From positions 1,504,001 to 1,568,000 of the forward strand of contig CBDCFN010000016.1 in assembly GCA_965216315.1 (NCBI GenBank): DNA of 64,000 nt. Direction: 5' to 3'. Made by a program: the position numbers and the translations under genes. The notes beneath the pieces were generated by a model. That model did no database searches, was not told where the DNA came from, and saw only the letters and a list, made by a program, of their open reading frames with translations. The stretch is from a bacterium. GTDB taxonomy: Bacteria > UBA10199 > 2-02-FULL-50-16 > JAJFLM01. Shown one piece after another: positions 1 to 64,000 of the stretch (the first letter of the stretch is position 1; the number at the start of each line of letters is the position of its first letter).

Positions 1-3000
1 CCGAGCGCGAGGCAGCGGATCTCACCCTACAAGCCGGCATTGATGACAATACGAATCGCGTCTCGGCGGTTGAAACCCGTGCCACGGCCATTGAAGGCAA
101 TGTCACCGCCCTGCAAACTTCAGACGCACAACAGTCACTGGATATCTCTGCAAATAGAGTTAGCATTGATGACAATACGAATCGCATCTCTGTGACCGAA
201 GCTGTCAATAATGCTCAGGATGCTAGCATCACGACTAATACGGTCAACATAGCAGCTAATACAGGCGGTATTGCTGCTAACCGCCTTGATATCGACACCA
301 ATAAAGCACGCATTGATGCTAACGAAGCCGAACTTCAGACCAAAGTCGGCGTTGACGACACGATCACTGGTGGGGACCTCGAAGGCACCTATGGCGCGCC
401 GAAGATCCGCGCCAGCACCGAGATCACGATGAACGATGACCAATTCATTTGGAATGCCGGCACCCGCGGTACCGTGACGGTCGACGCCACCCAGAACCGA
501 ATTTCAACCGGTATCCGCGTTGAAGGCCCAAGTGACAGCACAACCAAATTCTTTGAGGCCCAAGACGCCGCCGATCCCGACAAACTGGCCTACATGGCTC
601 CGAATCTCTTGGTCGTAAAAGAAAAGGATGCAACAACCGGCGAGTTAGATGAAATCACCGTCACGGCAAGAAGACTTGCTAAAAGCACAACGGATGGCAA
701 CGGCAATATCCGTGAAGACTTCAGCCTCGAAAAAGACCGTTTGATCTATCGGGATCCTACCGGCGGCCTGCTCTCGGAATATCGTGCCGACGGAGCCAAG
801 GTCGGCTCCACCGGCCTGGAATTTGCTGATGGAACAGTCCTGACAACGGCCCCTCCGGATGCCGTAGCAGTCCAGGCAGGCGATGATGCCGTCCGCGCCG
901 AATTTGCGGCCGCTGATGTACAGCTACAGACCGGAATCGATGCCAACGCCAGTGCCATCGCCACCAACATTATCAACATCCAGTCCAACGCAACGGCTAT
1001 TGCCAGCAACGTAAACGAAATCAACATCAATAGGACCAATATTACCAACAACGCCTCTGAGATCCTCATCGTCAAAAGCGACGTCTCTGCCCTCGACGCA
1101 CGCGCAACCAGCTTGGAAACACGGGCGACGGCACTTGAAGCCGCGGATGTCACCTTTAATGCGCGGATCACCAACAACGAAGGCGATATTAACGTTCTGG
1201 ATACCCGCGTGGGCGCTACCGAAGCGTCTATTGTCGGACTGGATGCCCAAGTCACAACCAACGCATCTCGTATCACCGCCGTTGAGCTTGGCAAACTCGA
1301 CGCCGACTTTATCTTCCAAGGCGCCATTACAGGAACCGCGGACGCGACGACGATTACCGCCGGCGCGGTGACTCCGGACAAACTCGATGCGAGCGCCCGT
1401 TATACCCATGGCGGACTTGATATCACGGATGGCAATACGACGACGACCGTGGATATCGATCGGGTCGAGATCCTACGGGGTCCGCAGACTGCTGCAATTA
1501 CCTTAGACGGCACAGCGAGAGAAATACGGCTACAAGCGGATGACGGACGTCGCAATATCGCTTCTGCCACCGCGATCGAATTAGTAGATGATCAAGGGGT
1601 CTCCGTTTTCAAGGTCGATGCCACCGCCAATCGTTTAGACATCGGCGCGGGATCCACCTCCGTCGCCCCGGTCATCGCCACCCTCCCCGGCGGCATCACC
1701 TACGGCGATACGAATCTCGATGGCACCATCGATTCCCCACTCGTCGATGAATTTGAAATGTTCTATACGGATCCCAATTCAGGTGCTCGTGTCCTTGCAC
1801 CGATTCGCGTCGGCTCCGCCAATGGTGACCTGGACCGTGCCGCCACCTTAAGAGATGTCCGCGCCGAAGTCGGACAAGGTGGCTTCGGTGATATCACCGG
1901 CGTCATCGCCGACACGGGACTCATCGGCGGCGGCCTTGTCGGCGACGTCACCCTCGCCCTCGATCAGGCCTTCCTGGATAATCGAATTAATACGGCCGTT
2001 GCGATTGAGAAAGCGGAACGGGAAACGGCTGACGCGACCCTGCAAGCCGGCATCGATAGCAATACCAACCGCGTCTCAGCGGTGGAAGTCCGTGCTACCG
2101 ACCTAGAAACGCGGGCCACGGCACTTGAAGCCGCGGATATCACCTTCGATGCGCGGATCACCAACAACGAAGGCGATATTAACGTTCTGGATACCCGCGT
2201 GGGCGCTAACGAAGCGTCTATCGTCGGACTGGATGCGGAAGTTACGGCCAATACGACCGCAATTGCCGGTCACGACACCATCATCACGGCGCATACAACC
2301 GACATCGCCAACCTGCAAGCGGCTGATACCGTTTTTGACACACGGATCTCGGCCAACGCCACCGGCGTCGCGGACAACACTGCTGCGATTGCCGGCAAAC
2401 TTGATCAAGTCCAAAGCAGCGCCCAAACCCTCGATCAAGGCGGCTTTGGATTTACGATACGAGGCGATCAGGCGCAAACCGTCTTGGATCCGAGCGGTCG
2501 ATTATCAATCGCTAACATCGGCTCCAGCGGCCAAGACGGTGTGAGTATCGATGTCACCCAGCTGGGCTCAGCATCCCTTGACATCGGTTCCAGCGGTCAG
2601 GACGGTGTCGATGCCTTCTTCCGGCTCTATGGCGACGGCAGCGAACTGTTCACTGTTGACGGCAATGCGGGTTTCCTCCGATTTGGCCAACGGCAAGGCG
2701 GCACGCCCCTCTTCGCTATTGATGTCACCAACGATCGCTTCACCGTCGGCGCCTCATCCCTGGAAATCGAGCCTCCCCTCGCCGTGTCGTCCATTAAAAT
2801 CACGCCGACGGACAGAAATGGTGACGGTAAAATTGACATTGCCGACCCCATCTTTTTCACGACGGACGACGGTACCGGCAATCAAGCAGCCACCGCCATT
2901 GCATTCGGTGCCCCGGCACTAGATGCGCAAGGCAACATCATCGGAGAAAGTGGTGTCAACTGGAGCAGCTTACAAACGGAACTCGATAGTCGTTTTGCCA

Positions 3001-6000
3001 ACTCGCCCTTTGTAACCGATACGGAATTACAAGCCGAAGTCACCGCCCGTCAAACTGAAGACGCCGCGATTCGTCAGGAATATGCCGATGCGGATACCTT
3101 GGTCAGGGCCGACTTTGCTACGGCTGATACTCTTATCCGGGCGGATTTCGCAGCTGCCGACGCTCAACTCCAGAGCGGCATCGACAGCAATACCAACCGC
3201 GTCTCCGCGGTTGAAGTCCGCGCTACCGACCTAGAAACACGAGCCACGGTGGTCGAAACGCGTAGCCTGGATAACGAAACACGCAGCTTGGCCAACGCAG
3301 ACAATATTCAGATCAACACGGACAATATCGCCGCCGCACGCAGCGATATCGATAAGAACATAACGGATATTGCTGCCAACGTGACCGCCATTGATTCCGT
3401 GAATACCAGCGTAGGAGCCCTCCAAACGACGGTCGGCGTCAATCAACAGAATATTGCGAACAACTCGACTAGCATTGCTGCAAACACAGACGCTATCACT
3501 ACAAATGCCACGGCTATTGCCACCAACGCGGCTGACATTGCCACCGTCCAATCGGGCACACTGGATTCCCTGGATGTCGCCCAAGGGAAAATGACTTACG
3601 ATTCGACCAACGATGTCCTGAAAGTACGGCGCCGCTTAGAAATCGCCGATGATCTCGACACGACGACTTATGCCTATGATAGTCTTGACCGTAGAATTCG
3701 CATCATCGGGAGCAGCGGACAAGATGGGGTTCGATTGGGGATAGGCTCCAGCGGCGAAGATGGCTTCTTGGAGACAAGTGACGCTAACAATAACCTCGCC
3801 AGCGTGACCGCGACGGCTATCGAGTTGAAAGACGCTCAGGGCCTTGCCGTCATCAAAATGGATGCTGCTTCCAACCGTTTGGATATCGGAGCCGGCTCGA
3901 CCTCCGTCGCCCCGGTCATCGCCACCCTGCCCGGTGGCATCACCTACGGCGATGGGAACCTAGACGGCACGATCGACACGCCGCTTATCGATGAATTTGA
4001 AATGTTTTACACAGATCCCAATTCAGGTGCTCGCGTCCTTGCACCGATTCGCGTCGGTTCCGCCAATGGTGACCTGGACCGTGCCGCCACCTTAAGAGAC
4101 GTCCGAGCCGAAGTCGGTGCCGGTGGCTTTGGCGACATTACCGGCGTCATCGCCGATACCGGACTCATCGGCGGCGGCCTCGTCGGCGACGTCACCCTCG
4201 CCCTCGATCAGGCCTTTTTGGATAACCGCATTAATACCGCCGTCGCGGTTGAAAAAGCGGAACGGGAAACGGAAGATACTGCCATTCGTGGTGAATTCGC
4301 CGCTGCAGACACCCAATTGCAAGCGGCTAGTGATGCCAATGCCACTGCCATCGCCGCAAACGTTGTCAACATCCAGTCTAATGCAACGGCTATTGCCACG
4401 AATGTAAATGATATCAGCTTAAATAGAACCGATATTACCAACAACACCTCCGAAATTCTCATCGTCAAAGGCGACATAAGCACGGCACAAAGTGATATAT
4501 CGGCCCTGCAGGCGGCTGATATTACCTTTGACTCGCGCCTCGGCACTGCCGAAACATCGATCGTCGGACTCGATTCACGGATGACTCTCGCCGAGAACGG
4601 CATCACCACTAATTCAGGTGCGATAACTGACCTCCAAGGTCAGGTCACTTCCGGTATATCGGACTCTCTCGATGTCGCCCAAGGGAAAATGACTTACGAT
4701 TCGACCAACGATGTCCTGAAAGTACGGCGCCGTTTAGAAATCGCCGATGATCTCAACACGGTCACTTACGCCTACGACAGCCTGGATCGTCGTTCCGTCT
4801 ATCTTGATGCCACCGGCAACGACACCGTGACCATTGACGGCGCGAACAAAGAAGTCCGGCTCAAAAACGAAGACGGCAAGATCAGCATCGCCGATCCGAT
4901 CACCCTGACCTACAATGATGAGCTGGGCAATCTCAGCGCCAGATATGGGGCTGCCGGCATTGCCATTCCCAGTTTACTCACCGCCGACAAGGCAACCGGT
5001 ATCTTTGAGATAGCCCTGCCGGCATATAGCATCAACACCGGAGCGACAGGCGCCAACGACCCGGCGATTCGCAAAGGAATCGATATTGAATTGGGAACTG
5101 ATGGCAAGGCCCGCCTCCAATACGACGGAACCACTTTAGATGAAAACGGTGCGCCGGTCTCATTAGATGGTACCTTCGGGTTTGTTCGCGAAGATGCCCA
5201 AGGAAATAATTCCCTCGTCTCGATTGCCGTCGTTGGTGGAACATTACAGCATCATGCCGTCAACAAGGCCCAACTCGATGCCGTCGCGGCAGGTTCCGTT
5301 ACCCAGAGTGAATTGGATGCCGCCGTCGCTGTCGAAACCACAGCCCGCACATCCGAAGACGCGGCCATTCGCCAAGAGTACGCGGATGCCGATACGCTCG
5401 TCCGGGCGGATTTCGCAGCTGCCGACGCTCAACTCCAGAGCGGCATCGACAACAATACAACCCGCGTCTCCGCGGTTGAAGTCCGTGCCACCGACCTGGA
5501 AGCGCGGGCCACGGCTCTGGAAGCTACCGATGTCGGATTCAACACGCGCATCACGGCAAATGAGGGCGCCATTGCGACGAATGCAACGAATATAGCTGGT
5601 CATGATACCCTTATTACCGCGAACACCGATGCCATTGCCGCCCTCGACTCCAACGTCACGACCGACGTCCTGACCGCCAGGACCAGCCTCGATGTCGCCA
5701 GCGGCGAGATGAATTACGCCAATGGTCGGCTTTTCGTCGGCGGCACCAGCGCCTTCGTCGGCGACTACGAATATAACATTACGGATAAACTGGTCCGCAG
5801 CACCGATTGGGACATTAATCATGAAAGTGTGACCGGCAACGTGCGTATAGCGGGCGGCAACATTGAAATCAGCGGTACTGACGGTAGCAACAAAGCCTCG
5901 GCTACCGCAATCGAACTACAAGACGCTCAGGGCCTTGCCGTCATCAAAATAGATGCTGCTTCCAACCGTTTGGATATCGGAGCCGGCTCGACCTCCGTCG

Positions 6001-9000
6001 CCCCGGTCATCGCCACCCTGCCCGGTGGCATCACCTACGGCGATGGGAACCTAGACGGCACGATCGACACGCCGCTTATCGATGAATTTGAAATGTTTTA
6101 CACAGATCCCAATTCAGGTGCTCGCGTCCTTGCACCGATTCGCGTCGGTTCCGCCAATGGTGACCTGGACCGTGCCGCCACCTTAAGAGACGTCCGAGCC
6201 GAAGTCGGTGCCGGTGGCTTTGGCGACATTACCGGCGTCATCGCCGATACCGGACTCATCGGCGGCGGCCTCGTCGGCGACGTCACCCTCGCCCTCGATC
6301 AGGCCTTTTTGGATAACCGCATTAATACCGCCGTCGCGGTTGAAAAAGCGGAACGGGAAACGGCTGACGCGAACCTGCAGGCCGGCATCGATAGCAATAC
6401 AACCCGCGTCTCCGCGGTTGAAGTCCGTGCTACCGACTTAGAAACGCGAGCCACGGTGGTCGAAACGCGTAGCCTGGATAACGAAACACGCAGCTTGGCC
6501 AACGCAGACAATATTCAGATCAACACGGACAATATCGCCGCCGCACGCAGCGATATCGATAAGAACATAACGGATATTGCTGCCAACGTGACCGCCATTG
6601 CCAATAATACAACGGCGATCAATACAAATTCTCAAGACATCGGCACAGCTAACCAAAGAATTGACTCCAACGAAAATTTGATCGTCGGACTTGATTCACG
6701 GATGACTCTCGCCGAGAACGGCATAACTGCCAATGCAGGTGCGATCACTGCCCTCCAAGGTGAGGTCACTTCCGGTATATCGGACTCTCTCGATGTCGCC
6801 CAAGGGAAAATGACCTACGATTCGACCAACGATGTCCTGAAAGTACGGCGCCGTTTAGAAATCGCCGATGATCTCAACACGGTCACTTACGCCTACGACA
6901 GCCTGGATCGCCGTGTCCGCATCGTCAATCCCAGAGGGACTGATTCCATCACTTTAGACGGTATCAATAATCAGATGTCTCTGGCCGCCGATGACGGCAG
7001 CCGCGGTATCGTTATCCCGCAATTCCTCCAGTTCCTAGATGCACAGGGAAATATCAACGCGGAATATGGAGCCAACCGCATCGCTATTCCCAGTTTATTG
7101 ACGGCCGATATCGCCAACGGCGGGGCCGTCCAGATTGCGATTCCAAAATTGGAATTGGCAACCGCTTCCCAAGTCCGCTCCGTTGACTTCATCTGGAAAG
7201 ATCTCGACAGCAGCCTGGATATCATGACTCGCGATGACCTGGGCAATGATGTCTACGCCAAAATCCGCGTCGCCAGTGACGCTAATGACCCCAATTCCGT
7301 CGTCAACGTCGCTCTCCTGGATACTCGGGTTCCGCCCAATGCCAACTTCGTGACGGACACTGAACTCCAGGCCGAAACTGATGCCCGTACCGCCGCTGAC
7401 ACTACCTTACAAGCCAACATCGATACCGAAGCGTCAACGCGCAGCTCGGAAGACGCAAGGATCGAGGCGGGTTACATAGCCGCTGACACCACGATCAGCG
7501 CCAGTGTCACCTCTGGCGATGACGCTGTTCGCAGTGAGTTCCAAGCTGCCGACACCACAATCAGCGCTAGCATCGCCTCGGGCGATGACGATGTCCGCGG
7601 TGAGTTTGCCGCGGAAGACACCGCGATTCGCCAAGAATTTGCAACCGCTGACACCCTCGTCCGCGCCGACATTGCCTCAGGCGATGATGCTGTCCGCGGT
7701 GAGTTCCAAGCCGCCGACGCTCTTGATGTCAAGATTACAACCGGCGCCATGGACGATTTAGACCTTGCCGGCATATTCACTTACGACGAAAACAACCAAA
7801 ACATTGTCGGCCTCGGCTCCTACATTGCCAATGACGGCCTCGGCAACCAGAGCCGTGTATCGGCCACTGCTATCGAATCTTCAGCCGCTAACGGCAGCCG
7901 CGGCATCGTTATCCCGCAGTTCTTGAAGTTTGAAGATGCCCAAGGCAATCTTAACGCCGAGTACGGCTACAACGGCATCGCCATTCCCAGCCTCCTGACG
8001 GCTAATGTCGACAACGGTGGCGCCGTTCAGATCGCGATTCCAAAATTGGAATTGGCAACCGCTTCCCAAGTCCGCTCCGTTGACTTCATATGGAAAGATC
8101 TCGACAGCAGCCTGGATATCATGACTCGCGATGACCTGGGTAATGATGTCTACGCCAAAATCCGCGTCGCCAGCGACGAGAATGACCTGAACTCGGCTGT
8201 TAGCGTCTCTCTACTCAATACACGCGTTCCTCCGGGAGCGAATTTCGTGACGGACATCGAACTCCAGGCCGAAACTGATGCCCGTACCGCCGCTGACGCG
8301 ACCTTACAAGCCAACATCGATACCGAAGCGTCAACGCGCACCTCGGAAGATGCAAGGATCGAGGCGGGTTACATCGCCGCCGATGCCACCATCAATACGC
8401 GCATCGACACCGAAGTAAATACCCTGAATCAAGAGAATGAAGCGCAGGATGCCGTGATCATTCAAGGCGATCAAACTGTCCTTGCGGCTGCCAATGACTA
8501 CACCGATACGCAGGTGTCCACTGAAACCGCGGCGCGAATTGCTGCTGATTTAGATGTAGTAACAAACTCACTCGATGTCGCCGGCGGTGAACTGAACTAT
8601 GCTAATAGCCGACTCTCAGTAGGTGGAACTAGTGCCTTCATTGGCGATTACGAATACGACATTACGAATAAACTGGTCCGCAGCACCGATTGGGACATTA
8701 ATCATGAAAGTGTGACCGGCAACGTGCGTATAGCGGGCGGCAACATTGAAATCAGCGGTACTGACGGTAGTAACAAAGCCTCGGCTACCGCAATCGAACT
8801 ACAAGACGCTCAGGGCCTTGCCGTCATCAAAATAGATGCTGCTTCCAACCGTTTGGATATCGGAGCCGGCTCGACCTCCGTCGCCCCGGTCATCGCCACC
8901 CTGCCCGGTGGCATCACCTACGGCGATGCGGATCTCGACGGCACCATCGATTCCCCACTCGTCGATGAATTTGAACTGTTCCGTCAGGACCCGACGACGG

Positions 9001-12000
9001 GTGCCCGGACGCTCACTAACATCCGTATCGCAGCGCCTACCGTCGATGACCATGCGGCTACCAAGGCCTATGTTGACGGCATTCGTGGCATCCAAAACAT
9101 CGATGCCGTCGCACCCGTCATCGCCACGACTAATGGCAATGACGTCACCGTCTCACTGGATATCGACAACATTTCCCTGAACGCTCCCAACGGCAAGCTC
9201 CAAGTCGCACCCTTTGGCATCACCAATGCTTTAATAGCCGCCAGCGCCGTTACGAACGAGAAACTCAGCATAGCCCTGCAAGCCGAAGTTGCGCAAATCG
9301 CCGTGAACAAGGCCGATATTGCGACGAACCTGGCCAGCACGAATGCCAACGCTCTAGCGATTGCCGGCAACGATACGGACATTGCGGCTAACACCAGCGA
9401 AATAACCATCAACCGCAGTAGTATCCTGGCCAATACGGATAGCATCAATACAAATTCTCAAGATATCGGCACGGCTAACCAAAGAATTGACTCCAACGAA
9501 AATTTGATCGTCGGACTTGATTCACGGATGACTCTCGCCGAGAACGGCATCGCCTCCAACGATGCTGATATTGCTACCCTAAATACCAGTCAAGCCTCTC
9601 AAGATGTGACGATTGGCACCAATAGCCAGAATATTGCGAACAACTCGACTAGCATTGCTGCCAACACTGATAGCATCAATACCCTGACGACGGACCTCGA
9701 CCGTAAAGTGAATGTCACCGACGGCGTGATGGACACCATCGCGGTGGGAGGTGATCACTTAACCCACGATGCTGCAAATCGGATCTTCAATTTCGCTGAT
9801 GCAACCGGTGCTGTCGGTGTAAGCATCGATGGTTCACAAGGGTTCTTCAGGGCGGACGACTTCGCCTTGGGTGCCAACGGCCTTCTGTCCTATGATGAGA
9901 ACAATAACCGGATTGATCTGAGTGCACAAGGTGCCGCAGAGTACCTTGAGGTCTCGACGGGATCCAATGCCGGCACCGTCGGCGCGCGATTCGTTTCTGG
10001 CGGAAACACTGCGGACGTTGCTGCCAATCAAATCTGTATCAAAGCAGGTAGTGGAGGCGATGCATGTGGTAGCAATGTCCATACGCGCATATCACCATCG
10101 CAGTTTTACGTTCAAAATAATTTCGGCAATCAAGTGGATCTGCTTACGGTGAATAGTGGAGGCGTCATCCGATTCAACGTGAATAATCTCGGCGACGCGA
10201 CCGTCAGCAACGAGTTGATCACGGGCGGCGGCGTCCGTTTCGCGGACGGTACGGTGCAGACAACAGCTGCGACCGGCGATGTCACCCAGGCCGACCTCAC
10301 TGCGGCGGTCGGTGCTGAAACGACGGCACGGCAGACTGAAGACGCGGCCATTCGCCAAGAATTCGCGGATGCCGATACCCTCGTCCGTGCCGATTTTGCT
10401 ACGGCCGACACTTTGATCCGAACCGATGTCGATGCGAATAAAGTTCGCATCGATGCGAACGAACTCGCTATCGCAACCAAGATTAGCGCGACGGACACCA
10501 TCACTGCGGGTTCCCTCGAGGGCACTTATGCGGCCCCGACGGTCCGTGCTGCGGCCATCGGCACCAATGAACTGGATGCCTCGCAGGGTTTCTTCATGGC
10601 CGGCCTGGAAGTCTCCGATATCGCTTCGGCCAGCAAAGTCACCCTGTCACCGAGCGAAGCCACGATCGAACTAGGAGTGACCAAAGCGGGCTTCATCGTC
10701 GGCGCCGGCAGCGCACAGGCCTCCTTCACCGACGGCACGAATGATTCTGTGACCATTGACGCCAAACGCGTCGTCGCCGGCGGCAGCGTGACCAAGGCCA
10801 CCTTAGACTCGGCCTCAGGAACGGCCACCTTTGAGGACGGTTCCGGCATTGGGCCCGAACAGCCCTACGCCGAGATCGGCGCCAACAAACTCGAGATCAC
10901 CAGCACAGACCCGCAGTCCCTCTTCACGGAAGGAATCGTGCGCCTGGATGCCAAGAGAATGCTGATGGCGCGCAATTATGACGGCATCAACAGTGCGACG
11001 GCGATCGAGCTCAGCGCGGATGGCATGACGGGTATCAAGTTGCAAGGCCAAATTGAGACCGCGGCGATTGATGTTTCCAGTGTGACCGATTTAGCCGGAG
11101 CACCCGGGGTCGGCATGATCTACGGAGATACCAACATCACGGTGGGCACGGGCAACAACGAACGCACCTTCCTGGCCACGGAGCTCGCTTCAACCGGTTC
11201 CACGATCAGCACGGCCGAACTCGAAGATGGCGCCGTTACGGCTGCCAAGGTCGATGCCACCACCGTCGCAACCCGTGCCCAATTGACAACTGAATTAGAT
11301 GTTGAGCGGGCTCGCATCACGACCAATGAGGATACGAATGCCACTCAACAGACCAGTATCAATGCCAACACGGCAACGGCTTCTGCCAACGCATCTCTCA
11401 TTGTGGTCCACGACGGTCGCCTCACGACGAATGAAGCCGGCATCTTGGCCAACGCCAGCACGGGTTCCACCAACGCGACCAATATCGCGACGAACACGGC
11501 TGTCAGCGCTGATAACAGTTTACGGCTCGATACCGCTGAACCGGCGATCACGGCGAATACAACAGCCACGGCGACGAACGCCAGCGCCATCACTACCCTC
11601 GACGGGACCGTCACAACAAACACAAGTAATATCGCTACGAACGTGAGCGACATTAGCCGCAATGCGACGGATATCAGCACTAATACAGGCAATATCACGG
11701 CAAACACCGCAGCATTGGGCAATAAAGTCAACACCCTGGACGGCATCATGACCCAAGCCAACATCGCCAGTGGCACGCTGTCCGTTACTGCCGATAGAGT
11801 GGCCTATGGCCCCTCGACTTTTATGGAAGCCGGCAATCTCCAAATCAGGACCTCAACCAGTGACCTGGTGATTGACGACGGCACGAACACCGCGAGCCTG
11901 GCCGTCGGTGAGATAAACCTCTCGACCGGAACAGCGACTCCGACCAACATCCGCCTGAGCAGCAACTTCGGTGATTTGGACATCACACGTGGCACCGACA

Positions 12001-13742
12001 ATACGAGCATACAGGTTGGTCAAATTAGTCTTAGCTCCGCCAGCGGCACCGGTTTTAGCGCCAGCGGCGGCGGTTTCGCGAGTGTCAGCACTCAATTAAA
12101 CGTCGGCGACAGCAAAGGCGCACCAGGGACCTTGAGTGTTTCCGGTGATATTTCCGCCAGCGGCACCGACGTTTCTAACGTTTTTCAAACCACGATTGCA
12201 ACAGATGCCGACCTCTTGGGCGGTACGCGCTTTGAACTTAACAATGCGGCGGGCACTGCAAACACCGCCCAAGTCGTCGCTGTGTTTGAAAATTTAGATG
12301 ACCAACGGGCCGGAATCAATGACACCAATGCCATCGCCGCGTTCATTAACAGCGATCCGGATCGTAGCTCTGTCTCAGGAGACACCACCGGTATCTTTAT
12401 CGGGACTATTCCCGGCACGACCGGCGGCGGTTTTACCACCGGAATGGTCATTGAAAATGGTGTTGAGACAGCTATCCGCCTGCGACCAGAGCAGGAAGGT
12501 ATCGACATTGACGCAGAAGGTGTGACTCTTGATAGAGGCGTAACTGTCCGCGCCTCACAGGATCAACTAGGCAACAATGGCAGCGTGACACTGGCCTTCG
12601 ACGCGTCAGACGCGAACATAGGCACTGCATTCGACATCGGCAATAACGCCGTTCGCGTCCAGGGTCGCGACTTCACATCACAGGAAGTATTCGATGCCTT
12701 CGCCGGTGGTGGCGGTAGCAATCTGACCGCGACAGCACCCCTCAATTTGGATGCCAACGAAAATCTGACCCTTGCAACAGCAACCGGCCTGACAGTCAAC
12801 GCCTCGAATCAACTGATCGTTGATGCCGGCGCGGGCTTGTCTAACTTCGGTAATCAACTCGTAGTGTCCGGCGTCAACTCATCGATGATAGCGGATGGCA
12901 CGGTCTCACGCGCCGATTTGGATTCCGGGGTAAACAGCGAACTTAACCAGATCGCGCTCAACACTGCAGCGATCACTAACAAGGTCGACGGCAGCGGCAC
13001 GATCGGAAGCGTTCCCGTCTTTACCGAAGCCGGCAAGATCGGTGATTCCGTCTCGATCACGGAAAGCAACGGCTCGGTCTTTATCAATGGCGGCGCCCAA
13101 TTCGATGGGGGTGGCACACTCTTTATCAATAACGGCGCGAGCATCGCGGTGGGCCAAGACGGCTCGGGCGGACTCATTGAAGCACCGACAATCGTATCAC
13201 GCGGGAATATGACGACCGAGGGAACCCATGCCGTTTGGGGCACGTTGAATACCTCGAGCGGCCCCAATGGCCCTGCCACGATTGTCGTCGCCGATGTCGA
13301 TCAAGTCTGGCAAGGTCCCACACGTAGTTGGACTTCGCAGGACTTGGAAGATAAGATCTTTGATTCCGGCAATACGTCCTCGGTTGTCACCGTACTCGAC
13401 GATGGTGTCTCTCAGAGCCGTCCGGTCGCCTACTTAGCAGACGGCTCCAACTGGATTATTGTCGACTGTCAGGACGCTGACGGATGCGACATCGTCGCGC
13501 CCGACAATCCGTCAGTAGCCCTCGGGGCTGAACTGCGCATTACTTGTGAAACCTCCTCAAGAAGTGCCTCGTGTTTGATGCTGTCGGCACCTCCCGTCGG
13601 TGGCCCCGCCGGCGGCGATGTCCTCTTGATCGGTGGTTTTGATGTCACCTTGGGGCAATACGAATCCATCACCCTCAAGAGCTACAATAGAACCGGCGGT
13701 GACTGGATTGAGGTCTCCCGCGCAGTAGCAGGTCTGAATTAG
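1..13742 (+). CDS. Giant repetitive fibre/adhesin-like protein (>4,500 aa, 5' end outside window)
   Basis: Frame is open from base 3 (EREAADLTLQAGIDDNTNRV...), so the GTG at 192 is not the true start. Long Asn/Thr/Ile/Ala heptad stretches (IATNAADIAT) typical of trimeric coiled coils alternate with repeated beta-rich modules and the fibre motifs HAATKAYVD and GDITGVIADTGLIGGG. Ends in a Cys-containing domain. Confidence 0.8.
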   Translation, partial: EREAADLTLQAGIDDNTNRVSAVETRATAIEGNVTALQTSDAQQSLDISANRVSIDDNTNRISVTEAVNNAQDASITTNTVNIAANTGGIAANRLDIDTNKARIDANEAELQTKVGVDDTITGGDLEGTYGAPKIRASTEITMNDDQFIWNAGTRGTVTVDATQNRISTGIRVEGPSDSTTKFFEAQDAADPDKLAYMAPNLLVVKEKDATTGELDEITVTARRLAKSTTDGNGNIREDFSLEKDRLIYRDPTGGLLSEYRADGAKVGSTGLEFADGTVLTTAPPDAVAVQAGDDAVRAEFAAADVQLQTGIDANASAIATNIINIQSNATAIASNVNEININRTNITNNASEILIVKSDVSALDARATSLETRATALEAADVTFNARITNNEGDINVLDTRVGATEASIVGLDAQVTTNASRITAVELGKLDADFIFQGAITGTADATTITAGAVTPDKLDASARYTHGGLDITDGNTTTTVDIDRVEILRGPQTAAITLDGTAREIRLQADDGRRNIASATAIELVDDQGVSVFKVDATANRLDIGAGSTSVAPVIATLPGGITYGDTNLDGTIDSPLVDEFEMFYTDPNSGARVLAPIRVGSANGDLDRAATLRDVRAEVGQGGFGDITGVIADTGLIGGGLVGDVTLALDQAFLDNRINTAVAIEKAERETADATLQAGIDSNTNRVSAVEVRATDLETRATALEAADITFDARITNNEGDINVLDTRVGANEASIVGLDAEVTANTTAIAGHDTIITAHTTDIANLQAADTVFDTRISANATGVADNTAAIAGKLDQVQSSAQTLDQGGFGFTIRGDQAQTVLDPSGRLSIANIGSSGQDGVSIDVTQLGSASLDIGSSGQDGVDAFFRLYGDGSELFTVDGNAGFLRFGQRQGGTPLFAIDVTNDRFTVGASSLEIEPPLAVSSIKITPTDRNGDGKIDIADPIFFTTDDGTGNQAATAIAFGAPALDAQGNIIGESGVNWSSLQTELDSRFANSPFVTDTELQAEVTARQTEDAAIRQEYADADTLVRADFATADTLIRADFAAADAQLQSGIDSNTNRVSAVEVRATDLETRATVVETRSLDNETRSLANADNIQINTDNIAAARSDIDKNITDIAANVTAIDSVNTSVGALQTTVGVNQQNIANNSTSIAANTDAITTNATAIATNAADIATVQSGTLDSLDVAQGKMTYDSTNDVLKVRRRLEIADDLDTTTYAYDSLDRRIRIIGSSGQDGVRLGIGSSGEDGFLETSDANNNLASVTATAIELKDAQGLAVIKMDAASNRLDIGAGSTSVAPVIATLPGGITYGDGNLDGTIDTPLIDEFEMFYTDPNSGARVLAPIRVGSANGDLDRAATLRDVRAEVGAGGFGDITGVIADTGLIGGGLVGDVTLALDQAFLDNRINTAVAVEKAERETEDTAIRGEFAAADTQLQAASDANATAIAANVVNIQSNATAIATNVNDISLNRTDITNNTSEILIVKGDISTAQSDISALQAADITFDSRLGTAETSIVGLDSRMTLAENGITTNSGAITDLQGQVTSGISDSLDVAQGKMTYDSTNDVLKVRRRLEIADDLNTVTYAYDSLDRRSVYLDATGNDTVTIDGANKEVRLKNEDGKISIADPITLTYNDELGNLSARYGAAGIAIPSLLTADKATGIFEIALPAYSINTGATGANDPAIRKGIDIELGTDGKARLQYDGTTLDENGAPVSLDGTFGFVREDAQGNNSLVSIAVVGGTLQHHAVNKAQLDAVAAGSVTQSELDAAVAVETTARTSEDAAIRQEYADADTLVRADFAAADAQLQSGIDNNTTRVSAVEVRATDLEARATALEATDVGFNTRITANEGAIATNATNIAGHDTLITANTDAIAALDSNVTTDVLTARTSLDVASGEMNYANGRLFVGGTSAFVGDYEYNITDKLVRSTDWDINHESVTGNVRIAGGNIEISGTDGSNKASATAIELQDAQGLAVIKIDAASNRLDIGAGSTSVAPVIATLPGGITYGDGNLDGTIDTPLIDEFEMFYTDPNSGARVLAPIRVGSANGDLDRAATLRDVRAEVGAGGFGDITGVIADTGLIGGGLVGDVTLALDQAFLDNRINTAVAVEKAERETADANLQAGIDSNTTRVSAVEVRATDLETRATVVETRSLDNETRSLANADNIQINTDNIAAARSDIDKNITDIAANVTAIANNTTAINTNSQDIGTANQRIDSNENLIVGLDSRMTLAENGITANAGAITALQGEVTSGISDSLDVAQGKMTYDSTNDVLKVRRRLEIADDLNTVTYAYDSLDRRVRIVNPRGTDSITLDGINNQMSLAADDGSRGIVIPQFLQFLDAQGNINAEYGANRIAIPSLLTADIANGGAVQIAIPKLELATASQVRSVDFIWKDLDSSLDIMTRDDLGNDVYAKIRVASDANDPNSVVNVALLDTRVPPNANFVTDTELQAETDARTAADTTLQANIDTEASTRSSEDARIEAGYIAADTTISASVTSGDDAVRSEFQAADTTISASIASGDDDVRGEFAAEDTAIRQEFATADTLVRADIASGDDAVRGEFQAADALDVKITTGAMDDLDLAGIFTYDENNQNIVGLGSYIANDGLGNQSRVSATAIESSAANGSRGIVIPQFLKFEDAQGNLNAEYGYNGIAIPSLLTANVDNGGAVQIAIPKLELATASQVRSVDFIWKDLDSSLDIMTRDDLGNDVYAKIRVASDENDLNSAVSVSLLNTRVPPGANFVTDIELQAETDARTAADATLQANIDTEASTRTSEDARIEAGYIAADATINTRIDTEVNTLNQENEAQDAVIIQGDQTVLAAANDYTDTQVSTETAARIAADLDVVTNSLDVAGGELNYANSRLSVGGTSAFIGDYEYDITNKLVRSTDWDINHESVTGNVRIAGGNIEISGTDGSNKASATAIELQDAQGLAVIKIDAASNRLDIGAGSTSVAPVIATLPGGITYGDADLDGTIDSPLVDEFELFRQDPTTGARTLTNIRIAAPTVDDHAATKAYVDGIRGIQNIDAVAPVIATTNGNDVTVSLDIDNISLNAPNGKLQVAPFGITNALIAASAVTNEKLSIALQAEVAQIAVNKADIATNLASTNANALAIAGNDTDIAANTSEITINRSSILANTDSINTNSQDIGTANQRIDSNENLIVGLDSRMTLAENGIASNDADIATLNTSQASQDVTIGTNSQNIANNSTSIAANTDSINTLTTDLDRKVNVTDGVMDTIAVGGDHLTHDAANRIFNFADATGAVGVSIDGSQGFFRADDFALGANGLLSYDENNNRIDLSAQGAAEYLEVSTGSNAGTVGARFVSGGNTADVAANQICIKAGSGGDACGSNVHTRISPSQFYVQNNFGNQVDLLTVNSGGVIRFNVNNLGDATVSNELITGGGVRFADGTVQTTAATGDVTQADLTAAVGAETTARQTEDAAIRQEFADADTLVRADFATADTLIRTDVDANKVRIDANELAIATKISATDTITAGSLEGTYAAPTVRAAAIGTNELDASQGFFMAGLEVSDIASASKVTLSPSEATIELGVTKAGFIVGAGSAQASFTDGTNDSVTIDAKRVVAGGSVTKATLDSASGTATFEDGSGIGPEQPYAEIGANKLEITSTDPQSLFTEGIVRLDAKRMLMARNYDGINSATAIELSADGMTGIKLQGQIETAAIDVSSVTDLAGAPGVGMIYGDTNITVGTGNNERTFLATELASTGSTISTAELEDGAVTAAKVDATTVATRAQLTTELDVERARITTNEDTNATQQTSINANTATASANASLIVVHDGRLTTNEAGILANASTGSTNATNIATNTAVSADNSLRLDTAEPAITANTTATATNASAITTLDGTVTTNTSNIATNVSDISRNATDISTNTGNITANTAALGNKVNTLDGIMTQANIASGTLSVTADRVAYGPSTFMEAGNLQIRTSTSDLVIDDGTNTASLAVGEINLSTGTATPTNIRLSSNFGDLDITRGTDNTSIQVGQISLSSASGTGFSASGGGFASVSTQLNVGDSKGAPGTLSVSGDISASGTDVSNVFQTTIATDADLLGGTRFELNNAAGTANTAQVVAVFENLDDQRAGINDTNAIAAFINSDPDRSSVSGDTTGIFIGTIPGTTGGGFTTGMVIENGVETAIRLRPEQEGIDIDAEGVTLDRGVTVRASQDQLGNNGSVTLAFDASDANIGTAFDIGNNAVRVQGRDFTSQEVFDAFAGGGGSNLTATAPLNLDANENLTLATATGLTVNASNQLIVDAGAGLSNFGNQLVVSGVNSSMIADGTVSRADLDSGVNSELNQIALNTAAITNKVDGSGTIGSVPVFTEAGKIGDSVSITESNGSVFINGGAQFDGGGTLFINNGASIAVGQDGSGGLIEAPTIVSRGNMTTEGTHAVWGTLNTSSGPNGPATIVVADVDQVWQGPTRSWTSQDLEDKIFDSGNTSSVVTVLDDGVSQSRPVAYLADGSNWIIVDCQDADGCDIVAPDNPSVALGAELRITCETSSRSASCLMLSAPPVGGPAGGDVLLIGGFDVTLGQYESITLKSYNRTGGDWIEVSRAVAGLN
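1563..8980 (+). repeat. Long near-identical intragenic repeat modules
   Basis: The SATAIE...NRLDIGAGSTSVAPVIATLPGG...EKAERET block occurs at about 1563-2030, 3807-4270 and 5898-6365, with a partial copy at about 8780-8980. SLDVAQGKMTYDSTNDVLKVRRRLEIADDL occurs at about 3567, 4665 and 6786. The GSRGIVIPQFL...GYIAAD block occurs at about 6995-7500 and 7895-8395. Similarity is visible at the DNA level. Confidence 0.95.
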
Positions 13743-13756
13743 GCCATTCATTTTCA

Positions 13757-13787
13757 TGCAGGGGCGATCCTTGTGATCGCCCCTACA
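13757..13787. repeat. REP-type palindrome (GTAGGGGC family); may also act as terminator
   Basis: TGCAGGGGCGATC-CTTGT-GATCGCCCCTACA lies just after the fibre gene stop and upstream of the RAYT gene. Confidence 0.8.
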
Positions 13788-13829
13788 TCATTCGCAACCC
13801 AATAACACCATCACGTCGATACCGCCCGA

Positions 13830-14396
13830 ATGCGCGATGAATTCGGCCGCCCGTATCGACGTTCGATCCGGTTAACGAAATACAATTACTCAATGACGGG
13901 GGCGTATTTTGTGACCATTTGCGCGTGGCAACGGGAACATATATTCGGTCGGGTCGTGGCCGGACAAACCCGATTAAATCAAAATGGAACCATCGTATCG
14001 GATTGTTGGCATGAATTATCGAATAAATTTAAAACGGTGATATTGGATGAAATGGTTATCATGCCAAATCATTTTCATGGAATTGTTTGGATTGATTCCC
14101 CCGTAGGGGCGACCCAACGGGTCGCCCGCCAATCATCGACCAATGATCGGGCGAGGCGATGCCTCGCCCCTACGGCGAATGGGCCAAAACCGGGTTCCTT
14201 GGGCGCCATCATCGGTCAATTCAAATCATTGGCCACAAAACGGATTAACGTTGTTCGCCACACACCCCATTTTCCGGTATGGCAACGCAATTATTACGAA
14301 CGCGTCATTCGCGATGACCGCGAATTAGCCGAGATTCGCCAATATATCCTGGATAATCCGTATCATTGGGATAACGGCCCGGGAAACATCTTGTAA
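13830..14396 (+). mobile_element. REP-associated tyrosine transposase (RAYT / TnpA-REP, Y1 HUH family)
   Basis: Motifs RRSIRL..Y.YS..GAYFVTIC, MPNHFHGI (HUH) and WQRNYYERVIRD..EL..IRQYI..NP..W. GTAG-starting palindromes lie next to and inside the gene. Confidence 0.9.
14103..14173. repeat. Inverted REP doublet inside the RAYT coding sequence
   Basis: GTAGGGGCGACCCAACGGGTCGCCC (14103-14127) and the inverted GGGCGAGGCGATGCCTCGCCCCTAC (14149-14173). Confidence 0.9.
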
Positions 14397-14616
14397 TTAT
14401 TCAATTAATCAGCCTGCACGGTCCCGGAACATGGCCCTTTTCCCACTGATTTCTGCGCCCCAGTCTGTTATCATTAAATTTAGGCAGCTTAGGGAGGAGG
14501 TCCATGTCGTGCATCCCAATGTGGAGTGACGACGTGAATGCAATACCTCAAGTCAGCAGTACCCAACCAGTAATCACACGTCTCTCCGACCATCACCCTT
14601 TTTACGGAGAGACATC

Positions 14617-17600
14617 ATGGATACTCAATCTCATGTGCGTCTAGCGCGCTTTGTTGTTACCTCTCTTTTAACGTTTATTCTGACCTGGCTCGCGCCCCCG
14701 CTGCTTCACCTAGCCGATGCAAGTTCCGAAGGGGGTGACGGCCGATACGAAAACGGGGACAGCACGAACAATGACGATGATGTCTTTGAGATCCCGGGAC
14801 GAATGCGACTCGAGGTTCATATCCAGGCCATCAAGAAGAACGGCCAGCCGGTCAGCGGCCCCCGTCCAGCCCGCTATGACCTCTTCAATCCGGATACCGA
14901 TCAGTACTTAATGAGCGTCACGGACTGCGACGCCTTCTTTAATGTGGGTGATGCCTACATCCATTTTGACGAACCGGTCTCTCCGCGCCTGGCTCGCGAA
15001 TCACGCGTTGAGGTACACACCACGCTACTCGACAATGATTGTGCCACACCGCGACCGATCAAGATCCAACCTTACGAAATCGGCACGCGCATCTGGGCCC
15101 TCTTTGCCAAGCGCGCCGGCCGCGCGCGACTCGCCAAAATCGCCAAGGGTATTCGGCGCGACCAGCTCAAGGTCTATACGGCAGAGAATGAACTCGCCTA
15201 TTTGCTCAATCTGCCCTTTGAGGTCACGCCGGAAGACGAAGACCGTGTCTTGGGCGTGGTAATGGTCGATGATGATAATAATCCGGACACGCCTCCTATC
15301 GCCACGATCGAGTTTGTCGACTCCGACGGCAGCGGAGACATTACCGCAGTCTTGACCGAGGACGGTTCAGGCCTCATGGGCGGTGCCGAGAGCGGCGCCG
15401 TGAAGCTCCGACTAACCGATACCGGCATTACGCCCGGGACCTACGGTGCTGAAAACCTGGGCCAAGAAGTCGTTACCGTTCCGACAGTTACGGTAGATTC
15501 CCAAGGTCGTTTATTAGCTGCGGGTCAGTTCACCATTGATCGTGTCGGTCCGGCCGGCCCCCAAGGTGAACCGGGACCACAGGGTGAACCCGGTCCGGAA
15601 GGCCCGCAAGGCGAACCGGGTCCTATCGGTGAAACAGGTCCCGCCGGCCCCGAAGGTCCACAGGGTCCGGTCGGCCCAGCAGGACCCCAAGGACAGCCCG
15701 GTCCTCCAGGACCCGAAGGTCCGGAGGGACCTGCGGGTCAAGATGCCGACCTGAGCAATGTGCTCGCCGGTGACGGGGTCCGCATCGAGGACGGCAGTAT
15801 CGAAGGCACCATCATCGTCTCACTGGACCAGGCCTTTGATGCAACTTGGACGGGTTCCCAACGCTTTGAAACTGAACTGCGGGTGCCGCGCTCGGACCTC
15901 AGTGCTGATCCGAGCACTGGCGCCGGCTCCCTCGCATACAACGTGTTCGATAATCAGCCCTACTTTTTCAACGGGTCTCAATGGGCCACCTTAAAGGGCG
16001 AGCAAGGCATTCAAGGTGAAATTGGACCTCAAGGCATTCAGGGTGAAACCGGTCCGCAAGGTCCCGAAGGGCCGCAAGGACCTCAAGGCATTCAGGGTGA
16101 AACCGGTCCGCAAGGTCCCGAAGGGCCGCAAGGACCTCAAGGCATTCAGGGTGAAACCGGTCCGCAAGGTCCTGAAGGGCCGCAAGGAGAACAAGGACCA
16201 GCGGGAGTCATTGAACTCGTGACAGACGTCGGCATCGATGGTTCGCTCGCAGACGGAACGCTAACGCTCACTGTCGACACGGAATTCGATTTTGCCGACG
16301 ATGCCAATAACAACGTCTTCAACGCCTTTACGGGCCGGGTTCAATTCAACACGGCCGTGCGCGTCCCCCGCTTTGCCAACATGAGCGCGGCGGACACGAC
16401 ACTCGGTGCAGGCAGCGTGGCCTACTTCGAGGACAGTAATGAACTCTACTACCATGACGGTACTGCCTGGGTCTCCGTCAGCGATGCCGGTACCGGTGTC
16501 GGCGACATCGAGGCCGTTTTTGCCGGGTTTGGTTTAAGCGGCGGCGGATCAGCCGGCGAAGTCACGCTCGAGGTCGACACAACTTTGATTGCCACCAATC
16601 AATCCGTGATTGATGCCGTGGCCGCCGAGACCGCCCTGCGCGAAGCGGCGGATAGTGCCGAAATGCAGGCACGCATGGCCGCCGATCAGGCCAACGCCGA
16701 CGCGATTGCCGCGGAAACATCTGCGCGAATGGCCGCCGATGCAGGACTCGCCGCCGACATTGCCGCTGAAAGCGCGGCACGCATGGCGGCCGATACACAA
16801 TTTGCAAGCGACCTTGCCGCCGAACAGACCGCGCGTATCGCCGCCGATACGCAATTCGCGACCGACCTTGCCACCACGCAGGCCGAGGTCGCACTGAAGC
16901 TTGATGCAGCCGACGTCACCGCTTCCAATGGTCTGACGGCAACACCAAACAACGGCAGCGTTGATATCACCATGGGCGGAACGCTCAACCAGGCCCTGAC
17001 GACCATCGATATGGATTTCAATACACTCGCGTTTACCAATGCATTTCGCGTCGGCATCGGAACGGACACGCCACAAACCGGCCTGCATTTACGTAATGAG
17101 ACGGACGAGTATGTCCTGCGTGTCGAAGGAAACGGGTACTCGGAATTGGTCCTGACTTCATCGCCGGAAGGAGCAACGCTGCCGATCATTCCGGATAACG
17201 GCCTGCGCCTATCGGCCGGCAATCAGGCGACAATCTTCGAAAACATCGAACCCGTCGGTGGCGGCGACCCGGCCTTTATCTTCCGGCTTAAAGAAGCCGT
17301 TCCGCTCGCGACGCCTTTTGAGATCATGACGCTGAGCGATACCGGCCGCGTCGGCGTCCGTCTGCCTGACCCCCGCGCGGAACTGCACGTCCGCAACGAG
17401 ACCGACGAAGCCGTCTTGATGGTCGAAGGCAACGGCAGTGCCGAACTTGTCTTGACGACGCGCGGAGAAGGCGACCCCTTCGTAACTGTCGATGATGGTC
17501 TGAGAATCATCACCAATAACGGCGACCGCGTCCTCTTCCGGCGCATCGAGGACCTTACCGCCGATGTTGATGCCTTTGTGTTTCAGCGGCACAAGGTCGG

Positions 17601-20600
17601 TGGCCTTCCCTTTGAATTCGAAGACCTGATGGTCCTGGATGCCGGCGGCAATGTCGGTATCGGCACGAACACACCGACGGCGCGTTTGCAAGTCGTTGGC
17701 AATGCCATCGCCTTCGATCCCGTACTGCCCGAGCATTTAGCGACCAAGGCCTACGTGGATGCACAGACCGGCAGTGGCGGTAACTTGACCTTCACGGCGC
17801 CGCTCGTTGAGGCCGCTCAAGTCGTCAGCCTCAGCTTTGATGCGACCTTAGATGTCTCGTCCGGTAGCCTGGGCCTCGCTGACAATGCCGTGACCGGCTT
17901 GAAGATCCTCGACGGCAGTATTGCCAATGCTGATCTCGACCAACCGACACGAGACACCCTGACGCAGGTCGCGGTCAATACGTCACTCGCGAACGATGCC
18001 CAGACAACGGCGGATAACGCAGCGGCCGATGCCAGCGCGGCACTCGGTGCGACAGTCATCAATGCGGCCAATATTGCGGCCAATGCGACGCTTATCTCTG
18101 ACAATTCCGACGCGCTTGCCGTCAATACAACGGCCATTGGAGTTAATGCTGCCGACATTGCGACCAATGCGGCACGCATCACCGATAATTCCGATGCAAT
18201 TGTCGTCAATTCGACCGCAATCGGTGTGAATTCCGGCAATATCGCAACAAACTCGGCGCGCATCGACGATAATTCTGCCGCCATTACGGACAATACCTCC
18301 GCCATCGGCGTAAACGCGAGCAATATTGCGCTCATTGACGCGCAACTCGATACCAAGATCGGAGGCAGCGGGGCTGAAAACCGCGTTTCCGCTTTCGATG
18401 CCGCGGGTGACCTACGGGAAACCAGCATCACCGACGATGGCGGTGTCGTGAGCGTCGACGCGGGCATCTCCGTCGGAGTCGGCACGACCACGGTCGATCC
18501 CCTAGCGCAGTTGCAAGTCGAGAATGCCGGCAATGCCGTAATCAAGGTCAGGTCGACGGCGGTCGATAGCGCCGCGGCAACCCTATTAGAGCGCGCGGAC
18601 GGAGAATTTGCCTATTTCGCGGTGGGCTCACTGGAACCTACCGGCACGGCGATTATTTCGAGCAGCACGCCCTCTTCCGGTGTCGGCAGCGATGCACCCG
18701 CCATTCTACTGCGCACTAACGCCGATATTAGCGGCGGATCCGAAACAGATGTCTTGTCGATACTCGGTGACGGTCGCGTCGGGATTAATACGACCGGCCC
18801 CGACGCCCAGTTGGATGTCAATGGTGACATGCAAGTCACCAGCAATAGCAGTACCGGACGCGGCTTTCGACTCGATTATATGTTTGATAACGACGATCCG
18901 CTTGATATTGCGACAGTGGGTGCTCATCGCATTGACGTCACTCACGGAGCCTTCGCCACGAATGATAATCCCAAGGTCGGACTCGTCGTTTTTCGATCTG
19001 AAGATGATGTCACAACACCTCTCGGACCGGGCAGTCAAGTCGCCATCATCAATGCTGATTCCGATAAACAAGACTCGGGCTTGGTCATTACAAGTGCTAT
19101 TCCAGACGTCGCCGGTGGCTTCTTGGTCGACGGTGGCGGCTATGATACGGCGGTTCGCATCGCGACCGGATCCAGTCCGATGGACACAGCGATCAACATC
19201 GAAACCGACGGTACGGGCGTCATCGACAGAGGTGCCGTTTTTGCCGCTAGTAACGCCGACATCAACACAGGTATTTCCTTTCAGAGCCAAGTGTCCCGGG
19301 GTGGGCCCAGTGTCGTGATCGGTATCGACTTCCGAGAAACCACGACGGCCGCTCTTTTTAATCCCGGTAACTTGATTGCAGTTGACGGTAACCCGTCATT
19401 CACGGCGCAACAACTGGCTGATACCGTTTTCGGCGGTGGCAGTGGCGGCCTGACCTTTAATGCACCGCTCAATGAGATCGGCGGTTCCGTCACCTTTAAT
19501 ACAGGCCAAGGCCTGACACTGTCGGGACCCAACTTAACGACCGATAACGGACCGGGACTGACCTACTTCGGTAATCAGCTGACCTTGGCCATTGATGGTT
19601 CAGATATGTCCCTGGCCGGCGGTTCGCTAAGCATTGCCTCGGGTGGAGTCGGAGCTGACGAACTCCAAGACACCGCCGTATCAGCCGGTTCCTATTCAAT
19701 CGCTAATGTGACAGTCGATGCCGACGGCCGGATTACAGCCGCGAGCAACGGCATCAGCGGGAGCAGCAATGCACTGACCAAAATCGGAGCTGATGGCAGT
19801 TCGCTCATTGAATCCGGAGTCATCGAGGACGGAGCCAACCTCAACATAGGTGACAGTGCGCGCGTTGTTTTGGCAAACGGCAATATTGACACAGTAGGTA
19901 CTATTACTGCGGGCCAGCTCGACGTAAGCGGCGCCTCGACATTCGCTGCAACAGTCGATGTCGGAGATCAAATGCGCCTGGATGCTGCCACCGGCAACAT
20001 CAGCACGACGGCTACGCTATTAGCCGGCACCGTGGATGCCACTAATGAAGTCTGCATCAATGGCGATTGCCGGACCGCTTGGCCCTCCGGAGTCAGCGGA
20101 ATTAGCGGTAGCGGTACGACCAATGCCATACCCAAGTTCACCGCCGCGACGACTCTAGGTGACTCTCGCCTCTACGATGACGGTTCTCATGTAGGTATTG
20201 GTACAAACACGCCTGCAGTGACACTCGATGTTATCGATACGCAAACAAACGCCAGATTCCGCTCCACTGATCCAACCCGAAATGTCTCCTTAAATCTAGT
20301 TGATGCCGCAGGGAGTGAATTGACAATCTCGCATTCCGCAAATTCGACTATTTTCGATTTGGCCGCGAACGCCACGGTAACGAACAATACTTTGGCCTAC
20401 CAATTCAGCACTGATGCTGGACCGGAACTCCTAGCAATGACAGTGGGCGGCGACATCGGTATCGGTACGTTCAACCCGACGGCACGTTTAGAGGTTGCCA
20501 ATTCTACTTGGGATTCGGATCCATTGTTAATCACGGGCTTAAGCGACTCTTCCGTCGGTCCGACACTGCAGATTGATGCCAGAAACGGCAATGACGGCGA

Positions 20601-21075
20601 GTCGTATTCTATTATTTCGACCAATGACAGTGCTGGTGCCGGTGGTGGCAAACTGGCCTTCTACCAAGATATAAGTGGCGCATCCGGAAACTCCGGTTAT
20701 CGCATGGTGATCGATAATACCGGTGACGTCGGTATTGGGACGACGGATCCCACGGAGAAATTAGATGTGAATGGCCGCATTCGTGTCAGTGGAAACACGC
20801 CAACAGTTGGAACTTGTCCTTCAGCAACGATCAATGGTAGTGATACGGCATTTAATGTCTCAACGAGTAGTAGTACTGGTAGCAAGTGTCTTATCAACTT
20901 TTCACAACGGTTTAATTCAGCGCCCATTTGTACAATAACCGGCGTTGGCGGAGGTCCGAGCTTTATCCCTAAACTCGCAAGTTCTGGTACAAGCTCCATA
21001 GAGGTCATTAATGATTCGACAATCAGCACCAGCATGAACAGCCGCAACTTTAATGTCATTTGTTTGGCTAAATAA
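14617..21075 (+). CDS. Large secreted fibre/adhesin-like protein with collagen tracts (2,152 aa)
   Basis: Hydrophobic N-terminal signal-like segment, two Gly-X-Y tracts, Asn-rich heptads, several (R/N)VGIGT..P...L.V tail-fibre-type repeats, HLATKAYVD and a Cys-containing C-terminal domain. SD-like GGAGAG upstream. Confidence 0.85.
15547..15744 (+). repeat. Collagen-like tract 1 (22 Gly-X-Y triplets)
   Basis: GPAGPQGEP...GPAGQD, counted from the translation. Confidence 0.95.
15997..16212 (+). repeat. Collagen-like tract 2 (24 triplets) containing 3 x 54-bp tandem repeat
   Basis: Unit GGACCTCAAGGCATTCAGGGTGAAACCGGTCCGCAAGGTCCCGAAGGGCCGCAA at 16024, 16078 and 16132; the third copy has one synonymous change. 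Confidence 0.95.
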
Positions 21076-21151
21076 TTGATAGATTAATTATCCAGTAAAC
21101 CAACTGGCATCCTAGTTCAAAAGGGCCTCGGCTACTATTAATCAATAGCCA

Positions 21152-21178
21152 GTGGGGCGCCATTCATGGCACCCCCAT
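21152..21178. repeat. Degenerate REP-like palindrome
   Basis: GTGGGGCGCCAT-TC-ATGGCACCCCCAT, similar to the GTAGGGGC family. Confidence 0.5.
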
Positions 21179-21257
21179 AATTTCCCCTTTGATTCATCAC
21201 CGAAATATGATAAAAATTACAAAAATTTACCGTAATTCCAAGCATTTGGGAGGCACT

Positions 21258-21797
21258 ATGTTTGAGAGGAATAAGCGTTTTTTTGTGGGTTTGATCGCCC
21301 TCACCTTTGTAATTTCAGGCTTGAGCGCCTGCAACGAAGTCCCCAGCAAGGCGAACGCCTGGCAGGCCGTCTTCCTGACCAGCGGTCAGGTCTATTACGG
21401 TAAACTCAAGGACTCGAGCGGCCAATTCTATACGCTCGAAGATGTCTATTACATTCGACGCGATGCGCAAGCCGCCGAAGGCGCCCCGCAACTCACGCTC
21501 ATTAAAATGGGCAATGAATTGCACGGACCGGAGGACTCCATTATTCTCAACCGCGATCACATCCTCTACGTCGAACACCTGAAAAAAGATGGGCTCGTTA
21601 CGAAGCGCATCGCGGAGGCCAAAGACGCCGCCGCCAAGGCGCCCGCAGGAGACGCGACCGCACAGGCCGAGACCACCCTGCCCGCCAATCAACTGACGCC
21701 GGAAGAGATGGAACAGTTCAAAGAGTTCCAGAAGTTTCAGGCGGCCAAGAAGGTTCCGGCGGCGGCTGACGCAACGGCGCCGGCGAACAAAGAATAG
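21258..21797 (+). CDS. Putative lipoprotein, conserved hypothetical
   Basis: GGAGG then ATG at 21258; lipobox LSAC; domain WQAVFLTSGQVYYGKL...LIKMGNELHGPEDSIILNRDHILYVEHLK. Confidence 0.75.
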   Translation: MFERNKRFFVGLIALTFVISGLSACNEVPSKANAWQAVFLTSGQVYYGKLKDSSGQFYTLEDVYYIRRDAQAAEGAPQLTLIKMGNELHGPEDSIILNRDHILYVEHLKKDGLVTKRIAEAKDAAAKAPAGDATAQAETTLPANQLTPEEMEQFKEFQKFQAAKKVPAAADATAPANKE

Positions 21798-22604
21798 CTA
21801 CAAGAGCGAACGCAGCCACTCATTAAACGCCGCTGACTCCTCCCAGAAAGGAGCGTGGGCCGAGTTTTCAAACCACTTGACGGGTACATCCGGTAATAAC
21901 GCGGCGACGTCCCTTGCCGCGCTTTGGTAAAAGCCGTGCCGGCCGAGTGCCAGGTGCTGCTTTCCTTGATAAGTCGCGGCCTCCGTCCGAAAGTCGGACT
22001 CCGCCATGTCGCGATACACACTCAGCACTGAGTCGAGCGGTAAGGCCAAGGCGTCTTGCAACCATGAATCTATGCGGGCGACCCGTTGGGTCGCCCCTAC
22101 ATTGCAAATGACCCGTTCAATGAATTTTCTCGTAGCCCGTTCCCGATCCCGTCGCATCGAGGCCTCGACACCGTCGACCATCGTCTCCCGCGGATCCATT
22201 TGGGGAACCATTTCGATGTTGATCAGACTACTAAACGGCCCTGCACCGAACAGCTGTAAATATTTCCAAAAGACACTGACGCCCATCGACCAACCGATAT
22301 ATGACATTTGTAGGGGCGCTGCTTGCCGGCCAATCGCAGAGCTCTCGGCACCTGGGGCACCAGAGGTGCTGAGCCGCGCCCCTACATGTTCTATCAATTT
22401 ATGAAGGGCTTGGGCGCAATGTTCGAGGGTTAAGGGGATATGACCGGGACCTTCCGACGGAAGGTCCCATAAGATGAGACGGTAACGATCGGCCAAGGCG
22501 CGCTGATATTCCCACACCTTGCGCGACATCATCCAACCATGCGTCAAAACGAGGGTCGGGCCGTTACCGATTATTTCGTAATTAATTGGCATACGCCCCT
22601 GCAA
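21798..22604 (-). CDS. Alpha/beta hydrolase, BioH-like esterase, with two in-frame REP insertions
   Basis: LVLTHGW, nucleophile elbow GWSMG, C-terminal SAHAPF. Start could be the second Met (MPINY). Confidence 0.8.
   Translation of the reverse strand: MQGRMPINYEIIGNGPTLVLTHGWMMSRKVWEYQRALADRYRLILWDLPSEGPGHIPLTLEHCAQALHKLIEHVGARLSTSGAPGAESSAIGRQAAPLQMSYIGWSMGVSVFWKYLQLFGAGPFSSLINIEMVPQMDPRETMVDGVEASMRRDRERATRKFIERVICNVGATQRVARIDSWLQDALALPLDSVLSVYRDMAESDFRTEAATYQGKQHLALGRHGFYQSAARDVAALLPDVPVKWFENSAHAPFWEESAAFNEWLRSLL
22074..22100 (-). repeat. REP copy in frame inside hydrolase gene
   Basis: Reverse complement is identical to 14103-14129 (27 bp); both encode VGATQRVAR. Confidence 0.95.
22309..22386. 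repeat. 78-bp REP-bounded hairpin in frame inside hydrolase gene
   Basis: TGTAGGGGCGC...GCGCCCCTACA termini; encodes approximately VGARLSTSGAPGAESSAIGRQAAPLQ just before the GWSMG strand. Confidence 0.9.
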
Positions 22605-22607
22605 TAA

Positions 22608-22811
22608 TCAGGATTCCAAGATAAAGGTGATTTTTACCTCGATGCGGTATTCGCTGATTTTGCCGTCTTGAACTTTGGCTTTTTGAGAGAGGACCTCAGC
22701 TCCCGTGATACCTCGCAGGGTTTTTGAAGCCCTATCTACCGCGATCGACGCGGCCTCCTCCCAACTGCTCGGCGATGACGCCACGACTGTCGTTACACGC
22801 GCTACTGCCAT
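22608..22811 (-). CDS. Dodecin-family flavin-binding protein
   Basis: 67 aa; S..SWEEA...AV.RASKTLRGI....V......V.DGKI.EYR...KITF pattern; GGAG SD. Confidence 0.9.
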   Translation of the reverse strand: MAVARVTTVVASSPSSWEEAASIAVDRASKTLRGITGAEVLSQKAKVQDGKISEYRIEVKITFILES

Positions 22812-22813
22812 GA

Positions 22814-23553
22814 TTAATCTCCTTCATGGGGGCTTGCGTCGCCCCCTCCGGTCGGCAAAGCCGCCGGAGCCTCCCCCTCGCGCTCACGTTGCTCGCTAGG
22901 TGAAGAATTATCATCCACAATTATCGGTTTCTGTCTTTCCAAGACTTCCTGAAAAAAACTCAAGATGTAATGCACGCCGGAACCCAATGAAATAATCACC
23001 GTGATCGCAATCAGCACATTCGCGACGGCACCAAAGTTAACACCCCAAGTCGGATAGTATACTAAATAACCTCCAAGCGCGAAGGCCTCGACAATGCTCT
23101 TACGTTTTCCCCACTGACTCGCCGCAATTACGATATCTTCACTGATCGCCATTCCACGCAGACCCGTAATCGCAATCTCCCGGGAAATAAGGATGATGGG
23201 AATCCACGCTGAAATCCGCCCCATCGGAATCAGCATAATTAAGATCGCCGACGTTACGAGTTTATCCGCTAAAGGGTCTAGAAACTTGCCGAAATTGCCC
23301 GTACTCTCCCGGCGCCGCGCAATGTAACCGTCAATCATATCCGTCACGGCACTCAAGATGTAGAGGATAACCACCATCCAATTAAGGAATAGATCCGTAC
23401 GGCTCGGCACTTCGGAGGCCGGCGAGATAAACGACATCAAAACCAACAGCAAAGGGATGCTCGCGATGCGACCATAGGTAAGATAATTGGCCAGACCCAG
23501 CAGGTGCTTTTTCTTCATGCGCCGGCGTTCACGCGCTCGCTCCATCCAAGACA
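22814..23553 (-). CDS. pgsA: CDP-diacylglycerol--glycerol-3-phosphate 3-phosphatidyltransferase
   Basis: ANYLTYGRI; CDP-alcohol phosphotransferase motif TDMIDGYIARR....NFGKFLDPLADK; REIAITGLR. Start uncertain (approximately MSWMER or MKKKH rather than 23626). Confidence 0.9.
22828..22900. repeat. Dispersed ~72-bp repeat (family 2), copy in pgsA 3' end
   Basis: GGGGCTTGCGTCGCCCCCTCCGGTCGGCAAAGCCGCCGGAGCCTCCCC...CTCGCTAGG aligns with 27852-27922. Confidence 0.9.
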
Positions 23554-23599
23554 TGGGCACTATGATTAACATTGTGATCGATATATGGCAATTAGGAAC

Positions 23600-23639
23600 G
23601 TAGGGGCAAAACATTGCTTCTGACAACCGAATGCCCTAC
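23600..23639. repeat. Degenerate REP-like element between divergent pgsA and nadB
   Basis: GTAGGGGCA...TGCCCTAC termini. Confidence 0.5.
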
Positions 23640-23648
23640 AGTCACCCC

Positions 23649-25223
23649 ATGCAACGCCAGACGGATTTTCTCATCATCGGTTCCGGCATCGCCGGACTCT
23701 CTTATGCATTGGATGTTGCTGATTCAGGTCAGGTTCTCATCGTGACCAAAAAGGGGCGTGCGGACTCCAATACCAATTTTGCCCAGGGCGGCATCGCTGC
23801 AGTGACCGCCGCACAAGATTCCTTCGAAAATCATACGCAGGACACTTTAGCGGCAGGTGCCGGGCTGTGCCACGAAGACATCGTTGACCTCGTCGTGCAT
23901 GAAGGCCCCACCCAAATACAACGACTGATTGATTGGGGTGTTGCCTTCACACGCCAACAAGATGGCGATTACGACCTCGGCCGCGAAGGCGGTCACTCCG
24001 CACGGCGCATTCTCCATGCCAAAGACATGACCGGCCACGCAATCGAGGGCGCGCTACTCGAGGCCATTCGTCAGCATCCCCAGATCGAATTACTCGAAAA
24101 TCATTTCGCGATTGATTTAATTTGCACCACCAACGATAGCAAAACCCGTTGTCGCGGTGCCTATGTATTGGATACGCAGTCCGGCGAAGTCATATCGGTG
24201 AGCTCACGGTCCACCCTGTTGGCATCCGGTGGCGCGGGCAAAGTTTATCTTTATACTTCCAACCCGGACATCGCGACGGGCGACGGCATGGCGATGGCTT
24301 ATCGCGCAGGCGCCAAACTGGCCAACCTGGAGTTTGTCCAGTTTCATCCGACCTGCCTTTATCATCCTGAAGCGAAATCATTCTTGATCTCCGAAGCCAT
24401 TCGCGGTGAAGGCGCCTTACTGAAACTCCCCAACGGTGAACGCTTTATGCCCCGCTACGATAACCAAGAAGAACTGGCACCGCGTGATATCGTGGCACGC
24501 GCCATTGATAATGAAATGAAAACGGGCGGCATTGATCACGTGCTCTTGGATATCACCAATCGCAAGGCCTCCTGGGTGAAAGAGCGCTTTCCCAATACTT
24601 ATGAACGCTGCCGTGAGTACGGCATTGATATCACGCAACAAGCCATTCCCGTCGTCCCGGCCGCCCATTATTTTTGTGGGGGAGTGGTAACGGACCATGA
24701 AGGTCGCACCAGCCTGCCGGGCCTGTTTGCTGCGGGCGAAACGGCATGCACCGGTCTTCACGGCGCCAACCGGTTGGCGAGCAACTCGTTGCTGGAAGCC
24801 CTGGTATTTTCCGCGCGTGCCGCCCAAGCAGCGATTCAAGAATTATCCGCAGAGACATCGCCGGCAGCTCCCATCCCCGAATGGGATCCGGGCCAAGCCA
24901 CCGATAGCGATGAAGAAGTTGTCATCTCTCAAAACTGGGAAGAAATTCGCCGCCTCATGTGGAACTACGTCGGCATCGTGCGCACGGACAAACGCTTGGA
25001 ACGAGCCCTCAACCGCGTCCTGTTGCTGCGCAAAGAAATCCATGAATACTACTGGAACTTTCGCATCACTTCCGACCTGCTCGAATTGCGCAACATCGCC
25101 GAGTTGGCCGAGTTGACCATCCGCTGTGCCCAATCCCGCAAGGAGTCTCGTGGACTCCACTACACAACGGATTATCCTGAACCAAGACAGGAGTTCTCCA
25201 AAGACACGGTTATTGTTCGGTAG
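23649..25223 (+). CDS. nadB: L-aspartate oxidase
   Basis: IIGSGIAGL FAD motif, AQGGIAAV, EGGHS.RRILH, QFHPT, EAIRGEGA, LAPRDIVARAI, GLHGANRLASNSLLE, ESRGLHY. Confidence 0.97.
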   Translation: MQRQTDFLIIGSGIAGLSYALDVADSGQVLIVTKKGRADSNTNFAQGGIAAVTAAQDSFENHTQDTLAAGAGLCHEDIVDLVVHEGPTQIQRLIDWGVAFTRQQDGDYDLGREGGHSARRILHAKDMTGHAIEGALLEAIRQHPQIELLENHFAIDLICTTNDSKTRCRGAYVLDTQSGEVISVSSRSTLLASGGAGKVYLYTSNPDIATGDGMAMAYRAGAKLANLEFVQFHPTCLYHPEAKSFLISEAIRGEGALLKLPNGERFMPRYDNQEELAPRDIVARAIDNEMKTGGIDHVLLDITNRKASWVKERFPNTYERCREYGIDITQQAIPVVPAAHYFCGGVVTDHEGRTSLPGLFAAGETACTGLHGANRLASNSLLEALVFSARAAQAAIQELSAETSPAAPIPEWDPGQATDSDEEVVISQNWEEIRRLMWNYVGIVRTDKRLERALNRVLLLRKEIHEYYWNFRITSDLLELRNIAELAELTIRCAQSRKESRGLHYTTDYPEPRQEFSKDTVIVR

Positions 25224-25237
25224 GGGCGCAGCAAGAA

Positions 25238-25864
25238 TTAACGCAACGCACTCGAATAAGGGCGGCGCAGACTACTCAAATCCCAATCCAGCGTCGAATC
25301 AGCCGGCACTCCAATCATTTTAAGCTGAGCCTTTTGCGTCAATGAAGTAATGCGTTTCGGAAACTTCACCTCATAAAGCTTTGACCAACGATCGATGTAA
25401 GGAAATAACGTGCGCGTCACCTGATTTTTGGGGATGTCTTCCCATTTTTCCGGTTCAACTAAAGTCCCCTCGGATGTTTCCATGACCAGGCGCCAGAGAC
25501 TGCGGTCCTTGCCCAGATCGGGGAACACCCGACTGCCCGCGTAAATCGCCACGATAAAAGAATCATATTTTTCCGCCTCGCTGTTTTCTTCTAATTTGAG
25601 GCGCTCAATATCGGCCGACTGGAGTTGATAGAGTTTTGCATAGCGTTCGACCTTGGCATGACGAAAGTCGCGGCTTAAATAAGTCGCATGCCACACCATG
25701 CGGGCTTCGAGGCCATCTTTCCAGTTGTACGCCTCGGCATCGCGCGTCCAGTCACTCAGTACACTTTTGTAGGAATCCTGCTGACGACGACCGGCCCAAC
25801 CCAAGCTTGGGACCGACAGGCTGAGCACGAGCAAGGCCAGCAGTATGCGCTGATAGTTCTTCAT
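25238..25864 (-). CDS. Secreted hypothetical protein
   Basis: GGAGGAG SD before ATG at 25864; Sec-type signal MKNYQRILLALLVLSLSVPSLGWA. Confidence 0.75.
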   Translation of the reverse strand: MKNYQRILLALLVLSLSVPSLGWAGRRQQDSYKSVLSDWTRDAEAYNWKDGLEARMVWHATYLSRDFRHAKVERYAKLYQLQSADIERLKLEENSEAEKYDSFIVAIYAGSRVFPDLGKDRSLWRLVMETSEGTLVEPEKWEDIPKNQVTRTLFPYIDRWSKLYEVKFPKRITSLTQKAQLKMIGVPADSTLDWDLSSLRRPYSSALR

Positions 25865-25917
25865 AATGCTCCTCCAATTCGGCCTAGCGACCGAATTGTT
25901 GCGTCGGCCTGACACGA

Positions 25918-26760
25918 TCAGGCCTGCAATTGTTGCTGAAGCCAAGATTCCATATCCTTGAAAACGGCTAAATTGTCAACTTCATTAAACAATTCGTGAT
26001 AATAGCCCTCGTAGAATTTGAGAACCTTGTCAGCCGAAGCGCAGTCTTCATAGAACTCTTGCGTCGCCTGCGGATCACTGATTTGATCATCCCCGGCGTG
26101 CATAAACAGGCAGGGAAGCGTAAATTCCTGCGCAATCTGCGGCATCAGGGCCTGATTCGCAAACATCTCACTCGCCATCCGGACGGTAATCGACCGATTG
26201 ATCAACGGATCGTTGGCATAGGCCTCCACTTCATCCGGATCATGGGACACCAGTTCGGCAACAAGACCCGCATCCATCGCCAAACTGGGAACAACATGGG
26301 ACAAGAGTTGGCCGACTTGTTTTTTCAGCCAGGGCACGGGCATGGCCAAACGCAAATTCGGTGAACTGACGATGACACCATCAATGCCATCATCGCCATG
26401 GCGGGCCCCATAAGTCAGTGCAACCTGACCACCAAAACTGTGCCCAATGAGAAAAAGTTTTTTATCACCTTCTTTTTTACGAATATGCTGAATGATACGG
26501 TCCAAGTCGCCTAAAAAGCGCGCGAAACTCTCGGTATGCGCACGGCGCCCTCCGCTGTGCCCGTGGCCCCGTTGATCATAAGCGTAAATCGTATAGCCCC
26601 GCTCACTAAAGTATTTGACCGGATGTCTTAAACGACCGGAATGCTCGCTAAAACCGTGAATAAAGAGCAATATCGGCCGCCCTTCTTCTCCCGGCCAACG
26701 GCGGTAGAATAATGACAAGCCATTTTCACTCTTGATCTTACCCGTTGAAGCTTTTGCCAT
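25918..26760 (-). CDS. Lysophospholipase / monoacylglycerol lipase-like alpha/beta hydrolase
   Basis: HGFSEHSGR, DQRGHGHS.G.R, GHSFGG, YHELFNE. Confidence 0.9.
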   Translation of the reverse strand: MAKASTGKIKSENGLSLFYRRWPGEEGRPILLFIHGFSEHSGRLRHPVKYFSERGYTIYAYDQRGHGHSGGRRAHTESFARFLGDLDRIIQHIRKKEGDKKLFLIGHSFGGQVALTYGARHGDDGIDGVIVSSPNLRLAMPVPWLKKQVGQLLSHVVPSLAMDAGLVAELVSHDPDEVEAYANDPLINRSITVRMASEMFANQALMPQIAQEFTLPCLFMHAGDDQISDPQATQEFYEDCASADKVLKFYEGYYHELFNEVDNLAVFKDMESWLQQQLQA

Positions 26761-27848
26761 CAGCGCTGCTTTCGTAAGCGTGGTTCACTCTCTTTGGCCT
26801 CTTCCGCAAACTCTTCTAATATCTTCGTTTCACGGCGCGAAAGTTTTTGCGGTGTTTTCACAAAGACATGCAAGATTAAATCTCCTCTTTTACCGGAACG
26901 CACATGCGGAACACCCAATCGTTTTATTTTTACCGTCTCTCCCGTCTGAATGCCGCGACCCACTTCAACTTCTTTGGGTCCATCGAGACTTTCTATCGCC
27001 ACATGGGCGCCAAGAGCTGCTTGTACCATAGATAGTTCCAATTCGGCATGCAAATCTTGCCCCTCCCGCCAATAAAGCTCGTGGGGCTGAACGTGAATAT
27101 TAACGTACAGATCACCGGCCGGACCGTTCCCGGCGCCGACCTCCCCTTCACCCCGGAGGACCAAACGTGTATCGGTATCAACTCCCGGCGGAACCTTGAC
27201 CTTGATGCTTTTCTTTTTCTCGCCCAGGCCCGAACCCTGACACGTCGTACAAGGATCCGTAATAAATTTTCCCTGACCGCGGCATTGAGGACAGGTGCTC
27301 TGCACCGAAAAAAAGCCTTGATTGACGCGAACCTGCCCATGGCCGTCACATTGCGGACAGGTTTGTTCCTGACTCTCCGGTGCCGCGCCGGACCCGCCGC
27401 AATCATCACAGCTCACCCGTTTTAAAAATTCGATTTCATGTTCACTGCCAAAGACAGCCTCAGCAAAGGGAATGACGAGGTTGTAGGACAAGTCGACACC
27501 CCGTTGACGCCGCGACCGCCCCCCGGGCCCACGCCCCCCCGAAAAGCCGAAAAAATCCTCAAAGATATCGCCAAAATGCGCAAAGATTTCTTCGGCATCG
27601 GTATAATGATGAACGCCCGCTCCCCCTAAGCCGGCATGACCATGCCGGTCATAGAGCTGCCGCTTTTGGCTATCGGAAAGGACCTCATAGGCCTCAGCCG
27701 CCTCTTTAAACCGGTCCTCAGCCGCCTTATCTCCGGGGTTGCGATCCGGATGGCACTCGAAGGCGATCTTGCGATAGGACTTTTTGATCTCGCCATCGCT
27801 CGCGGTCCGACTCACCTCTAAAATTTCATAATAATCCCTTTTAGACAT
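26760..27848 (-). CDS. dnaJ: Chaperone DnaJ
   Basis: J-domain with HPD, G/F region, four CxxCxGxG motifs, C-terminal GDLYV domain. Confidence 0.97.
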   Translation of the reverse strand: MSKRDYYEILEVSRTASDGEIKKSYRKIAFECHPDRNPGDKAAEDRFKEAAEAYEVLSDSQKRQLYDRHGHAGLGGAGVHHYTDAEEIFAHFGDIFEDFFGFSGGRGPGGRSRRQRGVDLSYNLVIPFAEAVFGSEHEIEFLKRVSCDDCGGSGAAPESQEQTCPQCDGHGQVRVNQGFFSVQSTCPQCRGQGKFITDPCTTCQGSGLGEKKKSIKVKVPPGVDTDTRLVLRGEGEVGAGNGPAGDLYVNIHVQPHELYWREGQDLHAELELSMVQAALGAHVAIESLDGPKEVEVGRGIQTGETVKIKRLGVPHVRSGKRGDLILHVFVKTPQKLSRRETKILEEFAEEAKESEPRLRKQR

Positions 27849-27851
27849 AAT

Positions 27852-27922
27852 AGGGGCTCACGTCGCCCCCTCCACCGGCAAAGCCGTCGGAGCCTCCCCT
27901 CTCGCTCGTTTTACTCGCTAGG
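27852..27922. repeat. Dispersed ~72-bp repeat (family 2), copy immediately upstream of dnaJ ATG
   Basis: AGGGGCTCACGTCGCCCCCTCCACCGGCAAAGCCGTCGGAGCCTCCCC...CTCGCTAGG. Confidence 0.9.
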
Positions 27923-28025
27923 GTTTGGTACAGGGCAGTCGTAAAGTATCCTGAATTTCACTGCTGTCAACGGCTGGCATTAAAAAGTCGCGGCCCTTCT
28001 TGGACTTAATGCTCATCTGCAAGTC

Positions 28026-28053
28026 TTGACATTCGCTCTCCCATGCTTAGTTT
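28026..28053 (+). promoter_or_regulatory. Possible sigma70-type promoter of dnaK
   Basis: TTGACA-N16-TAGTTT about 110 bp upstream of the dnaK ATG. Confidence 0.35.
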
Positions 28054-28163
28054 AAGGGCGCAAGCGGACTTTAGGGTGATTTTTGCCCGCGGACAACTTT
28101 AATCTATTGGCTAATGTACTTTTTTCAACATACTGATTTATAAGGATTTATTGAGGAGATATT

Positions 28164-30083
28164 ATGAGCAAGATAATTGGGATCGATCTGGGAACAACCA
28201 ATTCAGTCGTCGCGGTGATGGAGGGGAGCGAACCCAAGGTCATCGTCAATGAAGAAGGGGCCCGCACCACGCCTTCTGTCGTCGCCTTTAGTAAGGATGG
28301 TGAAATCCTGGTCGGTCAGGTCGCCAAACGTCAGGCCATTACCAACCCCGAGCATACCATTTACTCGATCAAGCGCTTCATGGGCCGTAAATTTGATGAG
28401 GTCCCCGAAGAAGCCAAGATGGTTCCCTATGAAGTCGTGAAGGGCGAAAATAATGATGCCCAAATCAAAATTGACAAAGAAAGCTATTCGCCGCCTGAAA
28501 TCTCCGCCAAGATACTCCAAAAACTGCGCCGCGCCGCTGAAGATTATCTAGGCGAAAAGGTCACGGAAGCCGTTATCACGGTCCCGGCTTATTTCAATGA
28601 TAGTCAGCGCCAAGCCACCAAAGACGCCGGTAAAATCGCCGGCCTTGACGTCAAGCGTATCATCAACGAACCCACTGCGGCAGCACTGGCGTATGGGCTG
28701 GACAAGAAAAAAGATGAACTGATCGCCGTCTTCGACTTTGGTGGCGGTACCTTTGACATCTCTATTCTCGAAGTCGGCGAAAACCTTGTGGAAGTTGTTT
28801 CGACCAATGGTGACACGCACCTCGGTGGTGACAACATCGACCAAAAAGTCATCGACTTCCTGATTGCAGAATTCAAGAAGGATCAAGGCATCGATGTTTC
28901 CAGTGACAAAATGGTCCTGCAGCGCCTCAAAGAAGCGGCAGAAAAGGCCAAGATCGAGCTGTCCAGCGTCATGGAAACGGAAATCAACCTCCCCTTCTTA
29001 ACCGCGGACGCATCCGGCCCTAAGCACATGAACGTCAAGTTGACGCGTGCGAAGTTTGAATCTTTGTGCGAAGACCTCTTTCTTCGCACGCTGGAACCTT
29101 GCAAAAAGGCCTTAGCGGACGCCGACAAGAAAGCTGCCGAAATTGATGAAGTGATTCTCGTCGGTGGTTCCACGCGTATTCCGCGCGTTGTCGAAGAAAT
29201 CAAAAAATTCTTCGGTAAGGACCCGCACAAAGGCGTCAATCCCGACGAAGTCGTCGCACTTGGTGCCGCGGTTCAAGGCGGCGTACTCAGAGGTGACGTT
29301 AAAGATGTGTTACTTCTCGATGTCACCCCGCTCACCCTCGGCATTGAAACACTCGGTGGCGTGATGACAAAGCTCATCGACCGCAATACGACCATCCCGA
29401 CCCGCAAGAGTCAGACATTTTCAACCGCTGCCGACAATCAGAGCAGTGTTGAAATCCACGTCTTGCAAGGGGAACGCGATATGGCCACCGGCAATCGCAC
29501 CCTTGGTAAATTCATCTTAGATGGACTCCCTCCCGCACCACGTGGCGTCCCTCAAGTTGAAGTCACCTTTGATATTGATGCCAACGGTATCGTCAACGTC
29601 TCCGCCAAAGACATGGCGACCGGCAAGGCACAGCATATTACCATCGAAGCATCCAGCGGACTCTCTAAGGATGAAATTGATAATCTCGTTAAGGATGCCG
29701 AGGCCCATGAATCAGAGGACAAGGCCAAACGCGAAGAAGTTGAGGTCAAAAACCAAGCGGATTCACTGGTCTATACAACGGAAAAGACTCTCAATGAGAA
29801 CAAGGATAAGATCTCTGCAGATGTTACCAAAAGCATTGAAAGCGCTCTTGAGGCCTGCAAAAAGGCCATTGAAAGCGGTAATATTGACGACATAAAAAAG
29901 GAGAGCGAAGCCTTGACTCAAGCGTCCCATAAAATGGCCGAGGAATTATACAAGGCCAGTGCCGAAACCGCGCAAGAGGCGAGCACCGAAGGCAGTGAAA
30001 CGCCACCGGAGGCGGATACCGGCGACAGCAAGGCCAAAGACGAAGACGTTGTCGATGCCGAATTTGAAGAAGCTGACGAGTAA
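28164..30083 (+). CDS. dnaK: Chaperone DnaK (Hsp70)
   Basis: [42 protein letters not shown], acidic DVVDAEFEE tail. Confidence 0.99.
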
Positions 30084-30091
30084 GGGCCTCC

Positions 30092-30862
30092 ATGCTGATA
30101 GGAGCTGTTCCCTACATCAATGCGATACCACTGCTGCGCGGGCTCAAGGACGACGTGCGCAAGGCCCCACCGGCAGTGCTCGATCGGCTCCTGCGACTCG
30201 GCGAAATTGATATCGCCACCGCGCCCGTCACCACCTTATTTGAAAATCCGGATTGGTATGCTTTACCCAAGGTCGCGATTGGAACCGAAGGCAGTGCCCG
30301 CAGCGTCTTACTCTGTACCCGTTCACCCGACATAGGCTTTGAAAATGTCCAATCCATTTACTTGGACATGGAATCCAGGACCTCCGCCCATCTGATCAAA
30401 GTTCTGCTCGCCCTTAAGTACGGCCGAAAGCTGGAAGAGCTCCAATTTATCACGCCCATTCCAACAGCGCAGGCGGAAGCCATGATGGTGATCGGCGATA
30501 AAGCCTTAATGGAACATGTAAATCCAAGCTGGCCTGGACAAGTTTTTGACCTTGGCAAGGAATGGACGGAGTGGACGCAACTCCCCTTCGTCTTCGCCTG
30601 TTGGACCTCACGCCGACCCATTATTGATTCGGATCTGGCCATACGCCTGCAACAGCAGCCGGCTCAAAACCTGCCTCAGCTGAATAATTGGATCAATGAG
30701 ATTGAAGACTTTGACAGAGAGCTCCTCACGGAGTACTTTACGGCAAACATGAACTACCGTTTTGAGGGGCGGGAGCAACAGGGCCTGATGACATTCCACC
30801 AGCAGCTTCGTGAGCTCAATCTGACCCGCCAGCCCTTCGAACTCCGTTTTATCGCGCAATAA
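30092..30862 (+). CDS. mqnA: Chorismate dehydratase (futalosine menaquinone pathway)
   Basis: IGAVPYINAIPL, SRTSAHL, IGDKAL, DLGKEW.EWT.LPFVFACW; adjacent to mqnC. Confidence 0.9.
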   Translation: MLIGAVPYINAIPLLRGLKDDVRKAPPAVLDRLLRLGEIDIATAPVTTLFENPDWYALPKVAIGTEGSARSVLLCTRSPDIGFENVQSIYLDMESRTSAHLIKVLLALKYGRKLEELQFITPIPTAQAEAMMVIGDKALMEHVNPSWPGQVFDLGKEWTEWTQLPFVFACWTSRRPIIDSDLAIRLQQQPAQNLPQLNNWINEIEDFDRELLTEYFTANMNYRFEGREQQGLMTFHQQLRELNLTRQPFELRFIAQ

Positions 30863-31954
30863 ATGAATGTAGCCACAATAATCAAAAAAGCCCGGGACCG
30901 CGAGCGCATCAGCCTTGATGAAGCTCGCATTCTTTACAACCAAGCTGACCTACTCAGCCTGGGAGAAATCGCCGGTGAAATCGCCCGCGAAAAAACCGGC
31001 AACGATGTTGGATTTATCATTGATCGCAACATCAACTACAGCAATGTCTGCGCAATCTCGTGTCAATTCTGCAATTTCTATCGCAAAAAAAATGATGATG
31101 ATGCGTATATAGTTGAGTTTGATGAACTCGACCAAAAAATCCAACAAACCATTGATCTGGGCGGCACGGGCATTTTGTTGCAAGGCGGACACCACCCGGA
31201 CCTAAAAATCGACTGGTATGAAACCTATTTTCTCCACATCCGCGAGTCTTTTCCGAATGTCCACTTGCACGCCCTTTCTCCCTCCGAAATTGAACATATT
31301 AGTCGGATTTCACGTATTTCGTTTAAAGAATGTGTTCAACGCCTCAAGGAGGCTGGACTGATGTCAATTCCCGGCGGTGGTGGTGAGATCCTCGTCGATC
31401 GTGTTCGCAAAGAAATTTCCGCCGGCAAGGTCTTGGCGGATGACTGGCTGGAGATCATGAAAATCGCTCATCGACTCGAAGTCCCCTCCTCCGCAACGAT
31501 GATGTTTGGTCATATCGAAACTATCGACGAACGACTTGAGCATCTCGACAAAGTCAGAGCGACACAAGATGAAACAGGCGGCTTCTATGCGTTCATCCCT
31601 TGGAATTTTCAGTCAGGCAACACGGAACTGAGTCGACTCCGTGATATCCAAGATGTTTCTTCACAGGAATATCTGCGCATGCTGGCTCTCGCGCGCATCT
31701 ACCTCGACAACATCAAAAATATCCAAGTATCTTGGCTCACTCAGGGCCTTAAAACCGCCGCTGTCGCCCTCCATTTCGGCGCCAATGACCTGGGGAGCTG
31801 CATGATTGAGGAAAATGTTATCAGTCAGGCGGGGGCCGCCTATAAAGCTAACGCCGACGCACTCAAACAAACTATTGAGGGAGCCGGTTTTCGTGCCCGG
31901 CAACGCAACACCTGCTATCAATTCCTTGATTCACTCCCAGCGAATGCCGCATAA
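30863..31954 (+). CDS. mqnC: Cyclic dehypoxanthinyl futalosine synthase (radical SAM)
   Basis: IDRNINYSNVCAISCQFCNF, LQGGHHP, SIPGGGGEIL, ATMMFGH.E, FGANDLGS.MIEENV. Confidence 0.9.
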   Translation: MNVATIIKKARDRERISLDEARILYNQADLLSLGEIAGEIAREKTGNDVGFIIDRNINYSNVCAISCQFCNFYRKKNDDDAYIVEFDELDQKIQQTIDLGGTGILLQGGHHPDLKIDWYETYFLHIRESFPNVHLHALSPSEIEHISRISRISFKECVQRLKEAGLMSIPGGGGEILVDRVRKEISAGKVLADDWLEIMKIAHRLEVPSSATMMFGHIETIDERLEHLDKVRATQDETGGFYAFIPWNFQSGNTELSRLRDIQDVSSQEYLRMLALARIYLDNIKNIQVSWLTQGLKTAAVALHFGANDLGSCMIEENVISQAGAAYKANADALKQTIEGAGFRARQRNTCYQFLDSLPANAA

Positions 31955-31956
31955 AT

Positions 31957-34263
31957 ATGAAATCATCGGCGACTAAGACGAAACCTCAAAGCAAATCAAA
32001 AGGCTTTATGGCGCGACAACGCAATGAAGCCATCAAGACACTCTCCGATATAGCACGACTGTTGCAAAGCCCTAAACGAGAAGACAATCCGCTTCAAAGC
32101 ATCACCCGCTTGGTCCGAAGATCAATGGATGCCGATGTGTGTTCCCTTTACTTACTACAGGATAACGAACTCCTATTAGTGGCAACAGATGGATTAGACC
32201 CCGGTGCCGTCGGACAGGTCAAAATGCCGCTCGATAAAGGGCTCACCGGCTTAATCGCGCAAAAAAGCAAGCCTGTCATTACTAATAACGCCCAAGCACA
32301 TCCGCGTTATGAATATTTCCCGGCAACGCGCGAAGAGCGCTTCAATTCATTCGCCGGTGTCCCTATCATCGATGGTGAAAAAATCGTGGGCGTCCTCAAT
32401 ATTCAATCAAAAAAAAGCGGCGAGTATTCTGAAGAAACAACCGACTTGTTGGCAGTTATTTCATTTCAGCTCTCGAACGTCATTCAGAACCTGGTCAATC
32501 TGGAAATATTCCGTCAAAAAAAACTTCCTAAGTATAAGGCTCAGACTAGTAAATTACAGGGATTAGGTACCTCACCGGGCATTACCGTCGGCTCTGCCGT
32601 CATCATTGAAAATGAATGGAATATGCTCGCACCGGCAAACAAAAAATCCGACCCGGAAGTAGAAAAAAAGCGCTTGAAAAAGGCCCTGCGTGACGCCTCT
32701 AATGACCTCAAAAAGCTGGAAGACCAACTGTTGAAAAAATTATCTCGTCAAGAGTCCGATATTTTCAATGCACACCGCCTAATTTTAAAAGATAAAAGTT
32801 TCCAACAAAGACTTGATAAAGAAATCAGCAAAAAAAGAAGTGCTGAAGTCGCTGTACTTAATGTGATGAACGAGTACGCGAAAACTTTTACTAAAATAGC
32901 CGACCCTTATATACGCGATCGCGTTGTTGACCTTGAGGACTTAGCCGAGCGCATTATCAATAAATTATCAGGTGATAAGCCGAAAAATGCCTTAGATCTC
33001 GAAGGCATCCTTATTGCCGAACGCCTCACGCCGTCTGAAACGGTAAGACTCAATCCGGATAAAATTAAAGGCATCGTCACGATGCACGGTGGGCAGGCCA
33101 GTCATGCCGCCATCCTCGCCCGCTCGTTGGGCATCCCCGCCATCATGGGCATTCCAGAAGCGGCATTCAAATACATCAAGCCCAACCAGCCGGTCATCGT
33201 CGATGGAAATTCAGGGGAGCTCTACATCAACCCGCCCAATGACGTTCTGCAAGAATATGAAAAGCTCCAACAACAGTATGCCAACCGGCTGATGAAATTA
33301 AACCCATTAGCGGATCAAGAAACCGTCACCAAAGACGGGCGCAAACTTCACCTTGATGCGAATGTCGGGCTTGTTGATAGTCTGCAGTACATTAAAAATT
33401 TCGGCGCCGAGGGAGTAGGGTTGTACAGGACAGAAATTCCCTTTATGGTCCGCGATGAACTACCCAATGAAAACCAGCAATACCGCGTCTATCGCCAAAT
33501 ACTGGAGGCCGCCAACGGTCTTCCCGTTACATTCAGAACACTTGATGCCGGCGGTGACAAGCCGGTCTCCTATCTCCATTTGGATGACGGCAATTCATTC
33601 TTAGGGTATCGCTCGATTCGACTGTGCTTATCCGAACCTAAAATCTTAAAAACCCAACTCAAAGCACTCTACAGGGCCGCAAGTCACGGACCCATGCGTA
33701 TCTTGTTTCCCATGATCAGCGGGCTCGAAGAACTTAGGGAAGTCAAACGATTGATCCACGAGGTCAAACGGGACCTGCGCAAACGTAAAGAAAAAATCAC
33801 GATACCCGACGTCCCGATTGGCATTATGATTGAGGTTCCCTCCGCCGTGCAGCTCGCGCACATTCTGATCAAAGAAGTCGATTTTTTCAGCATAGGAACG
33901 AACGATCTGATCCAGTTTACGTTGGCCGTCGACCGCAATAACGAAAAGGTGGCCGATTTTTTTGAGCCCTTTCACCCAGCCGTCATTCATTCGCTGTGGC
34001 AGGTCGTTCAGGCCGCACATAAAGAAGGCAAATGGGTCTCCATCTGTGGTGAAATGGCCGGCGATCCTAATTTAACCGCCCTGCTCGTCGGGTTGGGCTT
34101 TGACCGTCTCTCTATGATTCCCACGAATATTCCCGTAGTCAAACGGGCCATCCAGGGGCTTTATTACAAAAAACTCCTCAAAGACGTCAAAGATATACTC
34201 GAAATGCCCACGGCTCATGCCATCAAGCGACGCCTCAACCGCTACCAACCGAAAACAAGCTAA
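31957..34263 (+). CDS. ptsP: GAF-containing PEP-protein phosphotransferase (Enzyme I-Ntr)
   Basis: N-terminal GAF (DVCSLYL...LVATDGL), SHAAILARSLGIP phospho-His motif, GVGLYRTE, FRTLDAGGDK, SIGTNDL.Q, ICGEMAGD. Confidence 0.93.
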   Translation: MKSSATKTKPQSKSKGFMARQRNEAIKTLSDIARLLQSPKREDNPLQSITRLVRRSMDADVCSLYLLQDNELLLVATDGLDPGAVGQVKMPLDKGLTGLIAQKSKPVITNNAQAHPRYEYFPATREERFNSFAGVPIIDGEKIVGVLNIQSKKSGEYSEETTDLLAVISFQLSNVIQNLVNLEIFRQKKLPKYKAQTSKLQGLGTSPGITVGSAVIIENEWNMLAPANKKSDPEVEKKRLKKALRDASNDLKKLEDQLLKKLSRQESDIFNAHRLILKDKSFQQRLDKEISKKRSAEVAVLNVMNEYAKTFTKIADPYIRDRVVDLEDLAERIINKLSGDKPKNALDLEGILIAERLTPSETVRLNPDKIKGIVTMHGGQASHAAILARSLGIPAIMGIPEAAFKYIKPNQPVIVDGNSGELYINPPNDVLQEYEKLQQQYANRLMKLNPLADQETVTKDGRKLHLDANVGLVDSLQYIKNFGAEGVGLYRTEIPFMVRDELPNENQQYRVYRQILEAANGLPVTFRTLDAGGDKPVSYLHLDDGNSFLGYRSIRLCLSEPKILKTQLKALYRAASHGPMRILFPMISGLEELREVKRLIHEVKRDLRKRKEKITIPDVPIGIMIEVPSAVQLAHILIKEVDFFSIGTNDLIQFTLAVDRNNEKVADFFEPFHPAVIHSLWQVVQAAHKEGKWVSICGEMAGDPNLTALLVGLGFDRLSMIPTNIPVVKRAIQGLYYKKLLKDVKDILEMPTAHAIKRRLNRYQPKTS

Positions 34264-34265
34264 TA

Positions 34266-34292
34266 GCAACCTTTAGCCGCCGAGGCCGAAGA
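34266..34292 (+). promoter_or_regulatory. Sigma28-like promoter, copy 1
   Basis: GCAACCTT-N11-GCCGAAGA, ending 7 nt before the ATG at 34300. Confidence 0.7.
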
Positions 34293-34299
34293 TGTTCCC

Positions 34300-35961
34300 A
34301 TGTCCACGGTCATGGGAACAACACCGTTTATGTCAGCCAGCTTGCTTGCAAGTAGCCGTTTTCCTCAAATCACCTCACAACTTGATCATATTCAGCACCG
34401 CCAGTTGGGCGACAGCTTCTTAGGGCAGCTCAGCGACGCCGATATTTTTATCGCTGACATTTCCTGTTTGCGAAATGATCAGTGGCTGCATCGCATGGAC
34501 ATGGCCGGGTCTCTCAGCACGATCGAGAGGATCCTTGGCGAATTTAAAGGAACGACCTCTCATTCTCACCTTGCGGTTGTTCGTGAAAACGAGGTCCCCT
34601 CACCGGTCGCCCAACGCATTGTCACTGCGCGACCCGCATTGAAATCAAGCAACCGCGAATTCCACATCGAGGGCTATTTTCAACCTTTCGCGACGCAGAC
34701 GCTCGATGCCAATCGGCTGCAACCCGTAAAGGGGCTCACTCGCGACTCGAAGCTGTCATTCTATCCCCCTCCCTATGTGCCTCTCAATACACAGGACGAA
34801 TACAAGATTCTGCAAATGCTCGAGTACGCCGGCATCCACTACGAAACTCCGCGTTGCGATGCCGCTCGTTACGGTGTCACTGCATTTGATGCGGGACGTC
34901 GCTTTGTCTTCAAGACAAACCTAGACTTCATTACCTTCGACTGGGATCACACGCTCAGCAATTACCAGATCTTTGAAGAAATTGCCCCCATCATTCGCGC
35001 CAAGCTTTCCAAGCAAGAGCCACCGGAGGCCTTGGCTGAACGCCCCATGACCGCCCTCGAAGTGGCGCGCCCTTTTATGCAGGAATTGGTATTGGGCATG
35101 ATGGTCGGTTATGCTTTTAGGCAAGGACTAACTAATTTCCAGCAATGGGAGCAATACAAGCCACAAGTCGGTATTGTCACTCATACTTGGCCTGACCGTT
35201 TGGGCGTGCTCGCTGAACACTTCGTCCGTTTGTTACCGCTGATGGAGGGATTACTACCCGGAACACCTGGCGTCTATAACTGGATGACACATTCCGATGT
35301 CCGTTCGATCACCCACCTGCATCACTTCTTAAGTTACGCCGAAAGTCTGCTCCGCAAATTCGAACATGTCGGCCTGGAAGGACTGACAGAAACCGAACAA
35401 GCGGAATTGATGGGCTACATGGAAGACGGCAAGGCCCATTATCGAAAACCCTTGGGGACCTTGGCCATGCGCGGTTGGGAATTTTCCAGTCTGCTTCATT
35501 TTGACGACTCAACCAAGGTCATCAATGACTTAGTCGAACACGTACACGCCGAAGCCATCCGCGGCCTTTGGGTGCGCCAACCGCATTCAAAAAAACTTGA
35601 TGTCGGTGAGCTCAATAAAATCGTGCTCTCCTCACTCTGGCGTTCACGAGAGGCGGCACGCCTACGCGCCGCACGCAACCTGATTCGCGCCGAAGAACAG
35701 GGGTTCACCCTGCCGTATGTGCTCAGTGCCATGCAGATGTTCAGCGTCACGCGCCAAACCGACCAGTTGGCCTATCGCGCGCCCCTGCCCGCCGGTACGG
35801 TTTTCCGGCTCCATGAAACCCCGACCACCGTCGGTGAGTACTGGCGTTACTATGTGAACCCCACCAATCGCCTCAAGCAGCAGGTGCGCGCCGTGCGCAA
35901 AGCGGCCGGCGGTCTGCGCGCACTGCGGCATCAATATAAAGAAATCCGAAAAAAACCCTAA
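34300..35961 (+). CDS. Hypothetical protein with HAD-like motifs and Ser/Thr-rich leader
   Basis: FITFDWDHTL (DxDxT motif I), GIVTHT (possible motif II), LLHFDDS (motif IV-like); leader MSTVMGTTPFMSASLLASS. Confidence 0.6.
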   Translation: MSTVMGTTPFMSASLLASSRFPQITSQLDHIQHRQLGDSFLGQLSDADIFIADISCLRNDQWLHRMDMAGSLSTIERILGEFKGTTSHSHLAVVRENEVPSPVAQRIVTARPALKSSNREFHIEGYFQPFATQTLDANRLQPVKGLTRDSKLSFYPPPYVPLNTQDEYKILQMLEYAGIHYETPRCDAARYGVTAFDAGRRFVFKTNLDFITFDWDHTLSNYQIFEEIAPIIRAKLSKQEPPEALAERPMTALEVARPFMQELVLGMMVGYAFRQGLTNFQQWEQYKPQVGIVTHTWPDRLGVLAEHFVRLLPLMEGLLPGTPGVYNWMTHSDVRSITHLHHFLSYAESLLRKFEHVGLEGLTETEQAELMGYMEDGKAHYRKPLGTLAMRGWEFSSLLHFDDSTKVINDLVEHVHAEAIRGLWVRQPHSKKLDVGELNKIVLSSLWRSREAARLRAARNLIRAEEQGFTLPYVLSAMQMFSVTRQTDQLAYRAPLPAGTVFRLHETPTTVGEYWRYYVNPTNRLKQQVRAVRKAAGGLRALRHQYKEIRKKP

Positions 35962-36019
35962 AAAACAGGTTTTTCGGCCCCATTTTTAACTTATCGCAAG
36001 AGAATTCCTCAGTTTTTAC

Positions 36020-36046
36020 GCAACATTAGCCCATTCAGCGCGAGAA
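36020..36046 (+). promoter_or_regulatory. Sigma28-like promoter, copy 2 (weaker -10)
   Basis: GCAACATT-N11-CGCGAGAA, upstream of 36099. Confidence 0.5.
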
Positions 36047-36098
36047 TGCCCTTAAGTGGAGTCATATGACTCCGTAGTGGTGTAACTGAGGGAGATTT

Positions 36099-36923
36099 AT
36101 GGCATTTTTAGCGGCATCGACGATGACCAGTCAGTTGGGGCTCACCTCCGTCTTGGCGAGTTCAAATCTGACCAACAGCGCGCTTCCGGTCGCCGTTACG
36201 ACCGCCGCAGCCACCACAGTGGCGCCTGCCATTGCTTCAGCGCAACCCTTTACACCGCCACCGGATCCCGCACAGCGACCGAGTGCTGAAGACACGCCTC
36301 CGATCGATGAAATTTTTGGCGATGCCGCGAATAACGGTCTGGGCGACATTCCCGTAACAGAACTCAATAACCCGGATCAGACCTGGCCGATTCTTATCGC
36401 GGCGGCAAGCTTTAGCGTCCCGTTAACACGGCTCGCTCTCGGCGTCTTCCGCCCCCTCCTCCCCAAGTCCTGGAAGACCGCCGATCAATCACTGGCCGCT
36501 GAAGGAGCCCTGCACAGCGCCAATCATTTTGTCAGCCGTGTCGCTAATTCGACGGTCGGCAGCATCGCGGCGCATGCGCGCAACCTCGGAGCGGCCATCT
36601 ACGTGGGCCACTCGCTTTCACATGATGCGCTTCGTCTCTTCCCCGAACAATACTGGCCGGAACTTTTGATCGTCTTCGGGATCGGAACGAGCCTGATCAC
36701 CCGCTTTAGTGCCTGGCGCCGGGCGCGCAAACTCAAGAAGGCGGGCGTGCCGGCCGAAGAAATCGCCGCCATGCGACAGCATGCCCTCGGTTTCATGCCG
36801 AAACGCATGCCAAAACCCAAGCAACTGCAAGCATCAAGTAATACCGTCACGGAAACAGCGACGGATATCGAAGCAGCAACAGTTACAACAACAGATACGG
36901 AGCCACCTGAAGGAACAGCCTGA
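36099..36923 (+). CDS. Hypothetical membrane protein with Ser/Thr-rich leader
   Basis: GGGAGA SD; leader MAFLAASTMTSQLGLTSVLASS; Pro-rich linker; hydrophobic segments. Confidence 0.65.
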   Translation: MAFLAASTMTSQLGLTSVLASSNLTNSALPVAVTTAAATTVAPAIASAQPFTPPPDPAQRPSAEDTPPIDEIFGDAANNGLGDIPVTELNNPDQTWPILIAAASFSVPLTRLALGVFRPLLPKSWKTADQSLAAEGALHSANHFVSRVANSTVGSIAAHARNLGAAIYVGHSLSHDALRLFPEQYWPELLIVFGIGTSLITRFSAWRRARKLKKAGVPAEEIAAMRQHALGFMPKRMPKPKQLQASSNTVTETATDIEAATVTTTDTEPPEGTA

Positions 36924-39550
36924 TGACACTGCCACTCGGGACGACGACAAACACACTGCTCACGTCTAACTTTCTCGGGCTTGCGGCCTCCGCACCGCTC
37001 TTAAACAATTCATTAACGGGTAACGCGCCGACCACTGACAATCAAACTCTGCTGGATGACAGCAGTGCTTATCAGGACCCCACCACATCCAGTCCGCTGA
37101 CCGAGACCTCACTGACTGCGGCCGCAGCGGTTTTCGGGCCCGAACCGCCCATCGCCGAAGTGAATCCGACAGCCACGATTGAAGAAGACCTTGAAAGCGC
37201 CGCCCGCACCAATCCGAGAGGATCATTGGCGTTATTGGCTGCCTTAGCGACCGTCACGACCCTCGCGGTTCCCGGCACGGCCTTTGCCCAAGACGGGGTC
37301 ATGGAAGCCTCCGGAACCAGTACCTACGACCCGACAACGCATCTGATCGTCTTGGCCGCCCTTTTTTCAATTCCCATCTTACGAGGAACCGTTCAGGTCG
37401 CACGTCAGGTATATCAATGGTTTAAAGAAACTTTCGGGGAAGCTCCGGTCTCTGCGCGTGCGCCCAAAACCGGTCCTCCGGCTGCGGAAGAAACCACCCC
37501 CGCCGAACCCTCTGAACAACCTGATTATCTCTATCCGCAGCCATTTGAAGCGATCAATCAGGTGACGGGCAAGGCCGAACGCGTTTTTTCTACCGTAAGA
37601 GATGCATCCATACCGCTAATGATTCAAAAAGACCTCTATTTTCCCCTCATCGGCGGTGCCTCGTTTTTCTTAACCGGCGGCTTTGATCGACCCTTGTGGG
37701 CCTTGGCCATCGATGCTTCAGCGATGGGACTGGCCTACCTCAATCGCTGGTATCAACTTCGCAAAGTTGACCGGCCGCTCATCGAAGCCGTCAAAGAAAA
37801 ACCTTTGACCTCGGATGCCTTCAAAAAACATTTGGAACGTCCACTCGGCGTCCTCGGACCACCCGTGCCGACGGTCGAAGAGTTTCATGAAGACGAATTT
37901 TTTCGCCTCAATAAGCGACTTTTTGATGGAGAACCGACACGCAGTCGTTTGAGAAGCTATTTCGCGCTTAAAGACATCCTCCAAGCCGCTTTTTTACTCG
38001 TAACTCAAATCAATGATCGAACCGGCTCGGCAACGCTCTTAAAAGAAATGTGGCGTTACGCGCTGAACTCGGAAATTTTACCGGCCGATGAAGATAATTT
38101 AGAGGCCGCACATGCCATTGCCCGCCAATGGGCCATCCAAAGTTCCGCCCGCATGCGCGCTAACCTCTCGTTTGATGGCATCGAACAGCTGACAACGATC
38201 CCCGAAGGCGCCCCCGTCATCATGATCGGAAATCACGATTCTTCAATGTGGCCTTCTTTTTGGGCGGCCTTTTTAATGCGACTCAGTGACGGACGTGACA
38301 TTCACGGTCGACCGATTGCAGACATCAGCAATTTTGCATTGGCACCCTGGATGCGTTTGAGTCCCTTATCAGTGCTCGGTATCGCCCTCCAGAAACTCGG
38401 CCTCATCTACGTCCCGCGCAAATCAAAACCCAAAAAGCGCAAACTATGGAAACGTATTCTAATTAATTGGAACCCGCTTCTTCTCCCGCTTAGGGGCCTC
38501 TACCACGGCGGGGTTTGGGCGCTCACCAGACTAGGGCTCCTTGAGAAGGCGCACTTCGATTGGCCTAAGGATCTCGTCGACAAGGCAAAGATGGGTATCT
38601 ATCCCTTAGGGTATCCGGCCGGCGGCCGTGAACCCGCCTGCTATAATGAAGCGGGCGAAGTGATTCAATCAAGCCCGCTGGCCAACGTCCTCAGCACCAA
38701 GAACCCCCATTATTTCATCGCCCGCGGTATTGCCGAGCAAGCCGTCGAAATTGCGAGCCAAAACGGCGGTCAAACCGTCTATGCTCCGTATATCTACACG
38801 AACGGCGCCTATCGCGTCGCCCACAAGCAGAAGAAAGGCTTTGGCGCCTTTGTTGAACCGATTACAACCGATCAGGACGTGAATTATAGCGTTCAAGGCA
38901 TTGATCAAGTTCAACCTAACGAATCGGCAGATGCCGTATCAACGCGTTGGGAGAAACTGTCTATCGAGGCGACGGGTACAGAACAGGTCCTGCAAGAACA
39001 GGTTCTCGACTGGCTCCAACGATATCGGCGCGACGATGCCCGCCGTCTGCATGATGTGTTTATCGCGCAGGCAAGCGGGCAAATGGCCGCACGTGACGCC
39101 TCCGTCGAAGCTGCCAAAGGCAACTATCCCATCCATTATCTCATTGCCGCACGCATTACCGCTATTCGACCGGGTCTTCCGAATAACGATCGTCGCGTCT
39201 TTCAAGATCGTTTCTTCGACCTGCTAAATAACCAAGTAGACCACAGCAAAATGCAGGAAATGATCGAACAACTGAATCATGCTAACTTGGAGCATCTCCT
39301 GATTACGCTCAATGACGAAGTCCTGCAAAATCATTTAGCTTACAGGGAAAGAATGCGCTTGCGCCGCTGGCTGGGTGAGATGAATAATCAAGATTCTCGA
39401 GAGGCCTTGTTGGCGGATGAATCACGTGCGACATTGCGTGAGATGATGAATTCATTCAACGCGCAAGCCTGTCACCGTTTTGCGTTACTGACGCTCTTGA
39501 GGGATATCTCGATTCGGGTCAAACAGGTTGAATATAAGGCCGCGGCGTAA
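36923..39550 (+). CDS. Large membrane protein with divergent lysophospholipid acyltransferase-like domain
   Basis: TGATG coupling to the upstream gene; GIEQL..IP...PVIMIGNHDS, LGLIYVPR and YPAGGR resemble PlsC blocks I-III, but the HxxxxD Asp is replaced by Trp. Confidence 0.55.
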   Translation: MTLPLGTTTNTLLTSNFLGLAASAPLLNNSLTGNAPTTDNQTLLDDSSAYQDPTTSSPLTETSLTAAAAVFGPEPPIAEVNPTATIEEDLESAARTNPRGSLALLAALATVTTLAVPGTAFAQDGVMEASGTSTYDPTTHLIVLAALFSIPILRGTVQVARQVYQWFKETFGEAPVSARAPKTGPPAAEETTPAEPSEQPDYLYPQPFEAINQVTGKAERVFSTVRDASIPLMIQKDLYFPLIGGASFFLTGGFDRPLWALAIDASAMGLAYLNRWYQLRKVDRPLIEAVKEKPLTSDAFKKHLERPLGVLGPPVPTVEEFHEDEFFRLNKRLFDGEPTRSRLRSYFALKDILQAAFLLVTQINDRTGSATLLKEMWRYALNSEILPADEDNLEAAHAIARQWAIQSSARMRANLSFDGIEQLTTIPEGAPVIMIGNHDSSMWPSFWAAFLMRLSDGRDIHGRPIADISNFALAPWMRLSPLSVLGIALQKLGLIYVPRKSKPKKRKLWKRILINWNPLLLPLRGLYHGGVWALTRLGLLEKAHFDWPKDLVDKAKMGIYPLGYPAGGREPACYNEAGEVIQSSPLANVLSTKNPHYFIARGIAEQAVEIASQNGGQTVYAPYIYTNGAYRVAHKQKKGFGAFVEPITTDQDVNYSVQGIDQVQPNESADAVSTRWEKLSIEATGTEQVLQEQVLDWLQRYRRDDARRLHDVFIAQASGQMAARDASVEAAKGNYPIHYLIAARITAIRPGLPNNDRRVFQDRFFDLLNNQVDHSKMQEMIEQLNHANLEHLLITLNDEVLQNHLAYRERMRLRRWLGEMNNQDSREALLADESRATLREMMNSFNAQACHRFALLTLLRDISIRVKQVEYKAAA

Positions 39551-39590
39551 AATTGGCCTAATTTTTCGCAAATTTTCGCAAGGTCGCCGA

Positions 39591-39617
39591 GCAACTTTAT
39601 TCAGGGACTGCCGATGC
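39591..39617 (+). promoter_or_regulatory. Sigma28-like promoter, copy 3
   Basis: GCAACTTT-N11-GCCGATGC, ending 11 nt before the ATG at 39629. Confidence 0.75.
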
Positions 39618-39628
39618 TGCAGTGAATT

Positions 39629-41317
39629 ATGACCCTACTCGCCCTCAATCCAGCTCTGGCAACATCGCTGCTGGCCGCCGCAGCATCCGGTCCCGGACCG
39701 ACTGGCACTCAGCAACTCTCGCAGCATATCTTTCGCTTAGCCGCCCACCCGAACATTCGCGAGGTCCCGGCTGAGGCCCTGACCCAGATCCGCACTGGAG
39801 TACAAAGTGATGATAATTTAACGCTTAAGTACGTAGACCAACTGCAATCAAGTGCTGATCCCAGTGCAATCGCCCAGGCCTTGATTGAAATCGGGTCGCG
39901 GCAAAGCGCTGTCGGCAGGCTCGCAACAGCAAATCCTCCCGACTTATCGCAATTAGACATCCCGGAACGTCAACTTGAAACCGATTCGGAAATAACCCTG
40001 CAGGCTTGGCTTAGCAGTCTAACGGGGGGCCAAATCTCTGAGGAAGCCCTGACCCTGGGACAGCGCTGGGGGCGCTATGGTTACTTCCTCAGCGGGGCCG
40101 CCCATATGCTGGGCATACCCGCAGCGCTCATGACTGCAGCCACGGCACTGATTATGGGTGATCCCGTCGTCGGTGGTATTTCCGCCGGATTTCTTACGAC
40201 TTATCTAGCCAACTTTCTACAACGCTACCGACGTAGCAATATCATGCTGCAATCAACGGAACAGGGCCCCTTTACCCCCCGGCAAATCGAAGCGTATCTT
40301 AAAAGTTATCAATTATACCCCGGTGCGCTTCGTGAGCTCAGAGAGGCGTCCGCTCATCGCGATCAGGAATTGTTTGACGTCATCGCAGCCATTGAAGCCT
40401 CGGCAGGACCGAGGGGGCTTCAACCGACACTCAGTTCTAGAGCGTTTCTACAAGGGCTGTACAATTTTCTTAACATTTCGACGATTGGAAATCTAGGGCT
40501 CGCCCGCGATGCAAACGGTGATTACTACGATTTAGCCGCGCAGGCCATTGGACTTGGAGTCATGCAACGCTTGCAGTGGCAGCCGCTCGTCCTACACGGA
40601 GAACGCTTACAAGAACTCAAGGAATTGCAACGCAATAATCCGCGAGCTCGATTTGTTTTCGTCCCCAATCACCGCAGTCACTTGGATACCCTAGTGACGG
40701 TCTCACTCGTCCGAGATTTTCGCGCTCGTTTCGTCGCGAAAGACGCTCTGGGCAAGGCACCGGGGCTCGGCTGGTCACTTTTCCCGGAACCCTGGCATCC
40801 CTTGAAAAACAGCCTCATTCGAGGTCCAGGCAGCATGTTGATCCATCGCGGTGGAGAGGCCTCTCATCGGCATCTGACGGCGTTTGTCGGCGAAAAATTT
40901 GCGGCCCATGAATCCGTGGTCATCTTTCCGGAACAAACACGCCTTGATACGACGGACCGAAATGTCGAATTAGGCATGCGCCCTTATAGAGAAGGCATTT
41001 TTCACGCCGCCCATCATTGGACGAATATTGCCGACGAGACTTATGACATCTATTTTGTCCCGCTATCTTATTATGGAGTCGGTCGAATTTTTCCAAAAAG
41101 TAATGATAAGGCAAGTAGTGAAGGCGGTCTCATGAATCAACCCGTCGCCATGTCAATCGGCACGCCAATTCAAGCCCCCAAAAGAATCAATTCCTCCGGA
41201 GAAAGCGATAGAGACTACATCCACGCATTAAACCGGACAGTCTGGTGGCAACATTGGCAACAGCTTGCGGCACTCCAGTCCTTTATGAACCGCTACAGCC
41301 CCGCGATTTCAAGATAG
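39629..41317 (+). CDS. PlsC-family (LPLAT) acyltransferase with long N-terminal extension
   Basis: FVPNHRSHLD, FVAKDAL, IHRG, VIFPEQTR; leader MTLLALNPALATSLLAAAAS. Confidence 0.8.
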   Translation: MTLLALNPALATSLLAAAASGPGPTGTQQLSQHIFRLAAHPNIREVPAEALTQIRTGVQSDDNLTLKYVDQLQSSADPSAIAQALIEIGSRQSAVGRLATANPPDLSQLDIPERQLETDSEITLQAWLSSLTGGQISEEALTLGQRWGRYGYFLSGAAHMLGIPAALMTAATALIMGDPVVGGISAGFLTTYLANFLQRYRRSNIMLQSTEQGPFTPRQIEAYLKSYQLYPGALRELREASAHRDQELFDVIAAIEASAGPRGLQPTLSSRAFLQGLYNFLNISTIGNLGLARDANGDYYDLAAQAIGLGVMQRLQWQPLVLHGERLQELKELQRNNPRARFVFVPNHRSHLDTLVTVSLVRDFRARFVAKDALGKAPGLGWSLFPEPWHPLKNSLIRGPGSMLIHRGGEASHRHLTAFVGEKFAAHESVVIFPEQTRLDTTDRNVELGMRPYREGIFHAAHHWTNIADETYDIYFVPLSYYGVGRIFPKSNDKASSEGGLMNQPVAMSIGTPIQAPKRINSSGESDRDYIHALNRTVWWQHWQQLAALQSFMNRYSPAISR

Positions 41318-41334
41318 GATCAAGTAGCCGAAAT

Positions 41335-43215
41335 CTAGGTCAACCCGGTATCGGCCTGACGTCCCGCTATTTTTTCCATCTCACGAATGATGGCTGAATT
41401 TAGCTGAAGAATATCGTAATTGGAACGATCGGGGAAATCCTCTGCTCTTATTAATGACTCCGGTGGCAAATAACCGGCAAGTGCCACAAAGCCATCTTCT
41501 TCACCAATTCGAGCCAGATGAAAATTATTATCAGAACTAAAGAAACCACCCAATGAACGAGGAATATCCTGAACGGGGACACCCCCACGGTGGAGGTTGT
41601 TGGCAAAGATATGGATGCCGGAATTAATATTCATGGCCAGCTTGGCATGCATTCCGGTCATGTCACGCGACGGGATATAGGCACCCGGCATATGAAGGGC
41701 ACCAGGATGATTGAGATCCATATAAGGTCCGACCAAGGGATACTCAATCGCCCGCGTTCCAGTCCCAAACATGGCCAACATCATCCCCTCTTTGACACGG
41801 GCCTCCATGGCCTCATAAACTTCGTTCATGATTCTTTCTCGCTCTTCGTCGTTCGCATCCTTAGGCGGACGCTTCAGATAAACGCCTCTCATGTGTAAAT
41901 ACCCTGCCATCGCCGGAATCGCCTTAAACGCCTCTTCTGCGAGAATTGAAGCCGGATTCATCCCCAACAGATAGAGACCACCGATAAGTCCGGCATAATC
42001 CATAGCACCGGTATGCGACCAATGAGAAATGCTTCCCTGACGAACGGTATTCTCCCCTTGAATAAAAGTAGAAAGTCCATCCATAAGTCCCGCCTCAATG
42101 GGACGATGATGTCCAAACAGAGGCGCATTCGCTCGATGCACGATGCGAAACGATCCATACTGCCAACTAAGCAGGTTAAGAGCGAATTGAGTTGCGGCAG
42201 CATAATCAAGGTCTTCCATCGGAAGTTTTCCTGCTTTGGCTTTTTTCACTAAGTCCCGGACGTTCCATACGATCTCTAGAAAGGGTTCCAATGCGGTCAT
42301 CCCATTAGGACCCTGATCAATGAGCTTGGCCTGCGTCTTGATATGAAATGTCAGGGGCGCCCCGAGGGCTTCAATGCCATTATGCCCTATCTTGCGATAA
42401 ATTTTCTGCACGGTCTGATGGAGATCCCGCAGGGCCACTAAGGCCTTTTCTTCCGTTTTCTTGCGCCGATTTTCGCGACAGCCGGGATCATCTTGGCTCA
42501 TGCGCCGATCATATTCGATATACTCCGACATGCTCGTTTCATAAGTACGAAGCGCTGCCTCAAACTTTTTTATCTGTCCCTTTGACGGCGATCGCGTCCC
42601 CTCCTCGGCAACCGCCATGAGATCGCGATAACCGGCAAGTTGCCAGCGAAGTTCCACTTCCTCCGCTTGAACGAGTAATTCCTTTTCTCGTTTCCAGCGA
42701 TCCCAAGCCCTATCCCCAATCCGCAAATTGCGTTCATGGAGATTGGCATCCTGGTAATTCCCCTCCCAGTCCTCAAGCATCTCGCGCCAAAGATCACGAC
42801 TGGCATCATTGATAGCAATCAACTCCTGCTTGGCGGCTTCATACGCTTGACGCCCTTTTGACGAGTGAAGTTCCATACGATTCCTCACCTGATCAGCTGC
42901 CCATGCCAGGCGATCCGAATGAAAGCTGGCATGAGATGAACGAAGAGCCTCCTCTTGGCCGGGAGATGGAAGCTGTTGATAATTAAACCGACTTGAAATG
43001 CGCTCTCGATCAAGAACATACAAAGACGTGCCCCGAGCTTCTACGAATGGCGTAATCCCCGCCAAGAAGCGCCGCGCAATATACCCCCCCATGCTATTGG
43101 AATTCTGACCTGCCCAGGTCTGGGCTTGAGGTGACATGGCGGTCAAGGGACCCGCACTCGAAGCCAAGAGTGCGGAACTTCCCATTGAAATTGTTGAAAA
43201 CGCTGAAAGTGTCAT
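41335..43215 (-). CDS. Divergent acyltransferase-like protein with helical N-terminal extension
   Basis: WSHTGAMD (HxxxxD), ILAEEAFKAIP, GVYLKR, LAMFGTGTR; leader MTLSAFSTISMGSSALLASS. Confidence 0.6.
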   Translation of the reverse strand: MTLSAFSTISMGSSALLASSAGPLTAMSPQAQTWAGQNSNSMGGYIARRFLAGITPFVEARGTSLYVLDRERISSRFNYQQLPSPGQEEALRSSHASFHSDRLAWAADQVRNRMELHSSKGRQAYEAAKQELIAINDASRDLWREMLEDWEGNYQDANLHERNLRIGDRAWDRWKREKELLVQAEEVELRWQLAGYRDLMAVAEEGTRSPSKGQIKKFEAALRTYETSMSEYIEYDRRMSQDDPGCRENRRKKTEEKALVALRDLHQTVQKIYRKIGHNGIEALGAPLTFHIKTQAKLIDQGPNGMTALEPFLEIVWNVRDLVKKAKAGKLPMEDLDYAAATQFALNLLSWQYGSFRIVHRANAPLFGHHRPIEAGLMDGLSTFIQGENTVRQGSISHWSHTGAMDYAGLIGGLYLLGMNPASILAEEAFKAIPAMAGYLHMRGVYLKRPPKDANDEERERIMNEVYEAMEARVKEGMMLAMFGTGTRAIEYPLVGPYMDLNHPGALHMPGAYIPSRDMTGMHAKLAMNINSGIHIFANNLHRGGVPVQDIPRSLGGFFSSDNNFHLARIGEEDGFVALAGYLPPESLIRAEDFPDRSNYDILQLNSAIIREMEKIAGRQADTGLT

Positions 43216-43300
43216 CTTACCTAACGATCATAATTATCTGGAATTACTGGATAATTTCTTATCCATCATGCACCATATAGGACGCAAGCGTCACGGCTGT

Positions 43301-43327
43301 TCTTCGGCCCTAGCGGGCTAAAGTTGT
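43301..43327 (-). promoter_or_regulatory. Sigma28-like promoter, copy 4
   Basis: On minus strand ACAACTTT-N11-GCCGAAGA, 85 nt upstream of the ATG at 43215. Confidence 0.7.
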
Positions 43328-43390
43328 GTTAAATTCCCGTGAAAATGACGCATTGCAAAACTCACGCTCGCTCCTTAAAAGAAGCTGCAG

Positions 43391-44629
43391 ATGTATATTC
43401 AAGCCGAGTGGATTATCCCGATCAGCGCCCCACCCATCCAGAATGGCTGGATCCGGGTCGAAAATGGCCTCATTATGGATATCGGGGAGGAATCTTCCCG
43501 CCCAACAACGCTCGATGAGCCCCTACAGAACCTGGGAGCGGTCGCCGTATTTCCCGGCCTCATCAATGCCCATTGTCACCTTGAATTTGGCCGCCAGGAC
43601 CATCCACGCGATTCTTTTGCCGCCTGGGCCCAGTCCGTTCAGCAGAGTCAGCAGCGAGATTCATTTGAGGAAATGACGGAACGTTGGAACCAGAACGTCA
43701 GGCGCTTGATCGCAACGGGGACGACGACGGTGGCAAATCATTGTAATCGAATGCCTGACATTGGACGGGTCCTGTCCTCTCGAAAAACTTTTGACCCGCG
43801 GCACGGCGGCCGCTCTCAAAAGTCTTCCTCGGGCCACCCGTCACAACTACCGCACATGATCCACATTTGCGAAATCGTCGGGAGTGATCCGACACGCGCG
43901 GCGGAATCTTATCGCAATACCTGCGCTCAACAACTCGAAATACTCAATGAGCAAGGCCAGGCCACAATATCTCCCACGAGTCTCTATGCGGTCGCGCCGC
44001 AAGTTCTCGAAGACTTCTTCAAAAATCGCGACCCTGATTCGTTAGTCTCCGTTCATCTCAAGGAGAGTCACGAGGAAAACGATCTATTCAAAGACAAGCG
44101 GGGCGCCCTCGCCCAGCTGGTGAAAGTCAAAGGCGGCGATCTTTGGCTGACAGACCCTATGACTTGGCTCCGGGAAAAAAATCGCCTTGGTCCCAGTACC
44201 TTGATTATACACGGTAATTACCTCAGCGATTCTGACGTCGGCACCTTGCAAGGGACCGGGGCCAGTGTTATACACTGCCCCGGCAGCCATGCTTATTTCG
44301 GGCATCAGCGCTTTCCCTTGGAGGCGCTTCAAAATAAGAACATCAATATTGCGCTCGGAACCGACAGTCTGGCCAGCAATGATGATCTGAGCATGCTTAA
44401 CGAATTGCGCCGCGTCCGGGATCAGTACTCTGGGCTCTCATTAGAAGAAATTGTTCGCATGGCAACGATCAATGGGGCTGAGGCACTCGGTATCGCTGAT
44501 GAGCGCGGGAGTATTGAAACGGGAAAAAGTGCCGACTTGATCGCAGTCCCGTGCTCGGTGGAAGATCCGTATGAAGCGCTCTTTAACGCGGAGACAACGA
44601 CGCTGACAATGATTGCAGGAACAGCATGA
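43391..44629 (+). CDS. Amidohydrolase, probable aminodeoxyfutalosine deaminase
   Basis: PGLINAHCHLE, VHLKES..E, IIHGN, HCPGS, LGTDSLASN, GSIETGKSADL; first gene of a menaquinone operon. Confidence 0.8.
   Translation: MYIQAEWIIPISAPPIQNGWIRVENGLIMDIGEESSRPTTLDEPLQNLGAVAVFPGLINAHCHLEFGRQDHPRDSFAAWAQSVQQSQQRDSFEEMTERWNQNVRRLIATGTTTVANHCNRMPDIGRVLSSRKTFDPRHGGRSQKSSSGHPSQLPHMIHICEIVGSDPTRAAESYRNTCAQQLEILNEQGQATISPTSLYAVAPQVLEDFFKNRDPDSLVSVHLKESHEENDLFKDKRGALAQLVKVKGGDLWLTDPMTWLREKNRLGPSTLIIHGNYLSDSDVGTLQGTGASVIHCPGSHAYFGHQRFPLEALQNKNINIALGTDSLASNDDLSMLNELRRVRDQYSGLSLEEIVRMATINGAEALGIADERGSIETGKSADLIAVPCSVEDPYEALFNAETTTLTMIAGTA
43764..43842. repeat. Long imperfect palindrome in frame inside amidohydrolase
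   Basis: Nested pairs GACGGGT/ACCCGTC, ACTTTTGA/TCAAAAGT and GCGGC/GCCGC; encodes GRVLSSRKTFDPRHGGRSQKSSSGHPS. Confidence 0.8.
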
Positions 44630-45312
44630 TGAGTGAAGATATTCAAAAAATGTTCAGCTCGATTGCCCCGCGTTATGACCGACTGAATCACGTCTTGTCA
44701 TTTCAAATCGATCGGCTCTGGCGCAAAGAGGCCATCGCCGAACTCAATCATTGCCACAATGTCCTCGACCTGTGTGCAGGAACATTGGACCTTTCCATCA
44801 TGCTCGCCAAGCAATCGCCTAAAGTTCATATCGATGCCGTCGATTTCTCGGCCGAAATGTTGCGCCACGGGGAACTAAAACTAGATGACACTATGCGTAC
44901 CCGCATTCGCACCTATTGTGCGGATATCCAAAAACTCCCGTTCAAAGACGACACGTACGATGGTGCGATGGTTGCCTACGGCATGCGCAATGTCGACGAC
45001 AACCAGCGCGCCTTGACCGAAATCCTTCGTGTTATCAAACCCGGCGGCAAACTTGTCGTTCTGGAATTTTTCAAACCCAATCGACTCGCGGCGCGAATCT
45101 TTCACGCGACGTATGGCCGCTTTGTCATTCCCTGCCTCGGCGGTCTTATCAGCGGCAACCGTCAGGCCTATCGCTACCTGCGTGATTCCATTCGCGGCTT
45201 TCACACGACCGAAGAGTACGAATCCTTGATGCAGCGCTGTGGGTTTCGTGAGGTTACCTTTCGCCATCAGTGGGGGGGAGCCAGCACCCTGTTTATGGGG
45301 AAAAAACCATGA
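44626..45312 (+). CDS. menG: Demethylmenaquinone methyltransferase (UbiE/MenG)
   Basis: MFSSIAPRYDRLNHVLS..IDRLWR, VLDLCAGT.D, YGMRNV, KPGGKLVVLEF, AYRYL.DSI. Confidence 0.92.
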   Translation: MMSEDIQKMFSSIAPRYDRLNHVLSFQIDRLWRKEAIAELNHCHNVLDLCAGTLDLSIMLAKQSPKVHIDAVDFSAEMLRHGELKLDDTMRTRIRTYCADIQKLPFKDDTYDGAMVAYGMRNVDDNQRALTEILRVIKPGGKLVVLEFFKPNRLAARIFHATYGRFVIPCLGGLISGNRQAYRYLRDSIRGFHTTEEYESLMQRCGFREVTFRHQWGGASTLFMGKKP

Positions 45313-45866
45313 AGTTTGTCATCGCTGTTACCGGGGCCAGCGGCGCCCTCTACGCCATTCGCCTCCTCAATTTTTTAAGCACGACGCCCCATCATATCGA
45401 GCTGGCCGTCAGTCCCAACGCCGTTGAAATCGCCAAAGACGAATGCAATTTTGATTACTATCAGACAGATCTGCCCATTTATGGCCCTAAGGATTTTAAC
45501 GCCGCCTTTGCCAGCGGCTCGGCACATTTTGATGCGATGGCGATTGTCCCATGCAGCATGGGGACACTTGGGCGCATTGCGCACGGGTATTCCGAATCTC
45601 TCGTGACACGTGCCGCCGATGTCTTTCTTAAAGAAAAGCGACCGTTGATACTCGTGCCCAGAGAAACCCCCCTCAATCTGGTTCACATCGAGAACATGAG
45701 ACTCTTGGCGCAAGCAGGCGCGACAATCATCCCGGCGATCCCCTCTTTTTATTCAAAACCGGGCACGATTGAGGAGGCCGTTGATACCGTTGTCGCACGC
45801 ATACTCGACCAAATGGGCGTTGAAAATGAATTGAGACCACGCTATGGCAATCACCCGGAAGATTAA
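45309..45866 (+). CDS. ubiX: Flavin prenyltransferase
   Basis: AVTGASGA.Y, ASGS, PCSMGTLGRIA.G, RAADV.LKEKRPLILVPRETP, P.FY.KP. Confidence 0.95.
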   Translation: MKFVIAVTGASGALYAIRLLNFLSTTPHHIELAVSPNAVEIAKDECNFDYYQTDLPIYGPKDFNAAFASGSAHFDAMAIVPCSMGTLGRIAHGYSESLVTRAADVFLKEKRPLILVPRETPLNLVHIENMRLLAQAGATIIPAIPSFYSKPGTIEEAVDTVVARILDQMGVENELRPRYGNHPED

Positions 45867-46704
45867 ACAGACCTTTGAACTCATCCGCTTCTCTCACACG
45901 ATCTTCGCCCTTCCCTTCGCGTTGGCCAGTATGCTTGTAGCGGCCCAAGGACTTCCCTCTCTCCGTACCATTGGATTGATTCTGGCTTGCATGGTCTGTG
46001 CTCGAACTTCAGCGATGGCCTTCAATCGTTTTATCGATGCGGACATCGATGCGCGCAATCCACGCACTCAAAACCGTCACATTCCAAGTGGCCTCTTATC
46101 AAAGGCCTATGTATTGAGTCTCGCGATTGCCAGCGGAGCGACCTTCATCTTAGCAGCGTACTTCCTTAACTTTCTGGCGGCCATCCTGTCACCCTTGGCG
46201 CTCGCGATCATCTGGCTTTATTCGTTCACTAAACGCTGGACCTATTACACCCAACTTTTCCTCGGGTTATCCTTGGCGATCTCACCGATTGGGGCATGGA
46301 TTGCGGTCACCGGTCAGTTTGCCTGGCCACCCGTGCTATTGGGTGGGGCTGTCGCCTTTTGGGTCGCCGGCTTCGATATCTATTATGCCACCCAAGATCA
46401 TGATTTTGATCAAATGAATCACATCAAATCACTAGTCGTTAAGTTAGGCATTCCGGGGGCGTTACGCCTTGCCCGAATATTCCATGTCCTCACGGTTGGC
46501 TTACTCCTGGGTTTTTCATTCTATGTGCCGGCCCCAACGATCTATCTCTTGACCTGTACCGTCGTCGCCGGGCTCCTGATTTATGAACACAATCTGGTGA
46601 AGGCCGATGATCTGTCGCGAATTGATGCGGCTTTTTTTACGCTCAATGGATGGATTGGGATGCTTTTCTTGGTGGGAACCGCCACGTCCGTGTGGATGGC
46701 CTAG
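45844..46704 (+). CDS. UbiA-family polyprenyltransferase (futalosine-pathway MqnP-like)
   Basis: LIRFSHTIFALPFA, ARTSAMAFNR..DADIDARNPRT.NRHIP.G, YS.TKR, GFDI.YA.QD..FD, AFFTLNG. Confidence 0.9.
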   Translation: MAITRKIKQTFELIRFSHTIFALPFALASMLVAAQGLPSLRTIGLILACMVCARTSAMAFNRFIDADIDARNPRTQNRHIPSGLLSKAYVLSLAIASGATFILAAYFLNFLAAILSPLALAIIWLYSFTKRWTYYTQLFLGLSLAISPIGAWIAVTGQFAWPPVLLGGAVAFWVAGFDIYYATQDHDFDQMNHIKSLVVKLGIPGALRLARIFHVLTVGLLLGFSFYVPAPTIYLLTCTVVAGLLIYEHNLVKADDLSRIDAAFFTLNGWIGMLFLVGTATSVWMA

Positions 46705-47222
46705 ATCACGATGTAGTCGCGGAATAGCTCTTTGTTCTGCCAAAACTCCCAAATAATGTCCCGCAACAGACTTCCGAAGGCGAAATACACGGCGGCGATC
46801 ATGACCGCTATTTGCAGACTCACCCCAAAACCGTTCAACACCGCCATGCGTGCCGGTATCACCGAACGCTTATAAGAAATGGTCACCTGTTCGTGGCTCG
46901 TATCCACATCCGCCGGCAGTCGCAGCCACGCCCACAACCCCATCAACAAACTCAACGGCGTCCCGATCAATACGAGGGGACCAAACCACGGACTTAAGAT
47001 GGACAGTATCCACGCCAACCAGGCCAACACGCTCGCGCGCTTTCCCGTCTCTTTGATCGAGAGATAACGAATGATGGCGCGGATATTGAGGATGAACAGG
47101 ACAACGATGATAACAAAGGTCGCGAGCGCGGCAAGAATCAGCGGCTCCGAGGATGGTGTCGTCGAAGCGAGCATCTTGGCCCATTTTTCGAGCAAGGCTG
47201 GGATGGGATTCGAGTCATTCAC
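46701..47222 (-). CDS. Hypothetical membrane protein
   Basis: 173-aa ORF with several hydrophobic segments; stop overlaps the convergent gene. Confidence 0.6.
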   Translation of the reverse strand: MNDSNPIPALLEKWAKMLASTTPSSEPLILAALATFVIIVVLFILNIRAIIRYLSIKETGKRASVLAWLAWILSILSPWFGPLVLIGTPLSLLMGLWAWLRLPADVDTSHEQVTISYKRSVIPARMAVLNGFGVSLQIAVMIAAVYFAFGSLLRDIIWEFWQNKELFRDYIVI

Positions 47223-47286
47223 TGCTTTTGTGGGTATAGCAGGCTTGCATCAGCTTGTAAATGTAGGACATGGCGAATTCGTCAGA

Positions 47287-47967
47287 CTAGGAATCGAAAG
47301 GTTGCAGCACACCCTGATAGTCCTGTCCATCCCAGTACCAATCTTCCGTCCGCATTAAACACACGTTTGATAATACCCGTGGCCTGATCACGCCGGCGCA
47401 TTCTCCTCCTGTATCTCTTACACTACTATAGACCACCCCATTATCACCACTATCCCTAAGTCCCGCTCCAAACCGCTGAGACTCACTGTAATCAAGCGAT
47501 CGATAATAGCGTGGATATTTCTTTTGCTGCTTACGAAGATCAACAAACTCACCGGCAATTTTCCCGCAAATAACAAGATACGAGATCTTCCCCGCACCGA
47601 TCCCATAATCTCTATTGGATACTGTATGATGATAGACTACTTCCTTGACCGAAGTTTTATAGTCTTTGCTCGCATAATAAACGCCCCAACTGTCATTAAA
47701 CCGACTGCCTGTCCCATCATAAGTATAATGGGCATAGGCTCCTGATATATAGACTGATGATTGAATACTTGTTAAGTCAGCCGCATCAAAGTAAGGGTAT
47801 CGGTTCAAAATTTGCTTGCGAAGATTAAAAGAGCTCTCCAGATCACGTACCGCTGTCTGTTTCCTTGAATCCATTTTTTTGTAGAGTCTGTCAAAAGCGG
47901 AGCGGTCGTACCTGGTCCTAATAAGGCGAAAGCAATTTTCCCAGTTCAGCTTGGTTTTTTTAGTCAA
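47287..47967 (-). CDS. RES-domain toxin (NAD+ phosphorylase family)
   Basis: GSRFN...GVYYAS....SVKEV.YH, Y..SQ.FG..LR..G..GVVYSSVR..GGEC; TTG start directly after the antitoxin. Confidence 0.85.
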   Translation of the reverse strand: MTKKTKLNWENCFRLIRTRYDRSAFDRLYKKMDSRKQTAVRDLESSFNLRKQILNRYPYFDAADLTSIQSSVYISGAYAHYTYDGTGSRFNDSWGVYYASKDYKTSVKEVVYHHTVSNRDYGIGAGKISYLVICGKIAGEFVDLRKQQKKYPRYYRSLDYSESQRFGAGLRDSGDNGVVYSSVRDTGGECAGVIRPRVLSNVCLMRTEDWYWDGQDYQGVLQPFDS

Positions 47968-47968
47968 C

Positions 47969-48382
47969 TTAAATACTCCGAGCGCCTTCGAAGTACCTTC
48001 TAACCTCCAACAGATCGGGAATTGATCTACGCATCTTCTCTAATACCGTCATGCCCTCAAAGATAGGCGCGCTTAGCCTTCTACGAACAAGTCTGTCTGC
48101 ATCTTCCTCATTGGGCACAAGAAGTTCTATGTTCTTAAAAATGCCTAGGATGTGAGATAAGCGTTCACGCTTATCTTTATCCAACTTCAAATTTTCATTG
48201 TTCTGCCAATTGTATAAATTAGCTTTCTGCCGTTCCTCCAGGCCCAGCAGATCAAGCTTTTCAGCCACTGTTAGTCCCCACAGCTTTGCAATCTCTGCAA
48301 AGGCCAACATGCCCGCAGTAGACTGCTCTTCAATGCTAGTCGTTGCCCCCGCATCACCTGGGGATTGGTATTCCGGCTGCAT
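47969..48382 (-). CDS. Xre/MbcA/ParS-type antitoxin
   Basis: GGAGG SD and ATG at 48382; AF..IA..WGL...E...LLG, ERLS.ILGIFK..E.L, P.FEG.T.LE.M....DL..VRRY. Confidence 0.85.
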   Translation of the reverse strand: MQPEYQSPGDAGATTSIEEQSTAGMLAFAEIAKLWGLTVAEKLDLLGLEERQKANLYNWQNNENLKLDKDKRERLSHILGIFKNIELLVPNEEDADRLVRRRLSAPIFEGMTVLEKMRRSIPDLLEVRRYFEGARSI

Positions 48383-48401
48383 AGGACCTCCTGAATGTCT
48401 A

Positions 48402-48434
48402 ATATTATAATATATTCTTAATATAGTATAATAT
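48402..48434. promoter_or_regulatory. Inverted-repeat operator upstream of TA operon
   Basis: ATATTATAATATATT-CTT-AATATAGTATAATAT (15-bp arms, one mismatch) containing TATAAT boxes. Confidence 0.6.
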
Positions 48435-48515
48435 CGGAAAATATACCAGAAAGTTGTCCCTTTAACTCCTCCCTTATTTAATGAATAATAACAGATAGTT
48501 AGAAAGGGGCCGCCC

Positions 48516-49253
48516 CTACTCTCCCGGCGTCGGCACCTCAATCCCGATAAAGTCCGTTTCATTATCATCCGTATCCAAGCCTGGCTCGGTTCGCGTTAGA
48601 CTCCACCCGCTTTCAACATCTAAGGCCGGCAACCCTTCGCCCACACTCAGACCGTCATCGGAGACATTCACGCCACCGGTCCCGTAAACGACGCTATCAA
48701 TCACACTATGATTGCGATCGATAAGTTGCACACCATCCGGGCCGTTCTGTGGATCGAAGTTATCAATGAAATTGTAATTACTAACCTGTGTCGTATCCAA
48801 TGCACCGGTCCGGCCATCCGCGATGACGAAAAATTCTGCATCACCAATCTCCGTCCCGGCAGGTAAATCGATCCGGTCCGTTATCTTGCCGTCTCCTCCA
48901 TTGACGAAGCGCACTCCATAGCCCTCTAAGTTGCCACCCACTTGGGCATAGAGCTCGACGAATAAAACGCCATCCGTGTCACTGCCGGGGACGTCATAAA
49001 GGATTTCATTCAGGACCAAGCCCTGCGGATCGATCAAGGGCTCCGCGGGTTCCGACCCAGCTCCCGTTGGAGTCGATCCGGCACCCTGCTCCGATGATTG
49101 CGACGCGGAGGCGTTATCAGGAGGACTCGTATTGGACGCTTCAGCGGTATTGGAATCATTCTGATTAGAAATATCCGCAATTTCAGGAAAGTTGGCGCAG
49201 GCACTACCTACAAACACCATAATAAATCCAACGACCACGTTGTTAACTTTCAT
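48516..49253 (-). CDS. Lipoprotein with lamin-tail-like domain
   Basis: AAGGAG SD; lipobox-like GSAC; Ser/Pro linker; LVLNEILYD.PGSD....FVEL, PQNGPDGVQL.D....VIDSV.YG, DTDDN..DF. Confidence 0.8.
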   Translation of the reverse strand: MKVNNVVVGFIMVFVGSACANFPEIADISNQNDSNTAEASNTSPPDNASASQSSEQGAGSTPTGAGSEPAEPLIDPQGLVLNEILYDVPGSDTDGVLFVELYAQVGGNLEGYGVRFVNGGDGKITDRIDLPAGTEIGDAEFFVIADGRTGALDTTQVSNYNFIDNFDPQNGPDGVQLIDRNHSVIDSVVYGTGGVNVSDDGLSVGEGLPALDVESGWSLTRTEPGLDTDDNETDFIGIEVPTPGE

Positions 49254-49848
49254 GTTGTTTCTCCTTATGCAACGAACGACCAAACCATCCCCCTGTATAG
49301 GCATCCAAACGAGCCGTTCTATCCCGAACAATCGTCTTGAGCTTGAGGCGCTCTTTAAAGGAAAGCCGTTGTGAACGAAGTGTTTCCAGTGCCGCTATCC
49401 TTTCAAAATAATGTTGCGTGACCTTGTCTAATAACTTGATCCGTTCCTCATGGCGTCGCCGCCTTTCTTGACTGACAAGAATGGAATCCCGACTAAAGAC
49501 CAGTTTATCGAGATACCAAACCGCGGTTACTTGAACCCGCGTCCCCGCATCGTAGTCACGATTGATATCCTGCTTGTCCGGACCTATCGTCACGTTTCCT
49601 CCACTGATCGACACACTATCCTTCAGGCTCACCTTTAAGGTCTCATCCAGGTCACGCTGCACGGAAACTCTTAACTGTGGAGTGAGTCCCTGCCACGGAA
49701 TACGTTTTTTCCAGGACCGTTCGACCTGATTCATCAGATCCGCTTGCAAGAGAACTTGGCGATGGACCTCAGCCACCGGTGGCGTCGCCGACGCGACGCG
49801 CGCAGCCATTGTGGCAAGCAACACCACTATAAAGAAGCGCCACGACAT
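49243..49848 (-). CDS. Secreted hypothetical protein
   Basis: Signal-like MSWRFFIVVLLATMAARVASA; overlaps the next gene start; preceded by a sigma54 promoter. Confidence 0.7.
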   Translation of the reverse strand: MSWRFFIVVLLATMAARVASATPPVAEVHRQVLLQADLMNQVERSWKKRIPWQGLTPQLRVSVQRDLDETLKVSLKDSVSISGGNVTIGPDKQDINRDYDAGTRVQVTAVWYLDKLVFSRDSILVSQERRRRHEERIKLLDKVTQHYFERIAALETLRSQRLSFKERLKLKTIVRDRTARLDAYTGGWFGRSLHKEKQHES

Positions 49849-49864
49849 ATGAGAGGATGATATA

Positions 49865-49881
49865 AGCAAAAAGCTTGCCAA
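49865..49881 (-). promoter_or_regulatory. Sigma54 (-24/-12) promoter
   Basis: TTGGCAAGCTTTTTGCT: GG-N10-GC with TGGCA and TTGC contexts. Confidence 0.75.
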
Positions 49882-49940
49882 CTCGCACGTGGACGAGAGA
49901 ACGTTTATTCAGCTAAAGAATGAATGGGAGTAAGAATCGA

Positions 49941-49976
49941 GTCTCAATTTGCGACGGCGCCGTCCCGCATTGAGAC
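49941..49976. promoter_or_regulatory. Tandem palindromic activator sites (putative sigma54 enhancer)
   Basis: GTCTCA-ATT-TGCGAC and GTCCCG-CAT-TGAGAC, 21 bp apart, 60-95 bp upstream of the sigma54 box. Confidence 0.6.
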
Positions 49977-49985
49977 GCCATCCCC

Positions 49986-50516
49986 TTAGGCGAAACGTTG
50001 GCGGCGCGACCAATATATGAAGGCGAGGGAAATCGGAATTAAAAGGACTGTCAATATCGTCGCCCCCCCCCCTACCGCCGAGTCTGCCAATGCAGTTCCC
50101 GTGCCCGCCACAAACTGTTCATAGCTTCCGACGACGACATAGCGATCCAGAAGCGCCCAGATGAGAGCTCCCTCCGCAACCAACATGACAAGGATAAGCA
50201 AAGGAGGGTAAGCACGCGAAAATTTTGCGCCCTCAACCGTCAGACAAAAGCCAACGGCGTAGGCAAAAAAGTAAAGCACCAGCACATACCAAACCATCCA
50301 GGCCGGCAAGTCAGCCGCCCGAACATAGTACATCCACATCCAGTCCGGAGCTAAGAGGTACGAGTAGTAAACGATGACGACAAAGAGCGCCGTAATCAAC
50401 TTACCCGTAATGAACGCCCGCGTCATAAATAAACTGCCGCGGGTCTCCCCTTTGACACCATAACCGAAGATTAATCCGATCAGGATCAGAATGGGCCAAT
50501 CAATGATAAATGTGAG
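49986..50516 (-). CDS. Hypothetical multi-pass membrane protein (start uncertain)
   Basis: The ORF from ATG 50426 extends 30 more codons, largely hydrophobic, to an AAGGAGG SD, with no canonical start codon there. Confidence 0.65.
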   Translation of the reverse strand, partial: LTFIIDWPILILIGLIFGYGVKGETRGSLFMTRAFITGKLITALFVVIVYYSYLLAPDWMWMYYVRAADLPAWMVWYVLVLYFFAYAVGFCLTVEGAKFSRAYPPLLILVMLVAEGALIWALLDRYVVVGSYEQFVAGTGTALADSAVGGGATILTVLLIPISLAFIYWSRRQRFA

Positions 50517-50624
50517 GGGCCTCCTTTGCGACGCGTGACGGAATCTCGATAACAGATGGAGCGCTCAGAACACAACCATAATTCGCTTTCTATTTCGGCA
50601 AAGTCCGCTAAGATACTCTATAGC

Positions 50625-51296
50625 ATGAAAACCGGCTGTAAAATCATTATCGGTGTCGTGGTCGCTCTAGCGATACTTGTCAGCTGCCTGTGGCTGATAC
50701 GAGACAATTTCATTTCATCTTATCTTGAAGAAACCGTCGCATCAAAACTCAATGTTGTCCTAAAAATCGATCGATTTAAGAGTCAGCCGTTCAAGGGACT
50801 GAGTCAGTGGCGTATTGAGGCAAGCGGTACGGTCGAAGGCGCAACCTTTACCGGCAATGCCCAGCTCTCTCTCTTCCCCCTCGAAGTGATTAAACACCAG
50901 CTCAATGTGACACGTTTTCCCCTTACGGATCTCAATACCGTTACGCGTAAATATTGGGGCTTTGAATTTGCACGCGGCTGGACGGATATTCATTCATGGG
51001 GAGCCATCCACCGAGAGCGTATTGAGGTGCGTGCCAAGCTTCATCTACAGGAATTCGAACTCGCCGGCGATAACATCCCCTCGGAACTTGCTGGCGATGA
51101 AAATCTGCTCAATATGCTGGTTCACGTCACCGGTCTCCCCTTGGAAATTGCCATTGAAGGAAATCCACACAACCCGAAAATCAGCTGGAAACGAGCACTC
51201 CCTGCAGGTCTTAATATGATGAAAGGTTTTTTTGGACCGCTTTTTGAGAAATTTCAACTCCCCACTAAGAACAAGCCACCTTCGGAATCACCATAA
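50625..51296 (+). CDS. Membrane-anchored AsmA/DUF748-like protein
   Basis: N-terminal TM anchor; beta-rich body; C-terminal LPLEIAIEGNP.NPKISW pattern. Confidence 0.55.
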   Translation: MKTGCKIIIGVVVALAILVSCLWLIRDNFISSYLEETVASKLNVVLKIDRFKSQPFKGLSQWRIEASGTVEGATFTGNAQLSLFPLEVIKHQLNVTRFPLTDLNTVTRKYWGFEFARGWTDIHSWGAIHRERIEVRAKLHLQEFELAGDNIPSELAGDENLLNMLVHVTGLPLEIAIEGNPHNPKISWKRALPAGLNMMKGFFGPLFEKFQLPTKNKPPSESP

Positions 51297-51693
51297 AGGT
51301 CCCGGCTCCCGTAGCCACGAGACGATCCTCAGCCGTCCATACGCTCATTTTAGCCGTCGTCAAATTCTTGCCCATGCGAACAATCTCACCACGTGACCAA
51401 AGAGCTTCGCCGCTCACATGTTCCAGTAGTCGTACTTCAAATTCAACCGTCGCAATCCAAGTGGCGTAATATGGTGCAACCGTAAACCAGCCGGCATTGT
51501 CCAAGAGCGTCGCAAACACGCCGCCATGCACGCCATTCATCGCGTGATCAAAACCGGCATGATAAGGCATATGAAAGACCGCCCGGTCTTGATCGTCATA
51601 AGACAGCGTCATTCCCATGCTTTTGGCGATCGGAGCGGTGCTAAAGAGCTTCACCAGCTCTTGCTGTCGCGTTTTGGATGACTCCGTGGCCAT
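51265..51693 (-). CDS. PaaI-family (hot-dog) thioesterase
   Basis: NGVHGGVFATLLDNAG, ATVEFEVRLL, G.IVRMGK, LVATGAGTF; likely start MATESS at 51693. Confidence 0.9.
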   Translation of the reverse strand: MATESSKTRQQELVKLFSTAPIAKSMGMTLSYDDQDRAVFHMPYHAGFDHAMNGVHGGVFATLLDNAGWFTVAPYYATWIATVEFEVRLLEHVSGEALWSRGEIVRMGKNLTTAKMSVWTAEDRLVATGAGTFMVIPKVACS

Positions 51694-51951
51694 AACCAGG
51701 CAATAGGAGATCATGAGACAGACCGCAACCTTAAAGACGGACACTATCTTACAATAGGGATCACTATCAGTATCGGGGTTGCACGCTATTTTAACCCTAA
51801 ATGGAGCGAACAATTACGCACGGACATCCTCGCCGCCTTGGAAGAGGCCACGGCCCGTGCTGACGCGGCTCTGTACGAGGCCAAAAAGAATGGCCGTAAT
51901 CGAGTCGTTATCGCGGCAGCTCCTGCGCCCGATACCCCAAAAACCGAGTAA
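51682..51951 (+). pseudogene. C-terminal remnant of a GGDEF diguanylate cyclase
   Basis: Translates to ...ITISIGVA...ARADAALYEAKKNGRNRVV...*; in-frame TGA at 51679, no ATG/GTG/TTG before the ITISIG motif, GGDEF motif absent. Confidence 0.8.
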
Positions 51952-52109
51952 TTTCCAGCCTCAGCAACCAAGCTATGACCGTACGGCTTGTATACAATTG
52001 AATGGGACACTTTCCGAATAAAGCGAAAAATCGTTGTCATTTGTGCCCGGAGACGCTAAATTCTCCCGCTCTGAGGCGTATTGATAAGATTAATTTTAAG
52101 GAGATTTTT

Positions 52110-52574
52110 ATGAAACTTCGAATCACGACTTTAAGTATTGTAGCTTCTTTTGCACTAGCCACAGCCGCCTATGCGGGTTTTGGAAGTAGCATTGGTAAAT
52201 CTGTCGGCGGAACCGGTGGTAAAATCGGCGGTGCCGCGGGTAAGGCTGTCGACTCTGCCGCTTCTTCAGCTCTGATCAGTGACCTCAATAAAAAGATTGC
52301 TGCCGAGGGATGTCGTTTCAAGGATGCAACCACGGATTTTGAAACAACGTGCAGCTTGTCTAAAGTCAACAGCATTATCAGCAAACATCGTAGTGCTATT
52401 GAAAACGTCTTCGGCAAACGCGTTTACATCACGGTTCATGCCAATGGGAATACCAATAGTCTGGCGAGTGCCCGTGCCCGTAACGTGAGAAATTCATTGA
52501 ATGTCAATTGGTGGAGAGTGAATACACGGCATTCAAAAGGTGGCGATGGTCTGACGATTACAGCCCACAAATAA
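52110..52574 (+). CDS. Small secreted protein, possible degenerate OmpA-C-like fold
   Basis: AAGGAG SD; signal ending AYA; Gly-rich segment; ITVHA....NSLASARARNVR resembles the OmpA LS..RA..V motif. Confidence 0.6.
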   Translation: MKLRITTLSIVASFALATAAYAGFGSSIGKSVGGTGGKIGGAAGKAVDSAASSALISDLNKKIAAEGCRFKDATTDFETTCSLSKVNSIISKHRSAIENVFGKRVYITVHANGNTNSLASARARNVRNSLNVNWWRVNTRHSKGGDGLTITAHK

Positions 52575-52591
52575 GCTGAAATACCATTTAC

Positions 52592-52630
52592 AAAAAAAGG
52601 CGGCCTGCATCACGTGGGCCGCCTTTTTTT
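52592..52630. terminator. Bidirectional rho-independent terminator
   Basis: AAAAAAAGGCGGCC-loop-GGCCGCCTTTTTTT between convergent genes. Confidence 0.9.
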
Positions 52631-53225
52631 ATGCCTGCTCCTGGACCCTGATTTCTTTGGCCTTACGGCGCCGCATAAAGACAAAGACCGTCATCGCAAT
52701 CGCAATAGCGCCTGCAATGGCAACGGCCCATAAGCCACGTTGCGCCAAACGACGCAGCTTGGCATCAAAGTTATGGGCAATCGACATGACGACATTACTG
52801 CCTTGCTGGCCTTCGACGTAGAACGCCGTCAATACATAGGGACCCGGCGCGTCGACCGTAAAATCAAAAACCGAGACACCGGCATGCGAACCGGCGGCAA
52901 ACTCCGACAGATTGGAAGCATCATTGAGTAAAAGATAATTGCCGTTTTCTTTCGATTGGAGCTCGCAGAGGAGGCCCGAAAGCACAGGTCCCGTCGCATA
53001 ACGCCGCCCGCCGACCTCACTTTCATACTCATAGAACATCGTATAATATCCCGGCTGGTCGAGATTGACGACAAAGGATCCGGGAAGCACAACACGTTCC
53101 ATATTGGCGGCGAGCTTGGAAATACCGCCATGCAAAGACCAGGCAAAATAGGCAATGCCCGCCCCCAATACGAGAACGGCCAACAGATAATAGCGTCGAC
53201 CCGGTTTAAGGCGGTGATACTCCAT
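52629..53225 (-). CDS. Hypothetical membrane protein (two TM helices flanking a beta domain)
   Basis: AGGAG SD before ATG at 53225 (MEYHRLKPG). Confidence 0.75.
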   Translation of the reverse strand: MEYHRLKPGRRYYLLAVLVLGAGIAYFAWSLHGGISKLAANMERVVLPGSFVVNLDQPGYYTMFYEYESEVGGRRYATGPVLSGLLCELQSKENGNYLLLNDASNLSEFAAGSHAGVSVFDFTVDAPGPYVLTAFYVEGQQGSNVVMSIAHNFDAKLRRLAQRGLWAVAIAGAIAIAMTVFVFMRRRKAKEIRVQEQA

Positions 53226-53265
53226 CTCCTTTAAAATACTACGTTTTTCAGCGAAAAGCGAGTCC

Positions 53266-53292
53266 GCAACCTTCCCTGCACTCAACCGAAAA
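53266..53292 (+). promoter_or_regulatory. Sigma28-like promoter, copy 5
   Basis: GCAACCTT-N11-ACCGAAAA, ending 9 nt before the ATG at 53302. Confidence 0.65.
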
Positions 53293-53301
53293 GCCCCTAA
53301 C

Positions 53302-54633
53302 ATGCTCTCAATCGCCTCCACGACCACCATGAGTCTCCATGCGGTGCCTTTATTGGCCGCCAATAATTTCGTCGCGACTCAGCCGGAACTAAGCGCTCAG
53401 CTGCAGTTGGTCACCGAACAGGGACTCCGGACTCAACTGCTCTCTACTTTAAGAGATCGTGGCGTGGCCGTTGAAAACTATACGGACTTGAGTAAGGCAT
53501 CCGTGCTTGAAGATAGGGACATCAGTGATCGCCTCCGTTTTGCGTTGCGAACCACACTCGATGATCCCCAGCCCGCTTTCCGGACAAAGCAACTCGTCGC
53601 TCTTCCCGATATTCTTACAATCCCGTGGCCCTCGAAGGTCCGTCGGCACTTTAAAGAAAGTACGGGACAGTCACGCTGGCTGCTCAAGCCCGAGGGCTTT
53701 GACATGCGCCGCGAATTAAGGCGCTTCGCACGCGACCAACACAAAGGGCGCATTCGCTATCCGCAAAGTGCCCGTGAACATGCCAGTTGGGTCGCAGCGA
53801 TTCGACGTCAACAACATTTAGGCCGGACCATTGCGTGGCACAAGCCGCGTCACGGAGTTCAAGAGATTCTTAACTTCCTTAATATTCGCATTCAGCCACG
53901 CGGGAAAATTCCGGAATCAATCAATCCGGACCTGCTCGGTTTTCAACGGCTCGGAACGGCCAATCCCTTGCCCGGCGATCTCATGACTTACTCGATTGCT
54001 TTTTTCACGAGCGCAGCCATTGTAACGCAGAGTACCTGGGACGCTACCGCCGCCGAAGTGATGGTCCTCGGGGGCCGTTCAACGTTTTTAACCCGCCCCG
54101 AAAACGTCGGAACGCGACCCGAATATTGGCGCTTTATCCCGGAACGAAAGCCGGAGCTACTCGTCACTTCGGGCTCACGCCTGGATCAAGTGGACTTTAA
54201 GGCGCCGACTCATGAAAACGTGTTAAAGCCTTTGGCGTCACAGCTGCGATTCAAGGCCAAGGCTTTCACGGTGCTCGAAAGTCATGCGGGTCCGGCGCTG
54301 GGAATGGATGCTTGGCAGGTCCTCTATGAATTGGCCAATTCAGACTCCGCAATTCTGACCTTTCAGCTCCTCGGTCGCGGTCAACAACGCCGTTTGGCCG
54401 TCGCCATTCGCTATTTCCAAGCAATTCACAGTGACCGCTTCCACTTCCTGAGCTCCGCCGAGCGCGCCCTACGTGACTTAGCGCGATCCTACGAATTAAG
54501 GCGGCTGGATATCTACTATCCTTTGTGCACTCGTGACAGCATGAGACGCGCGCTCAAACGCAGGCGTTATAGCCCCCTGCGCTCCCCATTTCACGGCAAA
54601 ATCCTCGGAAAGCGAATTATTCTGACCAGTTGA
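53302..54633 (+). CDS. Orphan Arg-rich hypothetical protein with Ser/Thr-rich leader
   Basis: 443-aa ORF; leader MLSIASTTTMSLHAVPLLAANN; no recognised domain. Confidence 0.65.
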   Translation: MLSIASTTTMSLHAVPLLAANNFVATQPELSAQLQLVTEQGLRTQLLSTLRDRGVAVENYTDLSKASVLEDRDISDRLRFALRTTLDDPQPAFRTKQLVALPDILTIPWPSKVRRHFKESTGQSRWLLKPEGFDMRRELRRFARDQHKGRIRYPQSAREHASWVAAIRRQQHLGRTIAWHKPRHGVQEILNFLNIRIQPRGKIPESINPDLLGFQRLGTANPLPGDLMTYSIAFFTSAAIVTQSTWDATAAEVMVLGGRSTFLTRPENVGTRPEYWRFIPERKPELLVTSGSRLDQVDFKAPTHENVLKPLASQLRFKAKAFTVLESHAGPALGMDAWQVLYELANSDSAILTFQLLGRGQQRRLAVAIRYFQAIHSDRFHFLSSAERALRDLARSYELRRLDIYYPLCTRDSMRRALKRRRYSPLRSPFHGKILGKRIILTS

Positions 54634-54670
54634 CTCCCTGAGCGCCCCCATGTACATCAAATGGCCTTCC

Positions 54671-54742
54671 GGCGCGGTTGCCAAGTGGTAAGGCGGCAGT
54701 CTGCAAAACTGCTATACGCGGGTTCGATTCCCGCCCGCGCCT
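54671..54742 (+). tRNA. tRNA-Cys (GCA)
   Basis: GGCGCGG/CCGCGCC acceptor stem, anticodon arm GCAGT-CTGCAAA-ACTGC, GGTTCGATTCC, U73; CCA not encoded. Confidence 0.97.
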
Positions 54743-54883
54743 CATTCCGCGAAGCGAAAGCGCGCCGCTCGCAGAGCTTGCGGCACCTGAGGCGCCAGTG
54801 GCGCTGATCAGAGCTTCCACTTTGCTTGACAATCCCCCATCGTATGGCAAATGGGGGCCACTAAGTTGTTGCAGGGAAGTTAG

Positions 54884-54980
54884 AAGCAAGCCAGGCAAGG
54901 AACGAAGCCCGCAGTGAGGGAGGCGTACTCAATGTACGTTGACCGAACGAGGACTGCAGAGACGCCGCCTGGCGCCGCTT
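54884..54980. repeat. Palindromic element between the two tRNAs
   Basis: Terminal AAGC..GCCAGGC / GCCTGGC...GCTT with inner CGTAC-TCAAT-GTACG hairpin. Confidence 0.6.
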
Positions 54981-54998
54981 ATCACTTTCCTGCCCCAC

Positions 54999-55083
54999 GC
55001 CCGGGTGGTGGAATTGGTAGACACAAGAGACTTAAAATCTCTCGGGAGTTTCTCCCGTGCCGGTTCGAGTCCGGCCCCGGGCA
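54999..55083 (+). tRNA. tRNA-Leu (TAA)
   Basis: GCCCGGG acceptor, GGAATTGGTAGAC D-arm, AGAGA-CTTAAAA-TCTCT anticodon arm, long variable arm, GGTTCGAGTCC; CCA not encoded. Confidence 0.97.
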
Positions 55084-55216
55084 TATTCCACCAGACACAG
55101 CCCAATCGGGTCCATTTGAGCCTCTAGAGGCCGTACAAGTGTATCTTTGTGTATCCAAAAAACCACTGGAAAAACTCTTCAAAATCAGGGAGAAAGGGCT
55201 CAAACGGGAGGCAATT

Positions 55217-55648
55217 ATGCAGCATAAAATCCTACTGGGGGTCGGCGCGTTTTTCTTCTTGATTGGAGGCCTTATGGTCGGGCCGCAGGGCTCACTGCAA
55301 GAGGCCTTCGCCAAACCGCCCAAATGGGCCCCCGCCCACGGCTATCGGCGCAAGCATGAAGACGGCCACAAGCACAAACATAAGCATAAGCATGAAGCGC
55401 GGACCTACGAGTCACGTGAAAACTCTTACTCGTGGACGTATAGCCGCATCGACGTCAATAATGACGGCCGAATCAGCTTATCCGAATGGAATGAAAGCAA
55501 AGAACTGTTCATCATCTTGGACCGTAATCGGGACGGTTATGTCAGCCCGACCGAATACGCCGGTATCGATGAACAACGCGGCTTGATTAGCGGCCTGCTC
55601 GCCAAGGTCAAAGAAAAGGTCGGCAGCTTTTGGGGCTGGTTGTTTTAA
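55217..55648 (+). CDS. Secreted EF-hand protein with His/Lys-rich tract
   Basis: GGAGG SD; signal peptide; PPKWAPAHGYRRK; HKHKHKHKH; DVNNDGRISLSE and DRNRDGYVSPTE loops. Confidence 0.8.
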   Translation: MQHKILLGVGAFFFLIGGLMVGPQGSLQEAFAKPPKWAPAHGYRRKHEDGHKHKHKHKHEARTYESRENSYSWTYSRIDVNNDGRISLSEWNESKELFIILDRNRDGYVSPTEYAGIDEQRGLISGLLAKVKEKVGSFWGWLF

Positions 55649-55848
55649 AACACACCTGCGGCTCGTCTCAACGGGAGCGGTTGCAAGCGGAACTACCGGG
55701 CAGGCAGTCAAAAAAGATGGCTGCCTAATTTACGTGCAATAATTCATAAAATCCCACCCGGCGCATCTTTGCGCCTGCCGTATGGCACTTCTCCAACAAT
55801 TGAGACGATACAGAATGTACTATATGCTCGAAATGACTCTTTTTTTCG

Positions 55849-55907
55849 TTGACCTCTGACCATTTTTGTCCATAATCCATCCCATCTAGACTGACACGTC
55901 AGTCTAG
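55849..55907 (+). promoter_or_regulatory. Sigma70-like promoter with perfect palindromic operator
   Basis: TTGACC-N16-CATAAT (55849-55876) followed by CTAGACTGAC-AC-GTCAGTCTAG (55886-55907). Confidence 0.65.
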
Positions 55908-56010
55908 TCCGTAATAACGAAAGCCCAGCTTCCGTTATTACTCTAGTTAAGGGGGCGAAAACTCTCCCCCCTTACATCCCCCCATCGTGGGGTCACTTAG
56001 GGAGAACTTA

Positions 56011-59000
56011 ATGGCACAAAAGCTGATGATAGGAGTCGATGTCGGCTCCACCACCGTTAAGGCCACCGTCGTCGACCCGGAAACCCTCGACATTCTCTGG
56101 AGTGATTACCAGCGACACGAAACCAAGCAGCCGGAAAAGGTCCTCGAGTTTTTAGTTCGCATCGGCAACGAATTTAATGACGTCGCCCAAGAAGATATTC
56201 GTCTTTTTCTAACCGGATCAGGCTCCGCCCCGCTCTGCGAACCTTTGGGAGGCAAGTTTGTTCAAGAGGTCAACTCGGTCACCCTCGCAGTTGAAAAACT
56301 GCATCCGGATGTCGGCTCCGTCGTCGAACTCGGTGGACAAGATGCCAAGATTATTATCTTTAAAGAAAATCAAGAAACCGGTGAGAAGCAGGCCATTACA
56401 TCCATGAATGATAAGTGTGCTTCCGGCACCGGCGCGACGATCGATAAATGTATGATCAAGGCCGGTGTCGATAATGATTTTTCATCGAAGCTCGTTTTCA
56501 ACGGAGATAAACTCCACCACGTCGCCGCCAAGTGCGGTGTCTTCGCCGAAACCGACATCGTCAACCTCGTGAAGTCCGGCATTCCCTCCGACGAAATTCT
56601 CAATTCACTTGCGGATGCCATCGTCATGCAGAACCTCTCTGTTTTAACGCGCGGTAATACCTTGCGTCACAAGGTACTGCTCTTGGGAGGACCTAACTGT
56701 TACCTCCCCTTCTTGCAGGAGTGCTGGCGTAAACGTATCCCCGAGACCTGGAACGAAAGAAACTACGATTATCCCAAGGACGTCCCCATTGAAGACATCA
56801 TTATTGTTCCGGAGAATGCCCAATATTATGCCGCCTATGGCGCTGTGCTGTATGGAACCTACGAACCCGCCGAGGCCGGTGTCTATAAAGGCCTGAATGA
56901 GCTTAAAAATTTCATTAATTTTGGTCGCAAGGCCAAACTGGGCGAACAGGCAGGCAAACCATTGGTCGCCAACGAAGCAGAACTCGAAGCGTTCAAAGAA
57001 GACTACACGATTCCCCAATTTAAGCCGCAGGTCATTGAAGCGGGTTCCGTTGTTAAGGGATACGTCGGTTTAGACGGCGGTTCAACATCATCCAAAGCCG
57101 TCCTCGTAGACGAGGCTGGTGAGATCATACTCAAGGCCTATCAGCTATCTAAAGGGAATCCGATTCAGGATACCAAAGAAATCCTGAAACAAATGAAAGA
57201 TTACATCACCGATCAAGGGGCTACTTTAGAAGTCCTGGGTTTTGGTGCGACCGGCTATGCTGCGGATGTGCTTGAGTCTTCGCTCAAGTCAGACGTCAAT
57301 ATTGTTGAGACAGTTGCTCACATGATGAGCGCCGTGCACTTCTTCGGAGACGTCGACGTCATCTGCGACATTGGCGGACAAGACATCAAAGTCCTCTTCA
57401 TGAAAAATGGTGACATCAAAAATTTTAAACTGTCGAATCAATGTTCGGCCGGGAATGGCATGTTGTTGCAGGCGATGGCCGATCAATTTGGCATCAAGGT
57501 CCAAGATTATGCCGACGTCGCCTTTGGAGCCGACCTCGCCCCTAAGTTTTCCTATGGTTGCGCGGTCTTCTTAGACAGTGATCGCGTCAACTTTCAAAAA
57601 GAAGGCTTTTCAAAGGAAGAACTCCTCTCCGGACTCGCGCAAGTCCTGCCCAAAAACGTCTGGCAATACGTCGTCCAGATCCCACGCATGGCCGAGCTGG
57701 GTCGTCGTTTTGTCTTGCAAGGCGGTACGCAATACAATCTCGCTGCCGTCAAGGCACAGGTGGATTATATTAAGGAACGCGTTCCTGGTGCCGAAGTCCT
57801 CGTCCACCCGCACTGTGGCGAAGCCGGCGCGATTGGTGCCGCTATGGAAACCCGCCGCGTCGTGCAACGCCGCGGCTACTCTACTTTTGTCGGCCTTGAT
57901 TCAGGTATTGACCTTAAATATATTTCGCGCAACGACGAGAGCACGGTCTGTCATTTTTGTCCGAATAACTGCAGTCGTACTTTTATCGACACGGAGACTC
58001 CCGATGGCGACACGGCTCGTTACATCTCCGGCTTCAGTTGCGAAAAAGGAACCGTCGAATCCAAGGAGGAGATGGTAAAACTTTCGAAAAAACGCAACGA
58101 ACTCAAAAAAGAATTTCCCAACCTTGTCGATTACGAAGCCAAAGCGCTTTATCGCACGTACACAAAAGATCCCATGCCGGAGGACGGCGATGTCTACGAA
58201 GACATCAAGGTCAAACGGGGCTTCTTTGGGCTCGGCAACGTCAAGCGGATCCCCTATACGCGTACCTTTCAGCGTTCATCGGAAGCCGCTTGGGAAAAGC
58301 GTAAAGACATCCGTATTGCAATCCCGCGCGTCCTCAATATTTGGAGTACGGCACCGATGTGGCGGGCCTATTTTGAGAGCCTGGGGATTCCCTCCAAAAA
58401 TGTCGTATGGTCCGATTACACCTCCGAAGAAATGTGGACCGAAGGCGGCAAATATGGCTCGATCGATCCCTGTTATCCGTCTAAAGTGGCTCAAGCCCAC
58501 ATCCATAACATCCTGTTCCACAAGCATAGCGATGAAAAGCCGATCAACTATCTCTTCTTCCCTATCCTGACCCACGTGGAATCGTTTATGGACCACGTCG
58601 TCGATACGGCCTGCTGTCCGATCGTGTCCGGCGCTCCGGAGGTTATGAAGGCCGCCTTTACCAAAGAAAATGATTTTTTTGCAGAACGCAATATGACCTA
58701 TTTTGATCCAGCGCTCACGATGAACGAACCAACTCTGTTCAAAAAACAGATGTTCGAAGCTTTTCAGCCGCTCCTTGATATGACAGAAGACGAGAGTGAT
58801 TTTGCCGTCGATCAAGGATGGAAGGCCTTACGCACCGTAGATAAAGACCTACAGACTCGAGGCCGCGAGATTTTGGATTGGGCGGAAAAAGAAGGCAAAA
58901 TGACCCTGCTGATGGTGGGCCGCCCTTATCATCTTGATCCTGGTCTCAATCATGAAGTCTTAGATGAGTTCCAGGTCCGCGGCTATCCCGTTCTTTCAAT

Positions 59001-59526
59001 GCGTTCCATCCCGCAGGATGAAGAATACTTAAAACGCTTCTTTGGCAAAGATATTGCTGAAGGTAAAATTGAATCTGTCTTCGACATCCGTGATGTCTGG
59101 CCCGAGAACTACAGTGCTAACAGCGCGCAAAAAGTCTGGTCCGTCAAATTTGCATCACGCCACCCCAATGTCGCGATCTTGGACCTATCCAGCTTTAAGT
59201 GCGGTCATGATGCGCCTACTTATGGCATCCATGACAAGATTGTTTCAACGAGCAACACTCCCTACTCCGCCCTGCATGATATTGATGCCAACAAACCGGG
59301 AGGCTCAATCAAAATCCGCGTCAAGACCTACACCCATTCGCTTTCGTTGCGTGAAGAGGTCCTCGATGACCTCACCAAGAAAAAACAGGAATTAGAGCGT
59401 CGGATTGCAGCCAAACGTTCAGAACTGCTTGGAAAGCAATCGTCTCCAACAACGACGGATGAAATCGTATTACCAATTTATCAAGCCGAAACCGAGGAGG
59501 AAAAATATGCAGCCTCAAACTTCTAG
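56011..59526 (+). CDS. CoA-substrate-specific enzyme activase (two BadF/BcrA-D ATPase domains plus DUF2229-like domain), PlsA-like
   Basis: GVDVGSTTVK and GLDGGSTSSK ASKHA motifs, ELGGQDAK / DIGGQDIK, NDKCASGTG / NQCSAGNG, CHFCPNNC, DPCYPSKV, SSFKCGHD; GGAG SD before ATG 56011. Confidence 0.88.
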   Translation: MAQKLMIGVDVGSTTVKATVVDPETLDILWSDYQRHETKQPEKVLEFLVRIGNEFNDVAQEDIRLFLTGSGSAPLCEPLGGKFVQEVNSVTLAVEKLHPDVGSVVELGGQDAKIIIFKENQETGEKQAITSMNDKCASGTGATIDKCMIKAGVDNDFSSKLVFNGDKLHHVAAKCGVFAETDIVNLVKSGIPSDEILNSLADAIVMQNLSVLTRGNTLRHKVLLLGGPNCYLPFLQECWRKRIPETWNERNYDYPKDVPIEDIIIVPENAQYYAAYGAVLYGTYEPAEAGVYKGLNELKNFINFGRKAKLGEQAGKPLVANEAELEAFKEDYTIPQFKPQVIEAGSVVKGYVGLDGGSTSSKAVLVDEAGEIILKAYQLSKGNPIQDTKEILKQMKDYITDQGATLEVLGFGATGYAADVLESSLKSDVNIVETVAHMMSAVHFFGDVDVICDIGGQDIKVLFMKNGDIKNFKLSNQCSAGNGMLLQAMADQFGIKVQDYADVAFGADLAPKFSYGCAVFLDSDRVNFQKEGFSKEELLSGLAQVLPKNVWQYVVQIPRMAELGRRFVLQGGTQYNLAAVKAQVDYIKERVPGAEVLVHPHCGEAGAIGAAMETRRVVQRRGYSTFVGLDSGIDLKYISRNDESTVCHFCPNNCSRTFIDTETPDGDTARYISGFSCEKGTVESKEEMVKLSKKRNELKKEFPNLVDYEAKALYRTYTKDPMPEDGDVYEDIKVKRGFFGLGNVKRIPYTRTFQRSSEAAWEKRKDIRIAIPRVLNIWSTAPMWRAYFESLGIPSKNVVWSDYTSEEMWTEGGKYGSIDPCYPSKVAQAHIHNILFHKHSDEKPINYLFFPILTHVESFMDHVVDTACCPIVSGAPEVMKAAFTKENDFFAERNMTYFDPALTMNEPTLFKKQMFEAFQPLLDMTEDESDFAVDQGWKALRTVDKDLQTRGREILDWAEKEGKMTLLMVGRPYHLDPGLNHEVLDEFQVRGYPVLSMRSIPQDEEYLKRFFGKDIAEGKIESVFDIRDVWPENYSANSAQKVWSVKFASRHPNVAILDLSSFKCGHDAPTYGIHDKIVSTSNTPYSALHDIDANKPGGSIKIRVKTYTHSLSLREEVLDDLTKKKQELERRIAAKRSELLGKQSSPTTTDEIVLPIYQAETEEEKYAASNF

Positions 59527-61159
59527 CAAACTGAAAGCGCAGCTTCCAGTTTACAATAGTAAGGGGGAAGAAAACTCTCTCCCCCCTTACAACCCCTCAT
59601 CGAATGCTCAGATAGAAGAGAAACTTGCACAATTTGAGCATGAAACACGTAAGGAACTTGGTCTTGATCTCGCTATCGACAAGGAACAGTGGAACGACAC
59701 GATCAACCGCGATTTCTTCGCGGACCAGCGAGAACACACCACGATTCTTGTTTCCGGGCTGACCATGGCCCACGATAATTTTGTCCAAGCGGGACTTGCG
59801 GGACTGGGTTACAAAATCAAAGCGCTGGATTGCCCTGACAATGAGGCCCTCCAGTTCGGAAAAGAATACGGCAACCGCGGGCAATGCAATCCAACCTATT
59901 TCACTGTCGGTAATCTGGTCAAATACCTATGTCAGTTACGTGATCAAGGGATGACCGAAAAAGAAATCATTGACTCACACGTTTTTCTTACCGCGGGCGC
60001 CTGTGGCCCGTGTCGCTTCGGCATGTATGTCACGGAATACCGCAAGGCCCTCAATGATGCCGGGTTTGAAGGTTTCCGCGTTATGCTCTTTGATGCCAAT
60101 GGAGGCATGTCGCAGGCAACCGGCCGTGAAGTTGGTCTCAAAATGGACCGCGCGTTCTTCCTGACCTTGGCCAAAGCCATCATTACAGGAGATGCCCTCA
60201 ACGCCATTATGTATCGCATTCGCCCCTACGAAGTTGTTGAAGGCAGCACTGATGAAGCGATTGAAGATTGCCGCGCCTATATTATGACGGCTCTCAAAGA
60301 GAAAAAATCACTTCTAAGAGCGCTCTGGCGCTGCCGCAAACGCTTACAACAAATTGAAGTCGATCGAACGATGGTAAAGCCTAAAGTCAGTATTATTGGT
60401 GAATTCTGGGCCATGACAACGGAAGGTGAAGGCAACTATCGTCTCCAACGTTTCTTGGAACAAGAAGGAGCCGAGGTCGATATCCAACTCATCGTCGGTT
60501 GGATCCTCTACAACCTGTGGCAAGCGCGCGTCGACACACGTCAACGCATGCGGCTCCGCCATGCCGACATGGACGCTCGCAAGGGACTCAAAACAACACA
60601 AGTCGCCAAAAAATTCCTGCTCTTGAATGTAGCGGAATGGGTCCTCAAAGGAACGTTTTACACTATCGGTAAGATCCTTGGGCTCAAGAACTATCATTTG
60701 CCCAACATGGAAGAAAATGCAGAGCTTGCCTCTGAGCACTACAATAATGAACTGCGCGGCGGTGAGGGCCACATGGAAGTCGGCAAACTTATCCAAACGG
60801 TCATCCATGACAAGGCCCACATGGTTATCTCCGTGAAACCATTTGGGTGCATGCCCTCTTCCGGCGTCTCGGACGGCGTCCAAAGCATCATTACGGAAAG
60901 GTATCCGGAGGCCATCTTCCTCCCGATCGAAACTTCGGGTGATGGCGCAGTAAACGTTTACAGTCGGATTCAGATGATGCTCTTTAAAGCGAAACGAGCT
61001 GCAGAATTGGAATATGAAAACCTGCTCAAAAAGAAAGGGCTCACTCTTGAGAAAGTGAAGGCGAAGATTGCGCGCAGTCGCCGCTTGAGTAAAACGACTC
61101 ACTACGCACCCCATAAGGCAGCGGGTACCGCCGCTAACTTCCTGCACGAAGCGGCCTAA
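59507..61159 (+). CDS. 2-hydroxyacyl-CoA dehydratase/reductase-like subunit, PlsR-like
   Basis: GAGGAGG SD; GQCNPTYFTVG, GACGPCRFGMY, GGEGHMEVG, VKPFGCMP; overlaps the upstream gene. Confidence 0.85.
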   Translation: MQPQTSSKLKAQLPVYNSKGEENSLPPYNPSSNAQIEEKLAQFEHETRKELGLDLAIDKEQWNDTINRDFFADQREHTTILVSGLTMAHDNFVQAGLAGLGYKIKALDCPDNEALQFGKEYGNRGQCNPTYFTVGNLVKYLCQLRDQGMTEKEIIDSHVFLTAGACGPCRFGMYVTEYRKALNDAGFEGFRVMLFDANGGMSQATGREVGLKMDRAFFLTLAKAIITGDALNAIMYRIRPYEVVEGSTDEAIEDCRAYIMTALKEKKSLLRALWRCRKRLQQIEVDRTMVKPKVSIIGEFWAMTTEGEGNYRLQRFLEQEGAEVDIQLIVGWILYNLWQARVDTRQRMRLRHADMDARKGLKTTQVAKKFLLLNVAEWVLKGTFYTIGKILGLKNYHLPNMEENAELASEHYNNELRGGEGHMEVGKLIQTVIHDKAHMVISVKPFGCMPSSGVSDGVQSIITERYPEAIFLPIETSGDGAVNVYSRIQMMLFKAKRAAELEYENLLKKKGLTLEKVKAKIARSRRLSKTTHYAPHKAAGTAANFLHEAA

Positions 61160-61247
61160 ATCCCCCTTAGTCCCCCTTTACAAAGGGGGAGATAGCGGTA
61201 TCCACTTGGTGTCCCTCCCTTTTGCAAAGGGAGGCCAGGAGGGATTT
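61158..61247. repeat. Inverted doublet of CCCCCTTT...AAAGGGGG palindromes; likely also terminator
   Basis: AAATCCCCCTTAGTCCCCCTTTACAAAGGGGGA ... CCCTCCCTTTTGCAAAGGGAGGCCAGGAGGGATTT. Confidence 0.8.
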
Positions 61248-61315
61248 AAGCTGCAGCTATAATCCTTTATTTTTCAGTGGGTTAGCCCACCCATTTTAGA
61301 GCAACCGCTCTAAGC

Positions 61316-61342
61316 GCAACTTTTCAGCTCAACGGACGAATA
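61316..61342 (+). promoter_or_regulatory. Sigma28-like promoter, copy 6
   Basis: GCAACTTT-N11-GACGAATA, upstream of the hybrid kinase. Confidence 0.6.
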
Positions 61343-61433
61343 CCCTAACCCCCGGTGTTTCTTGGGTTTTGGCGGGGTATTGGTGAGGTTTTGGTCGGCC
61401 TCGATTCGCAGTCGTGTTTGGGTATTTACTGAT

Positions 61434-63680
61434 ATGATCATCCAATCTGGCGCCTTACAGCAACTTATCCTTGGCTTGAATATTGCCACAGCACAGCACC
61501 GTAGCGGCGTCGACACCCTGTCCGTTTTTCAGGATTTCCAACCCGGCATTGCCCAGTTGCAAGGTGCTGCTGACGAGGTGGAACCGGGACTGGCCCCCCT
61601 CATCGAACCATTCACCTCGCTGAGCGATGATGCAACTCCAGAGAGCGTCTCGGCTGCCTTCTATGAAGCCTCGGTACAGTTATTGAAGATAACGGGAGAC
61701 AGCGACCGCAGCGGACTCTCCGTGCTCGCGGATGATATGCGCAAGGCCTGGAGGACGCCTAGACAACGCGTCATCGAAGTCTTCCGTAGCTTCCACGAAG
61801 AATCACCGGAACCCATGGGCGTGCTGGAGTGGCATGAGGATGGCAGCGCCGAACTCGTCACCCTCAATCGCATCAATCGCGCATTTCAAGGTCTGGACGA
61901 AAAAGAAATCGCCGGCGTCAGTGTATTTCGCTTCTTTCATCCTGAAACCGAACCCCTCGTGCGCGCATTCATTCAAGACATCGGCATCAAAGGCAATGCC
62001 TTTGCGGCGGGTGTACGGATGCGTCGTCATAGTGGTGAAGAGATCCTCGTCGACATGCGGGCCACCCGCATCGGTAGTTCCCGATACGCCCATTTTTCCG
62101 TCGTTAATGAGACCCCCCGCGAAAAGGCCATGAGCCTCAATCAAATTGTAGAAGCGGCGCTCAGCAGAACGGATGATGCCATTGTCTTATTTAAATTCTA
62201 TGCTAATGGGCGCCCGGAGGGAATCCTCACCAGCGCGGGATTTAGTCGCATGCTCGGCTACAATAATGCCGAAATGGAAGACGCCGGGGTTAAAGTGCTC
62301 GAAGCGATACCTGAGAGCGCCCATGCAGCGTTAGGCAGGCACCTGCAGCGCTTTAATGAAACGGGGACTTTCGACTGGCAAGAGGCCCCACTTGTAAAGC
62401 GCGACGGAGAACAAATCTCTGTTGACATCTATGCGAAGGCTGTCGAGGTCAAGGGAACTAAATATGCATTCGGATTTTTCAGGGATGCTAAGGAAAGACT
62501 CGATAGTGAGCGCGCCGCTGTCGAGGCCCAGCAACTCGAGCTCTTTCACAAGCTCGCCGGCCGATTGGCACATGACATCAACAACAACCTCACAATCGTA
62601 CTCGCGGGCGTCACACTGGATGAGAATCAAAACGACCCTGAATTACGTGAAACCATGTCTCAAATGATTCTGATGTCCTCAAAATCACTGACGAGTTTTC
62701 GCCGCCTGACGGACAGCCATGCCCAGGATGAACCGGTTAATATAAATGAACAGCAATCAGCATGGGTGATACGGTTGGCAACGGGACAACTGAGCAGTGA
62801 TGTTGACATTCAATTTGACCTTGAACCTGAACCATGGCTCGTCGCCGGCCCGGACAATTCCTTCCAACAAATCCAACTCAACATCATTAAAAACGCGATG
62901 GAAGCGATGGCCGAATCTCCGATAAAAAAGTTGAGGATCAGTACGGAAAAAATACGCATCCAAAGCGAGGAAGTCTTGCGACGCCTTGATCCCACCCGAT
63001 CATTTCCCAAGGCTGCACCCGGCGATTATATGAAACTATCGATCACGGACACCGGCTCCGGTATTCCTCCGGACTTCCTACCGGAAATTTTCAAGGATTT
63101 TACTTCCAGTAAAAGCGGTGATGATGCCAACCGGGGACGTGGCCTCGCCGCCTCTCACCGTGCCGTCAAAGCACGGGGAGGGCTGATCAGCGTCCGATCG
63201 ACACCAGGGAAAGGCACGCGTTTTGATGTCTACTTACCCCGTGTATGGGACGAAGATAAAGCATCAACTACAGCCGTTTTTCTCCCTAATCATCTATACA
63301 GCCCCGGCAATGAGGTCATCCTCGTTGCCGATGACGATGAGGACATTCAAAATCAATATAAGCGCATCTTGAAATTCTATAAATACTCTGAGGCCATCTA
63401 CGTCTCCAGCACGGACGACGTACTGGAACAAGTCCGGACTCGGCCCGATATCACCGCCGTCATTATGGACTGGCGCATGCCCGGCATTACCGCCGACGAC
63501 CTCATTTCTGAACTCGCTGCGGTCAATCCGCAGCTTCCCATTCTCGTTAACACAGGCCTTATTCCCGATGATGCCGACATCCGCTATCCTCACCTGAAGT
63601 TTATCACGAAGCCCGTCACCGGCAGCGCTGTCTCCACCGCCCTCCGTGAGATCATCGATAAGGATAAAAAATTAGGCTAA
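61434..63680 (+). CDS. Hybrid sensor histidine kinase (two PAS-like domains, kinase, receiver)
   Basis: LAGRLAHDINNNLT H-box, NIIKNAMEAM, DTGSGIP, GRGLA, GKGTRFDVYLP, receiver ILVADDD...MDWRMPG...ITKP; likely ATG at 61434. Confidence 0.92.
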   Translation: MIIQSGALQQLILGLNIATAQHRSGVDTLSVFQDFQPGIAQLQGAADEVEPGLAPLIEPFTSLSDDATPESVSAAFYEASVQLLKITGDSDRSGLSVLADDMRKAWRTPRQRVIEVFRSFHEESPEPMGVLEWHEDGSAELVTLNRINRAFQGLDEKEIAGVSVFRFFHPETEPLVRAFIQDIGIKGNAFAAGVRMRRHSGEEILVDMRATRIGSSRYAHFSVVNETPREKAMSLNQIVEAALSRTDDAIVLFKFYANGRPEGILTSAGFSRMLGYNNAEMEDAGVKVLEAIPESAHAALGRHLQRFNETGTFDWQEAPLVKRDGEQISVDIYAKAVEVKGTKYAFGFFRDAKERLDSERAAVEAQQLELFHKLAGRLAHDINNNLTIVLAGVTLDENQNDPELRETMSQMILMSSKSLTSFRRLTDSHAQDEPVNINEQQSAWVIRLATGQLSSDVDIQFDLEPEPWLVAGPDNSFQQIQLNIIKNAMEAMAESPIKKLRISTEKIRIQSEEVLRRLDPTRSFPKAAPGDYMKLSITDTGSGIPPDFLPEIFKDFTSSKSGDDANRGRGLAASHRAVKARGGLISVRSTPGKGTRFDVYLPRVWDEDKASTTAVFLPNHLYSPGNEVILVADDDEDIQNQYKRILKFYKYSEAIYVSSTDDVLEQVRTRPDITAVIMDWRMPGITADDLISELAAVNPQLPILVNTGLIPDDADIRYPHLKFITKPVTGSAVSTALREIIDKDKKLG

Positions 63681-63858
63681 GCCTGATAGTTGGGATAAGT
63701 ATTTAGACACGGCTATAACAAGTTGCGTCATCTAATTGATATCACCGTCTTTTCTCTTTTTGTTCGCCTCAAAATTGCGTATAATGCTCCCACGCTGAAA
63801 GTTATGATTTGCATCATGTTGAAGCGACATGTCGTTAGAGCTGCAGCGTGAGGGAGTG

Positions 63859-64000
63859 ATGGAAGAGTTATCGATAGCGGAAAATTTTCAACGGTATTTT
63901 ACCGTTGTGCTTGCCAATAGTGACGAGCTGAGAAACGCGGCCTATCAGCTTCGCTATCGCGTCTACTGTGAAGAATTTGGCTTTGAGCAGGCTGAAAAAT
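63859..64000 (+). CDS. N-acyl amino acid synthase / PEP-CTERM-system-associated acyltransferase-like (partial, runs off window)
   Basis: GGGAG SD; MEELSIAENFQRYFTVVLANSDELRNAAYQLRYRVYCEEFGFE. Confidence 0.7.
   Translation, partial: MEELSIAENFQRYFTVVLANSDELRNAAYQLRYRVYCEEFGFEQAEK

Follow-up and report, generated by a model that had tools for sequence, protein, structure and literature searches.

The recurrent sites upstream of dispersed genes in this 64,000-nt stretch of DNA (the window; GCA_965216315.1, contig CBDCFN010000016.1, 1,504,001-1,568,000; genome label G000) are best explained as promoters of an injectisome-linked sigma28 variant of the FliA/WhiG family, with the tagged products of their target genes as probable cargo. 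We assign this reading a probability of about 0.7. The variant sigma factor would retain its -10 readers and recognize GCCGATAA, and an altered recognition helix would read RCAAC in place of TAAAG. The arrangement would resemble the last stage of flagellar gene control, shifted onto an injectisome. A small protein encoded upstream would bind the sigma factor, probably as a FlgM-like anti-sigma. Once freed, the sigma factor would switch on genes for secreted parts of the apparatus (the needle-like and the tip/translocator-like ones) and probably the operon that encodes it; most of these promoters would have a 13-nt spacer. A further set of about 200 dispersed genes would be served by promoters with an 11-nt spacer, and many of their mRNAs would be leaderless. 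The tagged products, approximately 40% of the dispersed targets, would be probable cargo, delivered when the bacterium touches a host or prey cell.

Probable promoter motif in the window and across the genome

The original prediction named six octamer pairs separated by 11 nt, and all six are exact at their coordinates (Table 1). RCAACHTT-N13-CGA matches the window 8 times; across 100 dinucleotide-shuffled versions the expectation was 0.26±0.50 and the highest count 2. One further site, at 48457 on the minus strand and upstream of an Xre-like antitoxin gene, had been overlooked. Matches at 44863(-) and 60237(-) lie antisense within coding genes and are probably due to chance. Two weaker sites had been proposed before Sec-signal genes: that at 25902(-) does precede a Sec-type gene (PWM 14.9), and that at 51994 was rejected as a promoter (PWM 3.4). 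The short distances expected between site and ATG were recovered for 34266 (7 nt), 39591 (11 nt) and 53266 (9 nt), each lacking a Shine-Dalgarno sequence. The dispersed genes would be co-expressed from these sites. Atlas searches returned HAD-type leads only, all below 0.9, for the 34300 protein and no match for the 53302 protein.

Table 1. Sites and genes of the window, numbered from its first letter.
Feature	Position	Strand	Remarks
Weaker promoter	25876..25902	-	11 nt to ATG 25864; PWM 14.9
Sec-signal protein	25238-25864	-	downstream of the 25902 weaker promoter
Sigma28-variant promoter	34266..34292	+	11-nt spacer; PWM 21.5
Predicted +1 of 34266 promoter	A of ATG 34300	+	predicted leaderless; -10 numbering as in the available part of PMC12784957
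553-aa orphan, N-terminal tag	34300..35961	+	no Pfam; DxDxT HAD-phosphatase-like motif, residue 214 (lead only)
Promoter	36020..36046	+	11-nt spacer; 52 nt to ATG 36099; PWM 15.3; probably drives a two-gene unit (36099 and 36923 genes)
274-aa tagged orphan	36099..36923	+	
875-aa tagged protein	36923..39550	+	start overlaps preceding stop; PlsC-like NH motif at 437; putative acyltransferase
Promoter	39591..39617	+	11-nt spacer; 11 nt to ATG 39629; PWM 19.9
562-aa tagged acyltransferase	39629..41317	+	PF01553
626-aa tagged protein	41335..43215	-	HxxxxD acyltransferase-like motif, about residue 400
Promoter	43301..43327	-	11-nt spacer; 85 nt to ATG 43215; PWM 21.9
Xre-like antitoxin of Xre/RES pair	47969-48382	-	
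Additional site	48431..48457	-	PWM 19.3; 48 nt to antitoxin; regulon membership uncertain
Promoter	53266..53292	+	11-nt spacer; 9 nt to ATG 53302; PWM 20.6
443-aa tagged orphan	53302..54633	+	
Promoter	61316..61342	+	11-nt spacer; 91 nt to ATG 61434; PWM 19.8
PAS/histidine-kinase/receiver hybrid	61434..63680	+	N-terminus uncharged, without LLAS motif

A broader regulon had been suspected, and about 200 G000 genes lie downstream of the motif RCAAC-ttt-N11-gcCGATAA. The TTT of the -35 box is soft and the invariant core is RCAAC-N16-CGA, which corrects an earlier note. RCAACHTT-N11-nnCGA, the form proposed for a genome-wide enrichment check, has 115 matches with the 11-nt spacer; each of the 15 other spacers between 4 and 19 gives 6-20. 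Motif counts made before masking include a coding repeat (C16:684-691 kb), whose approximately 32 matches slightly bias the PWM; it was masked for the final counts. The masked genome contains 256 sites with PWM of at least 15, of which 205 lie upstream of ORFs, against 23-44 sites in controls with spacers of 7-10 and 14-16. In all 73 of 73 genomes from the phylum to which the relatives belong (UBA10199), the motif is commoner (20-128 sites) than its reversed control (0-16).

The sites share the layout of sigma28 promoters, in which 11 nt separate the -10 element GCCGATAA from a -35 box of 8 nt. The canonical sigma28 -35 box, TAAAG(TTT), is not the G000 form, which has RCAAC instead; canonical matches number 3 genome-wide. 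A sigma54 reading was rejected by reasoning on orientation and geometry. Distances from site to ATG peak at 7 nt (25/217), with 80/217 at 6-11 nt, and Shine-Dalgarno sequences accompany 6/87 short leaders compared with 57/92 long ones. In the numbering given in the available part of PMC12784957, the sigma28 -10 element spans (-15)GCCGATAA(-8), so that +1 falls 7 nt on. The peak coincides with this position, and many of the mRNAs would therefore be leaderless.

The variant sigma factor and its type III cluster

The original prediction also anticipated a sigma28 variant with an altered region 4.2. Such a gene is present (G000:C16:350583-351410), inside a non-flagellar type III cluster, and its orthologue is single-copy in 73/73 phylum genomes. 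SctV co-occurs in 72/73, flagellin in 10/73 and any ECF match (one query) in 34/73. The best NCBIfam match is TIGR02479 at 133 bits, below its cut-off of 189.6, and the best PDB matches are WhiG and FliA. Relative to Pseudomonas FliA, R97 is retained and Q228 is replaced by Arg; in the accessible text of PMC12784957, R97 serves the extended -10 and Q228 makes a base-specific -35 contact. The FliA-type ESRVSQ recognition helix is absent, and KSWxSRLH stands in its place, with KSW-SRLH invariant in 29/29. The variant is the most likely reader of the motif. A separate match, L055, proved not to be a real sigma factor. One relative (G043) encodes a third sigma of 313 aa, a candidate RpoH.

The variant is non-flagellar, since its gene lies inside the non-flagellar cluster and no flagellin or rod genes were found in G000. 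The proposed enrichment check included flagellin genes. The motif is absent before them in the four flagellated relatives examined, whose flagellin promoters are canonical (4/4) with T(A/C)AAGTTT boxes. Relative G062 encodes a separate ESRISQ-type FliA besides the variant.

The core RCAAC-N16-CGA resembles the ECF promoter consensus, AAC-N16-CG, and G000 also encodes two ECFs and an RpoH-like sigma. The motif might be an ECF-type promoter, or else a two-part binding site for a transcription factor acting with RpoD or RpoH, and have no relation to the sigma28 variant. This alternative is very improbable: ECF matches occur in just the 34 genomes noted above, and a 97% complete genome (G004), with 94 sites vs 5 in the control, has RpoD and the variant as its entire sigma complement, neither ECF nor RpoH being found there by PF04542. 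Moreover, the -10 is a full sigma28 octamer with the matching +1 geometry. The motif accompanies the sigma clade in myxobacteria-like loci as well, and it stands before the sigma factor's probable operon.

The cluster belongs to a non-flagellar system whose export core (SctJ, L, N, Q, R, S, T, U and V) is present; several subunits are best matches below curated cut-offs, and SctU is located away from the cluster. Flagellar filament genes are absent, as are rod genes. No SctC-type secretin was found in G000, where the two secretin matches are the T2SS GspD and a small protein, and no Tad secretin was found there. A needle (SctF)-like gene, N-terminally extended, lies in the cluster with a CdsG-like TPR chaperone gene directly 3'. 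All 9 PDB matches of its profile are type III needle entries, as are 11/12 in another run, at modest E-values (best 5.6e-5). Its product is the probable needle subunit, judged by sequence. Five related genes adjoining two SycD-like chaperones form a tip/translocator-like family, which gave no informative match against PDB. Profiles A1 and A6, when compared, showed no relationship (probability 4.7%).

The type III operon carries no promoter at the 11-nt spacer, and sites appear there with spacers of 12-13. Among 21 relatives, a 13-nt-spacer site lies before the opening gene of the sigma factor's probable operon in 19 and before the needle-like gene in 18, with a 12-nt site in one more, against a background of 50/800 random windows. 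The 13-nt pattern is not above control in 7/51 genomes.

Directly upstream of the sigma gene lies a gene for a small protein. A structural model of a relative's pair (L031) scored 0.82 for partner and sigma, the best control 0.02; the runs share at least 72% of contacts, with partner pLDDT of at least 57. The mark used for binding is attained by 116/157 solved pairs and 2/215 mismatched pairs. The model supports binding of the partner to the sigma factor for this pair, and the partner is probably a FlgM-like anti-sigma. None of 29 partner family members matches the FlgM Pfam, and the G000 copy aligns poorly.

The N-terminal tag and candidate cargo

About 40% of the target genes encode an uncharged N-terminal tag rich in S, T, A and L, borne by orphans or bacterial-type enzymes. 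Under cross-validation in G000, the tag marks 85/232 promoter genes vs 63-74/2095 others. In the related genome G001 it marks 12/28 promoter genes, with the LLAS motif also in 4/30 neighbouring control ORFs. The exact motif is family-restricted, occurring in 3/16, 0/17 and 0/17 promoter genes of distant families vs 6/593 controls; the loose composition is found there in 9/50 vs 11/593. Tag hydrophobicity lies below the Sec level (KD19 of at least 1.8 in 4/123). In HutH, the tag is an extension of approximately 35 aa on an otherwise ordinary enzyme. The 136 untagged targets include 17 Sec-like and many ordinary genes, so the promoter does not equate with substrate status.

Type III signals are generally N-terminal, uncharged and S/T-rich. 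The tagged proteins likewise carry an N-terminal, non-Sec, uncharged signal of the kind expected of type III effectors. The tag is most simply read as a type III export signal, which would make the tagged proteins probable cargo. Intracellular use fits equally well for FAS-I and HutH, of which no untagged copy was found in G000, and for the very large tagged enzymes (FAS-I, 3854 aa; ACC, 2588 aa).

The exporter could be another one. A complete-looking T2SS operon carries the sole full secretin of G000, and no CesT-type chaperone was found, though the search control also matched nowhere. A tag that is genuine but serves the T2SS or an unknown exporter, with the shared sigma only timing expression, is nevertheless quite improbable. 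To our knowledge, T2SS substrates require Sec or Tat signals; neither a basic n-region nor a hydrophobic core is present in the tag.

Another alternative keeps the sigma and promoters but makes the regulon a life-stage programme (attack, dormancy or differentiation) in which the tag would direct enzymes to an internal or periplasmic site, for instance a membrane, lipid body or compartment, and most tagged proteins would not be injected. Several findings favour it: lipid enzymes are prominent among the targets, which also include many Sec or ordinary proteins; the only FAS and HutH found are tagged; and SctC is absent. Available parts of the literature describe Bdellovibrio bacteriovorus FliA as a global attack-phase regulator (PMC3627812) and suggest that systems lacking a secretin might not export anything to the exterior (Abby & Rocha, PMC3459982). 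We consider this programme unlikely, given that, across two lineages, the sigma, its partner and the promoters of the needle-like genes are kept inside the type III cluster and that the tag resembles type III signals. In addition, GDH, PFK, cysteine desulfurase, RtcB and malic enzyme each occur as an untagged housekeeping enzyme and as an extra, tagged copy.

An extended form of the preferred reading, possible but doubtful as a whole, holds that an early-branching, secretin-less, needle-bearing injectisome that retained a sigma28/anti-sigma checkpoint of the flagellar type, its -35 code rewired, injects enzymes into a host bacterium. Two spacer tiers would then operate, 13 nt for apparatus and envelope and 11 nt for cargo, with the partner possibly switching between them. 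Some 100-150 intact bacterial-type enzymes and regulators would run the host's metabolism. Cargo in G000 would include a self-contained lipid-making set of FAS-I, an ACC-biotin ligase fusion, malic enzyme, an acyl-CoA synthetase and acyltransferases. The phylum would lack lipid A synthesis and mostly FabF: LpxC was found in 0/65 genomes and FabF above cut-off in 1/65, absences that rest on searches other than the weak Fab/Lpx regex searches with short motifs. These counts point to a host-dependent lifestyle. The same promoter should also list Myxococcus T3SS* substrates, and T3SS* would not be needleless.

Relation to known systems

The late flagellar FliA/FlgM regulon of E. coli and Pseudomonas, as covered in the accessible text of PMC12784957, shares a group-3 sigma, R97, the GCCGATAA -10, the 11-nt spacer, transcription of a secreted filament subunit and a small sigma-binding partner (here modelled). 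Differences lie in the -35 (RCAAC, not TAAAG), the Q228-to-Arg change within KSWxSRLH, the location in a non-flagellar cluster, the partner without a FlgM match, the second spacer class of 13 nt and the approximately 200 targets. The HrpL/hrp-box regulon of Pseudomonas syringae likewise depends on an alternative sigma encoded in the secretion cluster, and its promoter box flags type III substrates that lie dispersed. HrpL, however, is an ECF sigma serving a secretin-containing system with plant targets, whereas here a sigma28 variant is linked to bacterial-type cargo domains.

In Bdellovibrio, sigma28 has likewise gone genome-wide and serves many uncharacterised genes (92/140 mapped promoters), with TTAAG-N16-CCGATA and a flagellar FliA (PMC3627812, available part). 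Here, flagella are mostly absent and, where present, are accompanied by a separate canonical FliA. Campylobacter Fed/FspA, according to the accessible text of PMC9856085, are also sigma28-driven non-structural proteins, some exported via a type III apparatus, but they amount to a handful using the flagellum; here about 100 tagged proteins are paired with a dedicated non-flagellar apparatus.

The Myxococcus T3SS* (Myxo NF-T3SS) is likewise a basal type III system that lacks a secretin and has its core genes in the same order. Its needle and translocon are stated to be absent and its effectors to be only potential in the available parts of PMC12075869, PMC10849154 and PMC3459982, the first of which treats its substrates and exit route as an open question. 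In contrast, an SctF-like gene, chaperone, sigma and promoter are identified here, also in myxobacteria-like loci, candidate equivalents of mxan_2434-2464. The literature searched did not mention MXAN_2435/2436/2437, and supplements may name the sigma or needle-like gene. For UBA10199, an uncultured lineage, only surveys were found.

A promoter code is proposed for a widespread sigma28 clade usually annotated as flagellar FliA, and it links that clade to the non-flagellar type III systems that branch earliest. It provides a genome-wide list of candidate secreted proteins for an uncultured phylum, and the box and the overlooked SctF-like gene make T3SS* substrates and exit route testable in a tractable predator. 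It also bears on the origin of the injectisome from the flagellum, because the machine and its regulatory tier seem to have been passed on together. Hyalangium and Stigmatella carry a sigma of the same clade. Among 80 loci of its relatives, gene order is retained and AAC-N16-CGATA occurs 33 times, with N17 at 16 and other spacings at 0-6. In the myxobacteria-like loci, a site precedes 29/33 needle-like genes, compared with 47/660 windows.

The motif and its predicted sigma factor

Within the window, the six promoter-like sites of the original prediction (34266, 36020, 39591, 43327 on the minus strand, 53266, and 61316) were confirmed exactly in sequence and position. The motif, with consensus RCAAC-ttt-N11-gcCGATAA, is also commoner than chance: the pattern RCAACHTT-N13-CGA gives 8 matches in the window against 0.26 expected. 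The weaker site proposed at 25902 was upheld, that at 51994 was not, and an additional site was located at 48457. This additional site is a strong one and lies upstream of an Xre/RES toxin-antitoxin pair (pair and site, 47287-48457). Giant surface- or fibre-like proteins of 4516 aa and 2152 aa (the latter with collagen repeats) are encoded at 192-13742 and 14617-21075, on either side of an IS200-like transposase.

Across the whole genome (2.96 Mb, 98.3% complete; the window is C16:1504001-1568000), an 11-nt spacer yields 115 matches, and every other spacer from 4 to 19 yields 6-20 each. An iterated position weight matrix (PWM) resolves RCAAC-N16-CGA as the constant core and the flanking TTT and GC..TAA as soft. 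About 32 matches inside one coding repeat were rejected as artefacts and masked for the final counts. After masking, 256 sites score at least 15, 205 of them sense-oriented upstream of an ORF, against 23-44 for unrelated spacers; site and gene counts are approximate because gene calls come from our own ORF selection. Elsewhere in the genome, sites also occur at TIGR02147-like, uvrA, and DEAD-box genes.

At the 217 upstream sites, the commonest distance between -10 box and ATG is 7 nt (25 sites), and 80 sites fall within 6-11 nt. Shine-Dalgarno sequences accompany 6/87 short, 17/38 middle, and 57/92 long leaders. Work on the Pseudomonas sigma28 structure numbers the -10 element (-15)GCCGATAA(-8) (PMC12784957), and a 7-nt distance would therefore place the ATG at +1. 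Many motif-led mRNAs are thus predicted to be leaderless. Judged by its sequence pattern, the motif behaves as a promoter.

The genome encodes RpoD, an RpoH-like protein, two ECF sigma factors, and one FliA/WhiG-like sigma, so the anticipated sigma28-family gene is present. It sits in a cluster that also encodes SctV, J, L, N, O, Q, R, S, and T and SycD-like chaperones; SctU is encoded elsewhere, and no flagellin or rod genes were found in this genome. Throughout the phylum, a single class, motif counts are above those of the reversed control in 73/73 genomes, the sigma occurs in 73/73, SctV in 72/73, flagellin in 10/73, and any ECF match (one query) in 34/73, counts that are tallies rather than statistics because kin are not independent. 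One relative (G004) has 94 motif sites, with RpoD and the variant sigma as its only sigma factors.

Aligned to Pseudomonas FliA, the variant sigma retains R97, the extended -10 reader. The altered region 4.2 that had been foreseen is evident as ESRVSQLH replaced by KSWTSRLH; of its residues, K, S, W, S, R, L, and H are shared by 29/29 sequences. Mutation of Q228 cripples -35 recognition in Pseudomonas FliA, according to PMC12784957, and the equivalent residue here is Arg. Flagellin promoters of flagellated relatives provide an internal control for -35 specificity. The motif had been expected before flagellin as well, which did not hold: 4/4 such promoters read T(A/C)AAGTTT-N11/12-TCCGT, without CAAC. 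These promoters (loci L207-L210) pair a canonical -35 with an unusual -10, TCCGT(C/T). One relative, G062, has a second, canonical FliA besides the variant. The assignment of the motif as the promoter of the variant sigma is strong, at a probability of roughly 93%.

In one clade, a strong opposite-strand motif site lies just upstream of the sigma gene (L023:8420, L024:630, L025:9868, L027:9549, L033:5709, L035:2620), and several loci carry a second antisense site about 3 kb downstream; antisense feedback is possible. A helicase-like 1033-aa frame at C16:91474-94575 contains a region-4 segment resembling that of RpoD, and its N-terminus is tag-like.

Tagged products and their possible destination

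By a simple rule, uncharged S/T-rich N-termini occur in 123/232 promoter genes against 129/2095 others, many of the latter being Sec signals. A tag model comprising an S/T/A/L-rich stretch followed by [LAV]LA[SA][SGA] recovers 85/232 held-out promoter genes against 63-74/2095 others. In the relative G001 it recovers 12/28 promoter genes, and 4/30 neighbouring controls also score. The model fails in three distant families (3/50 vs 6/593), which keep only the loose composition (9/50 vs 11/593).

Among the 97 of 123 tagged proteins scanned, 68 had no Pfam family. The remainder include histidine kinases/receivers, Ser/Thr kinases, and cyclases, as well as PFK, malic enzyme, GDH, HutH, cysteine desulfurase, cysteine dioxygenase, RtcB, acyl-CoA synthetase, DAG kinase, an acetyl-CoA carboxylase-biotin ligase fusion, and a fungal-type FAS-I. 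HutH carries its tag as a ~35-residue addition to an ordinary enzyme (65% identity). Several tagged enzymes have untagged paralogues in the genome; for FAS-I and HutH none was found. The type III system probably exports the tagged proteins, and their delivery into another cell has about an even chance. The chief competing reading is a regulon tied to a life stage, in which the tagged proteins would be targeted internally. Should delivery occur, the target cell leans towards bacterial, since ankyrin, F-box, U-box, and LRR matches were absent among the 97 proteins scanned.

LpxC was detected in 0/65 genomes of the phylum, and FabF exceeded the cut-off in 1/65 (any match, 12/65). The lineage is apparently lipid-A-less and largely FAS-II-less; a T2SS secretin is still present in the genome under study. 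FAS-I was found in 5/73 genomes, and its three f9 copies have uncharged N-termini, with an 11-nt promoter before one of the three.

Two gene arrays were also observed. Eight tandem laminin-G/ConA-domain paralogues (C16:444170-456124) are mostly tagged and promoter-led. Some 14 consecutive genes of two paralogous families (C16:2157000-2200000) mostly have their own near-consensus promoter and encode Cys-containing N-termini without the LLAS tag.

Longer spacers, the secretion cluster, and the putative sigma partner

A second promoter class appears once longer spacers are allowed.

Promoter sites of the secretion cluster and selected genes in the genome under study
Feature	Location	Context
Needle-like gene	C16:347385-347936	
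12-13-nt site	C16:347331	before needle-like gene
12-13-nt site	C16:349487	before head gene of the probable sigma operon
12-13-nt sites	C16:368180, 370762	before two tip/translocator-like genes
11-nt sites	C16:360553, 362888	before two other cluster genes
FAS-I, 3854 aa, fungal/mycobacterial-type	C15:370007-381571	tag and promoter
Acetyl-CoA carboxylase with own biotin ligase in one fused chain, 2588 aa	C16:1632121-1639887	tagged; adjoins tagged acyl-CoA synthetase

Among relatives, 18/21 have a 13-nt site before the needle-like gene (plus one 12-nt site) and 19/21 before the head of the sigma's probable operon, but the SctI-like gene has one in only 8/47 and the gene preceding the needle in 1/21; the baseline is 50/800 random windows. 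The 13-nt pattern exceeds control in 44/51 genomes. In the genome under study, the tag occurs in 0/26 genes with 13-nt sites, 3/38 with 12-nt sites, and 89/205 with 11-nt sites, and many products of the 13-nt class are Sec- or lipoprotein-like. The tip/translocator-like family has a sixth member outside the cluster (C16:1437033-1438475).

The needle-like product conserves a C-terminal segment, Q..SN..K..HD..I.N.R, and needle entries make up 9/9 and 11/12 PDB matches of needle-like profiles (best E 5.6e-5). A CdsG-like TPR gene follows directly; no SctC secretin was found in this genome.

A divergent gene encoding 100-140 aa lies immediately upstream of the sigma gene, and its family gave no FlgM match. 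In a structural model of one relative's pair (L031), the complex scores 0.82 against 0.02 for the best control, a value that may partly reflect recall of the sigma surface because FliA-FlgM complexes have been solved. Contact agreement is at least 72% and partner pLDDT at least 57; the binding mark is reached by 116/157 solved and 2/215 mismatched pairs. Modelling supports binding for this pair, and it is somewhat more likely than not that the partner acts as an anti-sigma factor. The regulon works like those of FliA/FlgM and HrpL. It is not, however, a canonical FliA regulon, from which it departs in -35 box, helix, and flagellar targets. The openly accessible main texts searched yielded no published description of it.

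Myxobacteria-like loci

The KSW helix marks a broad sigma clade, with Hyalangium minutum and Stigmatella aurantiaca among its members. The Myxococcus mxan_2434-2464 cluster presumably also contains a FliA-type gene. Published accounts describe the T3SS* of that cluster as a system that has no secretin, needle, or translocon and is required for prey lysis (PMC12075869, PMC10849154, PMC3459982).

Eighty metagenome loci carry relatives of the Hyalangium/Stigmatella sigma (53-99% identity, from which alone their taxonomy is taken) and keep the order needle-like gene, TPR gene, small partner, sigma, SctI-like gene, SctJ, and onwards. In these loci, AAC-N16-CGATA occurs 33 times, the N17 form 16 times, and other spacers 0-6 times. 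The PWM trained on the genome under study places a site before 29 of the 33 needle-like genes whose upstream DNA is long enough, compared with 47/660 random windows. One such locus (L255:7592-9066) has two needle-like genes in tandem.

Follow-up and report, generated by a model that had tools for sequence, protein, structure and literature searches.

N-termini that are rich in Ser and Thr and poor in acidic residues are a known flavour of type III secretion system (T3SS) and flagellar export signals, and in the flagellar system class-3 regulation by sigma-28 (FliA) drives the late export substrates. To our knowledge, classical T3S signals have no sequence consensus, and T3SS effectors are hard to find for that reason. 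A conserved chaperone-binding sequence in effectors is reportedly recognized by class IB T3SS chaperones (PMC3280449). In Chlamydia, housekeeping enzymes have gained T3S signals, e.g. the phosphoglucomutase CT295, and glycogen enzymes belong here too, according to the available text of PMC9251005 (see also the preprint 10.1101/2020.10.11.335026). The T3SS* of Myxococcus xanthus is needle-less, and the available part of the review that describes it does not name its substrates (PMC12428579). An arginine-over-lysine bias is described for toxins that enter the eukaryotic cytosol in the accessible portion of PMC7824611.

The window, i.e. the whole stretch of 64,000 nucleotides that was analysed, encodes between positions 34300 and 54633 six proteins that a sequence-only reading had grouped by their N-termini. 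The six N-termini quoted there are indeed the first residues of the ORFs at 34300(+), 36099(+), 36923(+), 39629(+), 43215(-), and 53302(+), as follows.

34300..35961, plus strand: leader protein 1, 553 aa; leader is residues 1-19, ending LLASS; 22.5 bits with the leader profile
36099..36923, plus strand: leader protein 2, 274 aa; leader ends VLASS; 15.0 bits with the leader profile
36923..39550, plus strand: leader protein 3, 875 aa; leader ends GLAAS; 14.9 bits with the leader profile
39629..41317, plus strand: leader protein 4, 562 aa; leader ends LLAAAAS
41335..43215, minus strand: leader protein 5, 626 aa; leader ends LLASS; 15.3 bits with the leader profile
53302..54633, plus strand: leader protein 6, 443 aa; top leader score, 24.6 bits

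Lys, Arg, Asp, and Glu are absent from the first 19 residues in 6/6 of these N-termini, as had been claimed, and the first charged residue falls between position 20 and about 56, the latter being its place in leader protein 2. The proposed [LV]LA[SA][SAN] motif is present in five of the six leaders, the exception being the GLAAS of leader protein 3.

The bodies behind these leaders differ. Leader protein 4 contains a PlsC-type acyltransferase domain (PF01553, residues 336-481, 45.8 bits versus a cut-off of 23), and its same-family ortholog in genome G001 retains the leader, ending LLASS. Leader protein 5 has a weak PF01553 match of 17.9 bits, under the cut-off of 23, and leader protein 3 has no PF01553 match, its body being a distant relative of another leader protein (C15:386378). 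A family search with the body of leader protein 2 returned no family. Leader protein 1 likewise fell into no known family; its body has a DxDxT-like FDWDHTL stretch, which we take as a lead toward a HAD-like protein only. Leader protein 6 is an orphan, with only two other homologs among 5.8 billion proteins (82-87% identity), in which the leader is kept.

A leader profile built from 23 seeds was scored on 9,041 N-terminal start candidates and on 31,980 internal-start controls, a 3.5-fold larger set. At 6.0 bits or above, this profile found 25 non-seed genes at N-terminal starts versus 12 internal-start controls. After one iteration, 44 N-terminal genes versus 3 controls reached at least 8 bits and 56 versus 7 reached at least 6 bits, and since the iterated model was trained on 34 of its own matches, the 23-seed figures (25 versus 12) are the fairer test. 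Further members are therefore found genome-wide, the family being larger than first noted, and a looser set comprises 144 proteins with uncharged, non-hydrophobic N-termini. The 56 members fall into 51 BLAST clusters once the first 35 residues are removed, in line with the claim that the bodies are largely unrelated. An exception is the PF01553 domain of the protein at 39629, a family that the protein at 41335(-) matches weakly, below the cut-off.

The leader is uncharged, rich in Ser, Thr, Ala, and Leu, and has an almost invariant L-A inside [LVI]-L-A-[SA]-[SA], the motif ending at residue 11-24 in 51/52 members. In the aligned leaders, 33 in number, neither the L nor the A ever varies and [LVI]LA[SA][SA] is common to 33/33, unlike classical T3S signals; in position the motif agrees with T3SS signals, which lie within the first 15-25 residues. 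Synonymous codons vary between copies of the L-L-A-S-S core, which indicates that the leader is conserved as a peptide and not as a DNA motif, and among the 56 promoter-plus-leader cassettes no pair is alike at the DNA level. Over residues 2-25, Ser plus Thr amount to 28.7% in leader proteins versus 13.6% in other proteins, and Lys, Arg, Asp, and Glu together to 3.8% versus 20.2%; Asp plus Glu account for 1.9% of the leader N-termini versus 8.4% in other proteins.

Mis-called starts or chance low-complexity N-termini could give the impression of such a family, as the ORFs were called by a crude longest-ORF rule and the public gene call of leader protein 6 begins at V15, 14 residues downstream, so that its leader is cut off. 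However, N-terminal candidates are enriched at least 7-fold over internal controls, the motif is conserved in orthologs from another genus where the flanking sequence has diverged, and the set is independently depleted of lysine. In addition, 32 of the 44 profile matches sit at the first start codon of their ORF, which places the true starts not downstream of the leaders, and 11 members have a -10 element only 6-11 nt ahead of their start codon. We find an artefact scarcely credible, and it is the public gene calls that truncate at least one of these leaders, whichever export route holds.

It is also very improbable that we are dealing with cleaved Sec (or lipoprotein-like) signal peptides of an atypical kind, with LLA[SA]S as the cleavage region. 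L-A-S-S does offer small residues at -3 and -1 and resembles a lipobox that has lost its Cys, but a basic n-region is absent, with no Lys or Arg in the first 19 residues, no Cys follows the motif, and the cargo depends on cytoplasmic cofactors. The maximal 11-residue hydropathy is also low, at 0.80-2.07 with a median of 1.49 versus 2.66 for the Sec/TM-like N-termini of the genome, and the original view that these are not Sec signals is borne out. A lipobox was rejected, Ser or Ala standing in place of Cys in 33/33 aligned leaders, as was a Tat signal, the leaders being without Arg. One member has a twin-arginine-like stretch directly after its leader.

All six genes lie in units with a sigma-28-like promoter, as the sequence-only reading had it, with sites upstream of 34300, 36099, 39629, 53302, and 43215(-).

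34266..34292, plus strand: sigma-28-like promoter (GCAAC..N..CCGAAGA), ending 7 nt before the ATG at 34300, a leaderless-mRNA geometry
36020..36046, plus strand: sigma-28-like promoter, 52 nt upstream of 36099
39591..39617, plus strand: sigma-28-like promoter, ending 11 nt before the ATG at 39629
43301..43327, minus strand: sigma-28-like promoter (AAC-N16-CGA), about 88 nt upstream of the ATG at 43215; coordinates assigned by hand
53266..53292, plus strand: sigma-28-like promoter, ending 9 nt before the ATG at 53302

Upstream of 34300, 36099, 39629, and 53302 the site has the form GCAAC-N(14-17)-CGA. The gene at 36923 has no promoter site of its own; its start overlaps the stop of the 36099 gene (ATGA), and the two genes form one unit. 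Genome-wide, the promoter and the leader do co-occur, the former preceding 59/139 leader genes versus 64/1670 others (odds ratio of 18.5), and the elements enriched before leader genes are a -10 of CCGA[TA]A and a -35 of GCAACTT with N14-17 spacing. The promoter also precedes genes for Sec-type lipoproteins, and the regulon is therefore wider than the tag. The only FliA/WhiG-like sigma factor of the genome is encoded in the T3SS cluster and is, from its sequence, the candidate that fits the promoter. The arrangement resembles flagellar FliA class-3 regulation in its -10 element, which is similar to GCCGATAA, and in that the gene for this sigma factor sits with those of the export apparatus. 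It differs in the -35 element, GCAACTTT, in a sigma factor that falls short of its curated cut-off (133 bits versus 189.6), and in the absence of a flagellum from the genome.

The secretion inventory revealed a non-flagellar T3SS. Its export apparatus comprises SctV (806 bits, above cut-off), a SctJ-like protein, SctL, SctN, a split SctQ, SctR/S/T, and SctU, together with three LcrH/SycD-type chaperones; no CesT-type chaperone was identified here. The cluster also encodes FHA proteins and a ruler-like protein, the N-terminus of which begins with charged residues, and a HExxH protein inside the cluster, after sctT, has both an uncharged N-terminus and a sigma-28-like promoter. SctV was found in 41/41 sampled genomes of the class, its closest named relatives being from Archangium (53% identity). 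Neither an SctC-type secretin above cut-off nor a needle gene was found in the genome, where the only large secretin is inside a T2SS operon, and the system may thus resemble the needle-less T3SS* of Myxococcus. As no flagellin, rod, or hook genes were found in the genome (98% complete), the export route cannot be flagellar. Of the earlier proposal of a co-regulated secreted set, the genome-wide, co-regulated family and a T3SS in the same genome are thus upheld and the flagellar route is excluded.

We consider the chances about even that the leader is a T3SS export tag on a set of candidate effectors, in which case the "undescribed system" suggested earlier is not needed. The FliA-like sigma factor of the T3SS cluster would transcribe the leader genes, often as leaderless mRNAs, in a scheme parallel to flagellar class-3 logic. 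The N-terminal leader of 20-30 residues would then act as the export tag, its disordered N-terminus entering the export gate and the LLA[SA]S core serving as a docking site for a family-specific receptor or chaperone, and the tagged proteins would work in a host or prey cell, beyond the cytoplasm of the bacterium; export, receptor, and target cell are what we infer here. The T3SS reading fits poorly with three observations, namely that no secretin or needle was found, that the set is expanded in one family, and that the cargo contains bacterial signalling proteins. The charged start of the ruler-like protein, the twin-arginine-like stretch of one member, and the use of the promoter beyond tagged genes also count against it. 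In its favour are the Ser/Thr-rich, charge-poor composition of the leaders, the promoter and its candidate sigma factor in the T3SS cluster, the export apparatus itself, the HExxH protein inside that cluster, the scattered uncharged leaders in other families of the class, and the chlamydial precedent.

The leader proteins include extra copies of metabolic enzymes. Tagged are an ACC-biotin ligase fusion, malic enzyme, GdhA, PFK, an acyl-CoA synthetase, and kinases, and as this cargo needs ATP, NAD(P), or CoA it cannot work in the periplasm. Two tagged enzymes are of 2,588 and 3,856 aa, the latter a FAS/PKS-like megasynthase, and two hybrid histidine kinases, a GGDEF protein, RelA/SpoT, and a helicase are tagged as well; hybrid histidine kinases, a GGDEF protein, and giant enzymes would be odd effectors. 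Much of this is ordinary machinery, and the tagged proteins might simply remain in the bacterial cytoplasm, the leader being a cis-acting module that co-ordinates a life-cycle-phase regulon, such as a handle for phosphorylation or FHA binding, a tag for degradation, or a peptide that docks to a scaffold. Such a role, which we consider improbable, would suit the promoter's presence on non-tagged genes and the coexistence of several Ser/Thr kinases and FHA proteins with a Ser/Thr-rich tag. Furthermore, ketosynthase searches gave only two weak matches genome-wide. A type II fatty-acid ketosynthase may thus be missing from the genome, and the cell itself may then depend on the tagged ACC and megasynthase. 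A cytoplasmic role leaves unexplained, however, why untagged paralogs of biotin carboxylase, BirA, malic enzyme, and GDH are retained in the genome, why 55 of the 80 tagged proteins scanned have no Pfam domain above cut-off, and why lysine depletion is strong and tag-specific.

This depletion is directly observed. The ratio K/(K+R) is 0.29 in leader proteins versus 0.47 in others, and as tagged genes without the promoter are also depleted (0.295 versus 0.473 for untagged genes, p 1e-21), it follows the tag and not the promoter. It survives regression on GC and GC3, is not seen in Sec-like proteins (0.49), and recurs among tagged proteins in G001 and G002. Under the T3SS reading, bodies poor in lysine and rich in arginine, together with the enzymes of eukaryotic style, suggest the eukaryotic cytosol as destination, where loss of lysine would limit ubiquitination, ubiquitin avoidance being a conjectural cause. 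The strong Lys-to-Arg shift is like that of the cytosol-entering toxins, although these use the ERAD route, as far as the accessible portion of PMC7824611 goes.

The T3SS is class-wide, yet the large tagged set with its LLA[SA]S core is confined to one family, f1 (G000, G001, G002). Uncharged non-TM N-termini were counted in 31/301 and 19/277 genes of two G000 samples, in 5/80 of G001, and in 5/137 of G002; outside f1 the counts were 4/235 in G023 and 1/101 in G003, the latter an artefact of masked bases. GdhA, a housekeeping-type enzyme, had the tag added in f1 only: it is tagged in G000, G001, and one metagenome protein, and untagged in 118/120 best homologs and in G003, G018, and G039. The leader could accordingly be the address label of another, as yet undescribed sorting route with its origin in f1, toward vesicles, the cell surface, or a subcellular site, with the T3SS (41/41 genomes) unrelated to it. 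A conserved motif implies a dedicated receptor, at odds with classical T3S signals, which are not known to have a consensus, the T3SS here has no recognizable secretin or needle, and lysine depletion shows a different environment for the set without saying which. We nevertheless hold such a route to be unlikely. Searches of the genome for a T6SS sheath, VirB4, a contractile-tail sheath, encapsulin (PF04454), and a BMC shell (PF00936) were all negative, the sigma factor that fits the promoter belongs to the T3SS cluster, and related uncharged leaders with the same promoter type occur on a few proteins in other families of the class, such as the ACC ortholog in G031 and a gene adjoining sctV in G023. 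An encapsulin or microcompartment cargo peptide was ruled out on the missing PF04454 and PF00936 shell genes.

Seen as a T3SS tag, the leader has partial counterparts. By its description, the class IB chaperone-binding sequence is likewise a short, conserved, near-N-terminal stretch in many unrelated effectors that can be found by pattern, whereas the motif here is uncharged, lies at residues of about 11-24, and comes without an identified CesT-type chaperone. As in Chlamydia, a metabolic enzyme, here GdhA, has an N-terminal signal in some lineages and orthologs elsewhere without it; the chlamydial signals differ between species and have no motif, whereas here a conserved core recurs in dozens of proteins, and secretion of the chlamydial enzymes was tested experimentally, whereas the present set is known from sequence alone (PMC9251005, in its available text). 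With T3SS* the system shares FHA proteins in the cluster and the lack of a recognized secretin or needle, and it departs from T3SS* in encoding a ruler-like protein as well as LcrH-type chaperones, both hints of an external structure (PMC12428579, available part). Since T3SS* substrates are not named in that part of the review, the tagged set offers a concrete candidate list and a testable signal.

What is new here is that the tagged set is lysine-poor, that it includes whole metabolic enzymes, an unusual cargo, and that the tag was added to GdhA. With a simple profile one can list the candidate substrates of a basal T3SS whose relatives are those of Myxococcus and Chlamydia, and the lysine depletion that goes with the tag would be a second mark, independent and open to computation, of proteins working outside the producer cell. 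It is possible, although somewhat doubtful, that in f1 a T3SS signal became a recognizable tag on 2-7% of the proteome, injecting a lysine-depleted lipogenic pathway into a eukaryotic host, or else that an undescribed sorting route is at work. The self-sufficient lipogenic kit so injected would include the single-chain ACC-biotin ligase, the megasynthase, acyl-CoA synthetase, PlsC-type acyltransferases, malic enzyme, PFK, and GdhA. Should the T3SS link fail, the tag points to an unknown sorting system; if it holds, the precedent set by Chlamydia for the export of housekeeping enzymes would be broadened to an entire lipogenic set.

The six open reading frames of the window from which the sequence-only reading had quoted N-termini do begin with those residues (34300, 36099, 36923, 39629 and 53302 on the plus strand and 43215 on the minus strand), and none contains a Lys, Arg, Asp or Glu within its first 19 residues. 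The motif that was said to unite these leaders, [LV]LA[SA][SAN], is present in five of the six, and the remaining one reads GLAAS. A sigma-28-like promoter had also been assigned to every unit, and this holds with five sites, as 36923 lies within the unit of 36099:

34266-34292, plus strand, promoter, pattern match upstream of 34300
36020-36046, plus strand, promoter, pattern match upstream of 36099
39591-39617, plus strand, promoter, pattern match upstream of 39629
53266-53292, plus strand, promoter, pattern match upstream of 53302
about 43301-43327, minus strand, promoter upstream of 43215 (minus)

When the six proteins were scanned, only that encoded at 39629 exceeded a Pfam cut-off (PF01553 acyltransferase, 45.8 bits). 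The reading frame at 41335 (minus) matched the same family weakly (17.9 bits against a cut-off of 23), the other four bodies had no Pfam match and only sub-threshold noise in NCBIfam, and a PDB sequence search with four of the window proteins returned 0 matches each. For the 34300 protein, Protein Atlas gave weak leads only (0.85-0.88; HAD-type phosphatases and DrrA P4M), and a structure model from a two-sequence alignment was unusable (mean pLDDT 31.4). The public gene call for the 53302 protein (P0121) begins at the GTG codon of V15 (window 53302-53346), so that the deposited sequence lacks most of the leader, and public annotation may have truncated further leaders similarly. Around these genes, a 768-aa ORF at 31957-34263 has by eye the appearance of a GAF-PtsP (enzyme I-Ntr) protein, with the promoter of the first leader gene beginning 3 nt past its stop codon. 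Translations of 43391-46704 read by eye as a row of amidohydrolase-like, UbiE-like methyltransferase, UbiX-like and UbiA-like prenyltransferase genes, which might be menaquinone genes of the futalosine type; in G010, another member of the class, a syntenic amidohydrolase lies downstream of the acyltransferase ortholog.

Across the source genome (G000; 2.96 Mb, 98% complete; genes called by a crude longest-ORF rule), a strict regular expression applied to all candidate starts found 24 ORFs, including one false match inside sctV, a type III secretion system (T3SS) gene, and recovered five of the six window leaders. With 6.0 bits as the threshold, a first leader profile, built from 23 seeds chosen by coordinates, picked out 25 non-seed genes from 9,041 N-terminal start candidates, compared with 12 from 31,980 internal-start controls. 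Iterated once, the profile gave 44 N-terminal versus 3 internal matches with a threshold of 8 bits and 56 versus 7 with one of 6 bits, but the first-profile counts are the fairer test because the iterated model had been trained on 34 of its own matches. By that test many members exist beyond the seeds, and we find it scarcely credible that the family is an artefact. The core Leu and Ala are invariant in an alignment of 33 leaders, a Pfam scan of these 33 peptides alone gave no match, and the leader was not met in the literature on related topics that was searched for context. Judged purely by composition, 152 of the 2,087 genes of at least 150 aa lack charged residues over the first 19 positions, and in genes of this length the site at which charge first appears has two modes, the second at 25-30. 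Adding the profile matches to the composition set and removing hydrophobic N-termini gave an extended set of 144. The bodies are unrelated, as had been proposed: stripped of their first 35 residues, 56 members form 51 BLAST clusters.

The leaders sit at the true starts and not upstream of them, coinciding with the first start codon of the ORF in 32 of 44 profile matches. The -10 element ends 6-11 nt ahead of the ATG in 11 members, the geometry of a leaderless mRNA, and a Shine-Dalgarno-like word is found in 17. Copies of the L-L-A-S-S core use different synonymous codons, and because of this variation a DNA palindrome or operator was rejected as its explanation. In orthologs from G001, a genome of another genus in the same family, the core is kept while the rest of the leader has diverged. 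These observations indicate that the tag is translated and stands at the real start of the protein. A mobile promoter-leader cassette was likewise considered and discarded, no pair among 56 cassettes being similar at the DNA level. An ancestral Met directly follows the leader in GdhA; as a general rule this failed, with 12 of 52 cases against 27% expected by chance and thus no enrichment. In L031 (G000:C16:1318277-1319518) a Met and a twin-arginine-like stretch that has a hydrophobic run come immediately after the leader, and it looks as if the tag had been placed in front of a Tat-type signal.

Most members are preceded by GCAACTT-N-(C/G)CGA(T/A)A. Counted by regular expressions, with AAC-N-T-N12-15-[CG]CGA within 150 nt as the main pattern, the predicted co-occurrence of promoter and leader is borne out: 59 of 139 leader genes (at least 200 aa) carry the site as opposed to 64 of 1,670 others (odds ratio 18.5, p 8e-38). 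Stricter patterns gave 5/43 versus 42/2,363 and 11/43 versus 71/2,363. The same promoter also precedes genes for Sec-type lipoproteins, and hence the regulon is wider than the tag. Genome-wide, 48 of 177 sites before non-member genes end 5-14 nt short of the start codon, and similarly close spacing occurs in the window (34292-34300, 39617-39629 and 53292-53302); so many short distances would imply widespread leaderless mRNAs.

A Pfam scan of 80 tagged proteins (6 + 34 + 40) found a domain above cut-off in 25, among which are:

G000:C16:1632121-1639887 (L037), minus strand, 2,588-aa single-chain acetyl-CoA carboxylase (ACC) with ACC_central region and C-terminal biotin-protein ligase fusion
G000:C15:370001-381571 (L220), 3,856-aa megasynthase with MaoC, acyltransferase and short-chain dehydrogenase domains
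further metabolic enzymes: malic enzyme, GdhA, PFK, a PLP enzyme, an aromatic amino-acid lyase
signalling and other proteins: three Ser/Thr kinases, two hybrid histidine kinases, GGDEF, RelA/SpoT, helicase, LamG, HEAT and AAA proteins

The carboxylase is flanked by an AMP-binding enzyme and a 1,991-aa orphan, all three being tagged or uncharged at the N-terminus. Biotin carboxylase, BirA, malic enzyme and GDH also occur as untagged paralogs (28-35% identity). The whole genome yields only two weak ketosynthase (PF00109) matches, so that type II fatty-acid synthase may be missing. For such cargo we regard it as an unlikely, though serious, alternative that the leader is a cis-acting module working inside the cell.

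The tagged proteins are depleted in lysine, an observation new in this analysis. From residue 41 onward, median K/(K+R) is 0.289 in 139 tagged proteins, compared with 0.474 in 1,032 cytoplasmic-type, 0.490 in 292 Sec-like and 0.450 in 346 membrane proteins, and the shift persists after regression on GC, GC3 and other GC-sensitive residues. That the leaders are atypical Sec signals seems to us very improbable. The ratio is 0.295 in tagged proteins without the promoter, 0.401 in untagged proteins with it and 0.473 in those with neither; the depletion tracks the tag, not the promoter. Tagged-type proteins differ from the rest in the same direction in the two relatives of the same family (0.32 versus 0.50 in G001, p 0.053; 0.30 versus 0.43 in G002, p 0.018). 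An arginine-over-lysine bias in toxins that reach the eukaryotic cytosol is ascribed to avoidance of ubiquitination in the pertinent section of PMC7824611.

The sole FHIPEP gene of the genome is sctV (806 bits as SctV, above that cut-off; below the cut-off for FlhA), within a T3SS cluster (L014, L015):

G000:C16:339083-372364, two FHA proteins, SctJ-like lipoprotein, SctL, SctN, FliJ-like protein, split SctQ
same interval, continued, FliO-like protein, SctR/S/T, three LcrH/SycD-type chaperones, FliG-like protein, FliK/SctP-like ruler

The cluster also encodes a FliA/WhiG-like sigma factor, the best such match in the genome, while SctU is encoded elsewhere. The closest named relatives of SctV are from Archangium (53%) and a Chlamydiae MAG (49%), matches from distant phyla. 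This non-flagellar cluster retains flagellum-like parts (FliG-, FliM/FliN-, FliO-, FliJ- and FliK-like proteins and the FliA-like sigma factor); flagellin, rod and hook genes were not found in the 98% complete genome. At G000:C16:362938-370038 (L015:7938-15038), adjoining LcrH/SycD-type chaperones, lie four large proteins (491, 460, 624 and 601 aa) with no family match and, from translations compared by eye, a seemingly conserved C-terminal stretch in otherwise divergent sequences; a role as subunits of a translocator or filament is possible. No SctC-type secretin reached cut-off in the genome and no needle gene was recognisable in the cluster, a likeness to the needle-less Myxococcus T3SS* as portrayed in the relevant part of PMC12428579. 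The one large secretin lies in a T2SS operon. A stand-alone 252-aa protein (G000:C16:16617-17378, L181:11617-12378, minus strand) has Secretin_N and partial Secretin domains, both just at cut-off, outside any secretion gene cluster. Searches of the genome for T6SS sheath, VirB4, contractile sheath, encapsulin and BMC shell found none, and sorting by some unknown route we likewise hold to be possible yet improbable.

SctV occurs in all 41 sampled genomes of the class (above cut-off in 40). The LLA[SA]S profile has real matches only in G000 (22) and G001 (3); those in the rest of the 40 relatives searched lay in tiny frames or frames with stops. Uncharged, non-transmembrane N-termini make up 31/301 and 19/277 genes in unbiased samples of G000, 5/80 in G001 and 5/137 in G002, compared with 4/235 in G023 of another family, one of these being SctV, and 1/101, a masked-base artefact, in G003 (same order, another family). 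Beyond the family of G000, a few proteins combine an uncharged leader with the same promoter type, for example the ACC ortholog in G031 and, in G023, three proteins of which one is encoded next to sctV. GdhA orthologs in G003, G018 and G039 (55-64% identity to the tagged GdhA) have an ordinary charged N-terminus, whereas the proteins of G000 and G001 have some 30 uncharged residues ahead of the former Met. Such an extension is confined to the query and P0003 (67% identity) among the best 120 homologs in 5.8 billion proteins; K/(K+R) is 0.47 and 0.34 in these two, and the median is 0.58.

The T3SS reading is weakened by the putative nature of the export, the failure to find a secretin or needle, the family-specific expansion, and some cargo that resembles ordinary bacterial signalling machinery. 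Precedents come from what PMC3280449 relates of class IB chaperone substrates, for the motif, and from the passages of PMC9251005 on Chlamydia, for a tagged housekeeping enzyme. We give about an even chance to the best explanation, in which the leader marks a large set of effectors for export by the T3SS and the FliA-like sigma factor linked to that system transcribes their genes. Conservation of the core points to a receptor or chaperone dedicated to the tag.
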